From Rickettsiales bacterium (GTDB lineage Bacteria > Pseudomonadota > Alphaproteobacteria > Rickettsiales > UBA998), in NCBI GenBank assembly GCA_028279475.1, contig JANQNR010000019.1, positions 6,044-70,043 of the forward strand: 64,000 nt of DNA. The letters run 5' to 3'. Within the stretch, counting starts at the first letter, position 1. Every line of letters begins with the position of its first letter. The notes under the pieces are model-generated. The model was not told the origin of the DNA. It saw only the letters and a list, made by a program, of their open reading frames with translations, and did no database searches. This document shows, one piece after another, positions 1 through 64,000 of the stretch. The position numbers and the translations under genes were made by a program.

Positions 1-881
1 ATTTTCATGAGTGACGCCGCCAATCCGTTCAGGACGCCATGCAGATCAGTTAATGGCTCATGTCCCGCCAGTGCGGCAAATTTGTTTGGCGCGGTGATAA
101 AAGGTAGACCGGTCGTATTGGCGACATCCGCCGCAAATTTCTCGGCGAAGCCTTTTTTACTGTTAATGCCGGTACCGACGGCAGTGCCGCCCTGTGCCAA
201 TTGGTAGACGCCATGCAGCGCGGCATCATCTTTCAGAGCGCATAAAGCATAGTCCAGCTGTGCCACATAACCGGAAAACTCTTGTCCCAGTGTCAGGGGG
301 GTGGCATCCTGCAAATGGGTGCGCCCGATTTTTATGATCGAAGCAAACGCCTCTGACTTTTCTTGCAATGCATCGCGTAATTGCTGCAGTGAAGGGCGCA
401 GAGAATGGACGATTTCCTCTGCCACGGCAATGTGGATAGCCGTGGGGAAAGTGTCATTGGACGATTGCCCCATATTGACGTGGTCATTAGGGTGTACAGG
501 GGATTTGCTGCCCATTTCTCCACCAAGCATTTCAATTGCCCGATTGGCAATAACTTCGTTTGAATTCATGTTGGATTGGGTGCCGGAGCCGGTTTGCCAG
601 ACACGCAGTGGGAAATGGTCGTTGAGCTTGCCATCCATCACTTCACCTGCTGCCTCGGCAATGGCACCGCCAATCGCTTCTTCTAACACACCCATTTCCA
701 TATTCGCACGGGCGGCGGAGCGTTTCAAAATGCCTAATGCACGAATCATTGGAATGGGCATGGTCTCATTGCCAATATCAAAATTGATCAGGGAGCGAGC
801 CGTTTGTGCACCGTAATAGCGATCTGACGGTACGTCCAATTCTCCGAATGTATCCGATTCTCTACGCATTGTGGTTGACAT
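1..881 (-). CDS. fumC: Fumarate hydratase class II (3' part outside window)
   Basis: Manual translation from ATG at 881 (RBS GGAGG): [30 protein letters not shown]...[17 protein letters not shown]...[18 protein letters not shown]...[22 protein letters not shown]. Missing from the ORF track because it runs off the edge. Confidence 0.97.
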
Positions 882-931
882 GAACTATCCTCCATGTTTG
901 TTATGTAGGGTTGATTACCTTTAGAGAGCTT

Positions 932-1870
932 ATGACTCAGAAAAAATCCAGCACTTTTTCTCAAACCGTTCCGGCACCGATGGATAAACTGGTGGTTGCC
1001 GGATTATTGTGGTTTGTCGCCAAGGGCGTATTTGATGTTCTCGTTAATTCCGACATGCGGTTTCTGAGCGATGTATATGGATACCATCCGTTCCAACTGG
1101 TGTTTTTTTATAGTGCGATAGCAGCCGCAGCCTATCTGCCGTCGGTCATACGCAATCCAGGGCAATACCGTACTGAAAGGCCGCGTTTATATATTGCACG
1201 AGGTGTGTTGGAGGTCATTGGGTTTACGCTGATTTTTACTGCTGTGACAATGATGCCGTTTGCGATGTTCACTGTGCTGACGTTTATCACGCCGGTTATT
1301 GCATCATTGGTAGCGGTGCGTTTTCTAGGAGAAGAAATGACGGCGCGCAAATGGATTGGTCTAGCACTCGGTTTTACCGGGGTGGTAATCGTATCCCGTC
1401 CGGAAGCGATGGAAGCATTCAATCTGGGAGTGTTGCTGATTATTGGGGCAGCCTTCTGCTTTGCTTTTTGTGCGATTACCATCCGTTCACTGGCGCGTAC
1501 GGAACCGCCATCCCGCATTGCGTTTGTGACGTTGGTATTGATGGCATTATTTTCCTTGCCGCTGGCAATACCAAACTGGCAAACGCCGACGCTGGAGCAT
1601 GTGCCATATCTGGCCTTGCTGGCTATTGGTGCGGCAGGGGCACAATTTTGTGTTGGTATGGCGTTGCAGCGTGTTGACGTCACGACCGTCCAGCCAATTG
1701 GCTTCCTGACACTGATATGGTCATCCGTTATTGGCTTTTTATGGTTTGACGAAGTCGTGGAGTGGGCAACGATTATTGGTGCTGTATGCATTGTTGCGGG
1801 AATTACCTATAGTGTTCGTCGTCCAACCACGTATGACCGCGTGATGCCCGGCACCCAGCCAACGCCGTAG
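932..1870 (+). CDS. DMT/EamA family transporter
   Basis: About 10 hydrophobic helices, two EamA-like halves, motif FLGEEM..RKWIGL.LGF.GV.IV.RP. Confidence 0.88.
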   Translation: MTQKKSSTFSQTVPAPMDKLVVAGLLWFVAKGVFDVLVNSDMRFLSDVYGYHPFQLVFFYSAIAAAAYLPSVIRNPGQYRTERPRLYIARGVLEVIGFTLIFTAVTMMPFAMFTVLTFITPVIASLVAVRFLGEEMTARKWIGLALGFTGVVIVSRPEAMEAFNLGVLLIIGAAFCFAFCAITIRSLARTEPPSRIAFVTLVLMALFSLPLAIPNWQTPTLEHVPYLALLAIGAAGAQFCVGMALQRVDVTTVQPIGFLTLIWSSVIGFLWFDEVVEWATIIGAVCIVAGITYSVRRPTTYDRVMPGTQPTP

Positions 1871-2007
1871 TCGGCTTTCTTCCAACATATTCTGCGAAAG
1901 CACTTGTCCTTATAGACAATTTTAAAGGATTAACCCGGTATCATTTGATTTGTCCGGCAGATGTCTTTATACAAGTCCGGGTATCACGAATCAGGAGTAT
2001 CAAAAGA

Positions 2008-3243
2008 ATGGCTATTTCCGGAACCAACCGCAATGCATTGCAACGTTTTTTTGCAATGGAATCCGCAGGAGGCATTCTTTTGATGATGGCAGCCGTGTTG
2101 GCGATTGTCTGTGCCAACACGATACTGGTCAACACCTATGATACGTTCCTGGGAACAAAATTCACCATCGGTTTCGGTGAGGAATGGAAGATTGCCAAGC
2201 CGTTGCTTCTCTGGATTAATGACGGACTCATGGCCGTGTTCTTCTTCCTGGTGGGGATGGAGATCAAGCGCGAACTGCTGGAAGGTGAACTCTCCACTGT
2301 TAAAAAGGCGACCCTGCCCTTAGTGGCTGCTCTAGGAGGGGTTGCTGCCCCCGCACTGATTTTTGTCTATTTCAATATCGGAGATGAAACCGGGATGCGT
2401 GGCTGGGCAATTCCTACCGCCACCGACATTGCTTTTGCATTGGGTCTGCTGGCACTATTCGGATCGCGCGTACCAGTATCCTTAAAAGTCTTTCTGACGG
2501 CTGTGGCAGTGATTGACGATCTGATTGCCGTGATGATTATTGCGCTGTTTTATACGGATAATATTTCCATGCTGTCACTGGCCGTGTCCGCCGTGTGCTT
2601 CCTGTTTTTACTGAGTATAAATCTGCGAGGTGTTAATAAGATGGCGCCGTATATCGTGGTCGGGTTGATTATGTGGGTGGCGGTGTTGAAATCCGGTGTC
2701 CATGCAACCATTGCCGGAGTAGTCTTAGGCTTCCTCATTCCACTGCGTGTAAAGGATGAGCAGGGAAAATCACTGCTGAAACATACAGAACATGGTCTAC
2801 ACCCATGGGTTGCTTATCTAGTGCTGCCGGTCTTTGCCTTTGCTAATGCCGGCATTAAATTTGATGGCATTACTTGGGAGCAGTTAAAAGACCCGGTACC
2901 TCTCGGGATTGCGCTGGGACTGTTTGTCGGGAAGCAGATCGGGGTCTTCCTGATGGCTGCATTGATGGTGATTAGCGGGTTGGCGAAAAAGCCGGAAGGA
3001 TCGACCTGGCCGCAATTCTATGCTATCTGTATGATGTGTGGTATCGGCTTTACCATGAGTCTGTTTATCGGAGGACTAGCCTATGACAGTGCATTCCTGC
3101 TCACGGAAACCAAGCTGGGCGTCATGCTGGGCTCGCTGGCCTCCGGGATTGTCAGCTATGTGATTCTCAGTTTTTCACTGAAGCGGGGGAGTAATACGTC
3201 GCCTTATGATGTGGTGTCGTCCTCATCCGGGAAAACAGCTTAG
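2008..3243 (+). CDS. nhaA: Na+/H+ antiporter NhaA
   Basis: WINDGLMAVFF, GWAIPTATDIAF, VIDDL, KSGVHAT, CGIGFTMSLFI motifs. Confidence 0.96.
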   Translation: MAISGTNRNALQRFFAMESAGGILLMMAAVLAIVCANTILVNTYDTFLGTKFTIGFGEEWKIAKPLLLWINDGLMAVFFFLVGMEIKRELLEGELSTVKKATLPLVAALGGVAAPALIFVYFNIGDETGMRGWAIPTATDIAFALGLLALFGSRVPVSLKVFLTAVAVIDDLIAVMIIALFYTDNISMLSLAVSAVCFLFLLSINLRGVNKMAPYIVVGLIMWVAVLKSGVHATIAGVVLGFLIPLRVKDEQGKSLLKHTEHGLHPWVAYLVLPVFAFANAGIKFDGITWEQLKDPVPLGIALGLFVGKQIGVFLMAALMVISGLAKKPEGSTWPQFYAICMMCGIGFTMSLFIGGLAYDSAFLLTETKLGVMLGSLASGIVSYVILSFSLKRGSNTSPYDVVSSSSGKTA

Positions 3244-4250
3244 GCTCTCTTTAGACGACAAAGCCTGAGCACTTTCTGATCGGCCTGCGAGAGTGGTAGG
3301 TGGCCAATAGCGTCGCGATGATGCCAGCCATCAGGAGACGATTCGTCCTGGTTCAGTGATAGTTGATAAACCTGTGCATCAAGCTGAAAATGCGAATAGG
3401 TCTGCCGTACCTGTCCCAGATGTTCGAGCGTGGCAACCTCGTAATGCTGATCATCGAATGACAGCGTGGCGGCCGGATCGTATTCGGGAAACCCGTAAAG
3501 CCCCCCCAGAAAGGCACTGTGTCTTGGAGTAAGGTAGAGCCGTTCACCGTCGGTTGGTACCAGAATATATTTATGTCGTACCGGAATACGTTTTTTAGCT
3601 TTGGGTGCAGGATAGTCTTGGGGCGATGTTTTTCCCTCACATACGTCAGCTAGGGGGCATTGGTGGCAGGCCGGATTCGTCGGCGTGCATATCAGCGCGC
3701 CGATATCCATCATCGCCTGATTATGGGTGAAGGGATCGGCGCAGTTGACGCATTGCTGCGCCAGTGCCCATATCTCTGCCTCACGTAGCTTCGGCGAGGC
3801 GACCAGCCGGTGCAATACGCGCTTCACATTGGCCTCCATCACCGGTACCGGCTGATGATAGGCGAAGGCGGCAATGGCATGGGCGGTGTTGCGGCCGATA
3901 CCCGGCAGTGTCATCAGTCCGTCAACCGTTTCCGGCAGGGCAGGGGTGCACAGCTGCGCTGCCTTGTGCAGATTGCGCGCTCGTGTGTAATAGCCCAGCC
4001 CTTCCCATGCTTTCAGCACCTCTTCCAGCAGAGACTCCGCCAGCGCCTGCAATGTCGGGAAACGCTCCAGAAACGGCGTGTAATAGCGCTCCAGCACGGT
4101 GCGCACCTGCGTCTGTTGCAGCATGATTTCGCTGATATAGATGTGGTATGGATTGTTCGTGTTGCGCCAGGGCAGGGTGCGACGGCCATGGGTCTGATAC
4201 CAGGCCGTCAGGGCTTCATGAGGAAAATCGATTGATTTCAGCGTGTTCAT
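3240..4250 (-). CDS. mutY: A/G-specific adenine glycosylase
   Basis: ISEIMLQQT, GLGYY.RARNLH, HhH LPGIGR.TA, 4Fe-4S C-x6-C-x2-C-x5-C. Confidence 0.95.
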   Translation of the reverse strand: MNTLKSIDFPHEALTAWYQTHGRRTLPWRNTNNPYHIYISEIMLQQTQVRTVLERYYTPFLERFPTLQALAESLLEEVLKAWEGLGYYTRARNLHKAAQLCTPALPETVDGLMTLPGIGRNTAHAIAAFAYHQPVPVMEANVKRVLHRLVASPKLREAEIWALAQQCVNCADPFTHNQAMMDIGALICTPTNPACHQCPLADVCEGKTSPQDYPAPKAKKRIPVRHKYILVPTDGERLYLTPRHSAFLGGLYGFPEYDPAATLSFDDQHYEVATLEHLGQVRQTYSHFQLDAQVYQLSLNQDESSPDGWHHRDAIGHLPLSQADQKVLRLCRLKRA

Positions 4251-4297
4251 CGGGTATTATGTGGACAATTCTTTATATTTGAGGAGTGTTCTTTTTT

Positions 4298-4513
4298 ATG
4301 GAATCAAAGAATGTTAATCAAAAGATTCCTGAAAAAAGCATTTTAGTATATCTCAGAGATCATGGAGGGCAATGTCCCAAAATGAGCATATTGAGTGATC
4401 ATTTGCAATACAAAGCGAGTGATTTAACAGCTGCAATTGCATGTCTGGTAAGACTAAAGTTAATAGTTGATCAGCAAGATACGCTGCTGATCAACAAAAA
4501 CAGAAACTCATGA
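4298..4513 (+). CDS. Small hypothetical protein, possible winged helix
   Basis: AT-rich 71-aa ORF with RBS GAGGAG; wHTH-like spacing (ILVYL...ILSDHL...LTAAIACLVRLKLIV). Confidence 0.5.
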   Translation: MESKNVNQKIPEKSILVYLRDHGGQCPKMSILSDHLQYKASDLTAAIACLVRLKLIVDQQDTLLINKNRNS

Positions 4514-4647
4514 GCTGATCTTGTATCGGCTCTTTTTTTGCCTGTTAATTCTGCCCGACTTCCTCCATTTGGTATTTGTGCCGGTCTGTGCTATACTGCC
4601 AGTTACTGTCTACTTGGCACCTCACCAACTAACTTGAAATATTTTTT

Positions 4648-5496
4648 ATGTTCTGCCAAATGTTTCCCCGTTTTCTGCGTCTGACGTTCAGCATGGCGCT
4701 GTCTGTTCTGTTTATAGCCACAACTGCCGCCGCCTCCTCAGGGGGATGGGATCGGCAGGGGAAACGCTACGCTAAGGAACCCTATAAAATTCTATTTTAT
4801 GGTGACAGTATCATGAGCGGCTATGGTTTGCCCGATCCCGAGCAATCTGCCTTTGGAATCATCAAGCAGACTTTTCAGGACAAGCACGATATTGACCGTC
4901 CGGTGCTGTTTCTCAATATGTCGCACGAGGGGGAAACCACCTCTTCCGCCGTGACCCGGATTAAGCAGGCCATTGCCCTGAAACCGGACGTAATGGTGCT
5001 GGCCATCGGTAATAATGATGCGCGGCGCGGTGTTGACCCGGACATTGTCTATAACAACCTCAACATCATCCTGCGGGATTTATCACGCTTCGGTATTTAT
5101 ACGCTGCTGACAGGTATGCAGGCGCATCAGTCGATGGGGTATACGTATCTGTCCAAGTTTAATGGGGTGTATGACAAGGTAGCGCAGGTCAACCCAGTTG
5201 TGTTTATGCCGTACCTGTTGGAGGGAGTAGCCGGTAACCGGATGCTGATGCAAAGAGATGGCGCTCACCCGAACATGCAGGGGCATAAAGTTGTTGCTGA
5301 CAATCTGGATAACTACTTATGGCGCATGGTGGATCGGAAAAAGCGGCAGCGCCGTGCGAATGAGGAAAAGGAACGCTGGCGGCAATATATGATTCAGCGC
5401 AATAAAGGGCGTCGCGAACTGGGGCAGCCACCGCTTTATACGCAGGAGGAGATCGATAATGTGACGATCTACCAGGAAAAGCAGAAATATAGATAA
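4648..5496 (+). CDS. SGNH/GDSL arylesterase (TesA-like), exported, with charged C-terminal extension
   Basis: GDS block (FYGDSIMSGYG), GNND block, DGAHPN catalytic D-x-x-H; signal-peptide-like N-terminus. Confidence 0.88.
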   Translation: MFCQMFPRFLRLTFSMALSVLFIATTAAASSGGWDRQGKRYAKEPYKILFYGDSIMSGYGLPDPEQSAFGIIKQTFQDKHDIDRPVLFLNMSHEGETTSSAVTRIKQAIALKPDVMVLAIGNNDARRGVDPDIVYNNLNIILRDLSRFGIYTLLTGMQAHQSMGYTYLSKFNGVYDKVAQVNPVVFMPYLLEGVAGNRMLMQRDGAHPNMQGHKVVADNLDNYLWRMVDRKKRQRRANEEKERWRQYMIQRNKGRRELGQPPLYTQEEIDNVTIYQEKQKYR

Positions 5497-5528
5497 CTGG
5501 CTGTTTTCAGTTGGCAGTTAGCTGCTGA

Positions 5529-5720
5529 CTAGTAAAAATAATAATAGAAAAAATCTTCGATTGGTTCCAGCACTTCTCGCATATACTGCATCGTGGTAGT
5601 GGCGATATGCGATAACTTAGATTCCCACGGCATCCCCTGCAATTGCGGTAGTTGCGTCAGCGCGACCAGCACAAACGCAAAGAATACGAAGGTAAAGATC
5701 ATACTTTTCATGGCATCCAT
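5529..5720 (-). CDS. Small membrane hypothetical protein
   Basis: 63-aa ORF with one N-terminal TM helix, filling the gap between flanking genes. Confidence 0.5.
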   Translation of the reverse strand: MDAMKSMIFTFVFFAFVLVALTQLPQLQGMPWESKLSHIATTTMQYMREVLEPIEDFFYYYFY

Positions 5721-5796
5721 ACAGCCTGTTATAGCATGAATGACCGGTAGAATTCATTACTTTATTTTTACGCGTATCCATGCTTCACCTGATTGC

Positions 5797-7848
5797 ATGA
5801 CGTTTCTTCCTCTCCCCTGGCAGCGCTGGTTTAACGGTGTGCCGATCTGGCTTGGTGCCGGGATGCTGGGATATTTTGCTCTATCTTCTGCTGTGTCTTC
5901 ATGGCTGGTAGTCCCATTGGCAATGTTATTGCCTGCCTTATGGTGGTTGCGAGAGCGTCATGGATGGCTGCAGGCAGGATTGGCGCTTTGTGCAGGGTTA
6001 TTGGGGCTGTGGTGGTGTAGCTGGTCAATGGGGCAGCAGGATACATCCATGCTCAGCCGCCAATATCGCTTCGCACCGATAACCGCAACTGTAGCGCAGA
6101 TCAGTGCCATTGATGCCAGCAGTGCACGGCTGGTACTGAAGGAAACGGAAAGTCAAGAATTTCTGCCCGAAGATCAGGGCGTGACCATTCGTTTGAAAGC
6201 CCGACGGGGCATTGAGGATCTCCAGCCGGGTGACCGCATTGCGTTGAAGGTGACCGTTTTTCCTCCGTCGCGCCCTTCCTATCCCGGCGCTTTCGATTTC
6301 GGGCTGTATTTTTCCCAGCGTAACATTGGCGGCGTTGGGTATGCTACCGGCGATATAGCGATCCTGGAACCTGTTGAATCTTCAGATATTCTGGCTTTTG
6401 CTGCGTTACGCCAGCAATTGCAGCAGGTGCTGTTACGGGATTTGTTGCAACCGGAGGCAGGGATTGCCGTGGCGCTGACGACCGGTGAGAAAACCGCGAT
6501 TGCTCCAGCGGTTCGAGAGGCAATGACGGCCTCCGGACTGGCACATATGCTGGCTATTTCCGGGATGCATATGGCGATTGTCTGTGGGCTAGTGTTTTTT
6601 GGTGTGCGGTTTGTGTTGGCAGCAATACCGGCGCTGGCATTGCGCTATCCGATCAAGCAATATGCGGCCTTATTCGGGTTGGTAAGCGGTGCATTATATC
6701 TGGCACTTGCAGGGTTTCCCATTTCCGCCACACGTGCCTATACCATGGTAGCGCTCATGTTTACCGCAATTCTCTTATACCGTGATGCGGATGCGTTGCG
6801 TTCTCTGGTGTTGGCCGCATTGTTATTGTTATTGATTAATCCAGCCAGTGTCATGGACATCGGCTTTCAGCTTTCCTTTTCAGCGACGCTGGCGCTGATT
6901 CTGGCATATCGACGGTTGCGTGGATGGCATGGCTGGTTGCGAGAACGAATACACTCGCACCTGTTGCGAGCGGCTATCTATATATTGGAGGCAGGTTTAA
7001 GTTCACTGATTGCAACCTTTGCTACTGCGCCGCTGATTATCTATCATTTCAACCAGTTGCCTGCTTATAGTCTGCTGGCCAATATGCTGGCATTACCATT
7101 ACTGAGCCTGCTGGTCGCTCCGATGTTGGTGTTGGCATTGCTGCTATCACTGTTGGGTCTGTATCACTGGCCGTTGGAAGCAGCAGGATATGGGTTGTTT
7201 GTTATTACGTCCGTTGCTGAGTGGGTGGCCGCATTGCCGTATGCGACATTCCAGGTTCCGGCACCCCATGGGTTAGCGATAATATTGATGCTGGCTGGTG
7301 TTTTTGGGATGTTGATTGCCCGGCGCTTCTTATGGGGATTGGCCTGTATGGTAATGGTTTTGGGTACAGCAGCTACCGGTTACTGGCATACATCACCTCA
7401 TGTATTGATTGCAGAAGATGGCAGCGCAATTGCCGTGCGTGAAGAAGCCGACCGTTGGGTATTATTGAAGGGAACGCCGCGGAATTTCCATGTTGAACAA
7501 TGGCAACAGCGTACGGGTGGTGAGTTTGTATCTCATAAACTGCGTAAGGGTGACATGCAATGGATATGCGACAAGGCGGGCTGTGATGGTACGCTGCACG
7601 GCAAACAGATACGGTTACGATTTGACTATAAGAGTGAAGGGGCGCTGTGTCGTGAAGATACTGACATCCTGATTTCAACATTCTATTCCAACCGCTGGTC
7701 ATGTGCATCAGCTTCGGTAACACGTATTGACCGGGATGCACTGGAAAAGCATGGTGCTCATGCATTGTGGATAGAAGAAGACCAGATACGTTTGTGGCAT
7801 GCATGTCAGAAGCGCATGCACTATCCATGGTCACGGTGCAGCCCTTGA
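5797..7848 (+). CDS. comEC: ComEC/Rec2 competence DNA-uptake channel
   Basis: PGAFDF, GLAHMLAISGMH, SATRA, GFQLSFSAT motifs; multi-TM; alternative start 5740. Confidence 0.92.
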   Translation: MTFLPLPWQRWFNGVPIWLGAGMLGYFALSSAVSSWLVVPLAMLLPALWWLRERHGWLQAGLALCAGLLGLWWCSWSMGQQDTSMLSRQYRFAPITATVAQISAIDASSARLVLKETESQEFLPEDQGVTIRLKARRGIEDLQPGDRIALKVTVFPPSRPSYPGAFDFGLYFSQRNIGGVGYATGDIAILEPVESSDILAFAALRQQLQQVLLRDLLQPEAGIAVALTTGEKTAIAPAVREAMTASGLAHMLAISGMHMAIVCGLVFFGVRFVLAAIPALALRYPIKQYAALFGLVSGALYLALAGFPISATRAYTMVALMFTAILLYRDADALRSLVLAALLLLLINPASVMDIGFQLSFSATLALILAYRRLRGWHGWLRERIHSHLLRAAIYILEAGLSSLIATFATAPLIIYHFNQLPAYSLLANMLALPLLSLLVAPMLVLALLLSLLGLYHWPLEAAGYGLFVITSVAEWVAALPYATFQVPAPHGLAIILMLAGVFGMLIARRFLWGLACMVMVLGTAATGYWHTSPHVLIAEDGSAIAVREEADRWVLLKGTPRNFHVEQWQQRTGGEFVSHKLRKGDMQWICDKAGCDGTLHGKQIRLRFDYKSEGALCREDTDILISTFYSNRWSCASASVTRIDRDALEKHGAHALWIEEDQIRLWHACQKRMHYPWSRCSP

Positions 7849-7902
7849 CGCCTGATGGATTGGTTCGCTATGGTGCGGCAAATATTTTGCAAAGGATATA
7901 TC

Positions 7903-8652
7903 ATGGCCGGCCATTCCAAATTTAAAAACATCATGCACCGCAAGGGAGCACAGGATAAAAAGCGCGGCAAAATTTTCACTCGGCTGATTAAGGAAATCAT
8001 TGTGGCAACGAAGTCCGGGGCACCGGATCCGGCAATGAATCCACGCCTGCGAGCTGCAATTGCCGCCGCCAAAGCTGAAAATATGCCCAAAGATAAGATT
8101 GAAGGCGCGATCAAACGTGGTTCCGGCGAGAATGACGCCGATAATTACGAGGAAATCCGTTATGAAGGTTATGGACAGGGCGGAGTAGCGATTATTGTTG
8201 AAGCGCTGACCGATAATCGTAATCGTACCGCATCAGAAGTGCGCTCCACTTTCTCAAAATATGGCGGCAATCTAGGGGAAACCGGCAGCGTGAGTTTTAT
8301 GTTTGATCGGGTTGGGGAGGTGCGTTACCCGGTCAGCGCTGCATTGGAAGAGGCAATGCTGGAGTCCGCTATAGAGGCTGGCGCCGATGATGTGCAAACA
8401 GATGAAGAAGAGCATAGTGTGATTACGGCGATGGATAGTTTGCATGAAGTTGCAGCAGCGCTGGAAACGGACTATGGAGAACCGCAATCGGCGCGCCTGA
8501 TCTGGCAGCCGCAAACCCTGTCACCATTGGATGCGGAGAAGGGGGCGGGACTTCTCAAGCTGATTGAGATGCTCGATGATCTGGATGATGTGCAGGATGT
8601 CACCACCAATGCCGATTTGCCCGATGATCTGCTGGAGCAGATGAGTGCCTGA
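7903..8652 (+). CDS. yebC: YebC/PmpR family protein
   Basis: [38 protein letters not shown]. Confidence 0.96.
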
Positions 8653-9037
8653 GTTTTTTCTGCCGGTACGTGTCTATTATGAGGATACGGATGCCGGGGG
8701 TGTGGTCTATCATGCCAATTATCTGAAATTTGCCGAGCGTTCCCGGAGCGAATGGCTACGCCATCTGGGGTTTGAGCAACGCAATGTGTGGGAAGACCAT
8801 GGTATTGGATTTGTTGTACGCTCCTGCCAGATTGAATATCTGGCACCGGCCAGGCTGGATGATCGGTTGGATGTAAGTTGTGAGGTGGTGGCGTTGACTA
8901 AAACGCGCATTGAAATGATGCAGAAGGTGCATCGTGACGGCGTTATGCTTTGTCACATAAAGGTAGTGCTAGTGTGTGTGGATCGAGGATTAAAGCCTGC
9001 TCGGATACCGGAAACTATGGCATTGTCTCTAGATTAG
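8645..9037 (+). CDS. ybgC: YbgC-family acyl-CoA thioesterase
   Basis: [25 protein letters not shown] signature. Confidence 0.93.
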
Positions 9038-11414
9038 CGTTGCCGGTCAGTGCCGGCATATAGGTATCTAGTCCGCGCATATTCATTTCACCGACTACCG
9101 TTTCACCAGAGTGTTTGACCAGGAAGTGTCGGTCGTCGCGTTCCATCAATTCCAGATAAGTGAATTCTGCCTCATCCATGCCGAAGACCTGGGTGTACGC
9201 CTCAGTAGCGTCATCATCAGGCATGTAGATGGCGGTTGCGGTAGCCCCTGCCAGCGTTGGCATAAATGGAACGGTTGCGGCCTCTTCCGTATCCTCAATG
9301 GTATGAAGCAGTAGAGCGTTACGGGTGGTCAGCGTATCCAGCCAGGGCTGAATATTGGCGGCCAGGTGGGTCTGACCCAATAGCCGCCATCCTTCTTCCA
9401 ACGCTATAATGGAAGGCTGTCCATCCAGGCGGTCGGTAATCAGTTGTAACAATAAGGGCAGGCAGGTGGCCTGAAGGGCAGGGTCGGTAATCACATCCGT
9501 TAGGTCAAATCCGTAAATTTTCTGCGCCGGTGAGAAAAGCCCATGGCCGTTAGCAGTGAAGACATGGCTATGTGGTCCCCCATTGAGCCAGGGGGAGATA
9601 CTGGCAATATAGCCCGGCGCTATTGTCACCAGTTTCTGGGCGCAAGTCTTGAGGTGTCGGTTAGCTTCCGGCTGAGAATAGGTATGTTCGATAGCCTGAT
9701 TGATAGCTGCCGTGTCTGCCTCGGTGGGATTATAATTCATGGTGCGCGCCAATACCCCAAGCCAGCGGGCGATAAAAACACGGTTGGCTTCGTTATCACT
9801 GAGTGCAAAGGGGTTCAGTAGCGCTGATGGCAGTGCATCCGTTGCCGGGGCAAAACTCACCATATGCCCGCCAAGTGATTGAATAAGCTGATTACCATTG
9901 CGGCTTACATCGCAATAATAAATAGATGGGGAAAACTTCATGCTTTGCGCTAGCAGAAAGTGCATCAGTAGCGCCTTGCCCGACTGAGCTGGGCCAGTAA
10001 TAAAGGTATGTCCTCGATTACCATCATGAAAATTGAAGTAATAGGGGGTGCCGCTGGCGGTATGGAAGGTGGTAACCGCCGACCCCCAGTGATTGTCCTT
10101 AGCCTGCCCTACCGGCATATTGCTCAGATTGGCAAACCCGGCGACATGTGATGTGTTGACCGGGCGCATCCGGCTTACAAACACGAAATTGCCGGGTAAT
10201 TGTGCCCAGTAGGTTTCTTCGAACTTGATGTCTTCACGCACGGCGATCATGCCGTATTTGGCAAAATAGGCAATGGACTTCTTAATATTTTCTTCCAGTA
10301 GCTTGACGGTATCGGAGAGGATAAAAATAGTCAATTGCTGCTCACCAAAATCATTCGGGTTCTGGCGATTACTTTCGACAATCTCCGTCAGTTCGGACAG
10401 GCGGGATATATCGGGATCTTCACTCAGGCGCTGATAGTTATAGAGTTCCTGAAATTCAAACAGAACCTTCTGAGGATTGACGAAGTTGACGCATTGCGTC
10501 ACGATAAATTCCATCGGTAGCTGCAGAAACTGGTCGATGACGTTTAATGACGCTTCCTTATATTCCTTTAATGTTAGAATCGATGCAAAGCGGCGTTTTC
10601 CAAGCGCGGTACGCACTTCCATCGCATTAAAGGCAAAGGTGATTTCCCCAGTGGTCAGATAGGTGCTCATATCCATCTCGACCACGGGCATTGGGCGATC
10701 CACGAAATTAATCAGCTTTTCCAAAAACCGTAGTTGTTCGGAATAGTAAATACCATTTTCTTTGTAGGTAGTCAGGCGCAGAGCTCCATAATCTTTCAAA
10801 TCGTCGAGGATTTTCTCCACCGTTTCATTCAATACGGTGTAAATACCGTCCAGGTACGCATTACGATGTTTCAGATCGATGGAAGGAATCAGGCCGCGCA
10901 TAAAATTATTATCTTTTGAAATACGCGCAGATTGTCCTTCATGGACGATGGTTACAAAGACTTCGTTGACGAACTGATGACTGAAAGCATTTTGTTCAAT
11001 CCAGGCATCATTCAATTCTTTGACGTAACTGCTTTCCGGGAATTCACCGTCCGGCACCACGCTAGTATTTTTGCGAATCGTATGAAACCAGATAGCGAAT
11101 GAGTCGTTTGGAACATGACGCTTCAGTGACTCGCGAATCAGTGAGCGCAATTCTTCCGGGTCATGACCATGCCCGATGGATTCACGGTTCAGACCGGTAA
11201 TTTTAATCGTCTGACATAATTCACCATTTTTAGTGATGATGGTATTATGGTTATATAGGCAGGCGTAGGGGACAAAGTCTGATTCTTCGACATCATCAGT
11301 AATGTCGCGAAAGAACTCCAGATTCTGGTGCTGGAAGCGACGCTTGCCCAGGCCAAACAAAGGTCGCCTTTGCGGTACATAGGCGGTAGGGGGAAGGGTG
11401 TTTTGGTCAAGCAC
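9015..11414 (-). CDS. virB4: VirB4-family T4SS ATPase with degenerate NTP motifs (RvhB4-II-like)
   Basis: PYAC.YN..TIITKNGEL, YWAQLPGN, GTPYYFNFH; Walker A GPAQSGKA, Walker B IALEEGW. Confidence 0.9.
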   Translation of the reverse strand: MLDQNTLPPTAYVPQRRPLFGLGKRRFQHQNLEFFRDITDDVEESDFVPYACLYNHNTIITKNGELCQTIKITGLNRESIGHGHDPEELRSLIRESLKRHVPNDSFAIWFHTIRKNTSVVPDGEFPESSYVKELNDAWIEQNAFSHQFVNEVFVTIVHEGQSARISKDNNFMRGLIPSIDLKHRNAYLDGIYTVLNETVEKILDDLKDYGALRLTTYKENGIYYSEQLRFLEKLINFVDRPMPVVEMDMSTYLTTGEITFAFNAMEVRTALGKRRFASILTLKEYKEASLNVIDQFLQLPMEFIVTQCVNFVNPQKVLFEFQELYNYQRLSEDPDISRLSELTEIVESNRQNPNDFGEQQLTIFILSDTVKLLEENIKKSIAYFAKYGMIAVREDIKFEETYWAQLPGNFVFVSRMRPVNTSHVAGFANLSNMPVGQAKDNHWGSAVTTFHTASGTPYYFNFHDGNRGHTFITGPAQSGKALLMHFLLAQSMKFSPSIYYCDVSRNGNQLIQSLGGHMVSFAPATDALPSALLNPFALSDNEANRVFIARWLGVLARTMNYNPTEADTAAINQAIEHTYSQPEANRHLKTCAQKLVTIAPGYIASISPWLNGGPHSHVFTANGHGLFSPAQKIYGFDLTDVITDPALQATCLPLLLQLITDRLDGQPSIIALEEGWRLLGQTHLAANIQPWLDTLTTRNALLLHTIEDTEEAATVPFMPTLAGATATAIYMPDDDATEAYTQVFGMDEAEFTYLELMERDDRHFLVKHSGETVVGEMNMRGLDTYMPALTGNANLETMP

Positions 11415-11547
11415 TTCTGTTCTGTTCCTTGGCTATAACAACATTGTCGTTATTTTAATCAGTGGTAGGAGGGATTGCAATTCCACCATGATGAATATGC
11501 AGTTGAGTCTAGAGGCTATTTGTAAATGAAGTGATAAGAATACATAC

Positions 11548-11623
11548 AAAAAGGCCACAGTCGAGCCAATCAAAGAAAGGGTGCTGTGACCTTTTGCGAT
11601 GGGCGGGGCATCGCGCCCCGCCC
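11548..11623 (-). terminator. Two hairpins downstream of virB2; the distal one has a U-tract
   Basis: GGGCGGGGC-ATCGC-GCCCCGCCC and CAAAAAGGCCACAG...CTGTGACCTTTTG. Confidence 0.55.
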
Positions 11624-11639
11624 GTGAGAGAAATGCTAC

Positions 11640-11939
11640 CTAGCAGGTACCTGCTGTGGAAGGTTGCAGTTCCGTGATCAATGGTGCTGCACCGAAGACT
11701 ACGGCGACACCCAGACCAACGATAATTGCCATACCCCAGGAGACTTTCCCCATCAGGGCGCCGATACCGATGATGATCACGGCCAGTGTTGCGATACCGC
11801 CACCTACAGGGCCGGTAAACCAGTTAACTACCGCACAAAGCGTGGTACCGATTGGGTTACCAGCAGCGGCCAGTTCCGGAATCATGACAGCAACGGCCAT
11901 AGCCAGGAACGTAAAAAAGTGTTTTGTAGAATTTTTCAT
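11640..11939 (-). CDS. virB2: VirB2/TrbC family pilin
   Basis: Signal peptide, LC.VV.WFTG..GGGIATLAVIIIGIGALMGKVSW, VFGA. Confidence 0.92.
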   Translation of the reverse strand: MKNSTKHFFTFLAMAVAVMIPELAAAGNPIGTTLCAVVNWFTGPVGGGIATLAVIIIGIGALMGKVSWGMAIIVGLGVAVVFGAAPLITELQPSTAGTC

Positions 11940-12008
11940 GTTGAACTCCAATAGTGTGTTAGTTGAACCATAACAACCGTGAGGCTGATTCATCCTGTTA
12001 ACAACTAT

Positions 12009-12042
12009 ACTATATGTCACTTATGTTACAGTTTTCTTACAG
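12009..12042 (-). promoter_or_regulatory. OmpR/PhoB-type direct-repeat box plus -10 element of virB2
   Basis: CTGTAAG-AAAA-CTGTAAC, 10 nt, TATAGT. Confidence 0.6.
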
Positions 12043-12179
12043 TCAGTGTAATTTTTGTCATTTTATTTTAAAAAAAGCGATTTTTTACTTATAAATTTTA
12101 GTAAAATTATTTGATTCATCAAGTATTGCAGGCTGATCACAAAAAGTGTCAAGTTGCCTAATTTATGGTAACTTTTATG

Positions 12180-13553
12180 TTATCTACGGACAACTAGTTG
12201 CGAAAACGCATCACTTACGGCTTTGGCGCCACGTTTATCAATGCCGCCAGGCGTATCGCGGAGATTACCAATGAACCGGCCTCCAAAGGCTCCAATGCCT
12301 TGTGTCAGGGCATTGCCTCCACCCCTCAATCCGGCATTTCCAAGTGCCGGCATGAGTCCACCACCGGCGACGAAGCGCGCGACTTCCGGCGCTGCTTTAA
12401 GGATGACTTCAACCAGATAGGCCATCACGGCTAGGATAATAATTTCCTGTCCTACCCAGTCGATAAAGGCACCCATACCACCCACTTGTACATTGGTTGG
12501 GGTAATTGGATCGCCGGTGCAGGTGTCTGCCTGCGTTGGGGAGCCAAGTGCAGCCGAGGCGCAGATGGTACACCAGTTGTTAAAGTCCAGCCGTTGTCCG
12601 TCATGGAACGCTACCCGATCATAGGGGCGTACCGTATCCATGGCGCCCTGTAATTTGGATTCGAAGGGTAGAGACAACACCACGGCGATAAAGCTGAAGA
12701 CGATAAAGATTTGCATGGCGAATCCTAATAAATAGGACAGCCATTTTTCAAAATAGCTGGTCGTAATGCGGAAGAAGGCAAAAGCCATAAATACTGGCGC
12801 CAATGTGGTAAGAAACATGATGCCGGTAATAGCCACCAGGTAGCCCAGTACGGTACGGATAAAGACCATAATAAGCTGGATCAGTAAGTAGAGCGCCATG
12901 GCGAAGATGGGTGGCATGGTAATGGCCAGTCCAAAAAGTAACGCTAGTATGTCGCTATCACAGGTTTGGTTGGTTTGCGCTGCATCTTGTGTTGTGAGGA
13001 AATTGTTTAGCTGTTGATCCATCCATACGAAAATTCCGTTCACAGAGCCTTGGTCAGGCGCTAAAACCCTGACAACTGTGTTGGTCGTATCGTACATAAA
13101 GCCAATCAAGCCCTGATACAGCAAATCAATCAACAGTTCTGGATACATGGCAAACCCGGAGACAATAGCAATTTTGGCCAGAATAATCATGATGTCGCGG
13201 GTCGTGAAGGGCAGCATGCCGAGTGCGAACATTGCTCCCATGGCAATGACAAAGAGCGTCATGGCGGCAAAGAATGGTTCCTGGAAATAGGTGAGCATGG
13301 CGAAATACATATTCGTCATCACCTGGTCGACAATTTCCTGATAGCTACAGACGAAACCGGAGAACATGTTGTCTAGTCCCGGTGCCTGACAATTACCGAT
13401 ATCGCCACTATAGAGCGTTTGTACTGCTCCGCCGCCGCCAACACTGCCCCCAACTCCACCACCGGCATAAGCGTTGGGTGCCAGAAGCATGCATGTCAGC
13501 GTCAGCATCCATAAAACGCGGGGTAAGAAAGAGTAGTAAAACCTTATGCTCAT
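12180..13553 (-). CDS. virB6: VirB6/TrbL family T4SS membrane protein
   Basis: Signal-like N-terminus; central hydrophobic VirB6 region (LAPVFMAFAFFRITTSYFEKWL..LLGFAMQ); next to virB2/virB4. Confidence 0.85.
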   Translation of the reverse strand: MSIRFYYSFLPRVLWMLTLTCMLLAPNAYAGGGVGGSVGGGGAVQTLYSGDIGNCQAPGLDNMFSGFVCSYQEIVDQVMTNMYFAMLTYFQEPFFAAMTLFVIAMGAMFALGMLPFTTRDIMIILAKIAIVSGFAMYPELLIDLLYQGLIGFMYDTTNTVVRVLAPDQGSVNGIFVWMDQQLNNFLTTQDAAQTNQTCDSDILALLFGLAITMPPIFAMALYLLIQLIMVFIRTVLGYLVAITGIMFLTTLAPVFMAFAFFRITTSYFEKWLSYLLGFAMQIFIVFSFIAVVLSLPFESKLQGAMDTVRPYDRVAFHDGQRLDFNNWCTICASAALGSPTQADTCTGDPITPTNVQVGGMGAFIDWVGQEIIILAVMAYLVEVILKAAPEVARFVAGGGLMPALGNAGLRGGGNALTQGIGAFGGRFIGNLRDTPGGIDKRGAKAVSDAFSQLVVRR

Positions 13554-13608
13554 CGGAAATGTTTGTCCATTACACATTGCATCACACTAAATTTTACTAC
13601 AGTTTTAT

Positions 13609-13623
13609 TTAAAAATCACTTAA
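13609..13623. promoter_or_regulatory. CtrA-type box upstream of virB6
   Basis: TTAA-AAATCAC-TTAA (TTAA-N7-TTAA). Confidence 0.5.
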
Positions 13624-13884
13624 TTTTTACTTGGAAGCGGAGAGGTGAGAGTGATGGCGTTGCTTCTTGCTGGACAATGGCTGGTAATTCTTTCATACTA
13701 CTTGCGTTATGAGTTTAGGCATCTGGCAATTATTACTGATTCTTCTGGTCGTGCTCTTGTTATTCGGGGCAGGGCGCTTGCCGCGTGTGATGGGCGACAT
13801 CGGCAAAGGGGTGCGTTCGTTAAAAGCCGGGCTGAAAGAGGAAGGCGAGTCCAAGCCGTCCCAGATTGATGATAAACGCGACGC

Positions 13885-14673
13885 CTAAATCGCAAACCAG
13901 ATTACTTGCCAGCTTTTAGGTGGGTTCAGTGCCGTAGCAATTCCTAAGAACAATACATAATGGACTGCATAGTAATAATGCGTGTTGCGTCCGGTATAGC
14001 GGATCAGGGGTGACAGTGCTGGGACATCAGAGTAGCGGGGATGAGTTTGGCGTTGGAAATGATGTAGCCCCCAGATGATTGGTATCATACCGATAGCCAT
14101 GACACCTCCCTGTACCGGTGTCATGCCGAAAGAGGCATGTTGTACGATCATGAACAGGATGGTAGCGACAATAAGCGTCACGGCACCAAGCCAGTGCCCC
14201 GGCAAGGCGCGGCGATAGAAGCCCGCCAGTGTAAACAGGAATACCTGGGTACCATATTCAAAAAATTTAAAGGTGAGCGGCAACAGTGCAAGACAACAGG
14301 CGGTAAACATGGCGACCATGAACAGATCCTTGTCATAGGACTCAATCCGGGTAATCAGCCAGCGAGCGATCAGGATGGTGACCAATATGTTGAGTGGGAA
14401 GATGGGGCTGACCAGTATCAGATCCGCAGCAATCATGAGGCCAGCCAGCCACCAGACGTCACGTGGAGTAGAAGAAGGACGGGCATAACCGGCCAGAAAA
14501 AACCAGATGGGTACGCACCAGCGCCCGATCACCCTCCACCAGAGATTATCTTCATCAAAGAAAAAACCAAGATGATCGATGGTCATCAAAGCCACTGCCA
14601 TAACTTTAAACAGGTCATGCTGCGTGACAGCCATCCCATATTTCAGGGCATTTTCTCGAATTGGGTTGCGCAT
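13885..14673 (-). CDS. traX: TraX-family membrane protein (pilin acetylase-like)
   Basis: DLFKVMAVALMTIDHLG, WRVIGR...PIWFFL.GY, LNILVT, EYG, YY.VH motifs. Confidence 0.72.
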   Translation of the reverse strand: MRNPIRENALKYGMAVTQHDLFKVMAVALMTIDHLGFFFDEDNLWWRVIGRWCVPIWFFLAGYARPSSTPRDVWWLAGLMIAADLILVSPIFPLNILVTILIARWLITRIESYDKDLFMVAMFTACCLALLPLTFKFFEYGTQVFLFTLAGFYRRALPGHWLGAVTLIVATILFMIVQHASFGMTPVQGGVMAIGMIPIIWGLHHFQRQTHPRYSDVPALSPLIRYTGRNTHYYYAVHYVLFLGIATALNPPKSWQVIWFAI

Positions 14674-14801
14674 AGACCATCTTTCACTTGAAACGCTTAA
14701 AAATGCGTTACTACTATAGGAGTATAAATATTACTAACAGCGTTTTGCACTGCCTTGGATTCCAAATAAAGTGCGGTGCTAACGCAAAAAGGGAGACTAT
14801 T

Positions 14802-14975
14802 ATGGGGTTTAAGGGGTTTGTTGGGCTGATTGTATTAGCGCTAATCATCATTTCCTATATGAACATCAAGAATCATAACCCGCTTAGCCGAGATCGCTAC
14901 GAGGAACGGCGAAGTGGTGATGGTATGATCGAGGATTATGGGAGTTATGGCGATCCGCAACGGCGAGAAAAATAG
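14802..14975 (+). CDS. Small single-TM hypothetical protein
   Basis: RBS GGGAG; 57 aa; N-terminal TM helix then charged tail. Confidence 0.55.
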   Translation: MGFKGFVGLIVLALIIISYMNIKNHNPLSRDRYEERRSGDGMIEDYGSYGDPQRREK

Positions 14976-14988
14976 CTGAACTAACTAC

Positions 14989-15387
14989 TTAGTCATCAAT
15001 ATCTTCATCCATGCCTTCAAACGACATGTGCTGCTCAAGATCCTCGCCCGCTTCAATCGGTTGTTCCTGTGCGTCTTTGAAGGCTTCATCCACATCGCCA
15101 CTGACGGCCGAAGCGGCAATGGCCTCGTCGCTGGCTTCTTCGGGAGCTACGGATTCTGACATTTTATAGGTGGAATAAGAGGCAACAACTTCCTGTTCAA
15201 TGGTTTCCAGTTCAATCGTCTGTTCTGCGATTTCCCGCAACGCAACCACGGCGTCCTTATCGTTGTCACGATCTAGTGTTAATGCCGCACCGGATGCAAT
15301 CTGCTTGCCCCGTTGAGCAGCTAATGCCACTAACTCAAAACGATTTGGAATGACTTCCACACAATCTTCAACCGTCACCCGCGCCAT
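14989..15387 (-). CDS. rpoZ: RNA polymerase omega subunit
   Basis: MARVTVEDC...[23 protein letters not shown]. Confidence 0.97.
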
Positions 15388-15487
15388 ATATTTTCTCTCA
15401 ATTTGTTGCTAATCCATGAAACAGACATTGCTTTATAGCGGTAATCGGCTACATTACAATAGAAAAAACAATGTATAGGATCAAGGG

Positions 15488-16417
15488 ATGACGGACATTG
15501 TGCCATTGATGGAACATAAAGCGGCGGATGCGCCGCGTTTGCCCAAGCCGGATTGGATTCGGGTTAAAGCGCCGGTATCACAGGAATACAAGAATACGCG
15601 TGACTTAATGCGCGAAAAACGCCTCAATACAGTGTGTGAGGAAGCAGCCTGCCCGAATATCGGTGAATGCTGGACGAAGAAACATGCGACCGTGATGATT
15701 CTGGGTAGCGTTTGTACCCGTGCTTGCGCGTTCTGCAATGTGCAGACTGGGCGTCCCGATCAGCTTGATCCACATGAACCGGACAATCTGGCAGAGGCCA
15801 CACGCGAATTGGGACTCAAGCATATGGTGATTACGTCGGTCGATCGAGATGATCTGCCGGACGGTGGCGCAGAACATTTTGCCCGCTGTATTCATAAGAT
15901 TCGCATGGCATCACCGGGTACGACGATTGAAATTCTTACCCCGGATTTTCTGCGTAAGGATGGCGCCATTGAAACTGTCGTAGCAGCTAAGCCGGACGTC
16001 TATAACCATAACGTGGAGACAGTGCCGCGCCTGTATAAATCCATTCGTCCGGGGGCGCGTTATTTTCATTCACTCAATCTGCTGAAGCGCGTGAAGGAAT
16101 TGGATCCGTCGATGTTCACCAAGTCCGGGCTAATGGTCGGCTTGGGCGAAACGAAAGACGAAGTGTTGCAGGTGATGGACGATATGCGTAGTGCCGATGT
16201 CGATTTCATCACCATTGGTCAGTATCTGCAACCCACGCCACGTCATGCGAAGGTCGAGCGTTATGTCACGCCCGACGAGTTCCGTTATTACAAGCGCATG
16301 GCGAAAGCGAAAGGTTTTCTGATGGTAGCTGCAAGTCCACTGACGCGTTCGTCCTACCATGCCGGTGATGATTTTGAGGCGATGCGCCGGGAGCGCGAGG
16401 CGCGGTTGGCCGGATAG
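15488..16417 (+). CDS. lipA: Lipoyl synthase
   Basis: [26 protein letters not shown]. Confidence 0.97.
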
Positions 16418-16425
16418 CAATTTCG

Positions 16426-16872
16426 ATGGTTGCACATCATATTCAAGAGTCCGTACCATATACGCCGGCGCAGATTTATGATCTGGTGCTGGATGTGGAG
16501 CGTTATCCGGAGTTTATCCCCTGGTGCCGGGCGGCGCGGATTCTGTCGCACGAAGCCGACGGTAGTTTTCATACAGAACTGGTCATCGCCTTTAAGCATA
16601 TTCGGGAAAGTTATGTCTCGCGGGTGCAGGGCGATGCATCGGCGTATGTGATTGATGTGACGATGGAGCGCGGCCCGTTTCATCACCTGACGAATCATTG
16701 GGAATTGCTGCCGCAGGAGGATGGCGGCTGTCTGATTGACTTCCATATCGATTTTGAATTCAAGACGAAATTACTGGATAAACTCATCGGCGGATTGTTC
16801 AACCGGGCGACGCAGAAAATGGTACATGCTTTCCGCACCCGCGCTGATGACTTATATGGGGAAAAGAAATAA
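16426..16872 (+). CDS. RatA/PasT/Coq10-like START-domain protein
   Basis: LVLDVERYPEFIPWC, GPF.HL.N.W, F..RA..LYG; usual neighbour of lipA. Confidence 0.9.
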   Translation: MVAHHIQESVPYTPAQIYDLVLDVERYPEFIPWCRAARILSHEADGSFHTELVIAFKHIRESYVSRVQGDASAYVIDVTMERGPFHHLTNHWELLPQEDGGCLIDFHIDFEFKTKLLDKLIGGLFNRATQKMVHAFRTRADDLYGEKK

Positions 16873-16947
16873 CTTCATCTATACTCGTTCAACTTTATAA
16901 TTCCCTGAAACAGGAAAATATAAAGTTGAACTGCTATATGTCATGCA

Positions 16948-16985
16948 TTGACAAAGACGACAAATGTTGTGTATTATATACACAA
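16948..16985 (+). promoter_or_regulatory. hicAB promoter with palindromic operator
   Basis: TTGACA-18-TATTAT; inverted repeat TTGTGTAT-TAT-ATACACAA at 16967-16985 overlapping the -10 and the start codon. Confidence 0.7.
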
Positions 16986-17176
16986 TGAACAGCCGGGATG
17001 TTATCAAAATGCTGAAACGGGATGGCTGGGAAATGGTACGTGTCACCGGTTCACATCATCATTTCCGTCATCCGTCCAAGCCCGGCACGGTGACTGTGCC
17101 GCATCCTAAAAAGGATATAGCAAAAGGAACATTAAAAAGCATTTTGAAGCAGGCTTCGTTGAAGGAGGAAAAGTAG
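16985..17176 (+). CDS. hicA: HicA toxin (mRNA interferase)
   Basis: L..DGW...R..GSHH.F.HP...G.VTVPHPKKD...GTLKSILKQA. Confidence 0.95.
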   Translation: MNSRDVIKMLKRDGWEMVRVTGSHHHFRHPSKPGTVTVPHPKKDIAKGTLKSILKQASLKEEK

Positions 17177-17177
17177 C

Positions 17178-17570
17178 ATGCACCATTTTATCGGCATCGT
17201 CCATAAAGGCGAAGATACGGATTACGGGATTTGTTTTCCTGATTTTCCGGGATGTATTAGCGCAGGTAGCACCATGGAAGAGTTAATTGCCATGGCGCGT
17301 GAGGCGTTGCAGGCACATATCCATGTCATGCAGGAGTTTGGCGACCCGTTACCGGAAGCCCCGATGACATTTGAAGCGGTGTGCCGGCATGAGTTAGCTG
17401 AAGATGCTGCATTGTTTGTAACGATTGAAGCGCGTTTGCCGTCAAAGAGCAAGCGGGTGAATGTGGTGCTGGATGAACATTTACTGGATGATATTGCCGC
17501 TGTGAGCAATAACCGCTCCGCTTTTTTAGCCGAAGCGGCGCGTCACTATCTGGAAAAGCGCTATTGCTAG
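17178..17570 (+). CDS. hicB: HicB antitoxin
   Basis: YG..FPDFPGC.SAG.T.EE...A.EAL; C-terminal RHH (RVNV.L...LL..I...NRSAFLAEAA). Confidence 0.95.
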   Translation: MHHFIGIVHKGEDTDYGICFPDFPGCISAGSTMEELIAMAREALQAHIHVMQEFGDPLPEAPMTFEAVCRHELAEDAALFVTIEARLPSKSKRVNVVLDEHLLDDIAAVSNNRSAFLAEAARHYLEKRYC

Positions 17571-17647
17571 TAGTACAATAATTTTTAGCGATTTATCACG
17601 TCACCTAATCCCTTGTCACATGCATTGACCTTCCCTATGGTGCGCGG

Positions 17648-18397
17648 ATGAATGATGATAAAAGGAAAACCTACGGATGGGATGAGAACATCCGCACCAT
17701 GGCTTATGCAATCCTGCTGGCGCTGGTGTTTCGCTCGTTGGCATTCGAGCCGTTCCATATTCCCTCCAGCTCGATGAAAGATACATTGCTGATCGGCGAT
17801 TATGTGTTCGTATCCAAATATTCGTATGGCTATAGCCGCTATTCGTTCCCGTTCGGGCTGGATCTGTTTGAGGGGCGCATCGGTAGTGATGCCCGCCCGG
17901 AGCGCGGCGATGTCGTCGTGTTCCGCCTGCCATCCAATCCGAAAGTGGATTTCATCAAGCGCGTAGTTGGGGTGCCGGGTGATACGGTGCAGATGATCGA
18001 CGGGGTACTGCACCTAAACGGGTTGCCGGTGGATATGGATCGTGTGAGTAACTTTACCGACCGTCTGGAAGACGGCACACTGGCCGATCTGCGCCGTTAT
18101 ACCGAGACATTGCCGGGTGGCCGGTCACATAGCGTGCTGGACGCCAACCCGCAAAGCGAAGTGGATAATACACCGGTTTATACGGTGCCGGAGGGGCATT
18201 ATTTCATGATGGGCGACAATCGTGATAATTCCATGGACAGTCGCTTTAGCGAACAGGTCGGGTTTGTCCCGGAAGAAAACCTGATCGGGCGGGCGGAAAT
18301 CATCTTTTTCTCAATTGATGACCGCACCAGCATCTGGAAAATCTGGGATTGGGTGTGGGCGATGCGCACGGATCGGCTCATCAAGGACATCCGATGA
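17648..18397 (+). CDS. lepB: Signal peptidase I
   Basis: IPSSSM.DTL, FIKRVVG.PGD, MMGDNRDNS.DSR. Confidence 0.96.
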   Translation: MNDDKRKTYGWDENIRTMAYAILLALVFRSLAFEPFHIPSSSMKDTLLIGDYVFVSKYSYGYSRYSFPFGLDLFEGRIGSDARPERGDVVVFRLPSNPKVDFIKRVVGVPGDTVQMIDGVLHLNGLPVDMDRVSNFTDRLEDGTLADLRRYTETLPGGRSHSVLDANPQSEVDNTPVYTVPEGHYFMMGDNRDNSMDSRFSEQVGFVPEENLIGRAEIIFFSIDDRTSIWKIWDWVWAMRTDRLIKDIR

Positions 18398-19029
18398 GAG
18401 ATCAGTTTGCCAATTCGGAACTCTATGATCTGGCAATGACACATCGTTCGCTGGGCGCAGAGACCAATAACCAGCGGCTGGAGTTTCTGGGCGACCGGGT
18501 GCTAGGGCTGGTTGTCGCAGAAATGATCTACCAGACATTCCCGGACGCACGCGAAGGCGATATGGCTAAGCGGCATGCAGCGCTGGTATGTGGGGAGACG
18601 TTAGCGCAAGTGGCTCGGAAGATTGGATTGGGGCAGGCCATCCTGCTTGCCGATAGTGAAGAAGCTGGAGGCGGGCGCGATAATGTATCCAACCTGGAAG
18701 ATGTGTGTGAGGCATTGATCGGGGCATTCTATCTGGATGGTGGGCTGGAGAAAGCAGCAGATTTTATTCGTATGCACTGGACGCCGTTACTCACGCAAAT
18801 GACTACGCCGCCGAAAGATGCCAAGACCGCGTTACAGGAATGGGCGCAGGGGCGGGGATTGTCGTTGCCTGTCTATACGGAAACGAAGCGTGATGGGCCG
18901 GATCATGCGCCCATCTTCACGATTGAAGTGGTGGTAGAAAAGCATGGCTCGGCAGTTGGACGGGCTGCATCCAAACGTGCAGCAGAGCAGGAAGCGGCGC
19001 AAGCGTTGCTGGAGCGTCTGCTAGCATGA
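18394..19029 (+). CDS. rnc: Ribonuclease III
   Basis: NQRLEFLGDRVLG, D..EALIGA.YLDGG, dsRBD; ATGA overlap with lepB. Confidence 0.96.
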   Translation: MRDQFANSELYDLAMTHRSLGAETNNQRLEFLGDRVLGLVVAEMIYQTFPDAREGDMAKRHAALVCGETLAQVARKIGLGQAILLADSEEAGGGRDNVSNLEDVCEALIGAFYLDGGLEKAADFIRMHWTPLLTQMTTPPKDAKTALQEWAQGRGLSLPVYTETKRDGPDHAPIFTIEVVVEKHGSAVGRAASKRAAEQEAAQALLERLLA

Positions 19030-19913
19030 GTACGCGCTGCGGATTTATCGCAGTCGTTGGTGTCCCCAACGCTGGGAAATCGACGCTGGTTAATCATATG
19101 GTCGGCGCACGGATCGCCATTGTCACGCCGAAAGTGCAGACTACCCGTAACCGGATTCTTGGTATGACCATTGAGGGTGAAAGCCAGCTAATCTTTGTGG
19201 ATACGCCCGGGATTTTCAAGGCGGATGCCCGGTTTGAAAAGGCGATGGTCAATGCCGCGCTGGGTAGTACCAAGGAAGCAGACATTATTTTGCTACTTGT
19301 CGATGCGTATAAGGGGATGTGTGACAATACGCGCACCGTGCTCAAGTCCATCAAGGACAGCAAGGCAACGAAAGTCGTTGTGCTCAACAAGGTGGATAAA
19401 ACGCCGAAAGAAACCCTGTTGGCGCTGGCCGAGACATTGCATCAGCAGGATGAGTTCGCCGCCTGTTTCATGATTTCAGCCTTGAAAGGGCAGGGGACAC
19501 GGGACGTCAGGGAGTGGCTGGCCAAGCATGTGCCGGAGGATAACTGGCATTACCCTGAAGACCAGATGACCGATATTCCGATGCGGCAGATGGCAGCGGA
19601 AATTACCCGCGAATCGCTGTTTTTCCGGTTGCAGCAGGAACTGCCTTACAGCGTCACGGTAGATACGGAAAGCTGGGAAGAGCGCCCGGACGGTAGCGTC
19701 GAAATTCGTCAGGTCATTTATGTACAGAATGAAGGGCAGAAGAAGATCGTTGTAGGACGCAAGGGAGCCATGCTCAAAGAGATCGGCCAGTCTGCTCGCC
19801 AACGCATTGGTCGTCTGCTGGAATGCAAGGCGCACCTGTTCCTGTTTGTCAAAGTCTCCGGTAAATGGAAGGAACAGAAAGAGTTCTACACATCAATCGG
19901 ATTGGATTTTTAG
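19026..19913 (+). CDS. era: GTPase Era
   Basis: GVPNAGKSTL, QTTR, DTPG, NKVD, KH domain. Confidence 0.97.
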   Translation: MSTRCGFIAVVGVPNAGKSTLVNHMVGARIAIVTPKVQTTRNRILGMTIEGESQLIFVDTPGIFKADARFEKAMVNAALGSTKEADIILLLVDAYKGMCDNTRTVLKSIKDSKATKVVVLNKVDKTPKETLLALAETLHQQDEFAACFMISALKGQGTRDVREWLAKHVPEDNWHYPEDQMTDIPMRQMAAEITRESLFFRLQQELPYSVTVDTESWEERPDGSVEIRQVIYVQNEGQKKIVVGRKGAMLKEIGQSARQRIGRLLECKAHLFLFVKVSGKWKEQKEFYTSIGLDF

Positions 19914-19932
19914 ATAATGTACACACGAGTAT

Positions 19933-21096
19933 CTAGCTGGAAGCCTGTACATCAAACACGCGCTGATATTCTTTCAGGGCGAAACGGTCAGTCATCCCGG
20001 CGATAAAGTCACAGACTGTGCGGGCGCGCTGCCTGTCATTCATATCTGCTATGTCTTTCTGCCATGGGGTGGGCAGGCACTCCGGTTCTTCAAAAAAGAA
20101 GGTGAATAGCTCCTGCACGACGCGTCGGGCTTTACTAGTCATACGGTTGACTCGGTAATGGCGATACATGCGCTCCATTAGGAATTGTTTTAACTGCTGT
20201 TTCGTATCGTTCATAGCATCAGAGAAAGCAACGACAGGTTCGCCAAGGGCACGTATCTGCGAGACATCTTCAATTGTGTGCTGTGACAAGTTTGCTCTCG
20301 TTTGATGCAGTAGGTCATCGACCATGCGATTGATAATCCGGCGAATGACCTCATGGACACGTCGTTGTTCCTCAAGGCCGGGATGTGCGTCATCCACAAG
20401 CCTGATAATCTCATCAATCAGAGTAATATGGCGCAGTTCATCCAACGTAAACATACGCGCGCGTACCCCGTCTTCCAGATCATGGTTATTATAGGCAATA
20501 TCGTCAGCGAGAGCAGCAACCTGCGCTTCGGCACCCGGATAGCTGGCCAGTTCCAGATCATGGGAGGCATTGTAGGCGGCGATGGTTTCCGACAGCCCCT
20601 CGTCAATACTGGTCGGAAGAGGACCATTATGCTTGGCGATGCCTTCCAAAGTCTCCCAGGTCAGGTTCAGACCGTCAAACTGTGCGTATCGCTGCTCCAG
20701 CTCGGTAAGAATACGTAGCGCCTGGGCGTTATGGTCAAAACCGCCATGTCGTGCCATCACGACTTTCAGCCCGTCTTCGCCTGCATGGCCGAAGGGGGTA
20801 TGTCCTAGATCATGTGCCAACGCCACCGCTTCACCAAGGTCTTCATTCAGACCTAGGGAACGGCACATGGCACGGCTTAATTGCCCGACTTCCAGGCTGT
20901 GGGTCAGGCGGGTACGGTAATGGTCCCCTTCATGATTGATAAAGACCTGGGTTTTATATTCCAGCCGCCGGAAGGCAGCGCTGTGGATGATGCGGTCGCG
21001 GTCGCGTTGGAACACGCTGCGGGTGGTGCATTCCGGCTCATCGACCTTCCTGCCGCGTGATGCAGTGGGGTGGGTGGCGTAGGGAGCGAGTGTCAT
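19933..21096 (-). CDS. dgt: dGTP triphosphohydrolase
   Basis: FQRDRDRIIHS.AFRRL.YKTQVF, RTRLTHSLEV, HDLGHTPFGH, DFIAGMTD. Confidence 0.95.
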   Translation of the reverse strand: MTLAPYATHPTASRGRKVDEPECTTRSVFQRDRDRIIHSAAFRRLEYKTQVFINHEGDHYRTRLTHSLEVGQLSRAMCRSLGLNEDLGEAVALAHDLGHTPFGHAGEDGLKVVMARHGGFDHNAQALRILTELEQRYAQFDGLNLTWETLEGIAKHNGPLPTSIDEGLSETIAAYNASHDLELASYPGAEAQVAALADDIAYNNHDLEDGVRARMFTLDELRHITLIDEIIRLVDDAHPGLEEQRRVHEVIRRIINRMVDDLLHQTRANLSQHTIEDVSQIRALGEPVVAFSDAMNDTKQQLKQFLMERMYRHYRVNRMTSKARRVVQELFTFFFEEPECLPTPWQKDIADMNDRQRARTVCDFIAGMTDRFALKEYQRVFDVQASS

Positions 21097-21169
21097 AGAG
21101 GCATTCCTTGCATATTTGCGCACTTCATCCCTTGCAGTAAAAGGAAACACGTATTATTTCAATGAGTAT

Positions 21170-21508
21170 ATGCAAACTGAACAGAGTTTTCTTATTTCCG
21201 ATAGTGCGGCGGCGCGCATAGCCCATCTGGTGGATAACGAACCGGAAGGATCGCGGCTGCGCATTCGCGTCGATGGCGGCGGGTGCTCCGGCTTCCAGTA
21301 TCATTTTGATTTTGATGCAGAGGCAAACGTCGGCGATGACCATGTGTTTGAGCATCAGCAGGCCGCCGTCATCATTGACGAAATGTCGCTGGAGTTCCTG
21401 AAGGGGTCGATGATTGATTATGTGGAAGAGCTTGGCGCATCCTATTTCAAGATCAGTAATCCCAACAGTTCCGCTTCCTGCGGGTGCGGCAACTCCTTCG
21501 CGGTGTAA
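21170..21508 (+). CDS. erpA: Fe-S cluster insertion protein ErpA (IscA/HesB family)
   Basis: GGGCSGFQY, NPN...SCGCGNSF. Confidence 0.92.
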   Translation: MQTEQSFLISDSAAARIAHLVDNEPEGSRLRIRVDGGGCSGFQYHFDFDAEANVGDDHVFEHQQAAVIIDEMSLEFLKGSMIDYVEELGASYFKISNPNSSASCGCGNSFAV

Positions 21509-21517
21509 TGCTGCGCC

Positions 21518-22036
21518 CTACACGCGTTTTGAGAGCGCAATCGCCGTTTTGGTGATGCCGCGAATGCCGTGATAGAGCAGTTGGTAAGCAGGAGCCTGCT
21601 TGGCGCCCATGGCCAGTCCGGTATCGTGATGTTCTAGCTCCTCTTCCCTAAATTGGGCAATCGTCTGCTTGAGCGTTGCTTCTGACTCCGGCAGATCCTC
21701 CTCTTGCGACTGATAATGTTCGTCAATGACCGATTCCACGGCAACAGTGCAAGCCATTGCCGCTTTTTCACCCAATGCAGCGGTAGAGGCACCCAGCAGC
21801 CAGCCGCCCACGTGCCAGAGTGGCATCAAGGCGGTGGGGCGTACCTGCCGGTCACGTACCAGCGCATCAAACGTTTCCAGATGCTCCAACTCCTGATCGC
21901 GCATTTCCCGTACCGTATCATAAGACGGTTTACCGCGCAGGACGGCCAGTTGCCCCTCATAGATACGCTTGGCACCATATTCGCCGGCATGATCCACACG
22001 AATCATGCGATGGATGGGATTTTCTGACTGAGTCAT
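21518..22036 (-). CDS. coq7: Demethoxyubiquinone hydroxylase (Coq7 family)
   Basis: IRVDHAGEYGA..IY.GQ, AMACT.AVE..I..HY, EE.EH di-iron motifs. Confidence 0.93.
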   Translation of the reverse strand: MTQSENPIHRMIRVDHAGEYGAKRIYEGQLAVLRGKPSYDTVREMRDQELEHLETFDALVRDRQVRPTALMPLWHVGGWLLGASTAALGEKAAMACTVAVESVIDEHYQSQEEDLPESEATLKQTIAQFREEELEHHDTGLAMGAKQAPAYQLLYHGIRGITKTAIALSKRV

Positions 22037-22527
22037 GAAGACGTTATAACATACCGCCGGTGCCGCTGCCAGAGAATCATGCAGGCAAGGGCATAGAGCG
22101 CATTCCAGACGGCCATCGACAGCCCAAGGAATGATGCGCCGACATCGGAGCAACTGACCAGCGGTGCACCGAGTATTTCTGCTTTTAACGCGTCCAGACT
22201 GCTGGAGCCCGATGCCTCAATGCTGCATCCGGAAGGCCCCTTGACCCAGCCTTGCTCAACGCCGACATGGTAAGCGGCAATGCCCCCAGTGGTCAGAAAT
22301 GCCAGTAAAATGAGATAATACAGTCCTTGACGAAATCTTGAGTGCTTTATCGCCAAGCCTGCCAGCCCCAGCGCAACGATCACCGCGTAAGGATAGCGTT
22401 GCAGCAGGCATAAATCGCAAGGATGCGTGCCAAAGCCATATTGACTCAGGAGTGCCATACCAACTGCTGCACTAGCAAGTCCAAGTGGTATGAGGAACGG
22501 GTAACGACGTAGCAACAACGGCAGCAT
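22033..22527 (-). CDS. dsbB: Disulfide bond formation protein B family
   Basis: PCDLCLLQR, YHVGVE, second Cys pair, LGLSMA.WN. Confidence 0.88.
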   Translation of the reverse strand: MLPLLLRRYPFLIPLGLASAAVGMALLSQYGFGTHPCDLCLLQRYPYAVIVALGLAGLAIKHSRFRQGLYYLILLAFLTTGGIAAYHVGVEQGWVKGPSGCSIEASGSSSLDALKAEILGAPLVSCSDVGASFLGLSMAVWNALYALACMILWQRHRRYVITSS

Positions 22528-22578
22528 ACAGGCAGTATAGTGAAATCTGCCGCTGGGCTAAAGAGGTTTCTCTATGTC

Positions 22579-23523
22579 CTATCTGGTGGGGGTGTTGCCA
22601 ACTTGTGCCACTTGTTGTGGTGCGTTGGGCGGTGGCGCAGTGACATTGTTGTCATTGCTCTCAGGGGCAGGTTTGGCCTTTGCAGTAACATTGGCATTTC
22701 GTGCGTCAGCTAGCGCCTTGTCCATGGGAGCGGTTTTTTCCGGTTGTGTTGCCTGCTGCTGTCCCTGCTCCTGCGTTGGTTGCTGGGCAACGCTGCTGGG
22801 TTGGATGCCAAAAAACGCCGACATGAGCATGACAATCAACTGAAGGAATGGATTTGTTTGCTGTTGTTCCGGCTGCTGCGTTGGTGCAGTGGTATTTTCT
22901 TTGGGTTTAGAGGCTGGCGCAGCAGGTGCACTTGCTGTCGTGCTTGGCGCTGTAGCGTCGGCAGATGCTGGAGCTGTGGTTGCAGGTGTTTCTGTAGGCT
23001 GAGCTTCAGGAGCAGGTGCTTGTAGTTTGCTTTTGTTCTGCGCTTGTGCAAAATACTTATCAATCTCCTCGGTCATCTCATTAATGCCGAGATGCTGTTT
23101 GCCCGCCTTCTCAAATACTTCTACATCATTTTTAAGATCAAGCAAAGTAGGGGCATGTTTGGATTTGTTCGGATCCATGAACAATGCCATTACGTTTCCT
23201 GAACTGGCTTCTATTAGCAATTCAGCAGGCATGCCTTGAGTTTTACTTGATATTTCTCGTGCTGCCTGTTTGGTGGCTGCGATAAACTTGTTTAGGCTGT
23301 CATTATCCTTTTTATCCACGAAATCCGTAAAGAAAGACTTGGCAGAATTTTTCAGCTCAGCCGTGTTTAAAAATTGCTGGTCGTTATCAATGGCTGTGTT
23401 AATGGCCGCTGTAATTTGTTCATTGCTGTAAGGGCCGTTACCTTCCAAGCCATCAATGGCTTTTAGCATAGCACCGCGGAAACCGATGGTAATACGTGCA
23501 TCTGTGTTGCTAGTCTTAGTCAT
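22579..23523 (-). CDS. Orphan protein with P/A/T/Q-rich linker and hydrophobic helix; candidate secreted effector
   Basis: Long intact ORF; no family recognised; tail ends ...QVGNTPTR. Confidence 0.75.
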   Translation of the reverse strand: MTKTSNTDARITIGFRGAMLKAIDGLEGNGPYSNEQITAAINTAIDNDQQFLNTAELKNSAKSFFTDFVDKKDNDSLNKFIAATKQAAREISSKTQGMPAELLIEASSGNVMALFMDPNKSKHAPTLLDLKNDVEVFEKAGKQHLGINEMTEEIDKYFAQAQNKSKLQAPAPEAQPTETPATTAPASADATAPSTTASAPAAPASKPKENTTAPTQQPEQQQTNPFLQLIVMLMSAFFGIQPSSVAQQPTQEQGQQQATQPEKTAPMDKALADARNANVTAKAKPAPESNDNNVTAPPPNAPQQVAQVGNTPTR

Positions 23524-23541
23524 AATCACCACTATAGCGTA

Positions 23542-23576
23542 ATTTTATGGGATTGAGTGTGAAGCTTCTATGACAT
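23542..23576 (-). promoter_or_regulatory. PhoB/OmpR-type box plus -10
   Basis: ATGTCAT-AGAA-GCTTCAC, 11 nt, TAAAAT. Confidence 0.55.
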
Positions 23577-23649
23577 TGAATATGAGAGGAGGGAAGGTGG
23601 CAAAACCGCTTGACCCCTGCGCCATGCGGCTTATGATGCGCCTCCACGT

Positions 23650-23734
23650 GCCCCTGTGGTGGAATTGGTAGACGCGACGGATTCAAAATCCGTTTCCTTC
23701 GGGAGTGCCCGTTCGAGTCGGGCCAGGGGCACCA
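23650..23734 (+). tRNA. tRNA-Leu(CAA)
   Basis: Acceptor GCCCCTG/CAGGGGC, anticodon loop TTCAAAA, long variable arm, GTTCGAG T-loop, encoded CCA; promoter TTGACC-16-TATGAT upstream. Confidence 0.97.
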
Positions 23735-23875
23735 ACCTTCGCAACTTATCGAGCGAAGCGAGATTAGCGAGAACGCTGTCGCGCCGAAGTTCCAAGAGAA
23801 CGAAGGCGGACTTTCCGCTGCTACGGCTCGGCAAGCCTGTCCAAAAGTTTAACCTTTTCTTCTCTGAGGGCACCA
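23735..23875 (+). repeat. 141-bp tRNA-3'-linked element, copy A
   Basis: 131/141 identical by manual alignment to the reverse complement of 35766-35906; ends in CACCA. Confidence 0.92.
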
Positions 23876-23929
23876 TTTCAAGAAAAGCGATATCGAATGC
23901 GCCAGAGAACTGTAAAAAAGCTTTCCCAC

Positions 23930-24586
23930 CTAATACGCTGCGCCTTTGATAATCTCAGCTACCACGGCTGCCAACCTGTCATCTGGCAGCGCACCGGCGA
24001 TTTCGGCAACCGGCTCTCCTTTATATAATACCGTATTATATGGAACCGGAACGCTTGGCTTAATACCGCCTTGAAAGCGCAGCCCCATCTCACGCAACCG
24101 GTTGCTGATTGTCCGGTACGACGCGCCGTCCTTCATGATATACGTTTCCAGATGAAGCGGCGCGACGCTTTGAGCAAACTCACGCGCCAACTCCAGCTTG
24201 TTATCAATGGAAATGGCAGCCACCTGGAATGCCTCTCCATGTTGTTTCTGCAACTGGTTCAACGCCATGAACATGCGCTTGCAATGTGGGCACCAGGATG
24301 CGTAAATCATGACAAAGACCGGCTTCTCCTGCGACACCTGCACCAGCCGCTCGAACCCGGCACTATCCAATGCTACAATGGCCTGCCCACCATTCAGGGG
24401 AATATCTCGCCGCCCACCGGTTGAGGTCGCTGCTTCCTCCGACGCATGAATCAAGCGTTCGGCCTGCGCATCAGAGACCGTATGATCGGTAATGCCGAAT
24501 TGTCCGGCGCTTCCGAAAAAGGCTACCAATGCCAACAGCACTAGCACCATGGCCGCGGCGTTAATAAATTTATTAAATTGTTTCAT
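23930..24586 (-). CDS. Membrane-anchored thioredoxin-like (TlpA-type) protein
   Basis: YASWCPHC active site, N-terminal TM, cis-Pro VP. Confidence 0.85.
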   Translation of the reverse strand: MKQFNKFINAAAMVLVLLALVAFFGSAGQFGITDHTVSDAQAERLIHASEEAATSTGGRRDIPLNGGQAIVALDSAGFERLVQVSQEKPVFVMIYASWCPHCKRMFMALNQLQKQHGEAFQVAAISIDNKLELAREFAQSVAPLHLETYIMKDGASYRTISNRLREMGLRFQGGIKPSVPVPYNTVLYKGEPVAEIAGALPDDRLAAVVAEIIKGAAY

Positions 24587-24663
24587 CTTTATACTTTACA
24601 TGCCTGATTTTTTATTGTAATGGCAGCTTAATACTAAGTAATACTACAGTAACAAGGTATGCC

Positions 24664-25125
24664 ATGTCCAGCGCTGTTCCCAAGCTCCAGATTAACCCAA
24701 CGGCACCCAGCAATTATGTGACACCACTCAAGGCGGCTCATGCGGCATCACGCCAGAAATTCCATGATCGCACTCGTTTGCTAGGCGCCACCGTGGAAGA
24801 GGAGTGGGAGATTGCGTTAAAGGATGTGCATTGTCGTATCCGCTTGTTTCTGTGCGCTGACAAAACCCGTAAGCTCTCGGTCAGTATGGTCAATCATCCC
24901 TCCACCAACGTGACTCCGTTATTCATTCGACAAATCGGACATGACAGGATTCGCAATGGCGGACGCCCGCATTACGAAAAACATTTTCCTGCACTTTCCG
25001 ATGCACAAGCTAACACACTGAAACACGCGATTGTGGAAATAACACAACAGCCAAATCACACGCCGTATGCCTTGCTGGAGTGTATCAAGATGGCTTGTGC
25101 GATTGAGACCGGCATCTACAGATAA
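24664..25125 (+). CDS. Hypothetical protein
   Basis: 153-aa ORF with RBS AAGG; no family recognised. Confidence 0.65.
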   Translation: MSSAVPKLQINPTAPSNYVTPLKAAHAASRQKFHDRTRLLGATVEEEWEIALKDVHCRIRLFLCADKTRKLSVSMVNHPSTNVTPLFIRQIGHDRIRNGGRPHYEKHFPALSDAQANTLKHAIVEITQQPNHTPYALLECIKMACAIETGIYR

Positions 25126-25189
25126 GCTTGCGCTCTTCTCCGTTCCGTTCTATTTCGCATGCATATATGCAAACAGATAAGGAACGACC

Positions 25190-26398
25190 ATGACTTCACC
25201 CTCCATCTCTAAAATCGTCCTCGCCTATTCCGGTGGGCTGGACACCTCCGTCATTCTGCGCTGGCTACAGGAAGCCTACGATGCCGAGGTCGTCACCTTC
25301 ACCGCTGACCTGGGGCAGGGTGAGGAGGTCGAACCGGCGCGTGCCAAGGCGGAAATGCTGGGGATCAAGCCGGAGCATATCTTCATTGAGGATTTGCGCG
25401 AGGAGTTCGTGCGTGACTATGTGTTCCCGATGTTTCGCGCCAATGCGCTCTATGAAGGCATTTACCTGCTGGGCACCTCCATCGCCCGCCCGCTGATCGC
25501 CAAGCGCCAGATCGAGATCGCTCGTCAGGTAGGGGCGGAGGCTGTGTCCCATGGTGCTACGGGTAAAGGCAATGATCAGGTGCGTTTTGAGCTGGGCTAT
25601 TATGGGTTGCAGCCGGACATCAAGGTCATCGCCCCATGGCGGGAATGGGATCTGAACTCGCGCACCAAGCTGATCGACTATGCACAGAAGCACCAGATAC
25701 CAGTAGCCAAGGACAAGCATGGCGAAGCGCCCTATTCGATGGATGCCAACCTGCTGCACATCTCCTATGAAGGCAAGGTGTTGGAAGACCCGTGGGTTGG
25801 AGCGGACGAATCCATGTTCCGCTGGAGCGTCTCTCCTCAAAGCGCTCCGGATGACGGGGAAACCATCACCATTGGCTTTGAACAAGGCGACGCTGTTTCG
25901 ATTAATGGCGAGGCGCTGTCTCCGGCGACGTTACTGACACGGCTCAATGCGCTGGGCGGCAAGCATGGTGTCGGACGCATCGACATTGTCGAAAACCGTT
26001 TTGTCGGGATGAAGTCGCGTGGGGTGTATGAAACACCGGGCGGCACGATTCTGCATCAGGCGCACCGGGCGATTGAGTCGATCACACTCGATCGCGGGGC
26101 GGCACACCTGAAAGACGAGATCATGCCGCGCTACGCCGAGCTGCTCTATAACGGTTTCTGGTTCTCACCCGAGCGGGAGATGCTGCAAGCCCTCATTGAC
26201 GAATCGCAGCAGCATGTCACCGGGGAGGTGCGTTTGACCTTGTACAAGGGAAATGTTATTATAGAAGGACGGCGGGCAGAGAAAAGCCTCTATTCCGCCG
26301 AACATGTGACGTTTGAAGAAGATGCCGTCTATGACCAGCGCGACGCGGAAGGGTTTATTAAATTACAGGCATTGCGGTTGCGTTTAGGCCACAAATAG
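25190..26398 (+). CDS. argG: Argininosuccinate synthase
   Basis: [34 protein letters not shown]. Confidence 0.97.
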
Positions 26399-26524
26399 CG
26401 TAGTATTAGGCAAGTAAAAGTACTTTTATTACAGAATTATGAAAATAATGACTTAATATTAATAAAATATTATGATATATATGAGAATATGATATTAGAA
26501 AATTCTAACTAATGGGACGTGATT

Positions 26525-27277
26525 ATGACTGTTGATCCTATTCTACAAAGCGCTGCTCTAACGCTTGCCAATCCATCGGCAAGCCCTGAACAACGCAATG
26601 AAGCGCTGGCAGTGTTTGACGCACTCGGGCTCGATGGCTCCCAGTTTCCTATTGATAAGCTTTCACAGCTTGGTGTTGGTGATGTAAAAGGATTTGAAGG
26701 TGTACCAGGTGGTGAGGCGTTTCTCGAACAGGCTGGGCAAAGTGCAGCAATAAGCAATGATGCCTTCGCTCCGGCGTTGGATGCAGGCCAGCAGATGAAT
26801 GTAGCGATGGAAACCTCAGCGCATACTGGAAATGTGGATGCGAAGGACATTGACATGGCCAAACTGAAAATCGATCAGTTGGCGCATCAGATCATGGCTG
26901 AAAATCCTTCCATTTCTGCATCTGAGCTTCAAGCGAAAATGGCTGGACAGATTCCCAATGCCGGGAATATACCACAAAATGTGATTGCTGATTTGGTCGA
27001 AGATGCGCATTTGAAGAATCAAGACCCAATGGCGATGATGAACAACACCCCGGCGCAAGGTATGAGCACACAAAATGCTGCTGAAGAAGAAAAAGGTGGT
27101 CTGTTCGCTGGAATGAAAGAGATGCTGGCACCGATTATCGCCACACTAGGCACGGCGATGGCCGCCATTGGGTTTGGTGGTAAGCAGGGAGAGGAAGTGT
27201 CACTGGCTGCATTAGGTGATCTAAGTCCTCCACAAGTTGGTGGCAAATCCCGCGAACAGTCGATCGGCATTAGCTGA
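26525..27277 (+). CDS. Orphan acidic/Ala-rich protein with C-terminal hydrophobic helix; candidate effector
   Basis: 250-aa ORF after a very AT-rich intergenic region; tail LGDLSPPQVGGKSREQSIGIS. Confidence 0.75.
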   Translation: MTVDPILQSAALTLANPSASPEQRNEALAVFDALGLDGSQFPIDKLSQLGVGDVKGFEGVPGGEAFLEQAGQSAAISNDAFAPALDAGQQMNVAMETSAHTGNVDAKDIDMAKLKIDQLAHQIMAENPSISASELQAKMAGQIPNAGNIPQNVIADLVEDAHLKNQDPMAMMNNTPAQGMSTQNAAEEEKGGLFAGMKEMLAPIIATLGTAMAAIGFGGKQGEEVSLAALGDLSPPQVGGKSREQSIGIS

Positions 27278-27302
27278 CTCTTTACTGCACGTTTTGGAGG
27301 CT

Positions 27303-27815
27303 TCAAGCCTCAGCATAATGCTCTTCTAACTTCGCCGCCACGTGCTCCGAGACGAACCCGCTCACATCGCCGCCTAAGCGGCTAATCTGCTTCACAAAGC
27401 GTGACGACACAAAATGCGTCGATTCGGACGCGGTAAGGAAGATCGTTTCCATCTCATCGGCCAGCTTGGAATTCATGCAGGCCATCTGGAATTCATATTC
27501 AAAATCAGACACCGCCCGCAAACCCCGCACCAGCAGGTTGGCGCCATGCGTACGGGCGAAATTGACCAATAATCCAGAAAAGGCATGCACCTCAATGCGC
27601 TGTGCGTCGTCTCCCAGCGCCTGTATGTCGTGCTCGACCAGTGCGGTGCGTTCTTCCAGTGAAAAAATCGGCTGCTTGCCCGTATCCAGTGCCACCCCGA
27701 TCACCAGCCGATCCACCACTTTGAGTGAACGTCGGATGATATCAATATGGCCGAAAGTGATCGGGTCAAACGTCCCCGCGTAGATGCCGGTGCGAAGGTC
27801 GGTATGGGAGCTCAT
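27303..27815 (-). CDS. coaD: Phosphopantetheine adenylyltransferase
   Basis: GTFDPITFGH.DII.R, RGLRAVSDFEYE, SS..VK. Confidence 0.96.
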   Translation of the reverse strand: MSSHTDLRTGIYAGTFDPITFGHIDIIRRSLKVVDRLVIGVALDTGKQPIFSLEERTALVEHDIQALGDDAQRIEVHAFSGLLVNFARTHGANLLVRGLRAVSDFEYEFQMACMNSKLADEMETIFLTASESTHFVSSRFVKQISRLGGDVSGFVSEHVAAKLEEHYAEA

Positions 27816-27840
27816 ATTCTCTTACTTATCTTCGTTTTCG

Positions 27841-28869
27841 TCAGGCGGCAATACTTATACGATGATTTTCCGATGAATCCAATTGCCGCGCATAAAACGT
27901 CTCCAGCGCTTGTAAGGCATCTTCATGATCAGTGATTTTGTTATAGCTGTTGCGAAACTCGGCGGAATAAGGCAGTCCGTTCGTGTACCAGCCAATATGC
28001 TTGCGGGCGATGCGCACCCCGTTCTCCGTGCCATAGGTGGTCAGAATATCATCGAAATGGCGGAGAATGGTCGCATATTGATCGGCTAGTGATGGTGCCA
28101 CACCCGGTGCTCCGGTCCGCAAATACTCCATCACCTGTGCCGGAAACCAGGGTCGCCCATAGGTACCGCGACCGATCATCACGCCATCCGCACCGGACAG
28201 GTGCACCGCATTGTCCACATCCTCAAACGTCGTGATGTCGCCATTGGCAATCACCGGCAGGGATACCGCGTCCTTCACCTGACGGATAAACGCCCAATCC
28301 GCCTGTCCCTTATACATCTGGCAACGCGTACGCCCATGAATCGTAATCATTTGGATGCCACATGCCTCGGCAATGCGCGCCAGCGTCGGTGCATTGAGGC
28401 TCTCATGATCCCAGCCCATACGCATCTTCAGCGTCACCGGAATCGAGACCGCTTTGGCCGTCGCCTCTAAAATCCGCCCAGCCAACACCTCATCACGCAT
28501 CAATGCCGAGCCGGCATAACCATTGACCACTTTCTTGACCGGGCAGCCGAAATTAATGTCGATAATATCCGCGCCCATATCCTCATTCAGTTTCGCCGCC
28601 TCGGCCATCACCTCCGGCTCGCACCCGGCCAGTTGCACCGCCATCGGGTATTCGATCTTGTCCCGCTTGGCCATGCGGAGTGAATTACGGGTCTGGAGTA
28701 CCATTGCCTTCGATGCAATCATCTCCGACACCACCATACCAACACCATACTGCTTGACGACTTTGCGGAACGGCAGGTCGGACACCCCGGTCATGGGCGC
28801 CAGAATCACCGGCGTGTCAATCGTGACCTTATCGCCAATCTGGATGGGTTTTAGTGAAGATTGCTTCAT
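27841..28869 (-). CDS. dusB: tRNA-dihydrouridine synthase B (NifR3)
   Basis: [35 protein letters not shown]. Confidence 0.94.
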
Positions 28870-28914
28870 TGATGTTTGCGTTTTCCAAATATTAGACATT
28901 ATGTATAGCAGGAA

Positions 28915-30141
28915 ATGACGAAAAAGCAAAAGATTGACACACACCAGATCGGCATTGTGATCGTTGCCGCCGGCAACGGGGAACGTTGCGGCCTGGATGT
29001 TCCTAAACAATACGCCGCACTCGGAGGTATCCCGGTGCTGATGCATACGCTTGGCCACTTGCGACGCGCACTACCGAATGCGCATTATGTACTGGTGATC
29101 GGGGCAGATCATCAACCCTTCTTAGATGTATGTGATGTCGGCGATGCCATCATCGTACGGGGCGGCGATACGCGGCAGGCATCAGTGCAAGCCGGACTGG
29201 AAGCATTACAAGATGCAAACATCTCTCATGTCCTCATCCATGATGCGGCACGCCCGTTTGTCAGCGCACATGTCTGCAACCGCCTGCTGGCAGCACTGGA
29301 GACAGAGCGAGCCGCCGTGCCAGGTATCCCGGTGGCGGATACGCTCAAAAGCGTTGAAACAGCCCCCCTCCTAACCTCCCCCCGCAAGCAGGGGGAGGAA
29401 TATAAGGTAAGTGGAACCATCAACAGAGCCGGGCTTTACCGTATCCAAACCCCACAGGCCTTCGACTATCCGACCATTCTGGATGCCCACCGCCGGGCGC
29501 AGCATGAGCAATGGGAAACCGTTACTGACGATGCAGGACTGTGCGAACGGCTTGACATTCCTGTTGCCATGGTTGAAGGAGACGAGCACCTCTTTAAAAT
29601 CACCACAAAGGACGATATGGAACGGGCGCAGCACATGATTTCAAACATGCACGAAACTCGCACCGGGTTTGGCTACGACGTCCACCGACTACTTCCACAT
29701 GACGCACCCAATCAGACGATCCGACTTGGCGGCATCGATATTCCACACACCCATTATCTGAAAGGTCACTCTGATGCCGATGTCGTGCTGCACGCACTGA
29801 CCGACGCGCTGCTCGGTGCACTGGGGGAGGGTGATATCGGCGAGCACTTCCCACCAAGTGATGATAGTTTTAAAAACATGGATTCTGCCCGGTTCGTACG
29901 GCATGCTTGCGACCTGATGAAAGAGCGCGATGCCTGCCTGACCAATGCTGATATTACCATCATCGGTGAGCGTCCCAAAATCAGCCCACACAAACAGGCC
30001 ATGCGGGAGCGTATCGCGGATATACTGGGTGTGGATATTGCACGCATCAACATCAAAGCCACCACAACCGAAGGGCTCGGATTTGAAGGACGGCAGGAAG
30101 GCATCGCGGTTCATGCAATTGTAATCATGACTTTGCCATAA
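28915..30141 (+). CDS. ispDF: Bifunctional IspD/IspF
   Basis: AAG.G.R..., [13 protein letters not shown]; then G.GYDVH, GHSDADV..HA, DIG.HFP, KATTTE.LG. Confidence 0.95.
29359..29402 (+). repeat. Palindromic element (half unit) inserted in-frame in ispDF
   Basis: ACAGCCCCCCTCCTAACCTCCCCCCGCAAGCAGGGGGAGGAATA; 38/44 identical to 42037-42080. Confidence 0.85.
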
Positions 30142-30188
30142 AATATGGTATACTAGGCTCTGCTTACGTATATATTAAGGATTTTGCC

Positions 30189-30557
30189 ATGAGACTGATT
30201 TTGTTGAAGAACAAGGAAAATGACGACAGCGTAGCGGTTCCTACGGTGGAGACATTTGCCGCCGTTATTCGGCAAAATCAGCCATGGTACAAAGTATTGC
30301 GGCGAAAATGGCCGACTCCTATAGCAGTTCCACATAATTTCCGGACATATCACGTTCGGAAGTTATGTAGGAGAAACTGCTATAGCTATAAGAGGATCGT
30401 CATTTTATCCAAATCAAAAAACCGCAGGTTTTTTATTTGGAATGACGAGATGTTGAAGCCCTTGTCCGTAGCACCACTACGCACTGCGGGCTCCGCCTCG
30501 TATTCAGCCATTTTCGACTTGCAACAAAACATTAAGATATACGTAAACAGAGCCTGA
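30189..30557 (+). CDS. Basic hypothetical protein between ispDF and pgpA
   Basis: 122-aa ORF, RBS AAGGA, stops 3 nt before pgpA. Confidence 0.45.
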   Translation: MRLILLKNKENDDSVAVPTVETFAAVIRQNQPWYKVLRRKWPTPIAVPHNFRTYHVRKLCRRNCYSYKRIVILSKSKNRRFFIWNDEMLKPLSVAPLRTAGSASYSAIFDLQQNIKIYVNRA

Positions 30558-30560
30558 AAA

Positions 30561-31046
30561 ATGCCACGCTGCGTTCATACATTCGTCGCCACCTGGTTCG
30601 GTACCGGCCTTGCTCCGATAGCGCCCGGCACAGTCGGCTCACTGGCGGCTCTGCCCTTCGCCTACGTCATCCATAATGCCTTCGGTGCACCGATCCTGGC
30701 CGTGGCTGCTTTATTTATATTTATCATGGGCATCTGGGTCAGTGATATTTATATGGAACTTCATGACCGCAAGGACGATCCAAAAGAAGTGGTCATTGAT
30801 GAAGTGGCAGGCATGTGGCTATTGCTGGTCTTCGTCCCCCCCACCATGGCAGGCTACCTGGTTGCCTTTATCCTGTTTCGCATATATGACATCGCCAAAC
30901 CCTGGCCAATTTCTTGGTTTGACGAACGTTTTAAATCCGGCTTCGGAGTGATGTTCGACGATATCATCGCCGCCATCTTCGGTATCCTGACCTACGTCAT
31001 GCTGGAAACATTTGCATCGGGCTATTTGTCTCAGATACACGTATAA
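30561..31046 (+). CDS. pgpA: Phosphatidylglycerophosphatase A
   Basis: APGT.GSL, DP.EVVIDEVAG, FR..DI.KP.PI, GVM.DD..A. Confidence 0.94.
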   Translation: MPRCVHTFVATWFGTGLAPIAPGTVGSLAALPFAYVIHNAFGAPILAVAALFIFIMGIWVSDIYMELHDRKDDPKEVVIDEVAGMWLLLVFVPPTMAGYLVAFILFRIYDIAKPWPISWFDERFKSGFGVMFDDIIAAIFGILTYVMLETFASGYLSQIHV

Positions 31047-31049
31047 CCA

Positions 31050-32222
31050 ATGACAGTTGCAGGCATATTGCATCAACGGGAATGGCAGGGGCGGCGCTAT
31101 CTAGTCTCACCCACAGTCGATTTTTTGTTAGCCGGTGGCATTGCGTTTTTCCTGATTCCACTATTGTTTCTCGCTTTCCCGGTGAGTGCCGACGGCACCG
31201 TTGATGGGTATGACCTGTTCTATACCAGCATCTTTTTCGCTGTGATGGCCTACTTGGTCAATCACCCGCATTTTATGGTGTCGTATCAACTCATGTATCA
31301 GCGCTACCCGGAGAAACTGAAAAAGCACCGTGCTGACGCTTCTATCTACTGGCGTTATATTCTGGCCGGCATCGTGGTGCCGGTGGCGTTGCTCCTGTAC
31401 CTGATCTATGCCTTTATCGACCAAAGCCGGGACGTATTTGCGATTGGGGTGCATGTTCTGTTCTTCACCGTCGGCTGGCATTACGTGAAACAGGCCTTTG
31501 GTGTATTTGTCATGCTCTCGGCGCTCAAACAGGTCTACTACTCTCCTTTTACCCGGCGTATTTTGCTCATCAACTGTATGGTTGTGTGGATACTCTCCTG
31601 GCTGGAAGGCAATATCTGGGTGCCGGGTTATGAGAAAGAATCCGAGGACTATTATGGCGTCGAGTTCTACAGTCTGGATCTGGGCATCCCGCCTTATGTG
31701 ATCGAGTTACTAAAAGGGTTGGTTATTTTCTATGGTATCGCGTCGGCGCTGGCGATTGCCATGCACGCGATCCGCACCGGCGCCCGCCCCTCACTGACGG
31801 CATTGGCCGGGTATAGCAGCATGTACACGCTGATGCTGCTGGCCTATTACCATCCACTATGGGTCTATATGACACCGCTCTGGCATTCGGCACAGTACCT
31901 GCTATTTGTCTGGGCGTATAAACGTGGCGAGCGGCAATATCTGATCGACCATGGCGAGATGCAAAACGAGGAGGCACGGGAGCGGCTACGCAAATTCGTG
32001 CTCATCAGCTTCCTGATGGGCATCCTGATGTTTACCGGCGTTCCCCGTACGCTGGAATGGCTGACCGGCGACGTAGCACTGGCGCTCGGCATCCTGCTAC
32101 CCTTCCTCTACGGGTTCGATATCTTCATCAACATCCACCATTATTTTATCGATAATGTCATCTGGCGAAAGCAGAACAAGGAGGTGGGGCAGTATGTGTT
32201 TTACAGGGGGGCGGAGGCGTAA
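31050..32222 (+). CDS. Multi-TM protein with four His clusters (putative membrane metalloenzyme)
   Basis: NHPHF, GWHYVKQ, WHSAQYL, IHHYFID; about 9-10 TM helices. Confidence 0.75.
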   Translation: MTVAGILHQREWQGRRYLVSPTVDFLLAGGIAFFLIPLLFLAFPVSADGTVDGYDLFYTSIFFAVMAYLVNHPHFMVSYQLMYQRYPEKLKKHRADASIYWRYILAGIVVPVALLLYLIYAFIDQSRDVFAIGVHVLFFTVGWHYVKQAFGVFVMLSALKQVYYSPFTRRILLINCMVVWILSWLEGNIWVPGYEKESEDYYGVEFYSLDLGIPPYVIELLKGLVIFYGIASALAIAMHAIRTGARPSLTALAGYSSMYTLMLLAYYHPLWVYMTPLWHSAQYLLFVWAYKRGERQYLIDHGEMQNEEARERLRKFVLISFLMGILMFTGVPRTLEWLTGDVALALGILLPFLYGFDIFINIHHYFIDNVIWRKQNKEVGQYVFYRGAEA

Positions 32223-32230
32223 ACACATAA

Positions 32231-32264
32231 ATTTCATACAATCGCCACACCGCTAAGCTAATCT
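32231..32264 (+). promoter_or_regulatory. PhoB/OmpR-type box plus -10
   Basis: ATTTCAT-ACAA-TCGCCAC, 10 nt, TAATCT (second half-site degenerate). Confidence 0.45.
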
Positions 32265-32316
32265 TTATGTAGAAACCTTTGATAATCAACTCCAATTAAC
32301 TTGATGAAAATAGAGT

Positions 32317-32871
32317 ATGACATTAGCAATAACGGAATTACGTAACATACGTGCTGAATATATGAACGCTCGTAAGCTTTATAAGGATATGATTGCCATT
32401 GACGTAAATGATGCCAATGGTGGCATGTCATTTGAAGAATGGAAAAAATCTGATCATGGCCGCATCTGTGAAAACAACCTACGTGAAAAAAAACTCTATC
32501 AAGCTATCAATAAGGGCACGGGACGAACATCAAGAGTGTTTCGAGATGAGCTAGAAAAAGCCTATTACTTTAGTGGCGGCGATGGTGCCCCGTCTAAGAT
32601 TGTTACATTGCGTAAAATGGACGCAGACACAAAAAACTGGATATTACGAGCTGACGCGAGATGCCCGAATGGCGATACGAATGACTGGTTTAATGACTTT
32701 ATCAAAGATATCCGGGAAAAGATCATTAAAGCCAAAATCGTTTATTTTGACCTGCAACGATCATCCATACAAGACAGCTATGGCGTATCAAGCGATCTTC
32801 CTTCCTTAACTGTGACTGAGGTACATGCTGATGTTATGGCACCTGAACAGACGATTACACCATCAAGATAG
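32317..32871 (+). CDS. Orphan protein; candidate effector
   Basis: AT-rich 184-aa ORF; tail DLPSLTVTEVHADVMAPEQTITPSR. Confidence 0.75.
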   Translation: MTLAITELRNIRAEYMNARKLYKDMIAIDVNDANGGMSFEEWKKSDHGRICENNLREKKLYQAINKGTGRTSRVFRDELEKAYYFSGGDGAPSKIVTLRKMDADTKNWILRADARCPNGDTNDWFNDFIKDIREKIIKAKIVYFDLQRSSIQDSYGVSSDLPSLTVTEVHADVMAPEQTITPSR

Positions 32872-32971
32872 TCTGTTCCTTTCATCGAAACTCCCCTCAA
32901 TCATCGAGCAGATGCAACAAGCATACGGGTTTGATACCCCTGAGAAAGACGCATCCTAGACTGGCTTTCGT

Positions 32972-34468
32972 TTGCGTCATTCCGACGGCACAACTCTACC
33001 TCTCCCTGATCTCAGGTGCTCCGCCTATTATGTGTTGGTGCTGCCGAACCCACCAGACTCCGATCATCCCCATGTCGCCCTGCGGCGGGTATATCATCAT
33101 GCCCTGCGCACGCATTTCCCATCGTACCTGCGCAAGGTGTTTCACACACTGAACCCTGGACAAGACTATATCCACAATTGGCACCTTGATGCCATCAGCG
33201 AATACTTGGACGCATTGGAAACCGAAAATATCCGTCGCCTGATTATCAACATGCCGCCGCGTTCGCTGAAATCGCTCACCACGACGGTGGCCTGGACGTC
33301 CTACCTGCTGGGGCGTGCGCCGGAGACAAAAATCATCACCGCCAGCTATTCCTCAGCGCTGAGTATCAAACATGCCATGGATGTGCGCGCTTTAGTCGCC
33401 TGTCCTTGGTATCGCCAGCTCTTCCCACAGATGCAGATCATGCCGGGACAGAATGAGAAATATAAATTCGCTACCACGCGCTACGGTTTCCGTTTGGCAA
33501 CGTCGGTCGGTGGCACCTTGACTGGCGAAGGTGGCGACGTGATTATCGTCGATGATCCGCTAAATCCGGCACAAGCGACCTCGCGTCATTTCCGCAATCG
33601 CGCCAATCACTGGTTCGACCACACGTTGTCTTCACGGCTGAACGACAAACGTCATGGAAAAATGCTGGTGGTGATGCAACGCCTGCATGAGGAAGATTTG
33701 ACCGGTCACCTACTCGGCAAAGGCGGATGGGAACAGCTTTGCCTGCCGGCAATCGCTGAATCTCCCTTGACTATTTCTATCGGAGATTACGTGTATCCTA
33801 TGGAAGCAGGTGACCTGCTCCAGCCGACACGCGAATCGGAAGCCATTCTGCATCAGTTGCGCATGGATTTGGGAAGCATGGCGTTTTCAGCACAATATCT
33901 GCAATCGCCGGTCAGTGAGCAGGGTCATATGATTCGCAAGGAATGGCTGCACACTGGCGACACGATACCCGGCACATGGGACAGCATTATCCAAAGCTGG
34001 GATACGGCGATCAAATCCGGACACGCGAATGATTACAGCGCCTGCGTAACGATCGGGGTGCATGAGCACCAGTATTATGTGTTAGATGTGCTAGCTTTCC
34101 GCGCCGACTACCCGGAATTGCGGCGCACCGTGCTATCCCATTATGAACGCACTATGCCGGATGCAGTGTTGATTGAGGACAAGGCCAGCGGCCAATCACT
34201 CTTGCAGGATTTGCGTCGAGACTCCCCCATGCCCGTCATTGCCATACTGCCAAAAGGGGACAAAGTGCACCGCGTCGCCCGCATCACCCCATTGCTGGAA
34301 TCGGGGCGTATCCTGTTTCCTCGTCATGCGTCGTGGAAGGAGGACACCATTGCCGAATTACTAGCCTTTCCACATGGTGCCCATGACGACCGGGTTGATG
34401 CACTCACTCAGGCCATTACCTGGCTGCATCAGAAAGATGGGAATAATGAGAATATTCGGGTGCTTTAG
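32972..34468 (+). CDS. terL: Phage/GTA-type terminase large subunit (orphan)
   Basis: Walker A region INMPPRSLKS, Walker B VIIVDD, MQRLH.EDL.G, nuclease SWDTA and HDDRVDA; true start may be a GTG near 33032-33038. Confidence 0.9.
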   Translation: MRHSDGTTLPLPDLRCSAYYVLVLPNPPDSDHPHVALRRVYHHALRTHFPSYLRKVFHTLNPGQDYIHNWHLDAISEYLDALETENIRRLIINMPPRSLKSLTTTVAWTSYLLGRAPETKIITASYSSALSIKHAMDVRALVACPWYRQLFPQMQIMPGQNEKYKFATTRYGFRLATSVGGTLTGEGGDVIIVDDPLNPAQATSRHFRNRANHWFDHTLSSRLNDKRHGKMLVVMQRLHEEDLTGHLLGKGGWEQLCLPAIAESPLTISIGDYVYPMEAGDLLQPTRESEAILHQLRMDLGSMAFSAQYLQSPVSEQGHMIRKEWLHTGDTIPGTWDSIIQSWDTAIKSGHANDYSACVTIGVHEHQYYVLDVLAFRADYPELRRTVLSHYERTMPDAVLIEDKASGQSLLQDLRRDSPMPVIAILPKGDKVHRVARITPLLESGRILFPRHASWKEDTIAELLAFPHGAHDDRVDALTQAITWLHQKDGNNENIRVL

Positions 34469-34716
34469 CTAAGTTGCGGCGTAGTTTTTCCGGTCGATCC
34501 AACGGCAGGGGTTTCTGGAGGTGTTAGCGATTCATTGGACATATCCAGCATCAGATCAGAAGGTGCTGTCGGCAACACTGCTAAGATGGCTCCCATATCT
34601 TGAAGATTGACGTTTTTTCCCACGCCAACCGGAGACACCGCATCCACAGATTTAATCATCTCAATGGTTGGCGTCTTGACTACGGCAGGCTTTGGCAGAT
34701 CATCAATCTTGTTCAT
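34465..34716 (-). CDS. Small orphan protein with Pro/Thr-rich tail
   Basis: 83 aa, start overlaps the end of the upstream ORF; tail SLTPPETPAVGSTGKTTPQLS. Confidence 0.55.
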   Translation of the reverse strand: MNKIDDLPKPAVVKTPTIEMIKSVDAVSPVGVGKNVNLQDMGAILAVLPTAPSDLMLDMSNESLTPPETPAVGSTGKTTPQLS

Positions 34717-34897
34717 CGGGTTGTCCTTCTTTTCCTAAAAACTGTTCTTCGGGTCCATTTAATAATTCCAGCGCCTTGATGCCTGCCTCGATCTCCGATT
34801 CGTCCAACCGCATACCGATACAAATATCACGATAGGTCATGCCCGGCTTCATGATATAGTCGGCTCCAAACGGAATTGGTTTTTCAGTATGATCCAT
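34703..34897 (-). CDS. Small acidic hypothetical protein
   Basis: 64 aa, RBS AGGAG. Confidence 0.6.
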   Translation of the reverse strand: MDHTEKPIPFGADYIMKPGMTYRDICIGMRLDESEIEAGIKALELLNGPEEQFLGKEGQPDEQD

Positions 34898-34946
34898 ACA
34901 ACATCTCCTGACAATTTGATACTAGCAAAATTTGCTGTCGATCGGT

Positions 34947-34964
34947 GTTACATTTCTGTGAAAA
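34947..34964 (-). promoter_or_regulatory. PhoB/OmpR-type box
   Basis: TTTTCAC-AGAA-ATGTAAC upstream of the 34897 ORF; -10-like TAGTAT lies one helical turn further than in the other copies. Confidence 0.45.
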
Positions 34965-34980
34965 CCATACGCCGTATTGA

Positions 34981-34995
34981 TTAACCACTTGTTAA
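34981..34995. promoter_or_regulatory. CtrA-type box upstream of mucR
   Basis: TTAA-CCACTTG-TTAA. Confidence 0.55.
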
Positions 34996-35104
34996 TTCCT
35001 TCATGTTTCAGTATGCTTGTCGAAGAACATATTCTCTAGCGGCGACGTCCATGTCTATGCTATGAATGTGAAAATCATTATTTATGTATTACTAGGGAAA
35101 CACT

Positions 35105-35635
35105 ATGACCTCAGACACACATACGATCAAGGCAGCACTGCTTCGTGCAACTGGTGAGATTACGGCGGCACTGGTCACATCACAACAGCTTGGCACGGGG
35201 GACATTCCTGAGGTGGTTGATACCGTGTACCGCGCCCTTGATGATGCACAAAGCAATCATGCCCGTCCAACACTGGAAAAAGCGTCCGTGGATGTGGAAG
35301 CCTCCATCACTCCAGAATATCTGATCTGCCTGGAAGACGGCAAAAAACTGAAAATGCTCAAGCGTTATCTGAAGACCAACTACAACATGACGCCGGAAGA
35401 GTATCGCAAGCGCTGGAACTTGCCACCGGATTATCCGATGGTAGCACCCAATTACGCCAAGCGCCGCAGCGAATTGGCCAAAGACATCGGACTGGGCAAG
35501 CAATCGATCCGCCAGCGCAAACAGGTGGCTATCGGTAAATTCAAAGGTGGGCTACCTGGCGGCAAAGGTAAGTTACGGATTGTCAAAAGTACAGATATCA
35601 TGACCACGCGTTCGATTGGAACAAGCTCGGTTTAA
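35105..35635 (+). CDS. mucR: MucR/Ros family transcriptional regulator
   Basis: SIT.EYLICLEDGKKLKMLKRYL..., YR.RW.LP.DYPMVAPNYA..RS.LAK.IGLG. Confidence 0.94.
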   Translation: MTSDTHTIKAALLRATGEITAALVTSQQLGTGDIPEVVDTVYRALDDAQSNHARPTLEKASVDVEASITPEYLICLEDGKKLKMLKRYLKTNYNMTPEEYRKRWNLPPDYPMVAPNYAKRRSELAKDIGLGKQSIRQRKQVAIGKFKGGLPGGKGKLRIVKSTDIMTTRSIGTSSV

Positions 35636-35765
35636 CACTCAATACGAAGCTCCGTCATTGCCGCAGACTCATTGTCTGTATGAGCACACATATTTTGCAA
35701 ATAAGATGACAATCGCCTCATAACTCATAAGTGTGGGGGGGTGACTACACGAGAGCAATGAAATC

Positions 35766-35906
35766 TGGTGTCCTCAGAGAGGGAAAGGGTAAACTTCTGG
35801 GCAGGCTTGCTGAGCCGAAGCAGCGGAAAGTCCACCTTCGTTCTCTTGGAACTACGGCGCGACAGCGTTCTCGCTAATCTCGCTTCGCTCGATAAGTTGC
35901 GAAGGT
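35766..35906 (-). repeat. 141-bp tRNA-3'-linked element, copy B
   Basis: Directly follows the CCA of tRNA-Leu(TAG); first 52 nt identical to copy A. Confidence 0.92.
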
Positions 35907-35991
35907 TGGTGCGGATGGAGGGACTTGAACCCCCACGCCTTGCGGCACTAGAACCTAAATCTAGCGTGTCTACCAATTTCACCACATCCGC
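35907..35991 (-). tRNA. tRNA-Leu(TAG)
   Basis: GCGGATG/CATCCGC acceptor, anticodon loop TTTAGGT, long variable arm, GTTCAAG, CCA. Confidence 0.97.
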
Positions 35992-36159
35992 GCTGAAGCA
36001 TGGGTGTAGCGTATGCATGCTACGCTGACAAGGGGTTTTGGTGTCAGGCATCATAGACGGGTGATGATAGCAATATTGTAGCTATCATCCATGGGGTAAT
36101 TATACTAGCATAGTCGCTAAGAGATCGTGAAACTTCATTGAAAAATTCACATAATATTT

Positions 36160-36717
36160 ATGTATAAAAAAGAAGCCCTGCGCCAAACTCTGCGGGAGCG
36201 CCGCCGCAGCATTCCATCAGATAAGCGGGATGCCCTCACTGTACACGCTATCAGTCATCTGTATGACTATCTGTCTGCACAAACCTTCACCTGCTGTGCT
36301 CTTTACATGCCCGTTCATGATGAAATCTCACCGTTAGCAATTGCCTCCCACGTGCCGAATCTATCCTGGGCGCTGCCCATCACCATGTCCGATACAATGC
36401 AATTCGTTGCGTGGTCTCCGGAGATGCCGATGCAACCCGGCGCATTCGGGATCATGGAACCGATCGATAAGCAATCTGTTGACCCTGATTGCATCATCAC
36501 TCCTCTATTAGGGTTTGATGCAAACGGCCACCGGCTGGGCTATGGCAAAGGCTATTATGACCGCTATTTCGCCAGCGAGGTTGGGCGACAAGCGCAACGC
36601 ATCGGACTGGCCTTTGCCTGCCAGCAGGTCGAGCGCTTACCTAACGATGCACATGATATTCCGCTTCATGCTGTCATTACGGAGGATGGGATCATCACCG
36701 CTACCTCGCAACTATAG
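36160..36717 (+). CDS. ygfA: 5-formyltetrahydrofolate cyclo-ligase
   Basis: FGIMEP, PLLGFD..GHRLGYGKGYYDR, HD.PL..VITE. Confidence 0.93.
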   Translation: MYKKEALRQTLRERRRSIPSDKRDALTVHAISHLYDYLSAQTFTCCALYMPVHDEISPLAIASHVPNLSWALPITMSDTMQFVAWSPEMPMQPGAFGIMEPIDKQSVDPDCIITPLLGFDANGHRLGYGKGYYDRYFASEVGRQAQRIGLAFACQQVERLPNDAHDIPLHAVITEDGIITATSQL

Positions 36718-36773
36718 CCGTTTAGACAACGAAACCCTTGGCATTCCTTTGGTAGCGGGCTATATCCATAACT

Positions 36774-38762
36774 ATGAGTCAGGATTTATTTAATGCAAGC
36801 GCTGCACTGAAGCAACCGGCACAGGAAAGCTACACCGCTGATGATATTGAAGTGCTCGAAGGGTTGGAGCCGGTGCGCCGCCGTCCGGGCATGTATATTG
36901 GTGGCACCGACGAACACGCCATGCATCACCTCATCAGCGAGGTATTCGATAATTCCATGGACGAGGCCGTTGCCGGACATGCCAACCGCATCGAAGTCAT
37001 GCTGGAGCCTGGCAATCGCTTGACTGTGCGTGATAATGGGCGCGGCATCCCAATTGACCCGCACCCTAAATACCCGGATAAATCGGCACTGGAAGTGATC
37101 CTCACCACCCTTCATGCCGGGGGGAAATTTTCAACCAAGGTCTATCAAACGTCGGGCGGATTGCACGGTGTCGGTATCTCTGTTGTCAACGCACTGGCCA
37201 GTGATCTGATTGTGGAAGTAGCGCGCAATAAAACGCTCTACCGACAGCATTATGCGCGGGGTCATGCGCAGGGAGCGATTGAGGAAATCGGCAAAGCACC
37301 CAACCGACGCGGTACGACCATTACCTTTCTTCCTGACGAAGAGATTTTCGGCAAGCACCGCTTCCGCCCGGCGAAAATCTTCCAGTTTGTGCGTTCCAAG
37401 GCGTATCTGTATAAGGGCGTCGAAATTCGCTGGCAATGCGCACCGGAACTAGTGGAAGGTTCCGATATTCCGGCGGAAGCAACCCTGCATTATCCCGATG
37501 GGTTGAAGGATTTCTTGGCCTATGAGTTGGAATCCCGACCGATCATCGGCAAAATCTTTGACGGCAGCGCCGACCTGCCCGAAGGACGTGGACGCGTGGA
37601 GTGGGCGCTCGCCTGGCCACGCGATGAAGAAACCGCGATGCACAGCTATTGCAACACCATCGTCACCCCGCAGGGCGGCACCCATGAAACCGGGCTGCGC
37701 GCTGCCATCACCAAGGGCATCCGTAGTTTTGCCGAGATGTCCGGCTATAAAAAAACAGGACAGCTTACCGCTGATGACGTACTGGGCGGGGCGCATGCCA
37801 TTCTCTCCGTGTTCATCAGTGAGCCGCAATTCCAGGGGCAAACAAAAGACAAGCTGGTGACATCAGACGTAGCGCGGCTGGTAGAAAGTGCGATGCGTGA
37901 CCCGTTCGACCACTGGCTCAGTGGCGATGCCGCCTGCGCCTCGGCACTGGTCGAACATATCACCCGGCGTATGGAAGAGCGGCTAGCACGGCGCAAACAG
38001 AAAGAAATCAACCGCAAAAGCGTCACACAGAAACTGCGACTGCCGGGTAAGCTGACCGACTGCACTCGCGACGAGGCAGAGGGAACGGAACTCTATCTTG
38101 TGGAGGGCGACTCGGCCGGAGGCTCTGCCAAGCAGGCGCGCAGCCGTGAAACACAAGCCATCCTCCCCTTACGTGGGAAAATTCTCAATGTCGCCAGCGC
38201 CACGCGAGACAAGGTCGGAGCCAATCAGGAAATCGCCGATATGATTCAGGCGCTGGGCTGCGGAAGCGGCAAGCATTTTGATCTGGACGCGCTACGCTAT
38301 GAGAAAATCATCATCATGACCGATGCTGATGTTGACGGTGCCCATATTGCGTCGCTGCTGATGACATTCTTTTATCTGGAATTGCCGGAGCTGGTGCGTG
38401 AAGGGCATCTCTATCTGGCGCAGCCGCCACTTTATCGCATTACCCATAACAAGCAGCATTACTACCCGGCGAACGATGCCGAGAAAGATGCGCTGATGGA
38501 AACGCTCTCACAGGAGCGCGGCGCGATTGATGTGGGGCGCTTTAAGGGGCTGGGGGAAATGACACCGGCGCAATTAAAGGAAACCACGATGACACCGGGA
38601 AAGCGTACCTTGCTGCGGGTCGTGATTCCTGACGATGCTCACACAGAAACGGCGGATCAGGTCAATGCGCTGATGGGTAAAAAGCCGGAACTGCGCTTCC
38701 AGTTCATTCAGGAACAGACGCAGGAGCGCGGGCAGGCACTGCTAGAGTCATTGGATATTTGA
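36774..38762 (+). CDS. parE: DNA topoisomerase IV subunit B
   Basis: LEPVRRRPGMYIG, EVFDNSMDEA, VEGDSAGGSAK, MTDADVDG, RFKGLGEM; 662 aa without the GyrB insert. Confidence 0.94.
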   Translation: MSQDLFNASAALKQPAQESYTADDIEVLEGLEPVRRRPGMYIGGTDEHAMHHLISEVFDNSMDEAVAGHANRIEVMLEPGNRLTVRDNGRGIPIDPHPKYPDKSALEVILTTLHAGGKFSTKVYQTSGGLHGVGISVVNALASDLIVEVARNKTLYRQHYARGHAQGAIEEIGKAPNRRGTTITFLPDEEIFGKHRFRPAKIFQFVRSKAYLYKGVEIRWQCAPELVEGSDIPAEATLHYPDGLKDFLAYELESRPIIGKIFDGSADLPEGRGRVEWALAWPRDEETAMHSYCNTIVTPQGGTHETGLRAAITKGIRSFAEMSGYKKTGQLTADDVLGGAHAILSVFISEPQFQGQTKDKLVTSDVARLVESAMRDPFDHWLSGDAACASALVEHITRRMEERLARRKQKEINRKSVTQKLRLPGKLTDCTRDEAEGTELYLVEGDSAGGSAKQARSRETQAILPLRGKILNVASATRDKVGANQEIADMIQALGCGSGKHFDLDALRYEKIIIMTDADVDGAHIASLLMTFFYLELPELVREGHLYLAQPPLYRITHNKQHYYPANDAEKDALMETLSQERGAIDVGRFKGLGEMTPAQLKETTMTPGKRTLLRVVIPDDAHTETADQVNALMGKKPELRFQFIQEQTQERGQALLESLDI

Positions 38763-38767
38763 TATGA

Positions 38768-38824
38768 TGTCACCCCGTCGAATGACGGGGTCTGGCCGGA
38801 TGCCGTCATGAAGACGGCATGACA
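38768..38824. repeat. GTCA...TGAC palindromic element
   Basis: TGTCACCCCG...CGGGGTCTGGCCGGATGCCGTC...GACGGCATGACA; related to the reverse complement of 61603-61686. Confidence 0.8.
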
Positions 38825-38893
38825 ATCTTGTATTAGGCAGGCTTCTGGAACGGCAAAAAAAAACTCACTCAAACGCGATGGTTTCAGTGAGTC

Positions 38894-39082
38894 TCACTTT
38901 CTTTGCCTAATTTTTAATGTGTCCAAAAACAGCACTACACACAGTAGTGCGATAAAAACGGTTGCCTTGCCATCTACATAAGGTCTTGCAAAAAAATACA
39001 ATGCTGCAGAAAGAAGCCATATGCAGACGACTGCAATCTTCTTTCGTAAAGGCAACGATGAGAAATCTTTCTCAAATCGCAT
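38894..39082 (-). CDS. Small two-TM hypothetical protein
   Basis: 62 aa, two hydrophobic helices, AT-rich, lies between two repeat elements. Confidence 0.5.
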   Translation of the reverse strand: MRFEKDFSSLPLRKKIAVVCIWLLSAALYFFARPYVDGKATVFIALLCVVLFLDTLKIRQRK

Positions 39083-39164
39083 AACACTTCCTAAAAAGCA
39101 AATCGTCAGTAGCTTGCTTACCAAAAACGAGGGCAGATGTAAATGGCGTTTTTTAATAAGACGC

Positions 39165-39327
39165 CGTCATTTAAGGCCAAGCCTTAGGCGCGATCCGGAA
39201 TCCACCATTGTTGCGTCACTCCGGCGAAGGCCGGAGTCTCATTGCAAAAGATACCGGCCTCCGCTGGTATGACGTATTGTGGATAGATGAATTCCGTGTC
39301 TTCGCTAACGCTTCGCCCGGAATGACG
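39165..39327. repeat. Composite GTCA...TGAC palindromic element
   Basis: Shares modules with 47032-47162 and 48104-48246. Confidence 0.8.
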
Positions 39328-39328
39328 C

Positions 39329-40069
39329 TCATTCCCGCCTCGCATAAAGCAAAAACTCGACATTCCCCTTCGGTCCGGTGATGGGGCTGGGTTCGACGCC
39401 ACGTACCTGCCAGCCGGGTAGTCCATCAATCCAGGTCTGAATGTCATCACAGACCGCCTGATGCACCGCCGCGTCACGTACCACGCCACCCTTACCAACC
39501 TGCTCGCGTCCAGCTTCGAATTGTGGCTTAATCAATGCGCAGAGCCATGCGTCATCTTTCGCTAGTGCCAGTGCTGCCGGCAGCACCGTTTTCAAACTGA
39601 TAAAACTGGCGTCACACACCACCCCATCAATAGCATCCGGAATCTGTTCCTGCGTCAGGTTGCGGGCATTGGTTTTTTCCAGCACCACCACACGCGCATC
39701 CTCGCGCAATTTCCAGTCCAGTTGCCCATGCCCGACATCGACGGCATAGACTTTCGCGGCTCCGTGATGCAACAGCACATCGGTAAATCCGCCGGTCGAT
39801 GCACCGACATCGATAATGCTCTGTCCACTCACATCGATGGTGAAATGTTCAATGGCCTTGGCCAGCTTCAACCCACCCCGCGACACCCAGGGATGGTCTT
39901 TGCCTTTCAGCCGAATATCAGCATCTTCTGCTACCGTCTGCCCGGCCTTGGTCACCGGCACATCGCCTACCAGTACCTGCCCGGCCATAATCAGCGCCTG
40001 CGCGCGCGTGCGACTTTCCACCAGTTGGTGATCGACAAGCAGTTGATCAAGACGAATTTTTGAAGGCAT
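39329..40069 (-). CDS. tlyA: TlyA family RNA methyltransferase
   Basis: S4 domain RLD..LV, VSRGGLKL, DVGASTGGFTD, LIKPQFE, GPKGNVEF. Confidence 0.94.
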   Translation of the reverse strand: MPSKIRLDQLLVDHQLVESRTRAQALIMAGQVLVGDVPVTKAGQTVAEDADIRLKGKDHPWVSRGGLKLAKAIEHFTIDVSGQSIIDVGASTGGFTDVLLHHGAAKVYAVDVGHGQLDWKLREDARVVVLEKTNARNLTQEQIPDAIDGVVCDASFISLKTVLPAALALAKDDAWLCALIKPQFEAGREQVGKGGVVRDAAVHQAVCDDIQTWIDGLPGWQVRGVEPSPITGPKGNVEFLLYARRE

Positions 40070-40097
40070 ATTTTGATTGGCAGGCTGTCACCATTGC

Positions 40098-40598
40098 CTA
40101 AGAGCCTGGCGATTGAATCCCTTCCAGTGCCAGTAATTTTTCCTTGTAATGCGCACCCCAGGCGAAGCCGCCCACGGTGCCGTCTTTTTTCAATACTCGG
40201 TGACAAGGAATGAAGAGGGGTAGGGGGTTGGTGGCGCAGGCACTTCCGGCAGCACGAATCGCGCCAGCACTACCGGCACGCTCTGCCAGTTCACCGTAGC
40301 TGATGGTGCGGCCAAACGGGATGGCGCTCATCACCCGCCAGCAGGCCTTGCGAAAATCACCGCCGGAGGGAAGATTGGTGCGTTTTGGTAGTGGTGTTCC
40401 CCGGTCAAAATACTGATCCAACGCTGCGCAGAGTTCGGGCTGGTAGTCCGCCGATAATTGCCAGTCAGGGGGCAGGGTTTCCGCGCCGCGTACCAGGCGT
40501 ACTTCCTGTATATTCGTGCCGTCGCCAACCAACGCCAGCCAGTCATCGCCTTCAAAAAAGCGATGCTGATAGCGCTTATAACGTAATGACGAATTCAT
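40098..40598 (-). CDS. ogt: Methylated-DNA-protein-cysteine methyltransferase
   Basis: IPFG.TISYGELA, NPLPLFIPCHRV. Confidence 0.9.
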   Translation of the reverse strand: MNSSLRYKRYQHRFFEGDDWLALVGDGTNIQEVRLVRGAETLPPDWQLSADYQPELCAALDQYFDRGTPLPKRTNLPSGGDFRKACWRVMSAIPFGRTISYGELAERAGSAGAIRAAGSACATNPLPLFIPCHRVLKKDGTVGGFAWGAHYKEKLLALEGIQSPGS

Positions 40599-41293
40599 CA
40601 GGCAACCTCTTTTGCTGCTTTCTTTTTCTTTGCTGCGGCTGGTTGTTTTTTCGGTTTGTCTTCGGGGAACAGAGCGATCATCTCTTTCACCAGCGCTTTG
40701 ATTTCTGCAGAGGCCAGCGATTTAGGGTCGACCTCCGTCACCCCCTTACCTTCCATAATAGAAGAAGCGAATACAACGCGATTGCCGATCACGCTATCGG
40801 TTAATTCTGGGAGTTCCGCACGAATTTTTTCGACGATTTTGGATTTTGCATTGACCCGGTTGAGGATGGTGCGCACCGGCACTCTCTCACTACCGGCAAA
40901 TTTGATGGTTGCCTGTGTTGCCCACAAATCGGTGGGGCTAGGCTGTACTGGAACCAGTACCAGGTCAGCCGATCGAATCGCGGTGCGGGCATCGGTTTCC
41001 ACATGGGGAGGGCTGTCAATCAGGATGACGTCATAATCGCGGCGCAGGCGTGAGACTTCGCTACCAACGCGCCAGCCGGATAGTGCCGAGAAATGCATGC
41101 CGGTATAATCTTCACCCATGCGCTCTTCGCGCAACTTGTGCCATTGGGTCAGGCTGCCTTGCGGGTCAATGTCAATCAAGGCGACGCGATAACCGCGTTG
41201 GGATAAGGCAACGGCTAAATGGCAGACCAGCGTCGTCTTTCCGGCGCCTCCTTTTTGCTGAGCAATGGTAATCACCTTTTGACGCATTGGCAT
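40598..41293 (-). CDS. Short ParA-family ATPase (orphan)
   Basis: QKGGAGKTT, DIDPQGS, IDSPP, PVQPSP.DL; Lys-rich tail; no parB adjacent. Confidence 0.9.
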   Translation of the reverse strand: MPMRQKVITIAQQKGGAGKTTLVCHLAVALSQRGYRVALIDIDPQGSLTQWHKLREERMGEDYTGMHFSALSGWRVGSEVSRLRRDYDVILIDSPPHVETDARTAIRSADLVLVPVQPSPTDLWATQATIKFAGSERVPVRTILNRVNAKSKIVEKIRAELPELTDSVIGNRVVFASSIMEGKGVTEVDPKSLASAEIKALVKEMIALFPEDKPKKQPAAAKKKKAAKEVA

Positions 41294-41380
41294 TTCCCCC
41301 TTATGACATAATGAATTATCTACTACTATCAGCCTAGAATGCCTACTGGTCAACTGTCAAATAACTCTTTTATTGATTCT

Positions 41381-42397
41381 GTGCCAACGCCCCAAAATAT
41401 AGTAGGTGGCGCTGATTTATTACGCAAGGGCTTGTTGGTGGCGTTTCCCACCGAGACAGTTTACGGGTTGGGTGGTGCGGCAGAGAACCTGGAGGCGGTG
41501 ACCGGCATCTATGCCACCAAGGGCAGACCATCGCATAACCCGTTGATCGTGCATGTGCAGGATCTAGCTATGGCGGAGCGTTATGGTGTGTTTAATGCCT
41601 TGGCGTACCAGTTAGCGGAGCAATTTTTTCCAGGGCCAGTGACATTGGTGGTGCCGGTGAAGGACGGCGTGCTTGCGCCTCAACTGCTGGCGGGAGGGAA
41701 GACAGTGGCGTTGCGTTGTCCGGCGCATCCGGTAGCGCAGGCATTGTTGCAAGAGTTCGGTGCTGGCATTGCTGCGCCCAGTGCCAACCGTTCCGGGCGT
41801 GTGAGCCCCACGAAAGCGGAGCATGTGAGGGAGGAATTTGCAGAGCATCCAGGCCAGTTGCGTATGCTGTTGGATGGCGGTGCCACGGAGATTGGCTTGG
41901 AATCCACGGTAGTGGATTGTACCAGAGATGCACCGGTGATCCTGCGCAAGGGGAGTGTGGGGACTGAAGCATTTCCCCCTCCCGCTTGCGGGAGGGGGGC
42001 AGGGGGAGGGCTATTGATAGGTAGTACATACATGCGACAGCCCCCCACCTATCCTCCCCCCGCCTGCGGGGGGAGGTATATTGCAGATGAACAACTTAAA
42101 TCCCCCGGCCTACTTACTTCTCATTATGCCCCTAATGCGCCGGTACGACTGAATGCAACCGATGTGCATGAGGGAGAAGCATTACTAGCCTTTGGTAGCG
42201 CGGTGCCGGAGGCGCTCGGCACATGCCTGAACCTTAGCCCTTCGGGTGATCTGGAAGAGGCAGCACACCATCTCTATGACTATCTGCGCCAGCTTGATGC
42301 GTTGAATCCGGCGAGCATTGCCGTCATGCCTGTTCCAGATCGGGGCATTGGAACGGCGATCAATGACCGTTTGCAACGGGCGGCAGCGAAGCGGTAG
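41381..42397 (+). CDS. tsaC: L-threonylcarbamoyladenylate synthase (Sua5 type)
   Basis: AFPTETVYGL, KGRP.HNPLIVH, AAPSANRSG, GLESTV, PG....HYAP, AINDRL.RAA. Confidence 0.94.
   Translation: MPTPQNIVGGADLLRKGLLVAFPTETVYGLGGAAENLEAVTGIYATKGRPSHNPLIVHVQDLAMAERYGVFNALAYQLAEQFFPGPVTLVVPVKDGVLAPQLLAGGKTVALRCPAHPVAQALLQEFGAGIAAPSANRSGRVSPTKAEHVREEFAEHPGQLRMLLDGGATEIGLESTVVDCTRDAPVILRKGSVGTEAFPPPACGRGAGGGLLIGSTYMRQPPTYPPPACGGRYIADEQLKSPGLLTSHYAPNAPVRLNATDVHEGEALLAFGSAVPEALGTCLNLSPSGDLEEAAHHLYDYLRQLDALNPASIAVMPVPDRGIGTAINDRLQRAAAKR
41971..42080 (+). repeat. About 110-bp palindromic element inserted in-frame in tsaC
   Basis: Terminal hairpins CCCCCTCCCGC-TT-GCGGGAGGGGG and CCTCCCCCCGC-CT-GCGGGGGGAGG; encodes FPPPACGRGAGGG...[14 protein letters not shown]. 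Confidence 0.88.
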
Positions 42398-42490
42398 GAA
42401 TTTGCCATGCCCAGGCAGTAATCATTGCAATTCCACCGGTGAACGCGCATGATGGCGGCATCGTTAATCTTACAAGAAAGCAGGATACCC

Positions 42491-43804
42491 ATGACTCAGA
42501 CCGCCACCCTCGTCAATGACAATGACTACAAAGTCGCCGATATCAGCCTGGCTGAATGGGGGCGCAAGGAAATCTCGCTGGCCGAATCGGAAATGCCGGG
42601 ATTGATGGCACTGCGGGAAGAGTATGCTGGCCAGCAACCGCTGAAGGGTGCGCGGATTGTCGGGTGTCTGCACATGACCATCCAGACGGCGGTGCTGATC
42701 GAAACGCTCACGGCGCTGGGTGCCGAGGTACGCTGGAGTTCGTGCAATATCTTTTCGACGCAGGACCATGCAGCAGCGGCAATTGCAGCAACCGGGGTGC
42801 CGGTTTTCGCCTGGAAAGGGGAGACGGATGAGGAATATGACTGGTGTATCCACCAAACGATCAAGGGCAACCCGGACTGGGTGCCGAACATGATTCTTGA
42901 TGACGGCGGGGATCTGACGCGGATGATGCATCAGGATTATCCGGAGTTGATGGGGGAGGTGCGCGGCTTGTCGGAAGAGACGACGACCGGCGTACTGCGC
43001 CTGCACGATATGCAAAAGGCCGGGACGTTGAAAGTGCCGGCGATTAATGTCAATGACGCGGTGACCAAGTCCAAATTCGATAATCTGTATGGCTGTCGTG
43101 AAAGTCTGCCGGATGGGTTGAAACGGGCGACGGATGTGATGCTGGCCGGGAAGATCGCTGTGGTTGCAGGTTATGGGGATGTCGGGAAAGGCTGTGCCGA
43201 CGCGCTGCGTGGTCAGGGAACGCGGGTGCTGGTCACCGAAATCGACCCGATTTGCGCTTTGCAGGCGGCGATGGAAGGCTACGAAGTAATGACGATGGAG
43301 CAGGCGGCACCGATCGGCGATATCTTCGTTACGGCGACAGGCAATCGTGATGTCATCACCAACGAGCATATGCATCATATGAAAGACCGGGCGATTGTTT
43401 GTAATATCGGCCATTTCGACAATGAAATTCAGGTGGAATCCCTACACAATTACCAGTGGGATGAAATCAAACCCCAGGTCGATGAAATCACCAAACCGGA
43501 CGGGTCGCGACTGATTCTGCTGGCGAAGGGGCGGTTGGTGAATCTGGGGTGTGCCACCGGGCATCCGAGCTTTGTGATGAGCGCCTCCTTTACGAACCAG
43601 GTGCTGGCACAGATTGAGCTATGGAATAATGCTGGGAATTATGACAACAAGGTCTACGTCTTGCCACGCCATCTGGATGAAAAGGTGGCCAGACTACATC
43701 TTGAAAAATTGGGCGTCACCTTAACCCAGCTAACGGCGGATCAGGCGGGTTATCTGGGGATTGATGTGGATGGCCCCTACAAGACGGAAGCCTATCGCTA
43801 TTAA
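42491..43804 (+). CDS. ahcY: S-adenosylhomocysteine hydrolase
   Basis: [48 protein letters not shown]. Confidence 0.97.
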
Positions 43805-43813
43805 GAGGACTGC

Positions 43814-46141
43814 ATGGCAGAGACAATGCTGGATCACCCGAATGCATTGATGACCATCGGCATTTTGCTTGGTCTGGTGGTGATGGTGGCCAGCATTATT
43901 TTTTATGCTGTATACCGTATTGGTCGCCGTTGGGAGCATGTGGCGCGTACGCTGACCAGTGAGCTGATTGGCAAGGGGTGGGTATTTCTGGTCTGCCGCC
44001 CGAAGGACCAACGATTGCTCTATTGCCGAGGGGTGCGGCATTTTGCTTCATCCAGGCAGCCTTTTTCAAAATTGCAGGATGTGGAGAAGGGGGTGCACGA
44101 AGAGGACCGAGAGCGGTTTCAGCTATTAGTGGCCAATGAAGCCGAGCAGCAGGAAGCATCCGATATTATTCGCAATATTGAGAGTGAGCGGTTTGAATGT
44201 ATAGTGACGATGCTTCAGTGGCGAGGAGAGGAGGCCGTATTTATTACCCTGCGCCCTGTATCAAAGGCCTATCGGAAGATGCTGGCGGTACAGAGTGAGA
44301 ATAATGCACTGAAGGCACAAAACAGCCTGCATCTGGATATATTGAATACATTGCCGCATCCGATCTGGGTACGGGATGCGCAGCTGGCATTGATCTATTG
44401 TAACCTGGCCTATCTGGAGCTGGCGGAAGACAATGAAGCACCGTCGGCAGGGCAGGGGATGCCGGAACTTTACCGGAATGCGGAAGCGCAGGCACGCAAA
44501 GCGCAAGAGCAACAGGAGCCGGAGCAACAGCGACAGCGCCTGGTGGTTGATGGCGAGCGGCGGATGTTTGAGGTGCAGGACTACCCGTCTCCTTCCGGGC
44601 ATATCATCGGCATGGCGCAGGATATTGTGGCACTGGACAAGGCCGAGGCAGAGATTAAAGACCATCTGACGACATTGGAAGATTTGTTGGATAGCTCTTC
44701 CAGCGCCATGACCATTTACGGCGTCGATATGCGGTTGAAATATTATAATCAGGCCTATGTGCGTATCTGGGGCATCGATGAAGCACGTTTGCAGTCACAA
44801 CCGACTTTCTCTGAAATGCTCGAATATCTGCGTGAATTGCGCAAGCTGCCGGAACAGGTCAATTTCCCGGCATTCAAGCAGCAGCGTCTGAAAATCTTCA
44901 ACGAGGTGACGGAACCGCATGAAGAAATTTTCTACCTGCCGGATGGACGTATTTTGAGAAATGTGGCGATTCCTCATTCCGCTGGAGGCGTCTTATTCAT
45001 TTACGAAGACGTAACCGACCGGCTGGCGCTGGAGCGTTCCTATAATACCCTGATCGCCGTGCAGCAGGAAACATTAGACAATCTGTTCGAAGGGGTGGTC
45101 GTCTTCGGTGAAGATGGCCGTCTGCGGCTGAAAAATCCGGTATTCATGTCATTGTGGGAATTGAAAGAGGAAGAGCTGCCGGACGGGGTGCATATTTCCG
45201 AGATGCTGGAGCGTACGAAATCGCTCTACAATGTGCCGGACTGGGATGGTTTTAAGCGTGAATTCATTGCTCAGGTGCAGTCGCGTACCTATGAAACATC
45301 CCGGATAGAACGGCAGGACGGTGCGGTGCTGGATTGTTCGATGGTGCCGTTGCCGGATGGCGGGGTGCTGCTGACCTATGTGGATATGACCGCCTCGACG
45401 CTGGTTGAGCGCTCGCTGCGTGAACGCAATGAAGCGCTGGAGGCAGGCGATAAACTGAAAACCGAATTCCTGGCGAATATGTCCTATGAGTTGCGTTCGC
45501 CGCTGACCTCCATCAGTGGATTTGCCGAGATGCTCAAGCAGGATTATTTTGGCGGGCTGTCGGACAAGCAGCGCGAGTATGTGGAAGGGATTCACCATTC
45601 CTCGCAGAATCTGATGCACCTCATCAATGATATTCTCGATCTCTCCAGTATTGAAGCCGGCTACCTGACGCTCAATATCAGCGAGTTTGACATTTGCAAA
45701 ATGCTGCACGCGATGATGACGCTGCTGGGTGAGCGGTTACGCGAATATGATGTGCGTGCGGAAATTGTATGTCCTGAGACGATCGGCCTGATGCGCGCCG
45801 ATGAAACCCGGGTGCGGCAGGTGCTGTTTCATTTGCTGAGCAATGCGGTGAAATATTCGCATGAGGGCGGTAACGTTGTATTGGGAGCAGAGCGATCTAA
45901 GGAGGGCGTGACGCTCTGGGTCGAGGATAACGGGGTGGGGATCTCCGAAGATGAACAAGGCGCCGTGTTCGACAAATTTTACCGAGGTGCGCCGGGCGTG
46001 CGCAAGTCCGGCACCGGGCTGGGACTGTCGATGGTGAAAAACTTCGTCGAGCTTCATGGTGGCGAGGTCACGCTGGAATCCACGGTGGGCACAGGCACCA
46101 TCATTCGCTGTTTCTTCCCGAATGAGCCAAAACCGCATTAA
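43814..46141 (+). CDS. divL: DivL-like PAS pseudo-histidine kinase
   Basis: N-terminal TM, multiple PAS domains, H-box with Tyr replacing His (ANMSYELRSPL), HATPase boxes; follows ahcY as in other alphaproteobacteria. Confidence 0.85.
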   Translation: MAETMLDHPNALMTIGILLGLVVMVASIIFYAVYRIGRRWEHVARTLTSELIGKGWVFLVCRPKDQRLLYCRGVRHFASSRQPFSKLQDVEKGVHEEDRERFQLLVANEAEQQEASDIIRNIESERFECIVTMLQWRGEEAVFITLRPVSKAYRKMLAVQSENNALKAQNSLHLDILNTLPHPIWVRDAQLALIYCNLAYLELAEDNEAPSAGQGMPELYRNAEAQARKAQEQQEPEQQRQRLVVDGERRMFEVQDYPSPSGHIIGMAQDIVALDKAEAEIKDHLTTLEDLLDSSSSAMTIYGVDMRLKYYNQAYVRIWGIDEARLQSQPTFSEMLEYLRELRKLPEQVNFPAFKQQRLKIFNEVTEPHEEIFYLPDGRILRNVAIPHSAGGVLFIYEDVTDRLALERSYNTLIAVQQETLDNLFEGVVVFGEDGRLRLKNPVFMSLWELKEEELPDGVHISEMLERTKSLYNVPDWDGFKREFIAQVQSRTYETSRIERQDGAVLDCSMVPLPDGGVLLTYVDMTASTLVERSLRERNEALEAGDKLKTEFLANMSYELRSPLTSISGFAEMLKQDYFGGLSDKQREYVEGIHHSSQNLMHLINDILDLSSIEAGYLTLNISEFDICKMLHAMMTLLGERLREYDVRAEIVCPETIGLMRADETRVRQVLFHLLSNAVKYSHEGGNVVLGAERSKEGVTLWVEDNGVGISEDEQGAVFDKFYRGAPGVRKSGTGLGLSMVKNFVELHGGEVTLESTVGTGTIIRCFFPNEPKPH

Positions 46142-46173
46142 CCTGAACATGGGTAGGCCTGTCCAAAACTCCA

Positions 46174-46378
46174 CTCTCCCCACGCTTGCACCCGCTTGCG
46201 GGGTGCAAGCCTTTTTGATGCACAGCACCCCACAGGTGGGTGCTGTGCGGGAGAGTCGAAGAGAGCAAGCGTAGCGCCGCTCGATTCGGTGAGGGGTGGA
46301 TAGTAATTGACCCCTCACGCATCGTCTTCGGCTCCGTTGTCACCTCGACTCTGCTGCTCTCCCGCAAGGGGAGAGCAG
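46174..46378. repeat. Nested palindromic element (CTCTCCC...GGGAGAG / GGTGAGGGG...CCCCTCAC type)
   Basis: Several nested inverted repeats ending in CTCTCCCGCAAGGGGAGAG. Confidence 0.75.
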
Positions 46379-46433
46379 ATGCACCATCGTTATTTATCCA
46401 CAATTCATATTCATCAGGCTTATGTTTTCAGGC

Positions 46434-46474
46434 AAAAAAATAAGCTTAAACCCTACGAAAGAGATTTAAGCTTA
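46434..46474 (-). terminator. Intrinsic terminator of the 46804 ORF
   Basis: TAAGCTTAAA/TTTAAGCTTA stem followed by a T7 tract on the minus strand. Confidence 0.65.
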
Positions 46475-46804
46475 ATCAGGGACGAAGAAAACATCATCAC
46501 AGTGTTTTTCTGGGAACCCTGTTGGAGCATTGTAGGTGTCCATTGCAAAAGTGGCAATGGACTCACTGACAGAAAAAAAATTAAATGCTCTGAACACGGC
46601 ATCAACGTGTCGCCGCTTTTTTCCTTCTGGCGTCACAAGCGTACCTGTAACGCCTTTGACAATTATGGGAACGCCGTTCTTTCGTTTGGCTTTACGGCGC
46701 CTACATGGGGCACCATCCCCCACGTGCAGGTTACGCCATCCCGTTTTTTTGTACACGGGAGAACGCCCTTTACGGAGCTTAAGGCCGGAACGATTCTTTG
46801 CCAT
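46472..46804 (-). CDS. Small, highly basic hypothetical protein
   Basis: 110 aa from ATG with RBS GGAG; own promoter and terminator. Confidence 0.6.
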   Translation of the reverse strand: MAKNRSGLKLRKGRSPVYKKTGWRNLHVGDGAPCRRRKAKRKNGVPIIVKGVTGTLVTPEGKKRRHVDAVFRAFNFFSVSESIATFAMDTYNAPTGFPEKHCDDVFFVPD

Positions 46805-46926
46805 GGATTTTTTCTCCACTAACAATATTCTCACCAACCTTGTTGGTACATGCACTTGATTATAAATGTGCAATCTAACAATGGGAGTACCATTATAGCC
46901 TACAGGGTAGGTGAGAAACTATGCGC

Positions 46927-46956
46927 ATTATAGCTATATATTAACAGAATGTAAAC
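46927..46956 (-). promoter_or_regulatory. Sigma70 promoter overlapped by an imperfect CtrA-type box
   Basis: TTTACA-17-TATAAT; plus strand TTAA-CAGAATG-TAAAC at 46941-46956. Confidence 0.55.
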
Positions 46957-47031
46957 CATATCTTTTTTGTGAATGCGTCATTTGGGCAATCTGTCTTGCC
47001 AAAGCGCAGCGGCGGCAGGCAACCTCATAAC

Positions 47032-47162
47032 CGTCATTCCGGGCGAAGCGTAAGCGAAGACCCGGAATCCATCTATCAACGAGCAAGATTCATGATGGAT
47101 TCCGGATAACTCCGCTCACACTTCACAGCAAAGCTGTGAGTTCGCGGGCTTCCGGAATGACG
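47032..47162. repeat. GTCATTCC...GGAATGAC palindromic element
   Basis: Terminal inverted repeat CGTCATTCCGG/CCGGAATGACG with internal hairpins. Confidence 0.85.
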
Positions 47163-47222
47163 AAAGAGAGACTTTACGGCATAACGGTTGATGCGGCGTG
47201 AAGAATCGACTACACAGATACG

Positions 47223-48086
47223 ATGCACGATGCACCTGAATATATTCTAACCATTGCCTGCCCGGACGTGCCGGGGATTGTTGCGGCAGTGGCCGGGTTT
47301 ATCGCGGCGCAGCACGGGTTCATTCTGGAATCGACGCAATATGGCGATCCGGTGACCACCACCTTCTTCCAGCGCATCCATTTCCGCGCATCGGAGCAAA
47401 CGCCGGAACATGCATCCTTGCGACAGCGTTTTGACGAAGAAGTCGGGCAGCGTTTTTCCATGGATTGGCAGATGCACGATGCCCTGCGCAAGCCACGCCT
47501 GTTGATCATGGTCTCCAAGGCCAGCCATTGCCTCAATACCTTGCTGCATCGCTATCAGAACGGCACCTTACAGGTAGAGATTCCGCTGGTGGTGTCCAAT
47601 CATCCCGACTTGCAGCGGCTGGTGGCATGGCATGACATTCCCTATTACCATTTGCCGATTGACGGCAAGCATAGCAAGGAAGAGCAGGAAGCCAGGGTTA
47701 AAGAACTGGCCGAGGATAATCGCATCGACCTGCTGGTGCTGGCGCGCTATATGCAGATTCTCTCGCAGGAGATGTGCGGGCATTTTTCCGGCAAGGCCAT
47801 CAACATTCACCATTCCTTTCTGCCCAGTTTCAAGGGCGCGCGTCCCTACCATCAGGCCTATGCCAAGGGGGTCAAGCTGATCGGCGCGACGGCGCATTAC
47901 GTGACGCAAGACCTGGATGAAGGGCCGATCATTGAGCAGGAAGTGGCGCGGGTGGATCATACCCATGCGATTGATGAGCTGGTCAGTGTCGGGCAAGAGA
48001 TTGAGAGCAAAGTGCTGTACCGCGCGGTGCGCCATCACTGTGAGCATCGGGTGCTGCTCAACGGGCATAAAACTGTCGTTTTTTAA
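47223..48086 (+). CDS. purU: Formyltetrahydrofolate deformylase
   Basis: ACT domain CPD..GIVAAV, LARYMQIL, INIHHSFLPSFKGARPYHQA, GVKLIGATAH. Confidence 0.96.
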   Translation: MHDAPEYILTIACPDVPGIVAAVAGFIAAQHGFILESTQYGDPVTTTFFQRIHFRASEQTPEHASLRQRFDEEVGQRFSMDWQMHDALRKPRLLIMVSKASHCLNTLLHRYQNGTLQVEIPLVVSNHPDLQRLVAWHDIPYYHLPIDGKHSKEEQEARVKELAEDNRIDLLVLARYMQILSQEMCGHFSGKAINIHHSFLPSFKGARPYHQAYAKGVKLIGATAHYVTQDLDEGPIIEQEVARVDHTHAIDELVSVGQEIESKVLYRAVRHHCEHRVLLNGHKTVVF

Positions 48087-48103
48087 AAACATTATAAACA
48101 AGC

Positions 48104-48246
48104 CGTAGGCGCAATCCGGAATCCATCATGCCACATACGTCATACCGGCGGAGACCGGTATCTTTTGCTATGACTGGCTGAAAGCCGCCCTAGGCTCTGG
48201 CCTTCCGCGTTGCCATGCGTTGGCGGGACAAACCGCTGGAATGACG
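48104..48246. repeat. GTCA...TGAC palindromic element
   Basis: TAGGCGCAATCCGGAATCCA and TACGTCATACCGGCGGAGACCGGTATC modules shared with 39165-39327. Confidence 0.75.
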
Positions 48247-48269
48247 AAGAAAACTACCCCCCAAACATG

Positions 48270-48316
48270 AAACTCCCCATGGCCAGCCTTGGGGGGCAAA
48301 TGCCATGGGGAGTTTG
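48270..48316. terminator. Hairpin between purU and the convergent 48618 ORF
   Basis: AAACTCCCC...ATGGC / GCCATGGGGAGTTT stem. Confidence 0.6.
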
Positions 48317-48327
48317 TTAGTTCTTAT

Positions 48328-48618
48328 TTAAACCTGGATATTTTTTACTCGCGCCGTGATGGCGTCGAGTAGTTCTTTTGGCATTTCTGCCTCTACCTTG
48401 ACAGTGCCGTTGACTGAAGCATCAATGATGTCATTTCCGTTCTCTCCGTCCGCTGCCAGACTAGTTTGCTCACCAGTAGTGGCTGGCAATGAACTGATCG
48501 ACGACATTATCCTACCAAAAAGTACCTTCCAAATTGCTAAATACCATTTTAAAGGTATTTTGCTATCACCATTTAAGGTTACGGCGAAGCTAATTTTTTG
48601 GGGTTGATAGTTATCCAT
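48328..48618 (-). CDS. Hypothetical protein
   Basis: 96 aa from ATG (MDNYQPQK) with strong RBS AAGGAGG. Confidence 0.6.
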   Translation of the reverse strand: MDNYQPQKISFAVTLNGDSKIPLKWYLAIWKVLFGRIMSSISSLPATTGEQTSLAADGENGNDIIDASVNGTVKVEAEMPKELLDAITARVKNIQV

Positions 48619-48695
48619 GGTAAAAAGTGCCTCCTTAAAAAAGGCCTCTAAGTGACTGTAATTTCTTTGTAGAAAACACAATCTGTACTCTTTTA

Positions 48696-48711
48696 TTAAA
48701 CCATAATTAAC
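48696..48711. promoter_or_regulatory. CtrA-type box
   Basis: TTAA-ACCATAA-TTAAC, full consensus, upstream of the 48618 ORF. Confidence 0.6.
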
Positions 48712-48784
48712 GGTTTTTCTCAATGGGGTAAATGTGAAGAGTTGATGACAGTGGTGGGTGGTTGTAGAATCGGGAATATGTAGA

Positions 48785-48833
48785 TTCATAATTTTCAGTT
48801 CCCAATTCTCGATTCCCAATTCCCGATTCCAAA
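48785..48833. repeat. Heptamer tandem repeat (TTCCCRA-like, 7 units)
   Basis: ttcataa ttttcag ttcccaa ttctcga ttcccaa ttcccga ttccaaa; inverted copy gaatcgggaat just upstream. Confidence 0.75.
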
Positions 48834-48836
48834 GCA

Positions 48837-50129
48837 TCACCCCACAAACGGGTCTTTTACCAGAATCGTATCTTCCCGTTTGGGGCTGGTAGAGAGCATG
48901 GCGACCGGGCAGTCGATCAGTTCCTCGATGCGGCGGATATATTTGATCGCCGCTGCCGGCAGGTCAATCCAGCTGGTGCAGCCGGCTGTCGTATCTGACC
49001 AGCCTTCAATCGTTTCATAGATCGGTTCCACCTCGGCTTGCGCACTTTGGGCGGAGGGGAAATAGTCCAGCACCTCACCCCGGTAACGATACCCGGTGCA
49101 GATATTCAATGATTCGAACCCGTCCAGTACATCGAGCTTGGTCAGGGCAATCCCGTCAATGCCACCGATTTTGATGGCCTGACGTACCATCACCGCATCG
49201 AACCAGCCGCAACGGCGCTGCCGCCCGGTGACGGTGCCGAACTCATGGCCGCGTTCACCCAGCCGTTGCCCGGTGTCGTTATCCTGCTCGGTAGGGAATG
49301 GGCCGCTGCCGACCCGCGTGGTATAGGCCTTGGTGATCCCCAGAATATACTGCAAATTGCCTGCACCCATTCCGCTACCTGTACTGGCGGCTCCGGCAAT
49401 GGTATTGGATGAGGTGACAAAGGGATAGGTGCCATGGTCAATATCCAGCATGGTGCCCTGTGCGCCTTCAAACAGAATATGCTTGCCATCACGGTTTGCC
49501 TGATCAAGCGTCCGCCAGACCGGGCAGGCATAGGAGAGGAGGCGCTCGCGAATGCTACCGAGTTTCTCCAGCATGTCCTGCTTGCTGATCGGTGTCAGCC
49601 CGGCATGCTCGATCGTGATGTTATGATGCGCTAGCAACGCGTCCAGCTTGGTGTCCAGCAGCTCCGCATCACCCAAATCACAGATACGAATGGCACGGCG
49701 GGCGATTTTGTCTTCATAGGCCGGGCCGATACCGCGCCGTGTGGTGCCGATCATCGACTTGCCGCGCAGGCTTTCCGCTACGCCGTCAATCTCCTGATGC
49801 ACCGGTAAAATCAGGGTGGCATTGTCGGCGATCTGCAATGTCTCCGGTGTGATGTGCAATCCCTGCTCCGCCACGCGATCAATTTCGGCGAACAGGGCGA
49901 ACGGGTCAATCACGACACCATTGCCGATGACACTGAGCTTACCGGGGCGCACGACGCCGGAAGGCAGCAGACTCAGCTTGTAGGTCACGCCGTCTACCAC
50001 CAGCGTATGCCCGGCATTGTGCCCACCCTGAAAGCGTACAATCACGTCAGCACGCTCACTAAGCCAGTCAACGACTTTTCCTTTTCCTTCATCTCCCCAT
50101 TGTGAGCCGATCACGGCAACATTGGTCAT
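48837..50129 (-). CDS. purA: Adenylosuccinate synthetase
   Basis: [51 protein letters not shown]. Confidence 0.97.
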
Positions 50130-50149
50130 AGTGCGTTCCTTTCTATTGA

Positions 50150-51172
50150 TTAATTCTGATAGGTGTAATGCGTGGCGATACCTTGGTCACGCAATTGCTT
50201 GGTTTCCTGGTAGGATGTTTCGGGTGACACTGTCTGAGCCTCTGCCTGCTGCGGAGTCGGCACAATATCCACCAGCCGATCCACATAGAGTGTCAGACCG
50301 CATCCGGCATAGTTATGATCAATGCTATATTGTCCGCCACGTCCTAATTCCTGACGGCTTTCAGCGTCCATGAGTGTAAAGCAGGTGCCGTCATGATAAT
50401 CAAACCCCTCGGTATCCAGCGGGTCAATGAGCACTCTCAGCGTATCACCGAACTGTGCACTCAGCGCTGATGCCAGCGATTGCAGCATGTCAATATGAGA
50501 TGATGCAGCATGTGGCAGCGTATGTGTTTCCAGCACCTCTGCGATCGGTTGTGTCAGTAAATCGATGACCAGTTCCTTATAAGGCATGGATGCGGGTAGG
50601 GCGTTGGTATCTTTTTGATAAATGGCCTTGCGAATGGATGCTTGCGACGTATCCAGACATCCGCCTAGTAATGCGTCAAACAGCCCGGCGGATGACAGGC
50701 TGACCACCATCGACGACAGGCCAAGTAAGGAAAGCCCCTCGATGGCAGCAGTCAGCGGCTCCAGAGGGTGGATATGGTCGGTCATACCAATCAGCTCAAT
50801 CCCTGCCTGCCGCAGCTGGCGTTTCGTAGACAGCCCATCCGGTGCAACGCGCAGTACCTGTCCGGAATAAGAAAGCCGTGATATGGGGGTGCGTTCATCC
50901 AGCATGGTCAATGCCAGACGCTCAATCTGTGGAGTAATATCCGGTCGCAGCCCCATCATGCGCTGTGACTCAGGGTCCATCACCCGGAATGTATTGGTGG
51001 CGTGTGCCGCTCCTTTTCCGGCAAGTAGGCTGTCCTCGAATTCCAGCAGTGGCGGAGCGACTTGCTCGTAACCAAACAGCGCAAAACGATCCAGCACCAC
51101 GTTGGTGATGTGTCGATCCAGCGCGGCAGCGGGCGGCAGGGTATCCTGCAATCCAGAGGGGAGGAGGGGCAT
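50150..51172 (-). CDS. hisZ: ATP phosphoribosyltransferase regulatory subunit
   Basis: [36 protein letters not shown]; directly upstream of purA. Confidence 0.85.
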
Positions 51173-51174
51173 GG

Positions 51175-52635
51175 CTATAGCTTGCTTTTCAGTAATTCAT
51201 TCACTGCCTGCGGGTTCGCTTTTCCGCCGCTGGCTTTCATCACCTGCCCGACAAAGAAACCAAACAATTTGTCTTTTCCGGCGCGGTATTGCTCGACCTT
51301 GTCCGGGTTGGCGGCGATGACCTCGTCAATCATCGTTTCAATGGCTCCGGTATCGGTGACTTGTTTCAGCCCTTCTTCGTCCACGATGACGGACGCTTCT
51401 TTACCGGTTTCGATCATCTTATCCAATACGTCTTTGGCAATCTTTCCGGAAATCGTATTATCTTGAATCAGTGCCAACAGCCCGGCAAACGTATCCGGCG
51501 AAAGCGGACATTCGGTAATGGACTGTTCCAGCTTGTTGAGACGTCCGAACAGTTCACCCGTCATCCAGTTGGCGGCCAGTTTGGGGTCGGCCTTGGTAGC
51601 GACCGCCTCATAATAAGCAGCGCTTTCTTTATCGGACACCAGTACGGATGCGTCATAGGATGTTAAACCAAACTCGGCGACATAGCGCTGTTTTTTCTGA
51701 TCCGGTAATTCCGGCAGTTCCGTTTTAATACGATCCAGCATGCTTTGCGGTAATTCAAGCGGCAGCAGATCCGGGTCGGGAAAATAGCGGTAATCATGGG
51801 CGTCTTCCTTGGAACGCATTGTACGCGTTTCATTGACATTCGCGTCATAAAGCCGGGTTTCTTGATCGACCACGCCGCCGCTTTCCAGCAGATCCACCTG
51901 GCGCTCGGCTTCATGCTGGATGGCCTTCATCATATAGCGCACGGAATTAAGGTTCTTGATTTCGCAGCGTGTGCCCAGTGTTTCATCGCCGGTGCGGCGC
52001 ACGGATACATTGGCATCACAGCGCAGTTCGCCTTTTTCCATGTCACCGCCACACGTGCCGAGATAACGCACAATGGCTCGCAGTTTTTTGATGTAAGCAC
52101 CGGCTTCATCAGGGCTGCGCAGGTCCGGTTCCGAGACGATTTCCATCAGGGCGATGCCGCTGCGGTTCAGGTCAATGAAGCTTTCAGACGGGCTATGGTC
52201 GTGCAGCGATTTTCCGGCATCCTGCTCCAGATGCAGGCGGGTGACGCCGATCTCTTTAACAGCGCCGTCATCCAGTTCAATGGTGATGGTGCCTTCACCA
52301 ACAATCGGGTCAAGAAACTGAGAAATCTGGTAGCCTTGTGGCAGGTCAGGGTAAAAGTAATTCTTACGGTCAAAGACGGAGCGCAGATTGATCTGTGCAT
52401 TTAGTCCCAGCCCGGTGCGTACCGCCTGTTCCACGCAAGCTTCGTTGATGACCGGCAGCATTCCCGGCATAGCAGCATCGACCAATGATACATGGTGGTT
52501 TGGTTCTGCGCCAAAATCCGTGGGAGAGCCGGAAAAAAGCTTGGAATTGGACGTGATCTGGGCATGCACCTCCAGACCGATCACCATTTCCCACTCGCCT
52601 GTATTCCCTTTAATAATGCCGGGAGTTTGCGCCAT
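51175..52635 (-). CDS. gatB: Asp/Glu-tRNA amidotransferase subunit B
   Basis: [52 protein letters not shown]. Confidence 0.97.
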
Positions 52636-52724
52636 TGCTTAAAGCCTCAAGTTGTTAATTGAGGTCATGTCTATCGTAAGGAATCTGCTAATGCCAGTAA
52701 AAGTTATCAGAGGTAATTGACTGC

Positions 52725-54272
52725 CTAGCGGCTTGCAGCAGTATCCTTTGCTTCCTGCTTTCCTTTTGTCTCCATCTTGCCGCGATGGTCAGAGCTTTTG
52801 ACCTTGGTATCGGGTGCATTTTCTTTGGGCGCATCTGCTTTCTTGTCGCGTGGGGTGATGTTGTTCTTTCCCTCTTTTTTGTCGGCAGCAGGAACGGTGG
52901 CTTTCTCAGGCGCACGATCTCCCGGCAATGCATGGCGCGCTTCTTGAATTGCTGTCTCCAGTGTTTCCGGATCACTAACGTCAAATCCATCGTGACTAAC
53001 AACCAGCCCTTCTCCCACCAACGTGATGAGTGACAAGGGGTGCAGCGTTACATTCGAACCATCTTTCCCTAAAATCGCCTGAGCGAGTGTTTCTGAGCGC
53101 TCGGCCAGCTCTTGCTCATATTCCTCACTGACTCCTTCAATATCTGGCGTTTCCCGATGATCGACTACATGCTGGTGGAAAATTTCCTGAATATAATCCG
53201 AAAGCTTCACCTTGTTCCCTTTGGCTGGGCAATGAAACTTGTGTTTCGGGTGCATTTTCTTGAGCTTTTCAATGCTGATGTCGTCGCCCAATTTACCTTT
53301 GCTCACTTCCTCCTGCAGGTGGATAATCAGATCATAGGCAATGACATCCGGCGAGCCATGCTCCTTGCTTTCCTCGGCCATTTTTTTGATTTGGCTGGTG
53401 CCGATCAGTCCTCCAATTAGCCAAGCATTAGTCGCATTTAGCTTATTGTCATAGACTGCGAATCTGTCATCTTCTTTTTTGCCAAAGATATTCTCTTTGC
53501 GTAGGCTCATCGCATCAGGAATAAAAATCTTCCCCTTGAGTGCCGTTTCAGCTTTATCATTGATGTTTTTCCGTTCTTTTGGATTTAGGTTTTCATTTTC
53601 AAGTCGGCTATCACGTTCTTCAATGATGCCTTGGGCACGATCCTCACGGAATGTGTCGCGCGCCTTTTTTTGTGCTCCGGCCATTCCCAACGAGCCGAGC
53701 ATATTAATCATCTTGTAGTTGAAAGGGGTTTGCAGGGTACCATCAAGCTTTTCAAGCACCTTGTTGTGATTCTTGCCGCCTGGAAGAACGCTGCTGCTTC
53801 TGAAATCAACGATATTATTTTGTATTAAAGGTGCAATCTCTTCTCTGATTGCTTCACGTAATTCTTTATCCTGAGAATGCGCTTTATTAAGTTCCCAGAC
53901 CGGCTGAGCTACAATAACAGCGGCTTGGGTTGTTAATGTAATGGCAGCTTTGGTTTTTGCTGCCTTATTATCGCTGAATAATGCATCAGTGAGCGATGCG
54001 CCTCCCTCTCCGGTAAAGTCAAGTTCCGATGGAATCTCTCCCATACGATGATCGACCAGGTTATGCCCGTGATTCTCAACAAACTCAGTGATAAGATACG
54101 CCATTTCACGTACAAACGTCCAGCCAGCATCTTCACCGAGCTTGTTGCCGCCGAGTTGCTTATAGAGTTTCTCCACCCAATTCCCATTGGCAATGTCCTT
54201 TGTGGGATCGATGCCATAGAAATCCGGGCGGGAATCTTTTGCCGTATTATATGCCTGACGTCTGTCTACCAT
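52725..54272 (-). CDS. Large orphan protein; candidate T4SS effector
   Basis: 515 aa, charged, no family recognised; tail PDTKVKSSDHRGKMETKGKQEAKDTAASR. Confidence 0.8.
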   Translation of the reverse strand: MVDRRQAYNTAKDSRPDFYGIDPTKDIANGNWVEKLYKQLGGNKLGEDAGWTFVREMAYLITEFVENHGHNLVDHRMGEIPSELDFTGEGGASLTDALFSDNKAAKTKAAITLTTQAAVIVAQPVWELNKAHSQDKELREAIREEIAPLIQNNIVDFRSSSVLPGGKNHNKVLEKLDGTLQTPFNYKMINMLGSLGMAGAQKKARDTFREDRAQGIIEERDSRLENENLNPKERKNINDKAETALKGKIFIPDAMSLRKENIFGKKEDDRFAVYDNKLNATNAWLIGGLIGTSQIKKMAEESKEHGSPDVIAYDLIIHLQEEVSKGKLGDDISIEKLKKMHPKHKFHCPAKGNKVKLSDYIQEIFHQHVVDHRETPDIEGVSEEYEQELAERSETLAQAILGKDGSNVTLHPLSLITLVGEGLVVSHDGFDVSDPETLETAIQEARHALPGDRAPEKATVPAADKKEGKNNITPRDKKADAPKENAPDTKVKSSDHRGKMETKGKQEAKDTAASR

Positions 54273-54298
54273 AGTTTATACATACTAGTTCACTCTTT

Positions 54299-54332
54299 AG
54301 TTTAACTAACGATTGTGACATTTTCATGAATC
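54299..54332 (-). promoter_or_regulatory. PhoB/OmpR-type box plus -10
   Basis: GATTCAT-GAAA-ATGTCAC, 10 nt, TAAACT. Confidence 0.6.
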
Positions 54333-54426
54333 GGCAGCAAAATCGAGGCAAAAACCGATGATTTTCCCAGATTATTCCCTCCGCCTAACAAATGAGGCTT
54401 TGTTTTAGGGCATTTCTCACTTACCT

Positions 54427-55755
54427 ATGAGTATTATGCGATATCGCCTGCTGTTAATCATATTGCTGCTGATTGGCCAGCCTGTGCAAGCCGGGCTCAT
54501 CCGGGATGCCGAAATCGAGGCCTATTTGCGCGACCTGTCTGCGCCAGTCTTTCAGGCAGCAAGCATGTCACCGCAGCAGGTGCGCCTGTTCATTGTCAAT
54601 GATGATCGTATCAATGCCTTTGTTGCCGGGGGTAGTAATATGTTCCTGCATACCGGGCTGATGATGGCAACCGATACGCCGGAAATGCTGCTGTCGGTCA
54701 TTGCCCATGAAACCGGGCATATCGCCGGTGGGCATTTGCTGCAAACCGAGGCGGCGCTGGAGCAGGCGCAAGTGGGCGCCATCTTGACCTATTTACTGGG
54801 TGCTGCGACCATTGCCGCCGGGGGCAGCGATGTCGGTGCGGCCATTCTCTCCGGTGGCAGCCATGCGGCCAACCGTAACCTGCTCTCCTACAGTCGCGCC
54901 AACGAGCAGGCAGCGGATCAGGCGGCTTTATCCTATTTCGATCGCATGGGAATTTCCGCCGAGGGGATGCTGCACATGTTCGAGCGTCTGCGCCAGGAAG
55001 AAAAAAGGCATCTAGATGCTGATGCGGATGTGTATGCCCGTACTCACCCGCTGAGTCAGGATCGTATCACCCATATCCGTAATCACCATAAAGCCTCATC
55101 GTATCAGGGAGCATTACCTCCGGATACCCAGTTGCAACATCAGCGTATGCGTGGCAAATTAACGGGTTTTCTAAAGGAATTGCCGGAGGTGCTGCGAACC
55201 TATCCCAAGGATAATCACACGATGGAGGCACGTATTGCCCGTGCCGTGGCCTATGGGCAAGTGTCACAGGTGGAAGAGGCATTGGCAGAACTTCAGCCAT
55301 TACTGGTAAAGAATAAATATGATGCGTACTTGCATGAGCTATATGGGTATCTGCTATTTAAGGGAGGCAGGGTGCAGGAGGCAGCGGATGCCTATCGTGC
55401 AGCGCAGACACTGGCACCGGATGCTGCGTTGATTCGCAGTGATTACGGCAAGGTGCTCGTCGCATTGGGAGATGAGGAGTCCTTGGAGTTGGCGCAGGAA
55501 ACATTGGAACTCTCCAGCCGTCTGGATCAGACCTATCATCAAACCTGGCGCCTGCTGGCACGGGTTTATGGTGTTGCCGGGCAGACAGGAATGGCAGAGT
55601 TGGCGCTGGCGGAACTAGCAGCGCTAAATAATGATCGTGAGGAACTGGAGTTGCGGCTCAAGCGCGCCGACCCCTATCTGGAACCCTACAGCGCAGCAGG
55701 GTTGCGTGCGGAGGACCTCCGCCTATTCGCAAAAACGCTCGACGAAGATGAATGA
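54427..55755 (+). CDS. M48 family periplasmic metalloprotease with TPR (BepA/YfgC-like)
   Basis: Signal peptide, IRDAEIE, INAF, HETGH, E..AD, THP. Confidence 0.9.
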   Translation: MSIMRYRLLLIILLLIGQPVQAGLIRDAEIEAYLRDLSAPVFQAASMSPQQVRLFIVNDDRINAFVAGGSNMFLHTGLMMATDTPEMLLSVIAHETGHIAGGHLLQTEAALEQAQVGAILTYLLGAATIAAGGSDVGAAILSGGSHAANRNLLSYSRANEQAADQAALSYFDRMGISAEGMLHMFERLRQEEKRHLDADADVYARTHPLSQDRITHIRNHHKASSYQGALPPDTQLQHQRMRGKLTGFLKELPEVLRTYPKDNHTMEARIARAVAYGQVSQVEEALAELQPLLVKNKYDAYLHELYGYLLFKGGRVQEAADAYRAAQTLAPDAALIRSDYGKVLVALGDEESLELAQETLELSSRLDQTYHQTWRLLARVYGVAGQTGMAELALAELAALNNDREELELRLKRADPYLEPYSAAGLRAEDLRLFAKTLDEDE

Positions 55756-55878
55756 TGGCAAAGTCAAGGAACTGCTATATCTTTAAAGGTGAAGGTCGCG
55801 CTATACAAAGAGGGTGTAATGCTTTATACCCGGCCATCGAATAATGAAGTGGAGCTATTACCCAAGGAGTTTTTATCT

Positions 55879-56613
55879 ATGTTTCGTAGTCTAGCCATTA
55901 CTATCTTGACCCTTTCCCTTGCCATGCCTGCTATCGCTGAGCCGGTACAGAAGGAAGAACTGGGTGATCTGATTCGTCAATATCTCAATGATAACCCGGA
56001 AGTGATTATGGAAGCGGTTGATCGCTATCAGCAAAAAGCCAAGGAAGCAGGGCTGGCCAAAGTACGTGAGGCCATTAAGGCTAATGCCGATGCGATTTTC
56101 AACGATCCGAATGACGGTACGATTGGTGATAAGGATGCAAAAGTTACGATTGTTGAGTTTTTTGATTATAACTGTTCGGCGTGCAAATATATGTTCAAGC
56201 CAATTGACACGTTGTATAAAGCTGGCCTGAAAGATGTGCGCGTGGTATTTAAGGAATATCCGATTTTCGGTGAACGCTCTGAAAAATTAGCCAAAATCGG
56301 ACTGGCGGTGAATGCACTTGCGCCTGAAAAATATTATGAGTTTCATGGCTTGATGATGCAGCATAAGGGGGCTATTACAGCAGAGGACGCTTATGGTTAT
56401 GCAGGTCAGGTCGGCGTAGAGCGTGAGGCGATTCAGAAAGAATTGAGCGATGCAAAATACACGCAAATGCTGAAAGACGGAGCAGCGCTTGGCGATAAAC
56501 TCCAGATTCGTGGTACGCCGTTCTTGATTGTTGGCAATGAACCTGTACCACATGCACTGGACAAAGCAGCACTGGATAACTACATCGCAAAAGCGCGGGC
56601 TGCGAAGCAATAG
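55879..56613 (+). CDS. DsbA/Com1-family thiol-disulfide oxidoreductase
   Basis: Signal peptide, YL..NPEV, EFFDYNCSACK, KEYPI, GTP. Confidence 0.9.
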   Translation: MFRSLAITILTLSLAMPAIAEPVQKEELGDLIRQYLNDNPEVIMEAVDRYQQKAKEAGLAKVREAIKANADAIFNDPNDGTIGDKDAKVTIVEFFDYNCSACKYMFKPIDTLYKAGLKDVRVVFKEYPIFGERSEKLAKIGLAVNALAPEKYYEFHGLMMQHKGAITAEDAYGYAGQVGVEREAIQKELSDAKYTQMLKDGAALGDKLQIRGTPFLIVGNEPVPHALDKAALDNYIAKARAAKQ

Positions 56614-56698
56614 GCAACTACCAGGCATGAAGAGGTGAAACTGCTATAAACACTTGCGCCTGTATGGCGTGTGTAATAGATAAGCACTTCCACATCGT

Positions 56699-56774
56699 GG
56701 GGCATTAGCTCAGCTGGTAGAGCGTTACACTGGCAGTGTAAAGGTCAGCGGTTCGACTCCGCTATGCTCCACCA
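56699..56774 (+). tRNA. tRNA-Ala(GGC)
   Basis: GGGGCAT/ATGCTCC acceptor with G3:U70, loop CTGGCAG, GTTCGAC, CCA; 76 nt. Confidence 0.96.
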
Positions 56775-56915
56775 TCTCAAACCGCACGTAATCTCCAGCA
56801 CACTATGCATTATGTCCGGATTTGATGCTGCTATCGTCCTGATTCTATTGATTGTCTAGTTTTTTATCAGCTTACCATTGAAAAGAACTTCTTCATGCTG
56901 ATATAACATGCCACT

Positions 56916-57092
56916 ATGAAGAGAGTTCCAGTAAATGACCATGCGAAGATCATTGATTTTCCGGCTAAACACCAGCAAAAATCGCAAGACCGTTATCCGG
57001 ATTTCCGGATTGAAAAAGATGAGTGGCTTGAATCTTTCAATTGCCTAGAGGATGATACAGATTTCTTGAAAGGAATGATTACGGCGTATTGA
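56916..57092 (+). CDS. Small hypothetical protein (58 aa, below the ORF-track cutoff)
   Basis: MKRVPVNDHAKIIDFP...FLKGMITAY; TTGAAA...TATAAC promoter-like sequence upstream. Confidence 0.4.
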   Translation: MKRVPVNDHAKIIDFPAKHQQKSQDRYPDFRIEKDEWLESFNCLEDDTDFLKGMITAY

Positions 57093-57129
57093 CCCCCCCC
57101 TTGTAAACAAACTCTACTTTCCCATTACA

Positions 57130-57450
57130 TTAGTGCTGCGTTCCTTCCTGATCCGCAAGCGCCAGTAATAATGCATGAATGTCGTCGCATTCAAATTTGC
57201 TGGCTAATTTAAAGAACGATAATAGCAGTGTCAGTTTTTCGAACAGATATTCATCATTAGCGACTTTACGTACAACACTGTTTGTACGTTCTGTGTCCGA
57301 ACTAATTTTGCTGATTGCTTCGTTCAGAACACATTGTACAGAAAGAAGTCTGGCTCTTTCTGCTTCTTTTTCCAGGTAATACAGACTACCCACAATGGAT
57401 TGCAGGTCACTATATCCCTCTTTCTGTATATTTCCTTTTTCAATTTGCAT
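57130..57450 (-). CDS. Hypothetical protein, second gene downstream of luxI
   Basis: RBS GAGG; overlaps the end of the upstream ORF; helical, motif LYYLEKEAERARL. Confidence 0.65.
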   Translation of the reverse strand: MQIEKGNIQKEGYSDLQSIVGSLYYLEKEAERARLLSVQCVLNEAISKISSDTERTNSVVRKVANDEYLFEKLTLLLSFFKLASKFECDDIHALLLALADQEGTQH

Positions 57451-57748
57451 AATGAGCCTCTCGTGCATATTTGGATAATTCCACCATATCTATAAAACCA
57501 TCATTGCTCAGCTTATGATCGAGTGTCTCTACAGTAATAATCTGCCCGTCAATGTTGACATGCATACGATCAAAATCATCAAGATTTACCCGCCCCCAGT
57601 CAAATATCTCGTTGAGATATTCCATTGCCGGTATTTTCAACGTCGAGGCATTATACAGTTGTGCTTGACTGTACAGTCTGAATCCTTCTTCAATAGCTCG
57701 AATACAGCTATCTGCAATGCCCTTATACTGTTGATTTTTTTCGTTCAT
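57440..57748 (-). CDS. Hypothetical protein, first gene downstream of luxI
   Basis: RBS GGAG inside the luxI 3' end; 102 aa. Confidence 0.65.
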   Translation of the reverse strand: MNEKNQQYKGIADSCIRAIEEGFRLYSQAQLYNASTLKIPAMEYLNEIFDWGRVNLDDFDRMHVNIDGQIITVETLDHKLSNDGFIDMVELSKYAREAHYAN

Positions 57749-58367
57749 AGATCGTATCTCCATAATTCATAATATTGTGATTTATCCCTGTCGCCTGTCG
57801 CACAAGCTGCCTGTTTTCTTCCGAAATGATCACATACCCGGCTCTAGCCACATGGCCTTCATCTGTCTTTTGTGGTTCACCCAGCCAAAAAGGTTTCCAA
57901 TTATTTTTATAGAAGAGCCCTTTCCAATATGCCGGATACATCAGCCCCACAATATGGGATATTCCATGTGCCAACCCATATTCCAGATATGCCAGTACTA
58001 GCTCGTTGGCAATGCGCTTTCTGGTCTGTGTATCTAATCTGTGGTCTATGCAGAAACGCGAACCCTCCATAACATAGGTACCGGTTGGCATGTCGCTATC
58101 AACAAATTCAGATAAGTTCTCAGTGAGCATGAAAGACCTATCTGTAGGGTACAAACGAGTCACCCCCCTAGCTTCAAGATTATGGTCTCGCCAGATTAGA
58201 TATGTGGAGGCTGGATTATCGTACTGGTCGTACTCCATTTCCTCATATTCCGGCACATCCCAACCCTGACGTTTTATGATGGCCTGGTATCGCAAGCGAT
58301 GTTGCGCTGCCAGTGCATTTCCGGCAAATAAATGATTTGTGGCAAGGGTTACACATTCGACTGTCAT
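57723..58367 (-). CDS. luxI: Acyl-homoserine lactone synthase (LuxI family)
   Basis: HRLRY..I..RQGW, MEYDQYD, RLYPT, ML, EGSRFCID. Confidence 0.92.
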   Translation of the reverse strand: MTVECVTLATNHLFAGNALAAQHRLRYQAIIKRQGWDVPEYEEMEYDQYDNPASTYLIWRDHNLEARGVTRLYPTDRSFMLTENLSEFVDSDMPTGTYVMEGSRFCIDHRLDTQTRKRIANELVLAYLEYGLAHGISHIVGLMYPAYWKGLFYKNNWKPFWLGEPQKTDEGHVARAGYVIISEENRQLVRQATGINHNIMNYGDTIYERKKSTV

Positions 58368-58415
58368 TTCCGTCTCCCATTTGATTTAGGGATAACAGGA
58401 AGGTGTCGTCGGTAA

Positions 58416-58435
58416 ACCTAGCCAACCGGATAGGG
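58416..58435. promoter_or_regulatory. lux box upstream of luxI
   Basis: ACCTAGCCAACCGGATAGGG: 20-bp imperfect palindrome matching NNCT-N12-AGNN. Confidence 0.75.
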
Positions 58436-58436
58436 T

Positions 58437-59189
58437 TTAGTCGAAAATAGTTCGTACACCGATGACATCGATAGGGATAAGTCCCAGGCGAATCGCCTTT
58501 GTCACGGCCAACACCCGGTCATTTGCATTAAGTTTGCGGTAGATGTTCTGTTGGTGGAACTTGATGGTTGCCGTCGAAACATGCAGAATGTCGGCAATTT
58601 CAGAATTATGTTTTCCGTTGGCCATCCATTTTAGTACTTCACTTTCCTTAGAAGTAAGGTGCACAGGCTCAGACACATAAGGCTTCTCCTGCACCAGGTC
58701 GCAATACACCGTATGAAATTGTTCCGTAAATAAATTAAGTTTTGAGAGCATATCTTTGGTCAGGGTAAATCGGCAATCGCTTGCAATGCCAACCCCTGCC
58801 ACTTCACCGACTCCCCTGTGAAGGGGAATTCCTACACCGTTTAAAAGCCCTGCATCCTCCGCTTCACGCATAAATCGGATTTGTTTTTTTCCGAGTGGTG
58901 TTGTCTCTTCCAGTGATTGCCAGCTAAACGCCGGCCCTGTCCTCATTCCTTTTTGTACTACAGGATCAATCTTGTGGTATTCCCGCTCAAAATAATGATT
59001 CATCCAGTCCTGTGGATAATTTGAACGCACCCCATGGCCGGCAGTTTGCCCAATGGAATGATGATCTGTCATGAAGGTGTATACAGCACTGTCAAAGCCA
59101 AGCTGGTTGATTGCCTTGACATACAGGGAGAAGGCTTGATCTGTAGTCACAGCTCGGTTTGTTTCTTCAATAAACTGTTCCAGATTCAT
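58437..59189 (-). CDS. luxR: LuxR-family AHL receptor
   Basis: NYPQDW..HY....Y..IDPV, FSW, GLLNG...P; HTH LT.KE.EVL.WMA.GK...EIA.IL.VS..TI.FH. Confidence 0.94.
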   Translation of the reverse strand: MNLEQFIEETNRAVTTDQAFSLYVKAINQLGFDSAVYTFMTDHHSIGQTAGHGVRSNYPQDWMNHYFEREYHKIDPVVQKGMRTGPAFSWQSLEETTPLGKKQIRFMREAEDAGLLNGVGIPLHRGVGEVAGVGIASDCRFTLTKDMLSKLNLFTEQFHTVYCDLVQEKPYVSEPVHLTSKESEVLKWMANGKHNSEIADILHVSTATIKFHQQNIYRKLNANDRVLAVTKAIRLGLIPIDVIGVRTIFD

Positions 59190-59523
59190 GTGTTCACTAC
59201 CCAACGTTAAAGGAATCAACTATAAAACCGTTATATTTTCAACCAGATATTGAATGAAAGCAAACAATATAATCCAGAAATTTTCCATGTATGACTTTTC
59301 TGATCCTCAAATGAGTGTTCGAAATTAAACTGCTATAGTGAGCGTCACTAGACGGAAGTATAGTCTATGGCGCTGTAAAGTCTGTTTGATATACTGTTGC
59401 CCCAATAAATCCGTGAGGATAGGGATTCGAACCTGCGAAGCAACACCAAAGGTGTTGTTCGCCTCTTTCATAGGGGGTTCGTTCAATCCCCTCGCGTACA
59501 GGTTTAAATATCATTCTATATAC

Positions 59524-59703
59524 TGGCGCAGCAACCGAGAGTACTTTCAAACCTGTTGAACGTTGAGGCAGATGCTGTTTTTGATTTGTCCTATCGCTAC
59601 GCTATTGAGGACATGGCGGAGCAATCGGGAGCATTTTCAAACCTATTGAACGTTGAGGTAGATGCTGTTTTTGATTTGTCCTATCGCTACGCTATTGAGG
59701 ACA
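59524..59703 (-). repeat. Two tandem 90-bp units downstream of tRNA-Ser, each ending in a tRNA-3'-like GCCA
   Basis: Units 59524-59613 and 59614-59703 are near-identical; plus-strand unit starts TGGCG(C/G)AG, like the tRNA end at 59704. Confidence 0.9.
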
Positions 59704-59793
59704 TGGCGGAGGGACAGGGATTCGAACCCTGGAAGGAGTTGCCCCCTTGCCGGTTTTCAAGACCGGTGCATTCAACCGCTCTGCCATCCCTCC
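59704..59793 (-). tRNA. tRNA-Ser(TGA)
   Basis: GGAGGGA/TCCCTCC acceptor, loop CTTGAAA, long variable arm, GTTCGAA, GCCA; 90 nt. Confidence 0.97.
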
Positions 59794-59905
59794 GAAACGC
59801 TGAACCAGCGAGCGCCTAACCTAGAAAATATCGTGGTCGCTTGTAAAGTGGAATTCTTGTTTTTCTTCATCCTATCTTAAACTATGGTCGATAGAGAGGT
59901 AGAGT

Positions 59906-61573
59906 ATGGATAATTTGCTAAGTTTATTAATGCGTGAGCTGGATGTCATCTGGGCGGCGCATCGGGCGGTGGGGCTGGAAGGTTCCATGTGCCTGTATAC
60001 GCTGGACGGGCAGGAACCATGGCGTTCGGACAAGCAGGGACTGACACGCTGGTTCACACATGAAGAGACCTCTGACGCCCTGACTGAACTGATTACGCAC
60101 TACAATGAAGGCAACCTGCCAAACTCCAGTATGTTGTTGAATCCGATCATCCATCATCAGGATGGGGAGGGCTACAAGCCGGTCGGCAGTGGAGTATTCT
60201 GGGCGACGGCCTTTGCGCTGGGGATCGCCGAACTAACACCGGATCAGATGCAACGGCCACTGGATAAGGGCGTCTTATGCAGTCATTTCCATCGGGGCGA
60301 TGATACGCAGGCCGGAATTAAACTGCTGGGAATTTCAGATAAGGTACTGGAACCGGAAGCTGACGGTATCAGTGTGAACGGATGTCGTGCGCTCTATGAT
60401 CTGACGGATGTAAAGAGTGAGCCCTATGCACCGTATTATCCTTTATCCGGCCTGAACTACCTGAGTCTGCACGGGATTTTTAATCATCCGGATATTACCC
60501 ATTCCTTCCCGGAGCCGTTGCAAGAAGCACCGGCGGAGCAGGTGGTCAAGGAAACACAGATCAATGTACAAACGGTGTTGGATGCCACGGAATGTTTCAT
60601 TGCCTATGACCGGTTGCATCGCCTCTATACCCATTTCGGACAAGATACGAAGGATATTCCCCACAATACGCGGTTTTTCAATCTCTGCGCCCGCGATCTT
60701 GACCTGTTCGACCGTACCGGGCCAATGCGGATCGGCTCGGATGAGACCTTTGAATTTATCGTGCCGGGCTATATCCCACGAGGTGCCGTGACACTACTGG
60801 CCGCTTCCGGGGGGACGGGGAAGAGTAGTGCTGCGCACCAACTCTGTGTACTGTCGGCCATTGATTATGAGGAAGGCGAAGAGCCGCCGACCTGGTTGGG
60901 GCAGCCGATCAATACCAACGTGACCAAAGGGGTCTGCGTCTATTTCTCCGGGGAGGATGGTCCGGCGATCATCAATGCGCGGGGTGAGTTGTTTGACCCG
61001 GAGGGGCGGGCGCAGCGCCTGCAATTCCACCGTACCGAGTTTGCCGATCAGGATATTAGTTTCGGTGAGTATCTGTTGCGCCTGCGCAAAATGCCGGACG
61101 TATCGCTGGTGGTGGTCGACCCGGCGCGGAAATATCTCAGCGGGGATGAGGACAATTCCGACGTGGTCAGTGAGTTCTTTGAAGCGATTGAGGAATTTGC
61201 GATTGAGAAGAATTGCGGCATGATTATCGTGCATCACTTGCAGAAAGGTGCGCGTCCGACCAATTCAAGGGAAGTGCTGGATGAGTTGCGCGGTTCGCAG
61301 GTGTTCATCGACCGGGCGCGGGTCGTGCTGGGGATGTGCCGCGATGAGAAACATACCATTATCGGCCTGTCGAAATGTAACATTCCGCCGAATCTGGGGA
61401 TGGTACAGGAAGAGCGGATTTTCACACGGAATCCGGAGAATTTGCAGTTGATCTGGTTGCCGGGCGAATCAGGGGTGCGGCGTGATTACCTGACGAAAGA
61501 AGAGATTGAGGCGCTGGAGTTCGAACAGTTTCAGGAACAATTGCAGCCGAAGAAAGAAGAAAAAAGTAAGTAG
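59906..61573 (+). CDS. RecA-superfamily ATPase (RepA helicase/AAA_25-like) with unknown N-terminal domain
   Basis: Walker A ASGGTGKS, YFSGED, Walker B VVVDP, IVHHLQK, LRGS. Confidence 0.8.
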   Translation: MDNLLSLLMRELDVIWAAHRAVGLEGSMCLYTLDGQEPWRSDKQGLTRWFTHEETSDALTELITHYNEGNLPNSSMLLNPIIHHQDGEGYKPVGSGVFWATAFALGIAELTPDQMQRPLDKGVLCSHFHRGDDTQAGIKLLGISDKVLEPEADGISVNGCRALYDLTDVKSEPYAPYYPLSGLNYLSLHGIFNHPDITHSFPEPLQEAPAEQVVKETQINVQTVLDATECFIAYDRLHRLYTHFGQDTKDIPHNTRFFNLCARDLDLFDRTGPMRIGSDETFEFIVPGYIPRGAVTLLAASGGTGKSSAAHQLCVLSAIDYEEGEEPPTWLGQPINTNVTKGVCVYFSGEDGPAIINARGELFDPEGRAQRLQFHRTEFADQDISFGEYLLRLRKMPDVSLVVVDPARKYLSGDEDNSDVVSEFFEAIEEFAIEKNCGMIIVHHLQKGARPTNSREVLDELRGSQVFIDRARVVLGMCRDEKHTIIGLSKCNIPPNLGMVQEERIFTRNPENLQLIWLPGESGVRRDYLTKEEIEALEFEQFQEQLQPKKEEKSK

Positions 61574-61602
61574 CCCAGAGCGCTGGGATCACTGTGCTGC
61601 AC

Positions 61603-61686
61603 TGTCATGCCGTCGAATGACGGCATCCGGCCAGACCCCGGCACCCGCTGCGCCAGCGCTAGCTCGGCGAGTTCGCCGGGGTGACA
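61603..61686. repeat. GTCA...TGAC palindromic element
   Basis: TGTCATGCCGTCGAATGACGGCATCCGGCCAGACCCCGG...CCGGGGTGACA. Confidence 0.8.
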
Positions 61687-61720
61687 AATCGTACGGTCTC
61701 ATTGAATATTGCTGTGGGTG

Positions 61721-62101
61721 CTACCCGATATACGCTTCCTGCCCCTGTGGTTGCTGGCGTCGCCCCTTCTCATAATCCTGCCATTTAGTGCTTTGTGGCA
61801 CTTGTGGTTCAGGTTTTTTATTACCAAACGCCATTTTACCAGCAATGGCGGTAGCCAGTGCGGTACCGGCAACGGCAGCAACCTTGGTTTTTGTGTCCAT
61901 ACCACCCCATACTTCCTGCACTTTAGATCCAGCATTTTTTGCTACATCTGTTGCTTTTCCAAAAATACCTTTATCTCCACCTGCCGGAATCTTAGTGCTT
62001 TCTAAAGTCACCGCTGGCACATCTACTGTAACTGGAGCCGGAACAATATCTGTGCTCCCTCGACCACTTCTAATCTCATCCATCCAACTAAACATTCCCA
62101 T
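61721..62101 (-). CDS. Orphan protein with hydrophobic helix; candidate effector
   Basis: MGMFSW start with RBS AGGA; tail STKWQDYEKGRRQQPQGQEAYIG. Confidence 0.7.
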   Translation of the reverse strand: MGMFSWMDEIRSGRGSTDIVPAPVTVDVPAVTLESTKIPAGGDKGIFGKATDVAKNAGSKVQEVWGGMDTKTKVAAVAGTALATAIAGKMAFGNKKPEPQVPQSTKWQDYEKGRRQQPQGQEAYIG

Positions 62102-62133
62102 AACAGTATCCTGCTTTCTTATCCTATCCTTAT

Positions 62134-62167
62134 AGTATGCCATGAAATCATGACAAATTCATGAAGG
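62134..62167 (-). promoter_or_regulatory. PhoB/OmpR-type box plus -10
   Basis: CCTTCAT-GAAT-TTGTCAT, 10 nt, CATACT. Confidence 0.6.
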
Positions 62168-62300
62168 TAAAGAAAAAAGTGCTGTTGTATTGGAGAGGAT
62201 GCTATCGCCTAACGCGTTATTACGCTATTCGATCCACGAAACAAGCCTGTCATTTCTGAAGATGATGTATGTCCATGGATCGCCCGGAATGGCAGAAAAA

Positions 62301-62315
62301 TTAATGAATATTTAA
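62301..62315. promoter_or_regulatory. CtrA-type box
   Basis: TTAA-TGAATAT-TTAA upstream of the 62439 ORF. Confidence 0.45.
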
Positions 62316-62438
62316 TGAATGCCTCAGGTTTGGCTTGCATGGTGGGAGGAGGTGCCCTATACTCTTCCTATCTTTTTTGCGGTCCGAGGCTGCTTAAACA
62401 ATGTTTTTTTTTGTTGTACAATATTGGAGGTGTATCCC

Positions 62439-62684
62439 ATGCAAGGATATGTTTCTGTTAAAAAGATTCAAGCTTTGATTCAAGAAATTCAGGAGGCTCC
62501 GTTTTCTGACACTGAATATAATACAGTGACTGGGAGTTGGTACACTGAACATGAATTCAAAGAAGCTCAGAGGCTCAAAGTGGAAACACTTAAGCTATTG
62601 CTTGTAGAGCAAGAGACCAGCCCAAACCCTCTTACGAGGAAGAAGGCGGAGCCTCCGCAACCTACTTGCACATTCATGACCTAA
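62439..62684 (+). CDS. Hypothetical protein (81 aa)
   Basis: Strong RBS GGAGGTG; followed by terminator AACCGGCA...TGCCGGTT-ATTTTTT. Confidence 0.6.
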   Translation: MQGYVSVKKIQALIQEIQEAPFSDTEYNTVTGSWYTEHEFKEAQRLKVETLKLLLVEQETSPNPLTRKKAEPPQPTCTFMT

Positions 62685-62811
62685 GTAGTATCATGACCTA
62701 ACCAACCGGCATCCTCGGCACTGCCGGTTATTTTTTGCCTGCCGGTTGCCAATCCCCTCGCACCGATATTCATATTTACCCCATCCACGTTATCCGCTAA
62801 GCATGCGCCCT

Positions 62812-64000
62812 ATGAACAATGAGGAACTGCGCGAACAGATACGGCTGGTCATTGCCGGACATGTCGATCATGGCAAATCGACATTGATCGGGCGGCTGGT
62901 GCATGACACCGGCCATCTGCCCGACGGCAAATATGAGCAGATACGCGCTGGGTGTGAGCGCCGGGGCGTCGCGTTTGAGTGGTCATTCCTGATGGATGCA
63001 TTGCAGGCAGAGCGATCGCAAGGCATTACCATCGATATGACGCAGCTCTGGTTACGGCTGGAGGCGCGGGATTACGTCCTGATCGATGCACCCGGCCACC
63101 ATGAGTTCCTCAAGAACATGATGACCGGGGCGGCGGAGGCCGATGCCGCGATTTTGATGGTCGATGTCGCTGAGGGGATGCGCGAACAATCCCGCAAACA
63201 TGCCTATCTGTTGCATTTGTTGGGCATTCGGCAGGTCATTGTGGTCATCAATAAAATGGATAAAGTCGGCTATGATCGTGCGCACTACGAAGAGGTGGCG
63301 GAGTCCTGCCGCGCCTATCTGGACACGATCGAACTTACCGCGCAGGCGATGATTCCGGTATCGGCCTATAATGGGGTCATGGTGCAGGAGGCCGGGGAGG
63401 CGATGCCATGGTATGACGGGATGACATTGGTCGAGGCGCTCGCCGGGCTGACGCCGGTTGCCCACAATGCCGATGCGCCATTGCGACTACCGGTGCAAGA
63501 TGTGTATAAGTTCGATGACCGGCGCATCATTGCCGGGACGCTGGAAAGCGGGCAGTTACGCGCCGGTGATGAGATTCTGATTTCTCCGGGTAATTATACG
63601 GCGCGTGTGGCGTCACTTGAGGGATGGCCAGCAGCAGGCGATGCGGCTGCCAGTGCTGGGCAGGCCATCGGCATCACGCTGGACGAGCAACGCTTTGTCG
63701 AGCGCGGACATGTTATCAGCCATGTAGTGCAGCCGCCGATCCTGACCAACCAGTTTTATGCTCGCCTGTTCTGGATGGGACATACACCGCTGACCGTCGG
63801 AGCGTCCTACACGCTGCGTATCAATACGGCGAGCTACCAGGCGGAGGTGCGCGCCATCCATCATGTAATCGATACCAACACACTGGAAGAAGTACCGTCG
63901 GATGTGGTGGCGCGCCATCAGGTGGCGGATATCTTGTGGCAGGTGCGTGGACTGGCCGTGCTGGATGCACATGACGATCTACCGGCCAGCGGGCGCTGTG
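62812..64000 (+). CDS. cysN: Sulfate adenylyltransferase large subunit (CysN/CysNC, NodQ-like), runs off the window
   Basis: Manual translation: [55 protein letters not shown]. Confidence 0.9.

Follow-up and report, generated by a model that had tools for sequence, protein, structure and literature searches.

Does a single regulatory element tie the pilin gene virB2 of a Rickettsiales type IV secretion system (T4SS) to genes scattered elsewhere in the genome and, if so, which regulator would read it and what would its targets do? The initial annotation of a 64,000-nucleotide stretch of this bacterium (GCA_028279475.1, contig JANQNR010000019.1; hereafter the window) had proposed that virB2 and five scattered orphan loci share an OmpR/PhoB-type box. 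We found that virB2 and scattered unannotated genes do have a box in common, and we consider it probable that this is a Pho-box-type activator site, with PhoB as its most likely binder, that heads virB2 and a set of mostly orphan transcription units.

Sites and genes in the window

A string check located all seven 18-mers of the initial annotation at the coordinates and on the strands that it gave, and in sequence context the −10 hexamers sit where it had placed them. Two further boxes, at 30108 and 48734, had been missed. The sites and the genes next to them are as follows.

12025–12042, minus strand: virB2 box CTGTAAG-AAAA-CTGTAAC, a TGTAA half-site variant (14.0 bits with the refined matrix)
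12009–12014, minus strand: −10-like TATAGT, 10 nt downstream of the virB2 box, fitting the genome-wide peak at offset 10–11
11640–12020, minus strand: virB2, TrbC/VirB2 pilin, longest ORF (Pfam PF04956, E = 7e-18, match from residue 29)
9015–11414: VirB4, flanking virB2
12180–13577: TrbL/VirB6 protein, flanking virB2 on the other side
23559–23576, minus strand: box ATGTCAT-AGAA-GCTTCAC before a 317-aa orphan (16.9 bits, 0.11 expected in the window)
22579–23532 (start 23523/23532), minus strand: orphan target gene, 317 aa, no Pfam family
26428–26445, minus strand: strong box TTTTCAT-AATT-CTGTAAT (19.2 bits)
30108–30125, plus strand: additional box GGTTCAT-GCAA-TTGTAAT (15.4 bits)
30189–30557: orphan after box 30108, 122 aa, followed by pgpA and then a 390-aa orphan
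32231–32248, plus strand: doubtful site ATTTCAT-ACAA-TCGCCAC (10.4 bits, 2.6 expected by chance in the window)
32317–32871: orphan after site 32231, 184 aa, no Pfam family
32972–34468: terminase-like gene (Terminase_6C) next to the 184-aa orphan
34947–34964, minus strand: box TTTTCAC-AGAA-ATGTAAC (17.0 bits)
34919–34924: −10 TAGTAT, 22 nt past box 34947, in the second spacing class (offset 21–23)
34703–34897 (64 aa) and 34465–34716 (83 aa): small ORFs after box 34947, neither with a Pfam family
48734–48751, minus strand: additional box CTGTCAT-CAAC-TCTTCAC (16.1 bits)
48328–48840: orphan after box 48734 in its longest form, 117 aa from a TTG start, no Pfam family
54315–54332, minus strand: box GATTCAT-GAAA-ATGTCAC before a 515-aa orphan (17.8 bits)
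54299–54304, minus strand: −10 TAAACT, 10 nt past box 54315
52725–54272, minus strand: orphan target gene, 515 aa, no Pfam family
62150–62167, minus strand: box CCTTCAT-GAAT-TTGTCAT, followed after 10 nt by CATACT (19.6 bits)
61721–62101: orphan after box 62150, 126 aa, no Pfam family (140-aa form tested)

Individual sites were scored with a matrix trained on 135 sites, all outside the window, and expectations refer to the approximately 11.5 kb of intergenic DNA in the window. Five sites are strong (62150, 26428, 54315, 34947 and 23559), each with at most 0.11 expected. The virB2 box scored 11.7 bits with 1.5 expected and is therefore not significant alone. The same holds for the site claimed before ORF 32317, which is at chance level and, unlike the virB2 box, has no support from conservation. 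The box at 26428 had been described as a copy preceding ORF 26525; it is strong, but it is directed away from that ORF (26519–27277) toward the 3′ end of argG, and the sole ORF that follows it, 122 nt away, has 46 aa. No homolog of either the 317-aa or the 184-aa orphan was found in 17 family genomes. In the case of virB2, relatives align only from residue 24–34 onward of the longest ORF, and the true start is likely the ATG at 11939, which is preceded by GGAG and would give a 99-aa protein.

The box is a promoter-associated element

A non-circular test was carried out with a matrix built from the seven sites of the initial annotation and scanned over the intergenic DNA that lies beyond the window (302,969 nt). 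Thirty matches of at least 16 bits were found, compared with 1.58 ± 1.34 in 100 dinucleotide shuffles (maximum 6), so the comparison with shuffled AT-rich intergenic DNA that had been suggested at the outset favored a real element. Lowering the threshold to 14 bits gave 54 matches with 8.5 expected. Genome-wide, matches of at least 17 bits numbered 22 in intergenic DNA and 0 in coding DNA, and at 13 bits or more the corresponding numbers were 148 and 58, in a genome that is 84% coding by our own gene calls; these calls are crude, and the intergenic and target counts given here are thus approximate.

Position frequencies from 66 and then 206 sites refined the motif to the 18-bp sequence T(G/T)TCAT-RAAA-nT(G/T)T(C/A)AY, which we take to be the Pho-box consensus of E. 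coli. In E. coli, and in alphaproteobacteria including Sinorhizobium and Caulobacter, the Pho box has the consensus CTGTCAT-N4-CTGTCAY. The likeness extends to the T(G/T)T(C/A)AY half-site, the 11-bp period, the A-rich 4-bp spacer and the position about 10 bp upstream of a −10 hexamer, in place of the −35 element, in agreement with the claim of a single common box with Pho-box geometry. Among 94 intergenic matches of at least 15 bits, TANNNT peaked at offsets 10 (17%) and 11 (7%) after the box, compared with 1–3% at other offsets and in coding matches. A second peak at offset 21–23 in the same set identifies a class of promoters, unlike classical Pho promoters, in which the box lies one helical turn further upstream. 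Of these 94 matches, 40 had a target on the forward side only, 10 on the reverse side only, 23 on both and 21 on neither, and the distance from box to start codon was 20–100 nt in 101 of 143 matches that have an ORF after them. The 18-bp element is real, promoter-associated and orientation-biased.

Conservation of the box among relatives

Different genera of the family keep the box at orthologous promoters while the flanking sequences diverge. An orthologous box precedes virB2 in 13–14 of the 15 family genomes that have this gene, and we accepted the virB2 box on this basis despite its weak score. Among the family genomes, half-sites of the TGTCA and TGTAA kinds replace each other at this promoter position; such interchange was also seen at L007 and L009. 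The 515-aa orphan has relatives at 30–33% identity in four genomes, and its homologs in four other genera (G013, G008, G010 and G014) each have a box of 16–20 bits situated 40–100 nt before the start. Its AlphaFold model is poor (pLDDT 44.6), and the gene sits upstream of gatB, a hisZ-like gene and purA. Around the genomic sites the flanking sequences show no conservation, so the box is not a mobile repeat. Across the order, the box pattern was enriched in 21 of 61 genomes, at thresholds chosen after the table was seen.

A fortuitous likeness in promoter DNA rich in A+T, or an alternative sigma factor with the box as its −35 region, would fit the observations that two of the seven sites (virB2 and 32231) are at chance level alone and that intergenic DNA is somewhat richer in A+T (55%). 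However, the counts in shuffled DNA and for the reversed pattern (6, versus 65 for the pattern itself in this genome) fall far below those observed and do not support this explanation. Retention of the box between diverging flanks also speaks against it, as does the sharing by the half-sites of one consensus at an 11-bp period, a feature that marks a tandem winged-helix dimer rather than a sigma −35 region. We regard it as scarcely credible.

Targets of the box

The regulon is real, and is predicted to comprise roughly 50–135 promoters in the 2-Mb genome rather than the six loci originally claimed; the upper estimate of about 135 is inflated because the refined matrix was trained on the matches that it then counts. 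Some four-fifths of the box-headed transcription units encode proteins of no known family. No Pfam family was found for 33 of the top 40 targets beyond the window, compared with 5 of 20 non-target genes drawn at random (Fisher p = 3e-5). Of these 40, 36 were also called as genes independently; among the 33 orphans, 21 have at least 200 aa. The few annotated targets are a fusion of a GT1 glycosyltransferase with a phosphatase domain, an MBL-fold hydrolase, a glucosaminidase, a dicarboxylate symporter, and pgpA as a member of a box-headed operon.

With respect to secretion genes, a good box precedes no T4SS gene of this genome other than virB2. The virB8-B9-B10-B11-virD4 operon has none (best 6.3 bits upstream), nor does the virB6 gene of the window (best 8.0 bits upstream), and a weak box (13.9 bits) precedes a second virB3/virB4/virB6 cluster on C12, which holds the second virB4 plus three virB6-like ORFs. 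VirB10 and VirD4 lie inside a five-gene cluster on C10 in which the flanking genes were named from their order. Scattered vir genes, duplication of virB4 and virB6, and the virB8-B9-B10-B11-virD4 operon constitute an rvh-like layout, and such a layout typifies Rickettsiales.

The search for a regulator

The OmpR-family regulators of the genome were identified, as had been suggested, and comprise a PhoB ortholog and four other OmpR-type proteins. The PhoB ortholog (G000:C11:535172-535876) scored 340 bits against the NCBIfam PhoB equivalog, above the cut-off of 296, and among solved structures its DNA-binding domain is closest to E. coli PhoB on DNA (1GXP, E = 1e-27; next family 1e-20). In its recognition helix, RTVDVHIRRLRKAL, it does not differ at any residue from E. 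coli PhoB (1GXP_A), whereas the helices of the other four proteins are different. The proposal that an OmpR/PhoB-family protein binds the box thus has a natural candidate, and PhoB is likely to be the regulator. A PhoR-like kinase is present at 294 bits, below its cut-off of 334, and the best match of any regulator to the VirG model (133 bits) is far under the cut-off of 344.

The proposed mechanism is one in which the box would replace the −35 hexamer. A phosphorylated OmpR/PhoB-family dimer, most likely of the PhoB ortholog, would bind it head-to-tail and recruit RNA polymerase, which would engage a −10 element, often TGn-extended, 10–11 nt downstream or one helical turn further. We infer the identity of the regulator, activation rather than repression, and the signal, either phosphate limitation or another PhoR input; more weakly, we infer that many targets act on the host and that some are substrates of the rvh-like T4SS. 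A search of sequencing runs located the sequence in a DNA run only.

The remark that none of the targets looked like a phosphate-uptake gene was upheld among the targets examined. The suggested comparison with the pstS and phoB promoters yielded no box upstream of the phosphate acquisition and regulatory genes, with best scores of 5.4 bits for pstC, 3.1 for a pstS-like gene, 6.4 for phoB and 1.8 for the phoR-like kinase gene. Hence pstCAB has no box and phoB shows no sign of autoregulation through one, and PhoU was not found in this genome, which is rated 100% complete. Since the canonical Pho genes are without a box, PhoB, if it is the regulator, no longer looks like a regulator of phosphate uptake.

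Alternative binders and functions

The absence of the box from canonical Pho genes would also be understandable if the box and regulon were the same but the binder were another OmpR-family protein, with the PhoB regulon small or nonexistent. The candidates are an OmpR-like protein (G000:C11:145135-145833) with a kinase gene downstream and a CopR/CztR-like protein (G000:C14:4463-5143). In genome G031 (99% complete) the pattern is enriched (50 versus 9) and no PhoB ortholog was found, the best matches being CtrA and an OmpR-like protein; G031 does have an ortholog of the OmpR-like protein described here, which is present in 19 of the 21 enriched genomes. PhoB likewise passes the cut-off in 19 of these 21, but only in 15 of the 40 non-enriched genomes, compared with 28 of 40 for the OmpR-like protein, which therefore discriminates worse. 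The 15 non-enriched genomes are among 34 that carry PhoB. In addition, the helices of the two candidates, RSADVLITRLRKKI and TNLIDVHISRLRRKI, differ from that of PhoB, while that of the PhoB ortholog matches E. coli exactly and the box presumably equals the E. coli consensus. We consider a different binder unlikely.

Identification of PhoB as the probable binder leaves two views of what the targets do. They may form an ordinary, large phosphate-starvation or stress stimulon in which PhoB switches on lineage-specific proteins that serve the physiology of the bacterium itself (envelope, lipid remodelling, scavenging, storage), with virB2 incidental and the orphans not secreted. Metabolic or envelope roles fit the few targets that have an annotation, the main T4SS operon (virB8–virD4) is without a box, and neither a C-terminal charge bias nor a C-terminal sequence motif like a secretion signal was found in the targets. 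Similarly, none of the 40 targets scanned has a eukaryote-like domain, and all three of the genome's ankyrin-repeat genes lack a box. On the other hand, known domains are absent from most of the best targets, phosphate transport lies outside the regulon and the pilin promoter has kept its box across the family. The targets are also more hydrophilic than the proteome (GRAVY −0.39 versus −0.18), less often have an N-terminal hydrophobic stretch (8% versus 21%) and have Q/P-rich C-terminal tails; they are not related among themselves (1 paralogous pair among 89) and turn over fast between genera. We give the stimulon a substantial chance, somewhat short of even. That the box targets are T4SS substrates is plausible from the features of their predicted proteins, and we tentatively advance the bolder possibility that in this broad clade of uncultured, T4SS-bearing, Rickettsiales-like alphaproteobacteria PhoB has been freed from phosphate uptake and become the master switch of a host-interaction program, activating the T4SS pilin along with a large set of fast-evolving secreted effectors.

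Relation to known systems and significance

In the classical Pho regulon, pstS, pstCAB and phoB have a box; here they have none, and some 50–135 promoters serve mainly genes of no known family plus the T4SS pilin gene. The OmpR-family regulator PmrA co-controls Icm/Dot and effector genes in Coxiella, and in both Legionella and Coxiella the box can be used as an effector predictor. The 2013 S4TE study (PMC3814349) describes co-control of Icm/Dot type IVB secretion and many effector genes by PmrA and CpxR in Legionella, and states that type IV effectors of alphaproteobacteria had as yet no described cis-regulatory sequence. The logic here would be similar, in that a tandem-repeat box of probable OmpR-family type lies by the −10 of a secretion gene and of many scattered, fast-evolving unannotated genes. 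It differs in that the system is rvh-like type IVA in alphaproteobacteria, the regulator is likely PhoB and the box is of the TGTCA type, only virB2 is boxed among the machinery genes, and the targets are candidate substrates only. In Agrobacterium, VirA/VirG control the vir regulon via the vir box and virG is under phosphate-starvation control. An OmpR-family regulator over a VirB-type T4SS and a link to phosphate limitation are common to both, although the vir box differs in sequence from the box described here, and the virB genes here are scattered rather than in a single vir operon. In enterohaemorrhagic E. coli, PhoB is reported to activate virulence genes (PMC3978041). This case is alike in that PhoB and Pho boxes serve host-interaction genes beyond phosphate uptake. 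There it is an addition to an intact Pho regulon, whereas here the classical regulon is apparently gone and orphans dominate. Searches of the literature on virB2 with the Pho box, and on PhoB with Rickettsiales, effectors and type IV secretion, brought up no account of such a regulon.

In uncultured intracellular alphaproteobacteria, effectors can hardly be recognized, because they have no known domains and genetics is impossible. The box, being sharply defined and conserved, provides a testable list of co-regulated candidates, about 50–135 genes here and comparable numbers in roughly one third of the genomes sampled from the order, and points to a likely regulator with a well-studied E. coli counterpart. 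It would illustrate how thoroughly a housekeeping two-component system can be rewired, and a PhoB regulon without pst genes that consists mostly of orphans would be unusual even if the targets are not effectors. The box may mark the proteins that the bacterium uses on its host. If PhoB is indeed a master switch of host interaction, the Pho box could list candidate effectors directly from metagenome-assembled genomes of unculturable organisms.

A Pho-box-type element recurs across the genome

The initial annotation described an 18-bp Pho-box-type element (the box; two half-sites with an 11-bp period) at seven sites in the window, starting at 12025 (upstream of virB2), 23559, 26428, 32231, 34947, 54315 and 62150. 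All seven 18-mers and the −10 hexamers assigned to them were present where reported. A matrix built from these seven sites was used to scan 302,969 nt of intergenic DNA outside the window, intergenic DNA being defined by our own codon-score gene calls. We found 30 matches of at least 16 bits compared with 1.58 ± 1.34 in 100 dinucleotide-preserving shuffles (maximum 6), and 54 matches of at least 14 bits compared with 8.5 expected from shuffles. Thus, the motif exceeds chance and predicts real sites elsewhere. Genome-wide, 22 intergenic and no coding matches reached 17 bits, in a genome that is 84% coding. The simple pattern TKTCAYNNNNNYKTMAY occurred 65 times in the studied genome (1.98 Mb, 19 contigs, 51% G+C), and the reversed pattern, which served as control, 6 times.

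Rather than the six loci first proposed, the genome contains between about 50 and about 135 boxes. The lower figure is the excess at 14 bits or more obtained with the initial matrix, plus the window's own sites. The upper figure reflects 148 intergenic matches of at least 13 bits versus about 11 expected from coding density; it is an overestimate, since these matches had themselves been used to train the refined matrix. Heptamer over-representation in the 150 nt upstream of genes did not recover the box because it is too degenerate. The most over-represented heptamer was instead TGCTATA (75 observed, 13.4 expected), often within ACTGCTATA, which looks like an extended −10, a common promoter core. 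Upstream regions were also enriched in CCGGAATGACG-like words and in G-rich GGGAGAG words.

Motif and promoter geometry

The aligned matches gave T(G/T)TCAT-RAAA-nT(G/T)T(C/A)AY, the E. coli Pho-box consensus, with a weak A after it. The sequences flanking the box carry zero information, so we ruled out a mobile repeat; the one exception is a short two-copy element, a probable false positive of the matrix, that contains the hairpin ATGCCGTC...GACGGCAT.

Near-identical copies of TTGTCATGC(C/T)GTCTTCATGACGGCATCCGGCCAGAC
Window 38808-38840 (−): first copy
Contig C14, 22142-22175 (+): second copy

Among the 94 intergenic matches of at least 15 bits, a TANNNT element started 10 nt (17%) or 11 nt (7%) past the box, with a second peak at 21, 22 and 23 nt (9%, 16% and 7%), over a background of 1–3% at other offsets and also after coding matches. 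The two peaks therefore mark two classes of promoter whose spacing differs by one helical turn, and the more distant −10 that had been noticed at 34947 has its counterpart in the 21–23 nt class found genome-wide. Boxes were also biased in orientation: within 200 nt, 40 had only a co-directional start, 10 only an opposite one, 23 both and 21 neither. An ORF followed 143 of the 148 intergenic matches of at least 13 bits, and in 101 of these 143 cases the start codon lay 20–100 nt downstream.

Window sites were scored individually with a matrix trained on 135 sites outside the window only.

Boxes in the window (an orphan is a gene without a Pfam family)
62150: 19.6 bits
26428-26445 (−): 19.2 bits; directed into the 3′ end of argG
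54315: 17.8 bits
34947: 17.0 bits
23559: 16.9 bits
48734-48751 (−): 16.1 bits; newly found, precedes another orphan
30108-30125 (+): 15.4 bits; newly found, precedes a 122-aa orphan, pgpA and a 390-aa orphan
12025: 11.7 bits; virB2 (1.5 expected in the window)
32231: 10.4 bits (2.6 expected)

The five strongest sites were individually significant, at most 0.11 matches being expected for each in the window's intergenic DNA; neither the virB2 box nor the site at 32231 was significant alone. The box at 26428-26445 is strong but, as the initial annotation had noted, is in reverse orientation relative to ORF 26525. Behind it, at a distance of 122 nt, there is just one ORF, of 46 aa; the box could drive transcription of an RNA that is small or antisense, or affect ORF 26519-27277 in reverse orientation. 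A Ros/MucR-family regulator gene (35105-35635, +) is divergent from the box-driven small ORFs 34897 and 34716.

Genomic setting and T4SS genes

The window spans positions 6044-70043 of contig C7, and those of its genes that have names are common housekeeping genes with an alphaproteobacterial character (nhaA, mutY, comEC, lipA, lepB, rnc, era, argG, coaD, dusB, gatB, purA, ahcY and a gyrB/parE-type topoisomerase gene). Amid them, directly 3′ of a 184-aa orphan, lies a gene matching Terminase_6C (32972-34468, +; large-subunit-like, E=9e-20), possibly left over from a gene-transfer agent or prophage. The stretch at 56000-60000 has a low G+C content (43–46% versus 51% for the genome) and several small ORFs, and is possibly an island or mobile-element remnant; here we noted a LuxR/TraR-type autoinducer-binding regulator (58437-59219, −) and an AAA_25 ATPase (59906-61573, +).

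[quoted passage not shown]

T4SS loci
Window: virB6-like gene, virB2, virB4 and a TraX gene
Contig C12, 10392-17370: second cluster; 102-aa ORF, second virB4 and three virB6-like ORFs
Contig C10: five genes, the final three encoding VirB10, a 327-aa ORF and VirD4
Contigs C14, C3 and C15: additional VirD4/TraG-like genes

The two virB4 products are 32% identical. The nearest public relatives of the window VirB4 come from metagenome-assembled genomes labelled 'uncultured Alphaproteobacteria' (65% identity) and 'Rickettsiales bacterium' (44%), and megablast of window positions 9000-16000 against complete E. coli genomes gave no match. Among sequencing runs, the sequence was listed for a single DNA run, perhaps the one from which the assembly was made, and for no RNA run.

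The virB2 box is conserved in the family

The weak virB2 box was rescued by conservation. In our family sample (17 genomes, 14 other genera), this pair of half-sites, with its 11-bp period, precedes virB2 in 13–14 of the 15 genomes having a homolog, with a TAnnnT element about 10 nt downstream that is often preceded by TG. TGTCA and TGTAA interchange at orthologous positions of this promoter: the variants include TTGTCATAAAACTGTCAC in G006 (23.6 bits), TTGTCACAAAACTGTAAC in G001, G005 and G015, and CTGTAAGAAAACTGTAAC in the studied genome. TGTAA is therefore a tolerated half-site variant, which puts the virB2 box in one class with the others. A convincing box was absent in G012 and from the second virB2 copy of G013. 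The true virB2 start is likely the ATG at 11939, behind GGAG, as judged from the sequence; both the match to Pfam and the alignments with relatives start near residue 24–34 of the long ORF.

Other T4SS genes do not carry the box: upstream of the virB8-virD4 operon and the window virB6, the best scores were 6.3 bits (at virB8) and 8.0 bits, respectively. The C12 cluster has a marginal box, TTTACATAAAATTTTACT (13.9 bits), 84 nt before its first ORF.

The box precedes mostly orphan genes

We defined 80 targets as those of the 148 matches that lie outside the window and have an ORF of at least 100 aa within 130 nt, omitting matches with shorter or more distant ORFs. The 40 targets with the highest box scores were scanned against Pfam (E≤0.001), and 33 had no family, compared with 5 of 20 random genes of the same length range drawn from 1327 box-free called genes (Fisher's exact p=3e-5, odds ratio 14). 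This agrees with the original description of the box as preceding unannotated genes; in the window itself, the six ORFs named there have no family, and 19 of 20 box-free neighbours have NCBIfam names. The box-driven orphans are real genes: independent codon-usage gene calls coincide with 36 of the 40 targets, among them 29 of the 33 orphans, and 21 of the 33 are at least 200 aa long. The annotated targets encode a dicarboxylate symporter, a glucosaminidase, a glucosamine-6-phosphate-isomerase-like protein, a 1038-aa glycosyltransferase fused to a phosphatase domain, an MBL-fold hydrolase and a methionine-aminopeptidase-type M24 peptidase; there was also one sub-threshold FliJ match.

Target proteins are hydrophilic (median GRAVY −0.39 versus −0.18 for the proteome, p=3e-6), and 8% have an N-terminal hydrophobic stretch versus 21% of the proteome. 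Only one paralogous pair was found among 89. Q and P are enriched 1.8-fold in the last 30 residues. Position-by-position comparison of the last 15 residues (80 targets, 1496 other proteins) revealed no C-terminal secretion motif, the only enrichments being modest (terminal G in 16 of 80 versus 8%; Q at −8 and −11), and net charge of the last 25 residues did not differ.

The 317-aa (22579..23532) and 184-aa (32317-32871) window orphans had no homolog in the 17 family genomes. The 515-aa orphan (52725..54272) has relatives in four genera that are 30–33% identical, and all four carry a box of 16–20 bits 40–100 nt before the start; the regulatory link has therefore lasted longer than most of the protein sequence. 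The ESM Atlas returned no usable match for this protein, and an AlphaFold2 model from a 5-sequence alignment (mean pLDDT 44.6, pTM 0.34) was too poor for a fold search.

PhoB is the candidate regulator

An OmpR/PhoB-type regulator had been postulated, and five proteins with an OmpR-type DNA-binding domain are encoded in the genome: a CopR/CztR-like protein, a PhoB equivalog (340 bits, cut-off 296), CtrA, an OmpR-like protein with a downstream kinase gene, and an odd 189-aa protein. The best matches of the PhoB ortholog's DNA-binding domain were E. coli PhoB structures 1GXP, 1QQI and 3T72 (E about 1e-27; next family 1e-20). Its recognition helix, RTVDVHIRRLRKAL, is that of E. coli PhoB, and the helices of the other four proteins differ. 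Because helix and box are both identical to those of E. coli, PhoB is the natural candidate for the binder. We ruled out CtrA, whose helix differs and whose box, TTAA-N7-TTAAC, is unlike this one. A 775-aa sensor histidine kinase gene (window 43814-46141, +) has no adjacent regulator gene; its best NCBIfam matches, PnpS and PhoR, are both far under their cut-offs.

The classical Pho genes lack the box: none was found upstream of pstC, pstA and pstB (C2:52268-55707), the sole PstS-like gene (C11:509445-510443), phoB or the gene for the best PhoR-like kinase, and a genome-wide search for PhoU (PF01895) gave no match. The best box in the genome (C2:56443-56460, 23.5 bits) lies past pstB and a 75-aa ORF and precedes a 157-aa orphan (locus C2:52268-56972), which occupies the usual phoU position after pstB.

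Across the order, we called a genome enriched when it had at least 40 pattern matches and at least 3-fold more than the reversed control, thresholds that were set after the table had been inspected. Enrichment was seen in 21 of 61 sampled genomes from many families (for example, 109 versus 6, 79 versus 7 and 54 versus 2).

Regulators in sampled genomes of the order
PhoB over curated cut-off: 19 of 21 enriched, 15 of 40 non-enriched
OmpR-like protein: 19 of 21 enriched, 28 of 40 non-enriched

VirB10, present in 59 of the 61, cannot separate the two groups. The association of PhoB with enrichment has a Fisher's exact p of about 1e-4, which is overstated since related genomes are not independent.

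Interpretation

Our data establish a large regulon, mostly of orphans plus virB2, that is delimited by a Pho-box-type promoter element. It is conserved throughout the family, and roughly one in three of the genomes sampled from the order has it. We have fair confidence that PhoB is the protein that would bind the box, at the −35 position, and thereby activate transcription. That another regulator reads it is an alternative still alive: PhoB separates enriched from non-enriched genomes where the OmpR-like protein does so less sharply, yet two enriched genomes lack PhoB. One, G074, is 81% complete and encodes a protein with a near-PhoB helix, RTIDVHINRLR. The other, G031, is 99% complete, has no PhoB ortholog and has only CtrA and an OmpR-like protein among the candidates, with 50 pattern matches versus 9; in G031, either the box is read by a different regulator or the assembly has missed PhoB. 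It is this unexplained genome that keeps the alternative alive.

What the orphans do is less firmly indicated. In its pattern the regulon resembles those of PmrA in Legionella and Coxiella, which led to effector discovery and served as predictor (PMC2701608, PMC3814349). The data weakly suggest that the orphans are host-directed and that some are T4SS substrates. Against this, the main T4SS operon is box-free, no C-terminal signal was found, the targets lack eukaryote-like domains, and the three ankyrin-repeat genes, presumptive effectors, have no upstream box of at least 9 bits. A plain phosphate-stress stimulon of lineage-specific proteins is a serious rival. Searches of open-access full texts and bioRxiv found no report combining virB2 with 'Pho box' and no description of a PhoB-type effector regulon in Rickettsiales-like bacteria. 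The regulator and its box are familiar; the rewired regulon is not.
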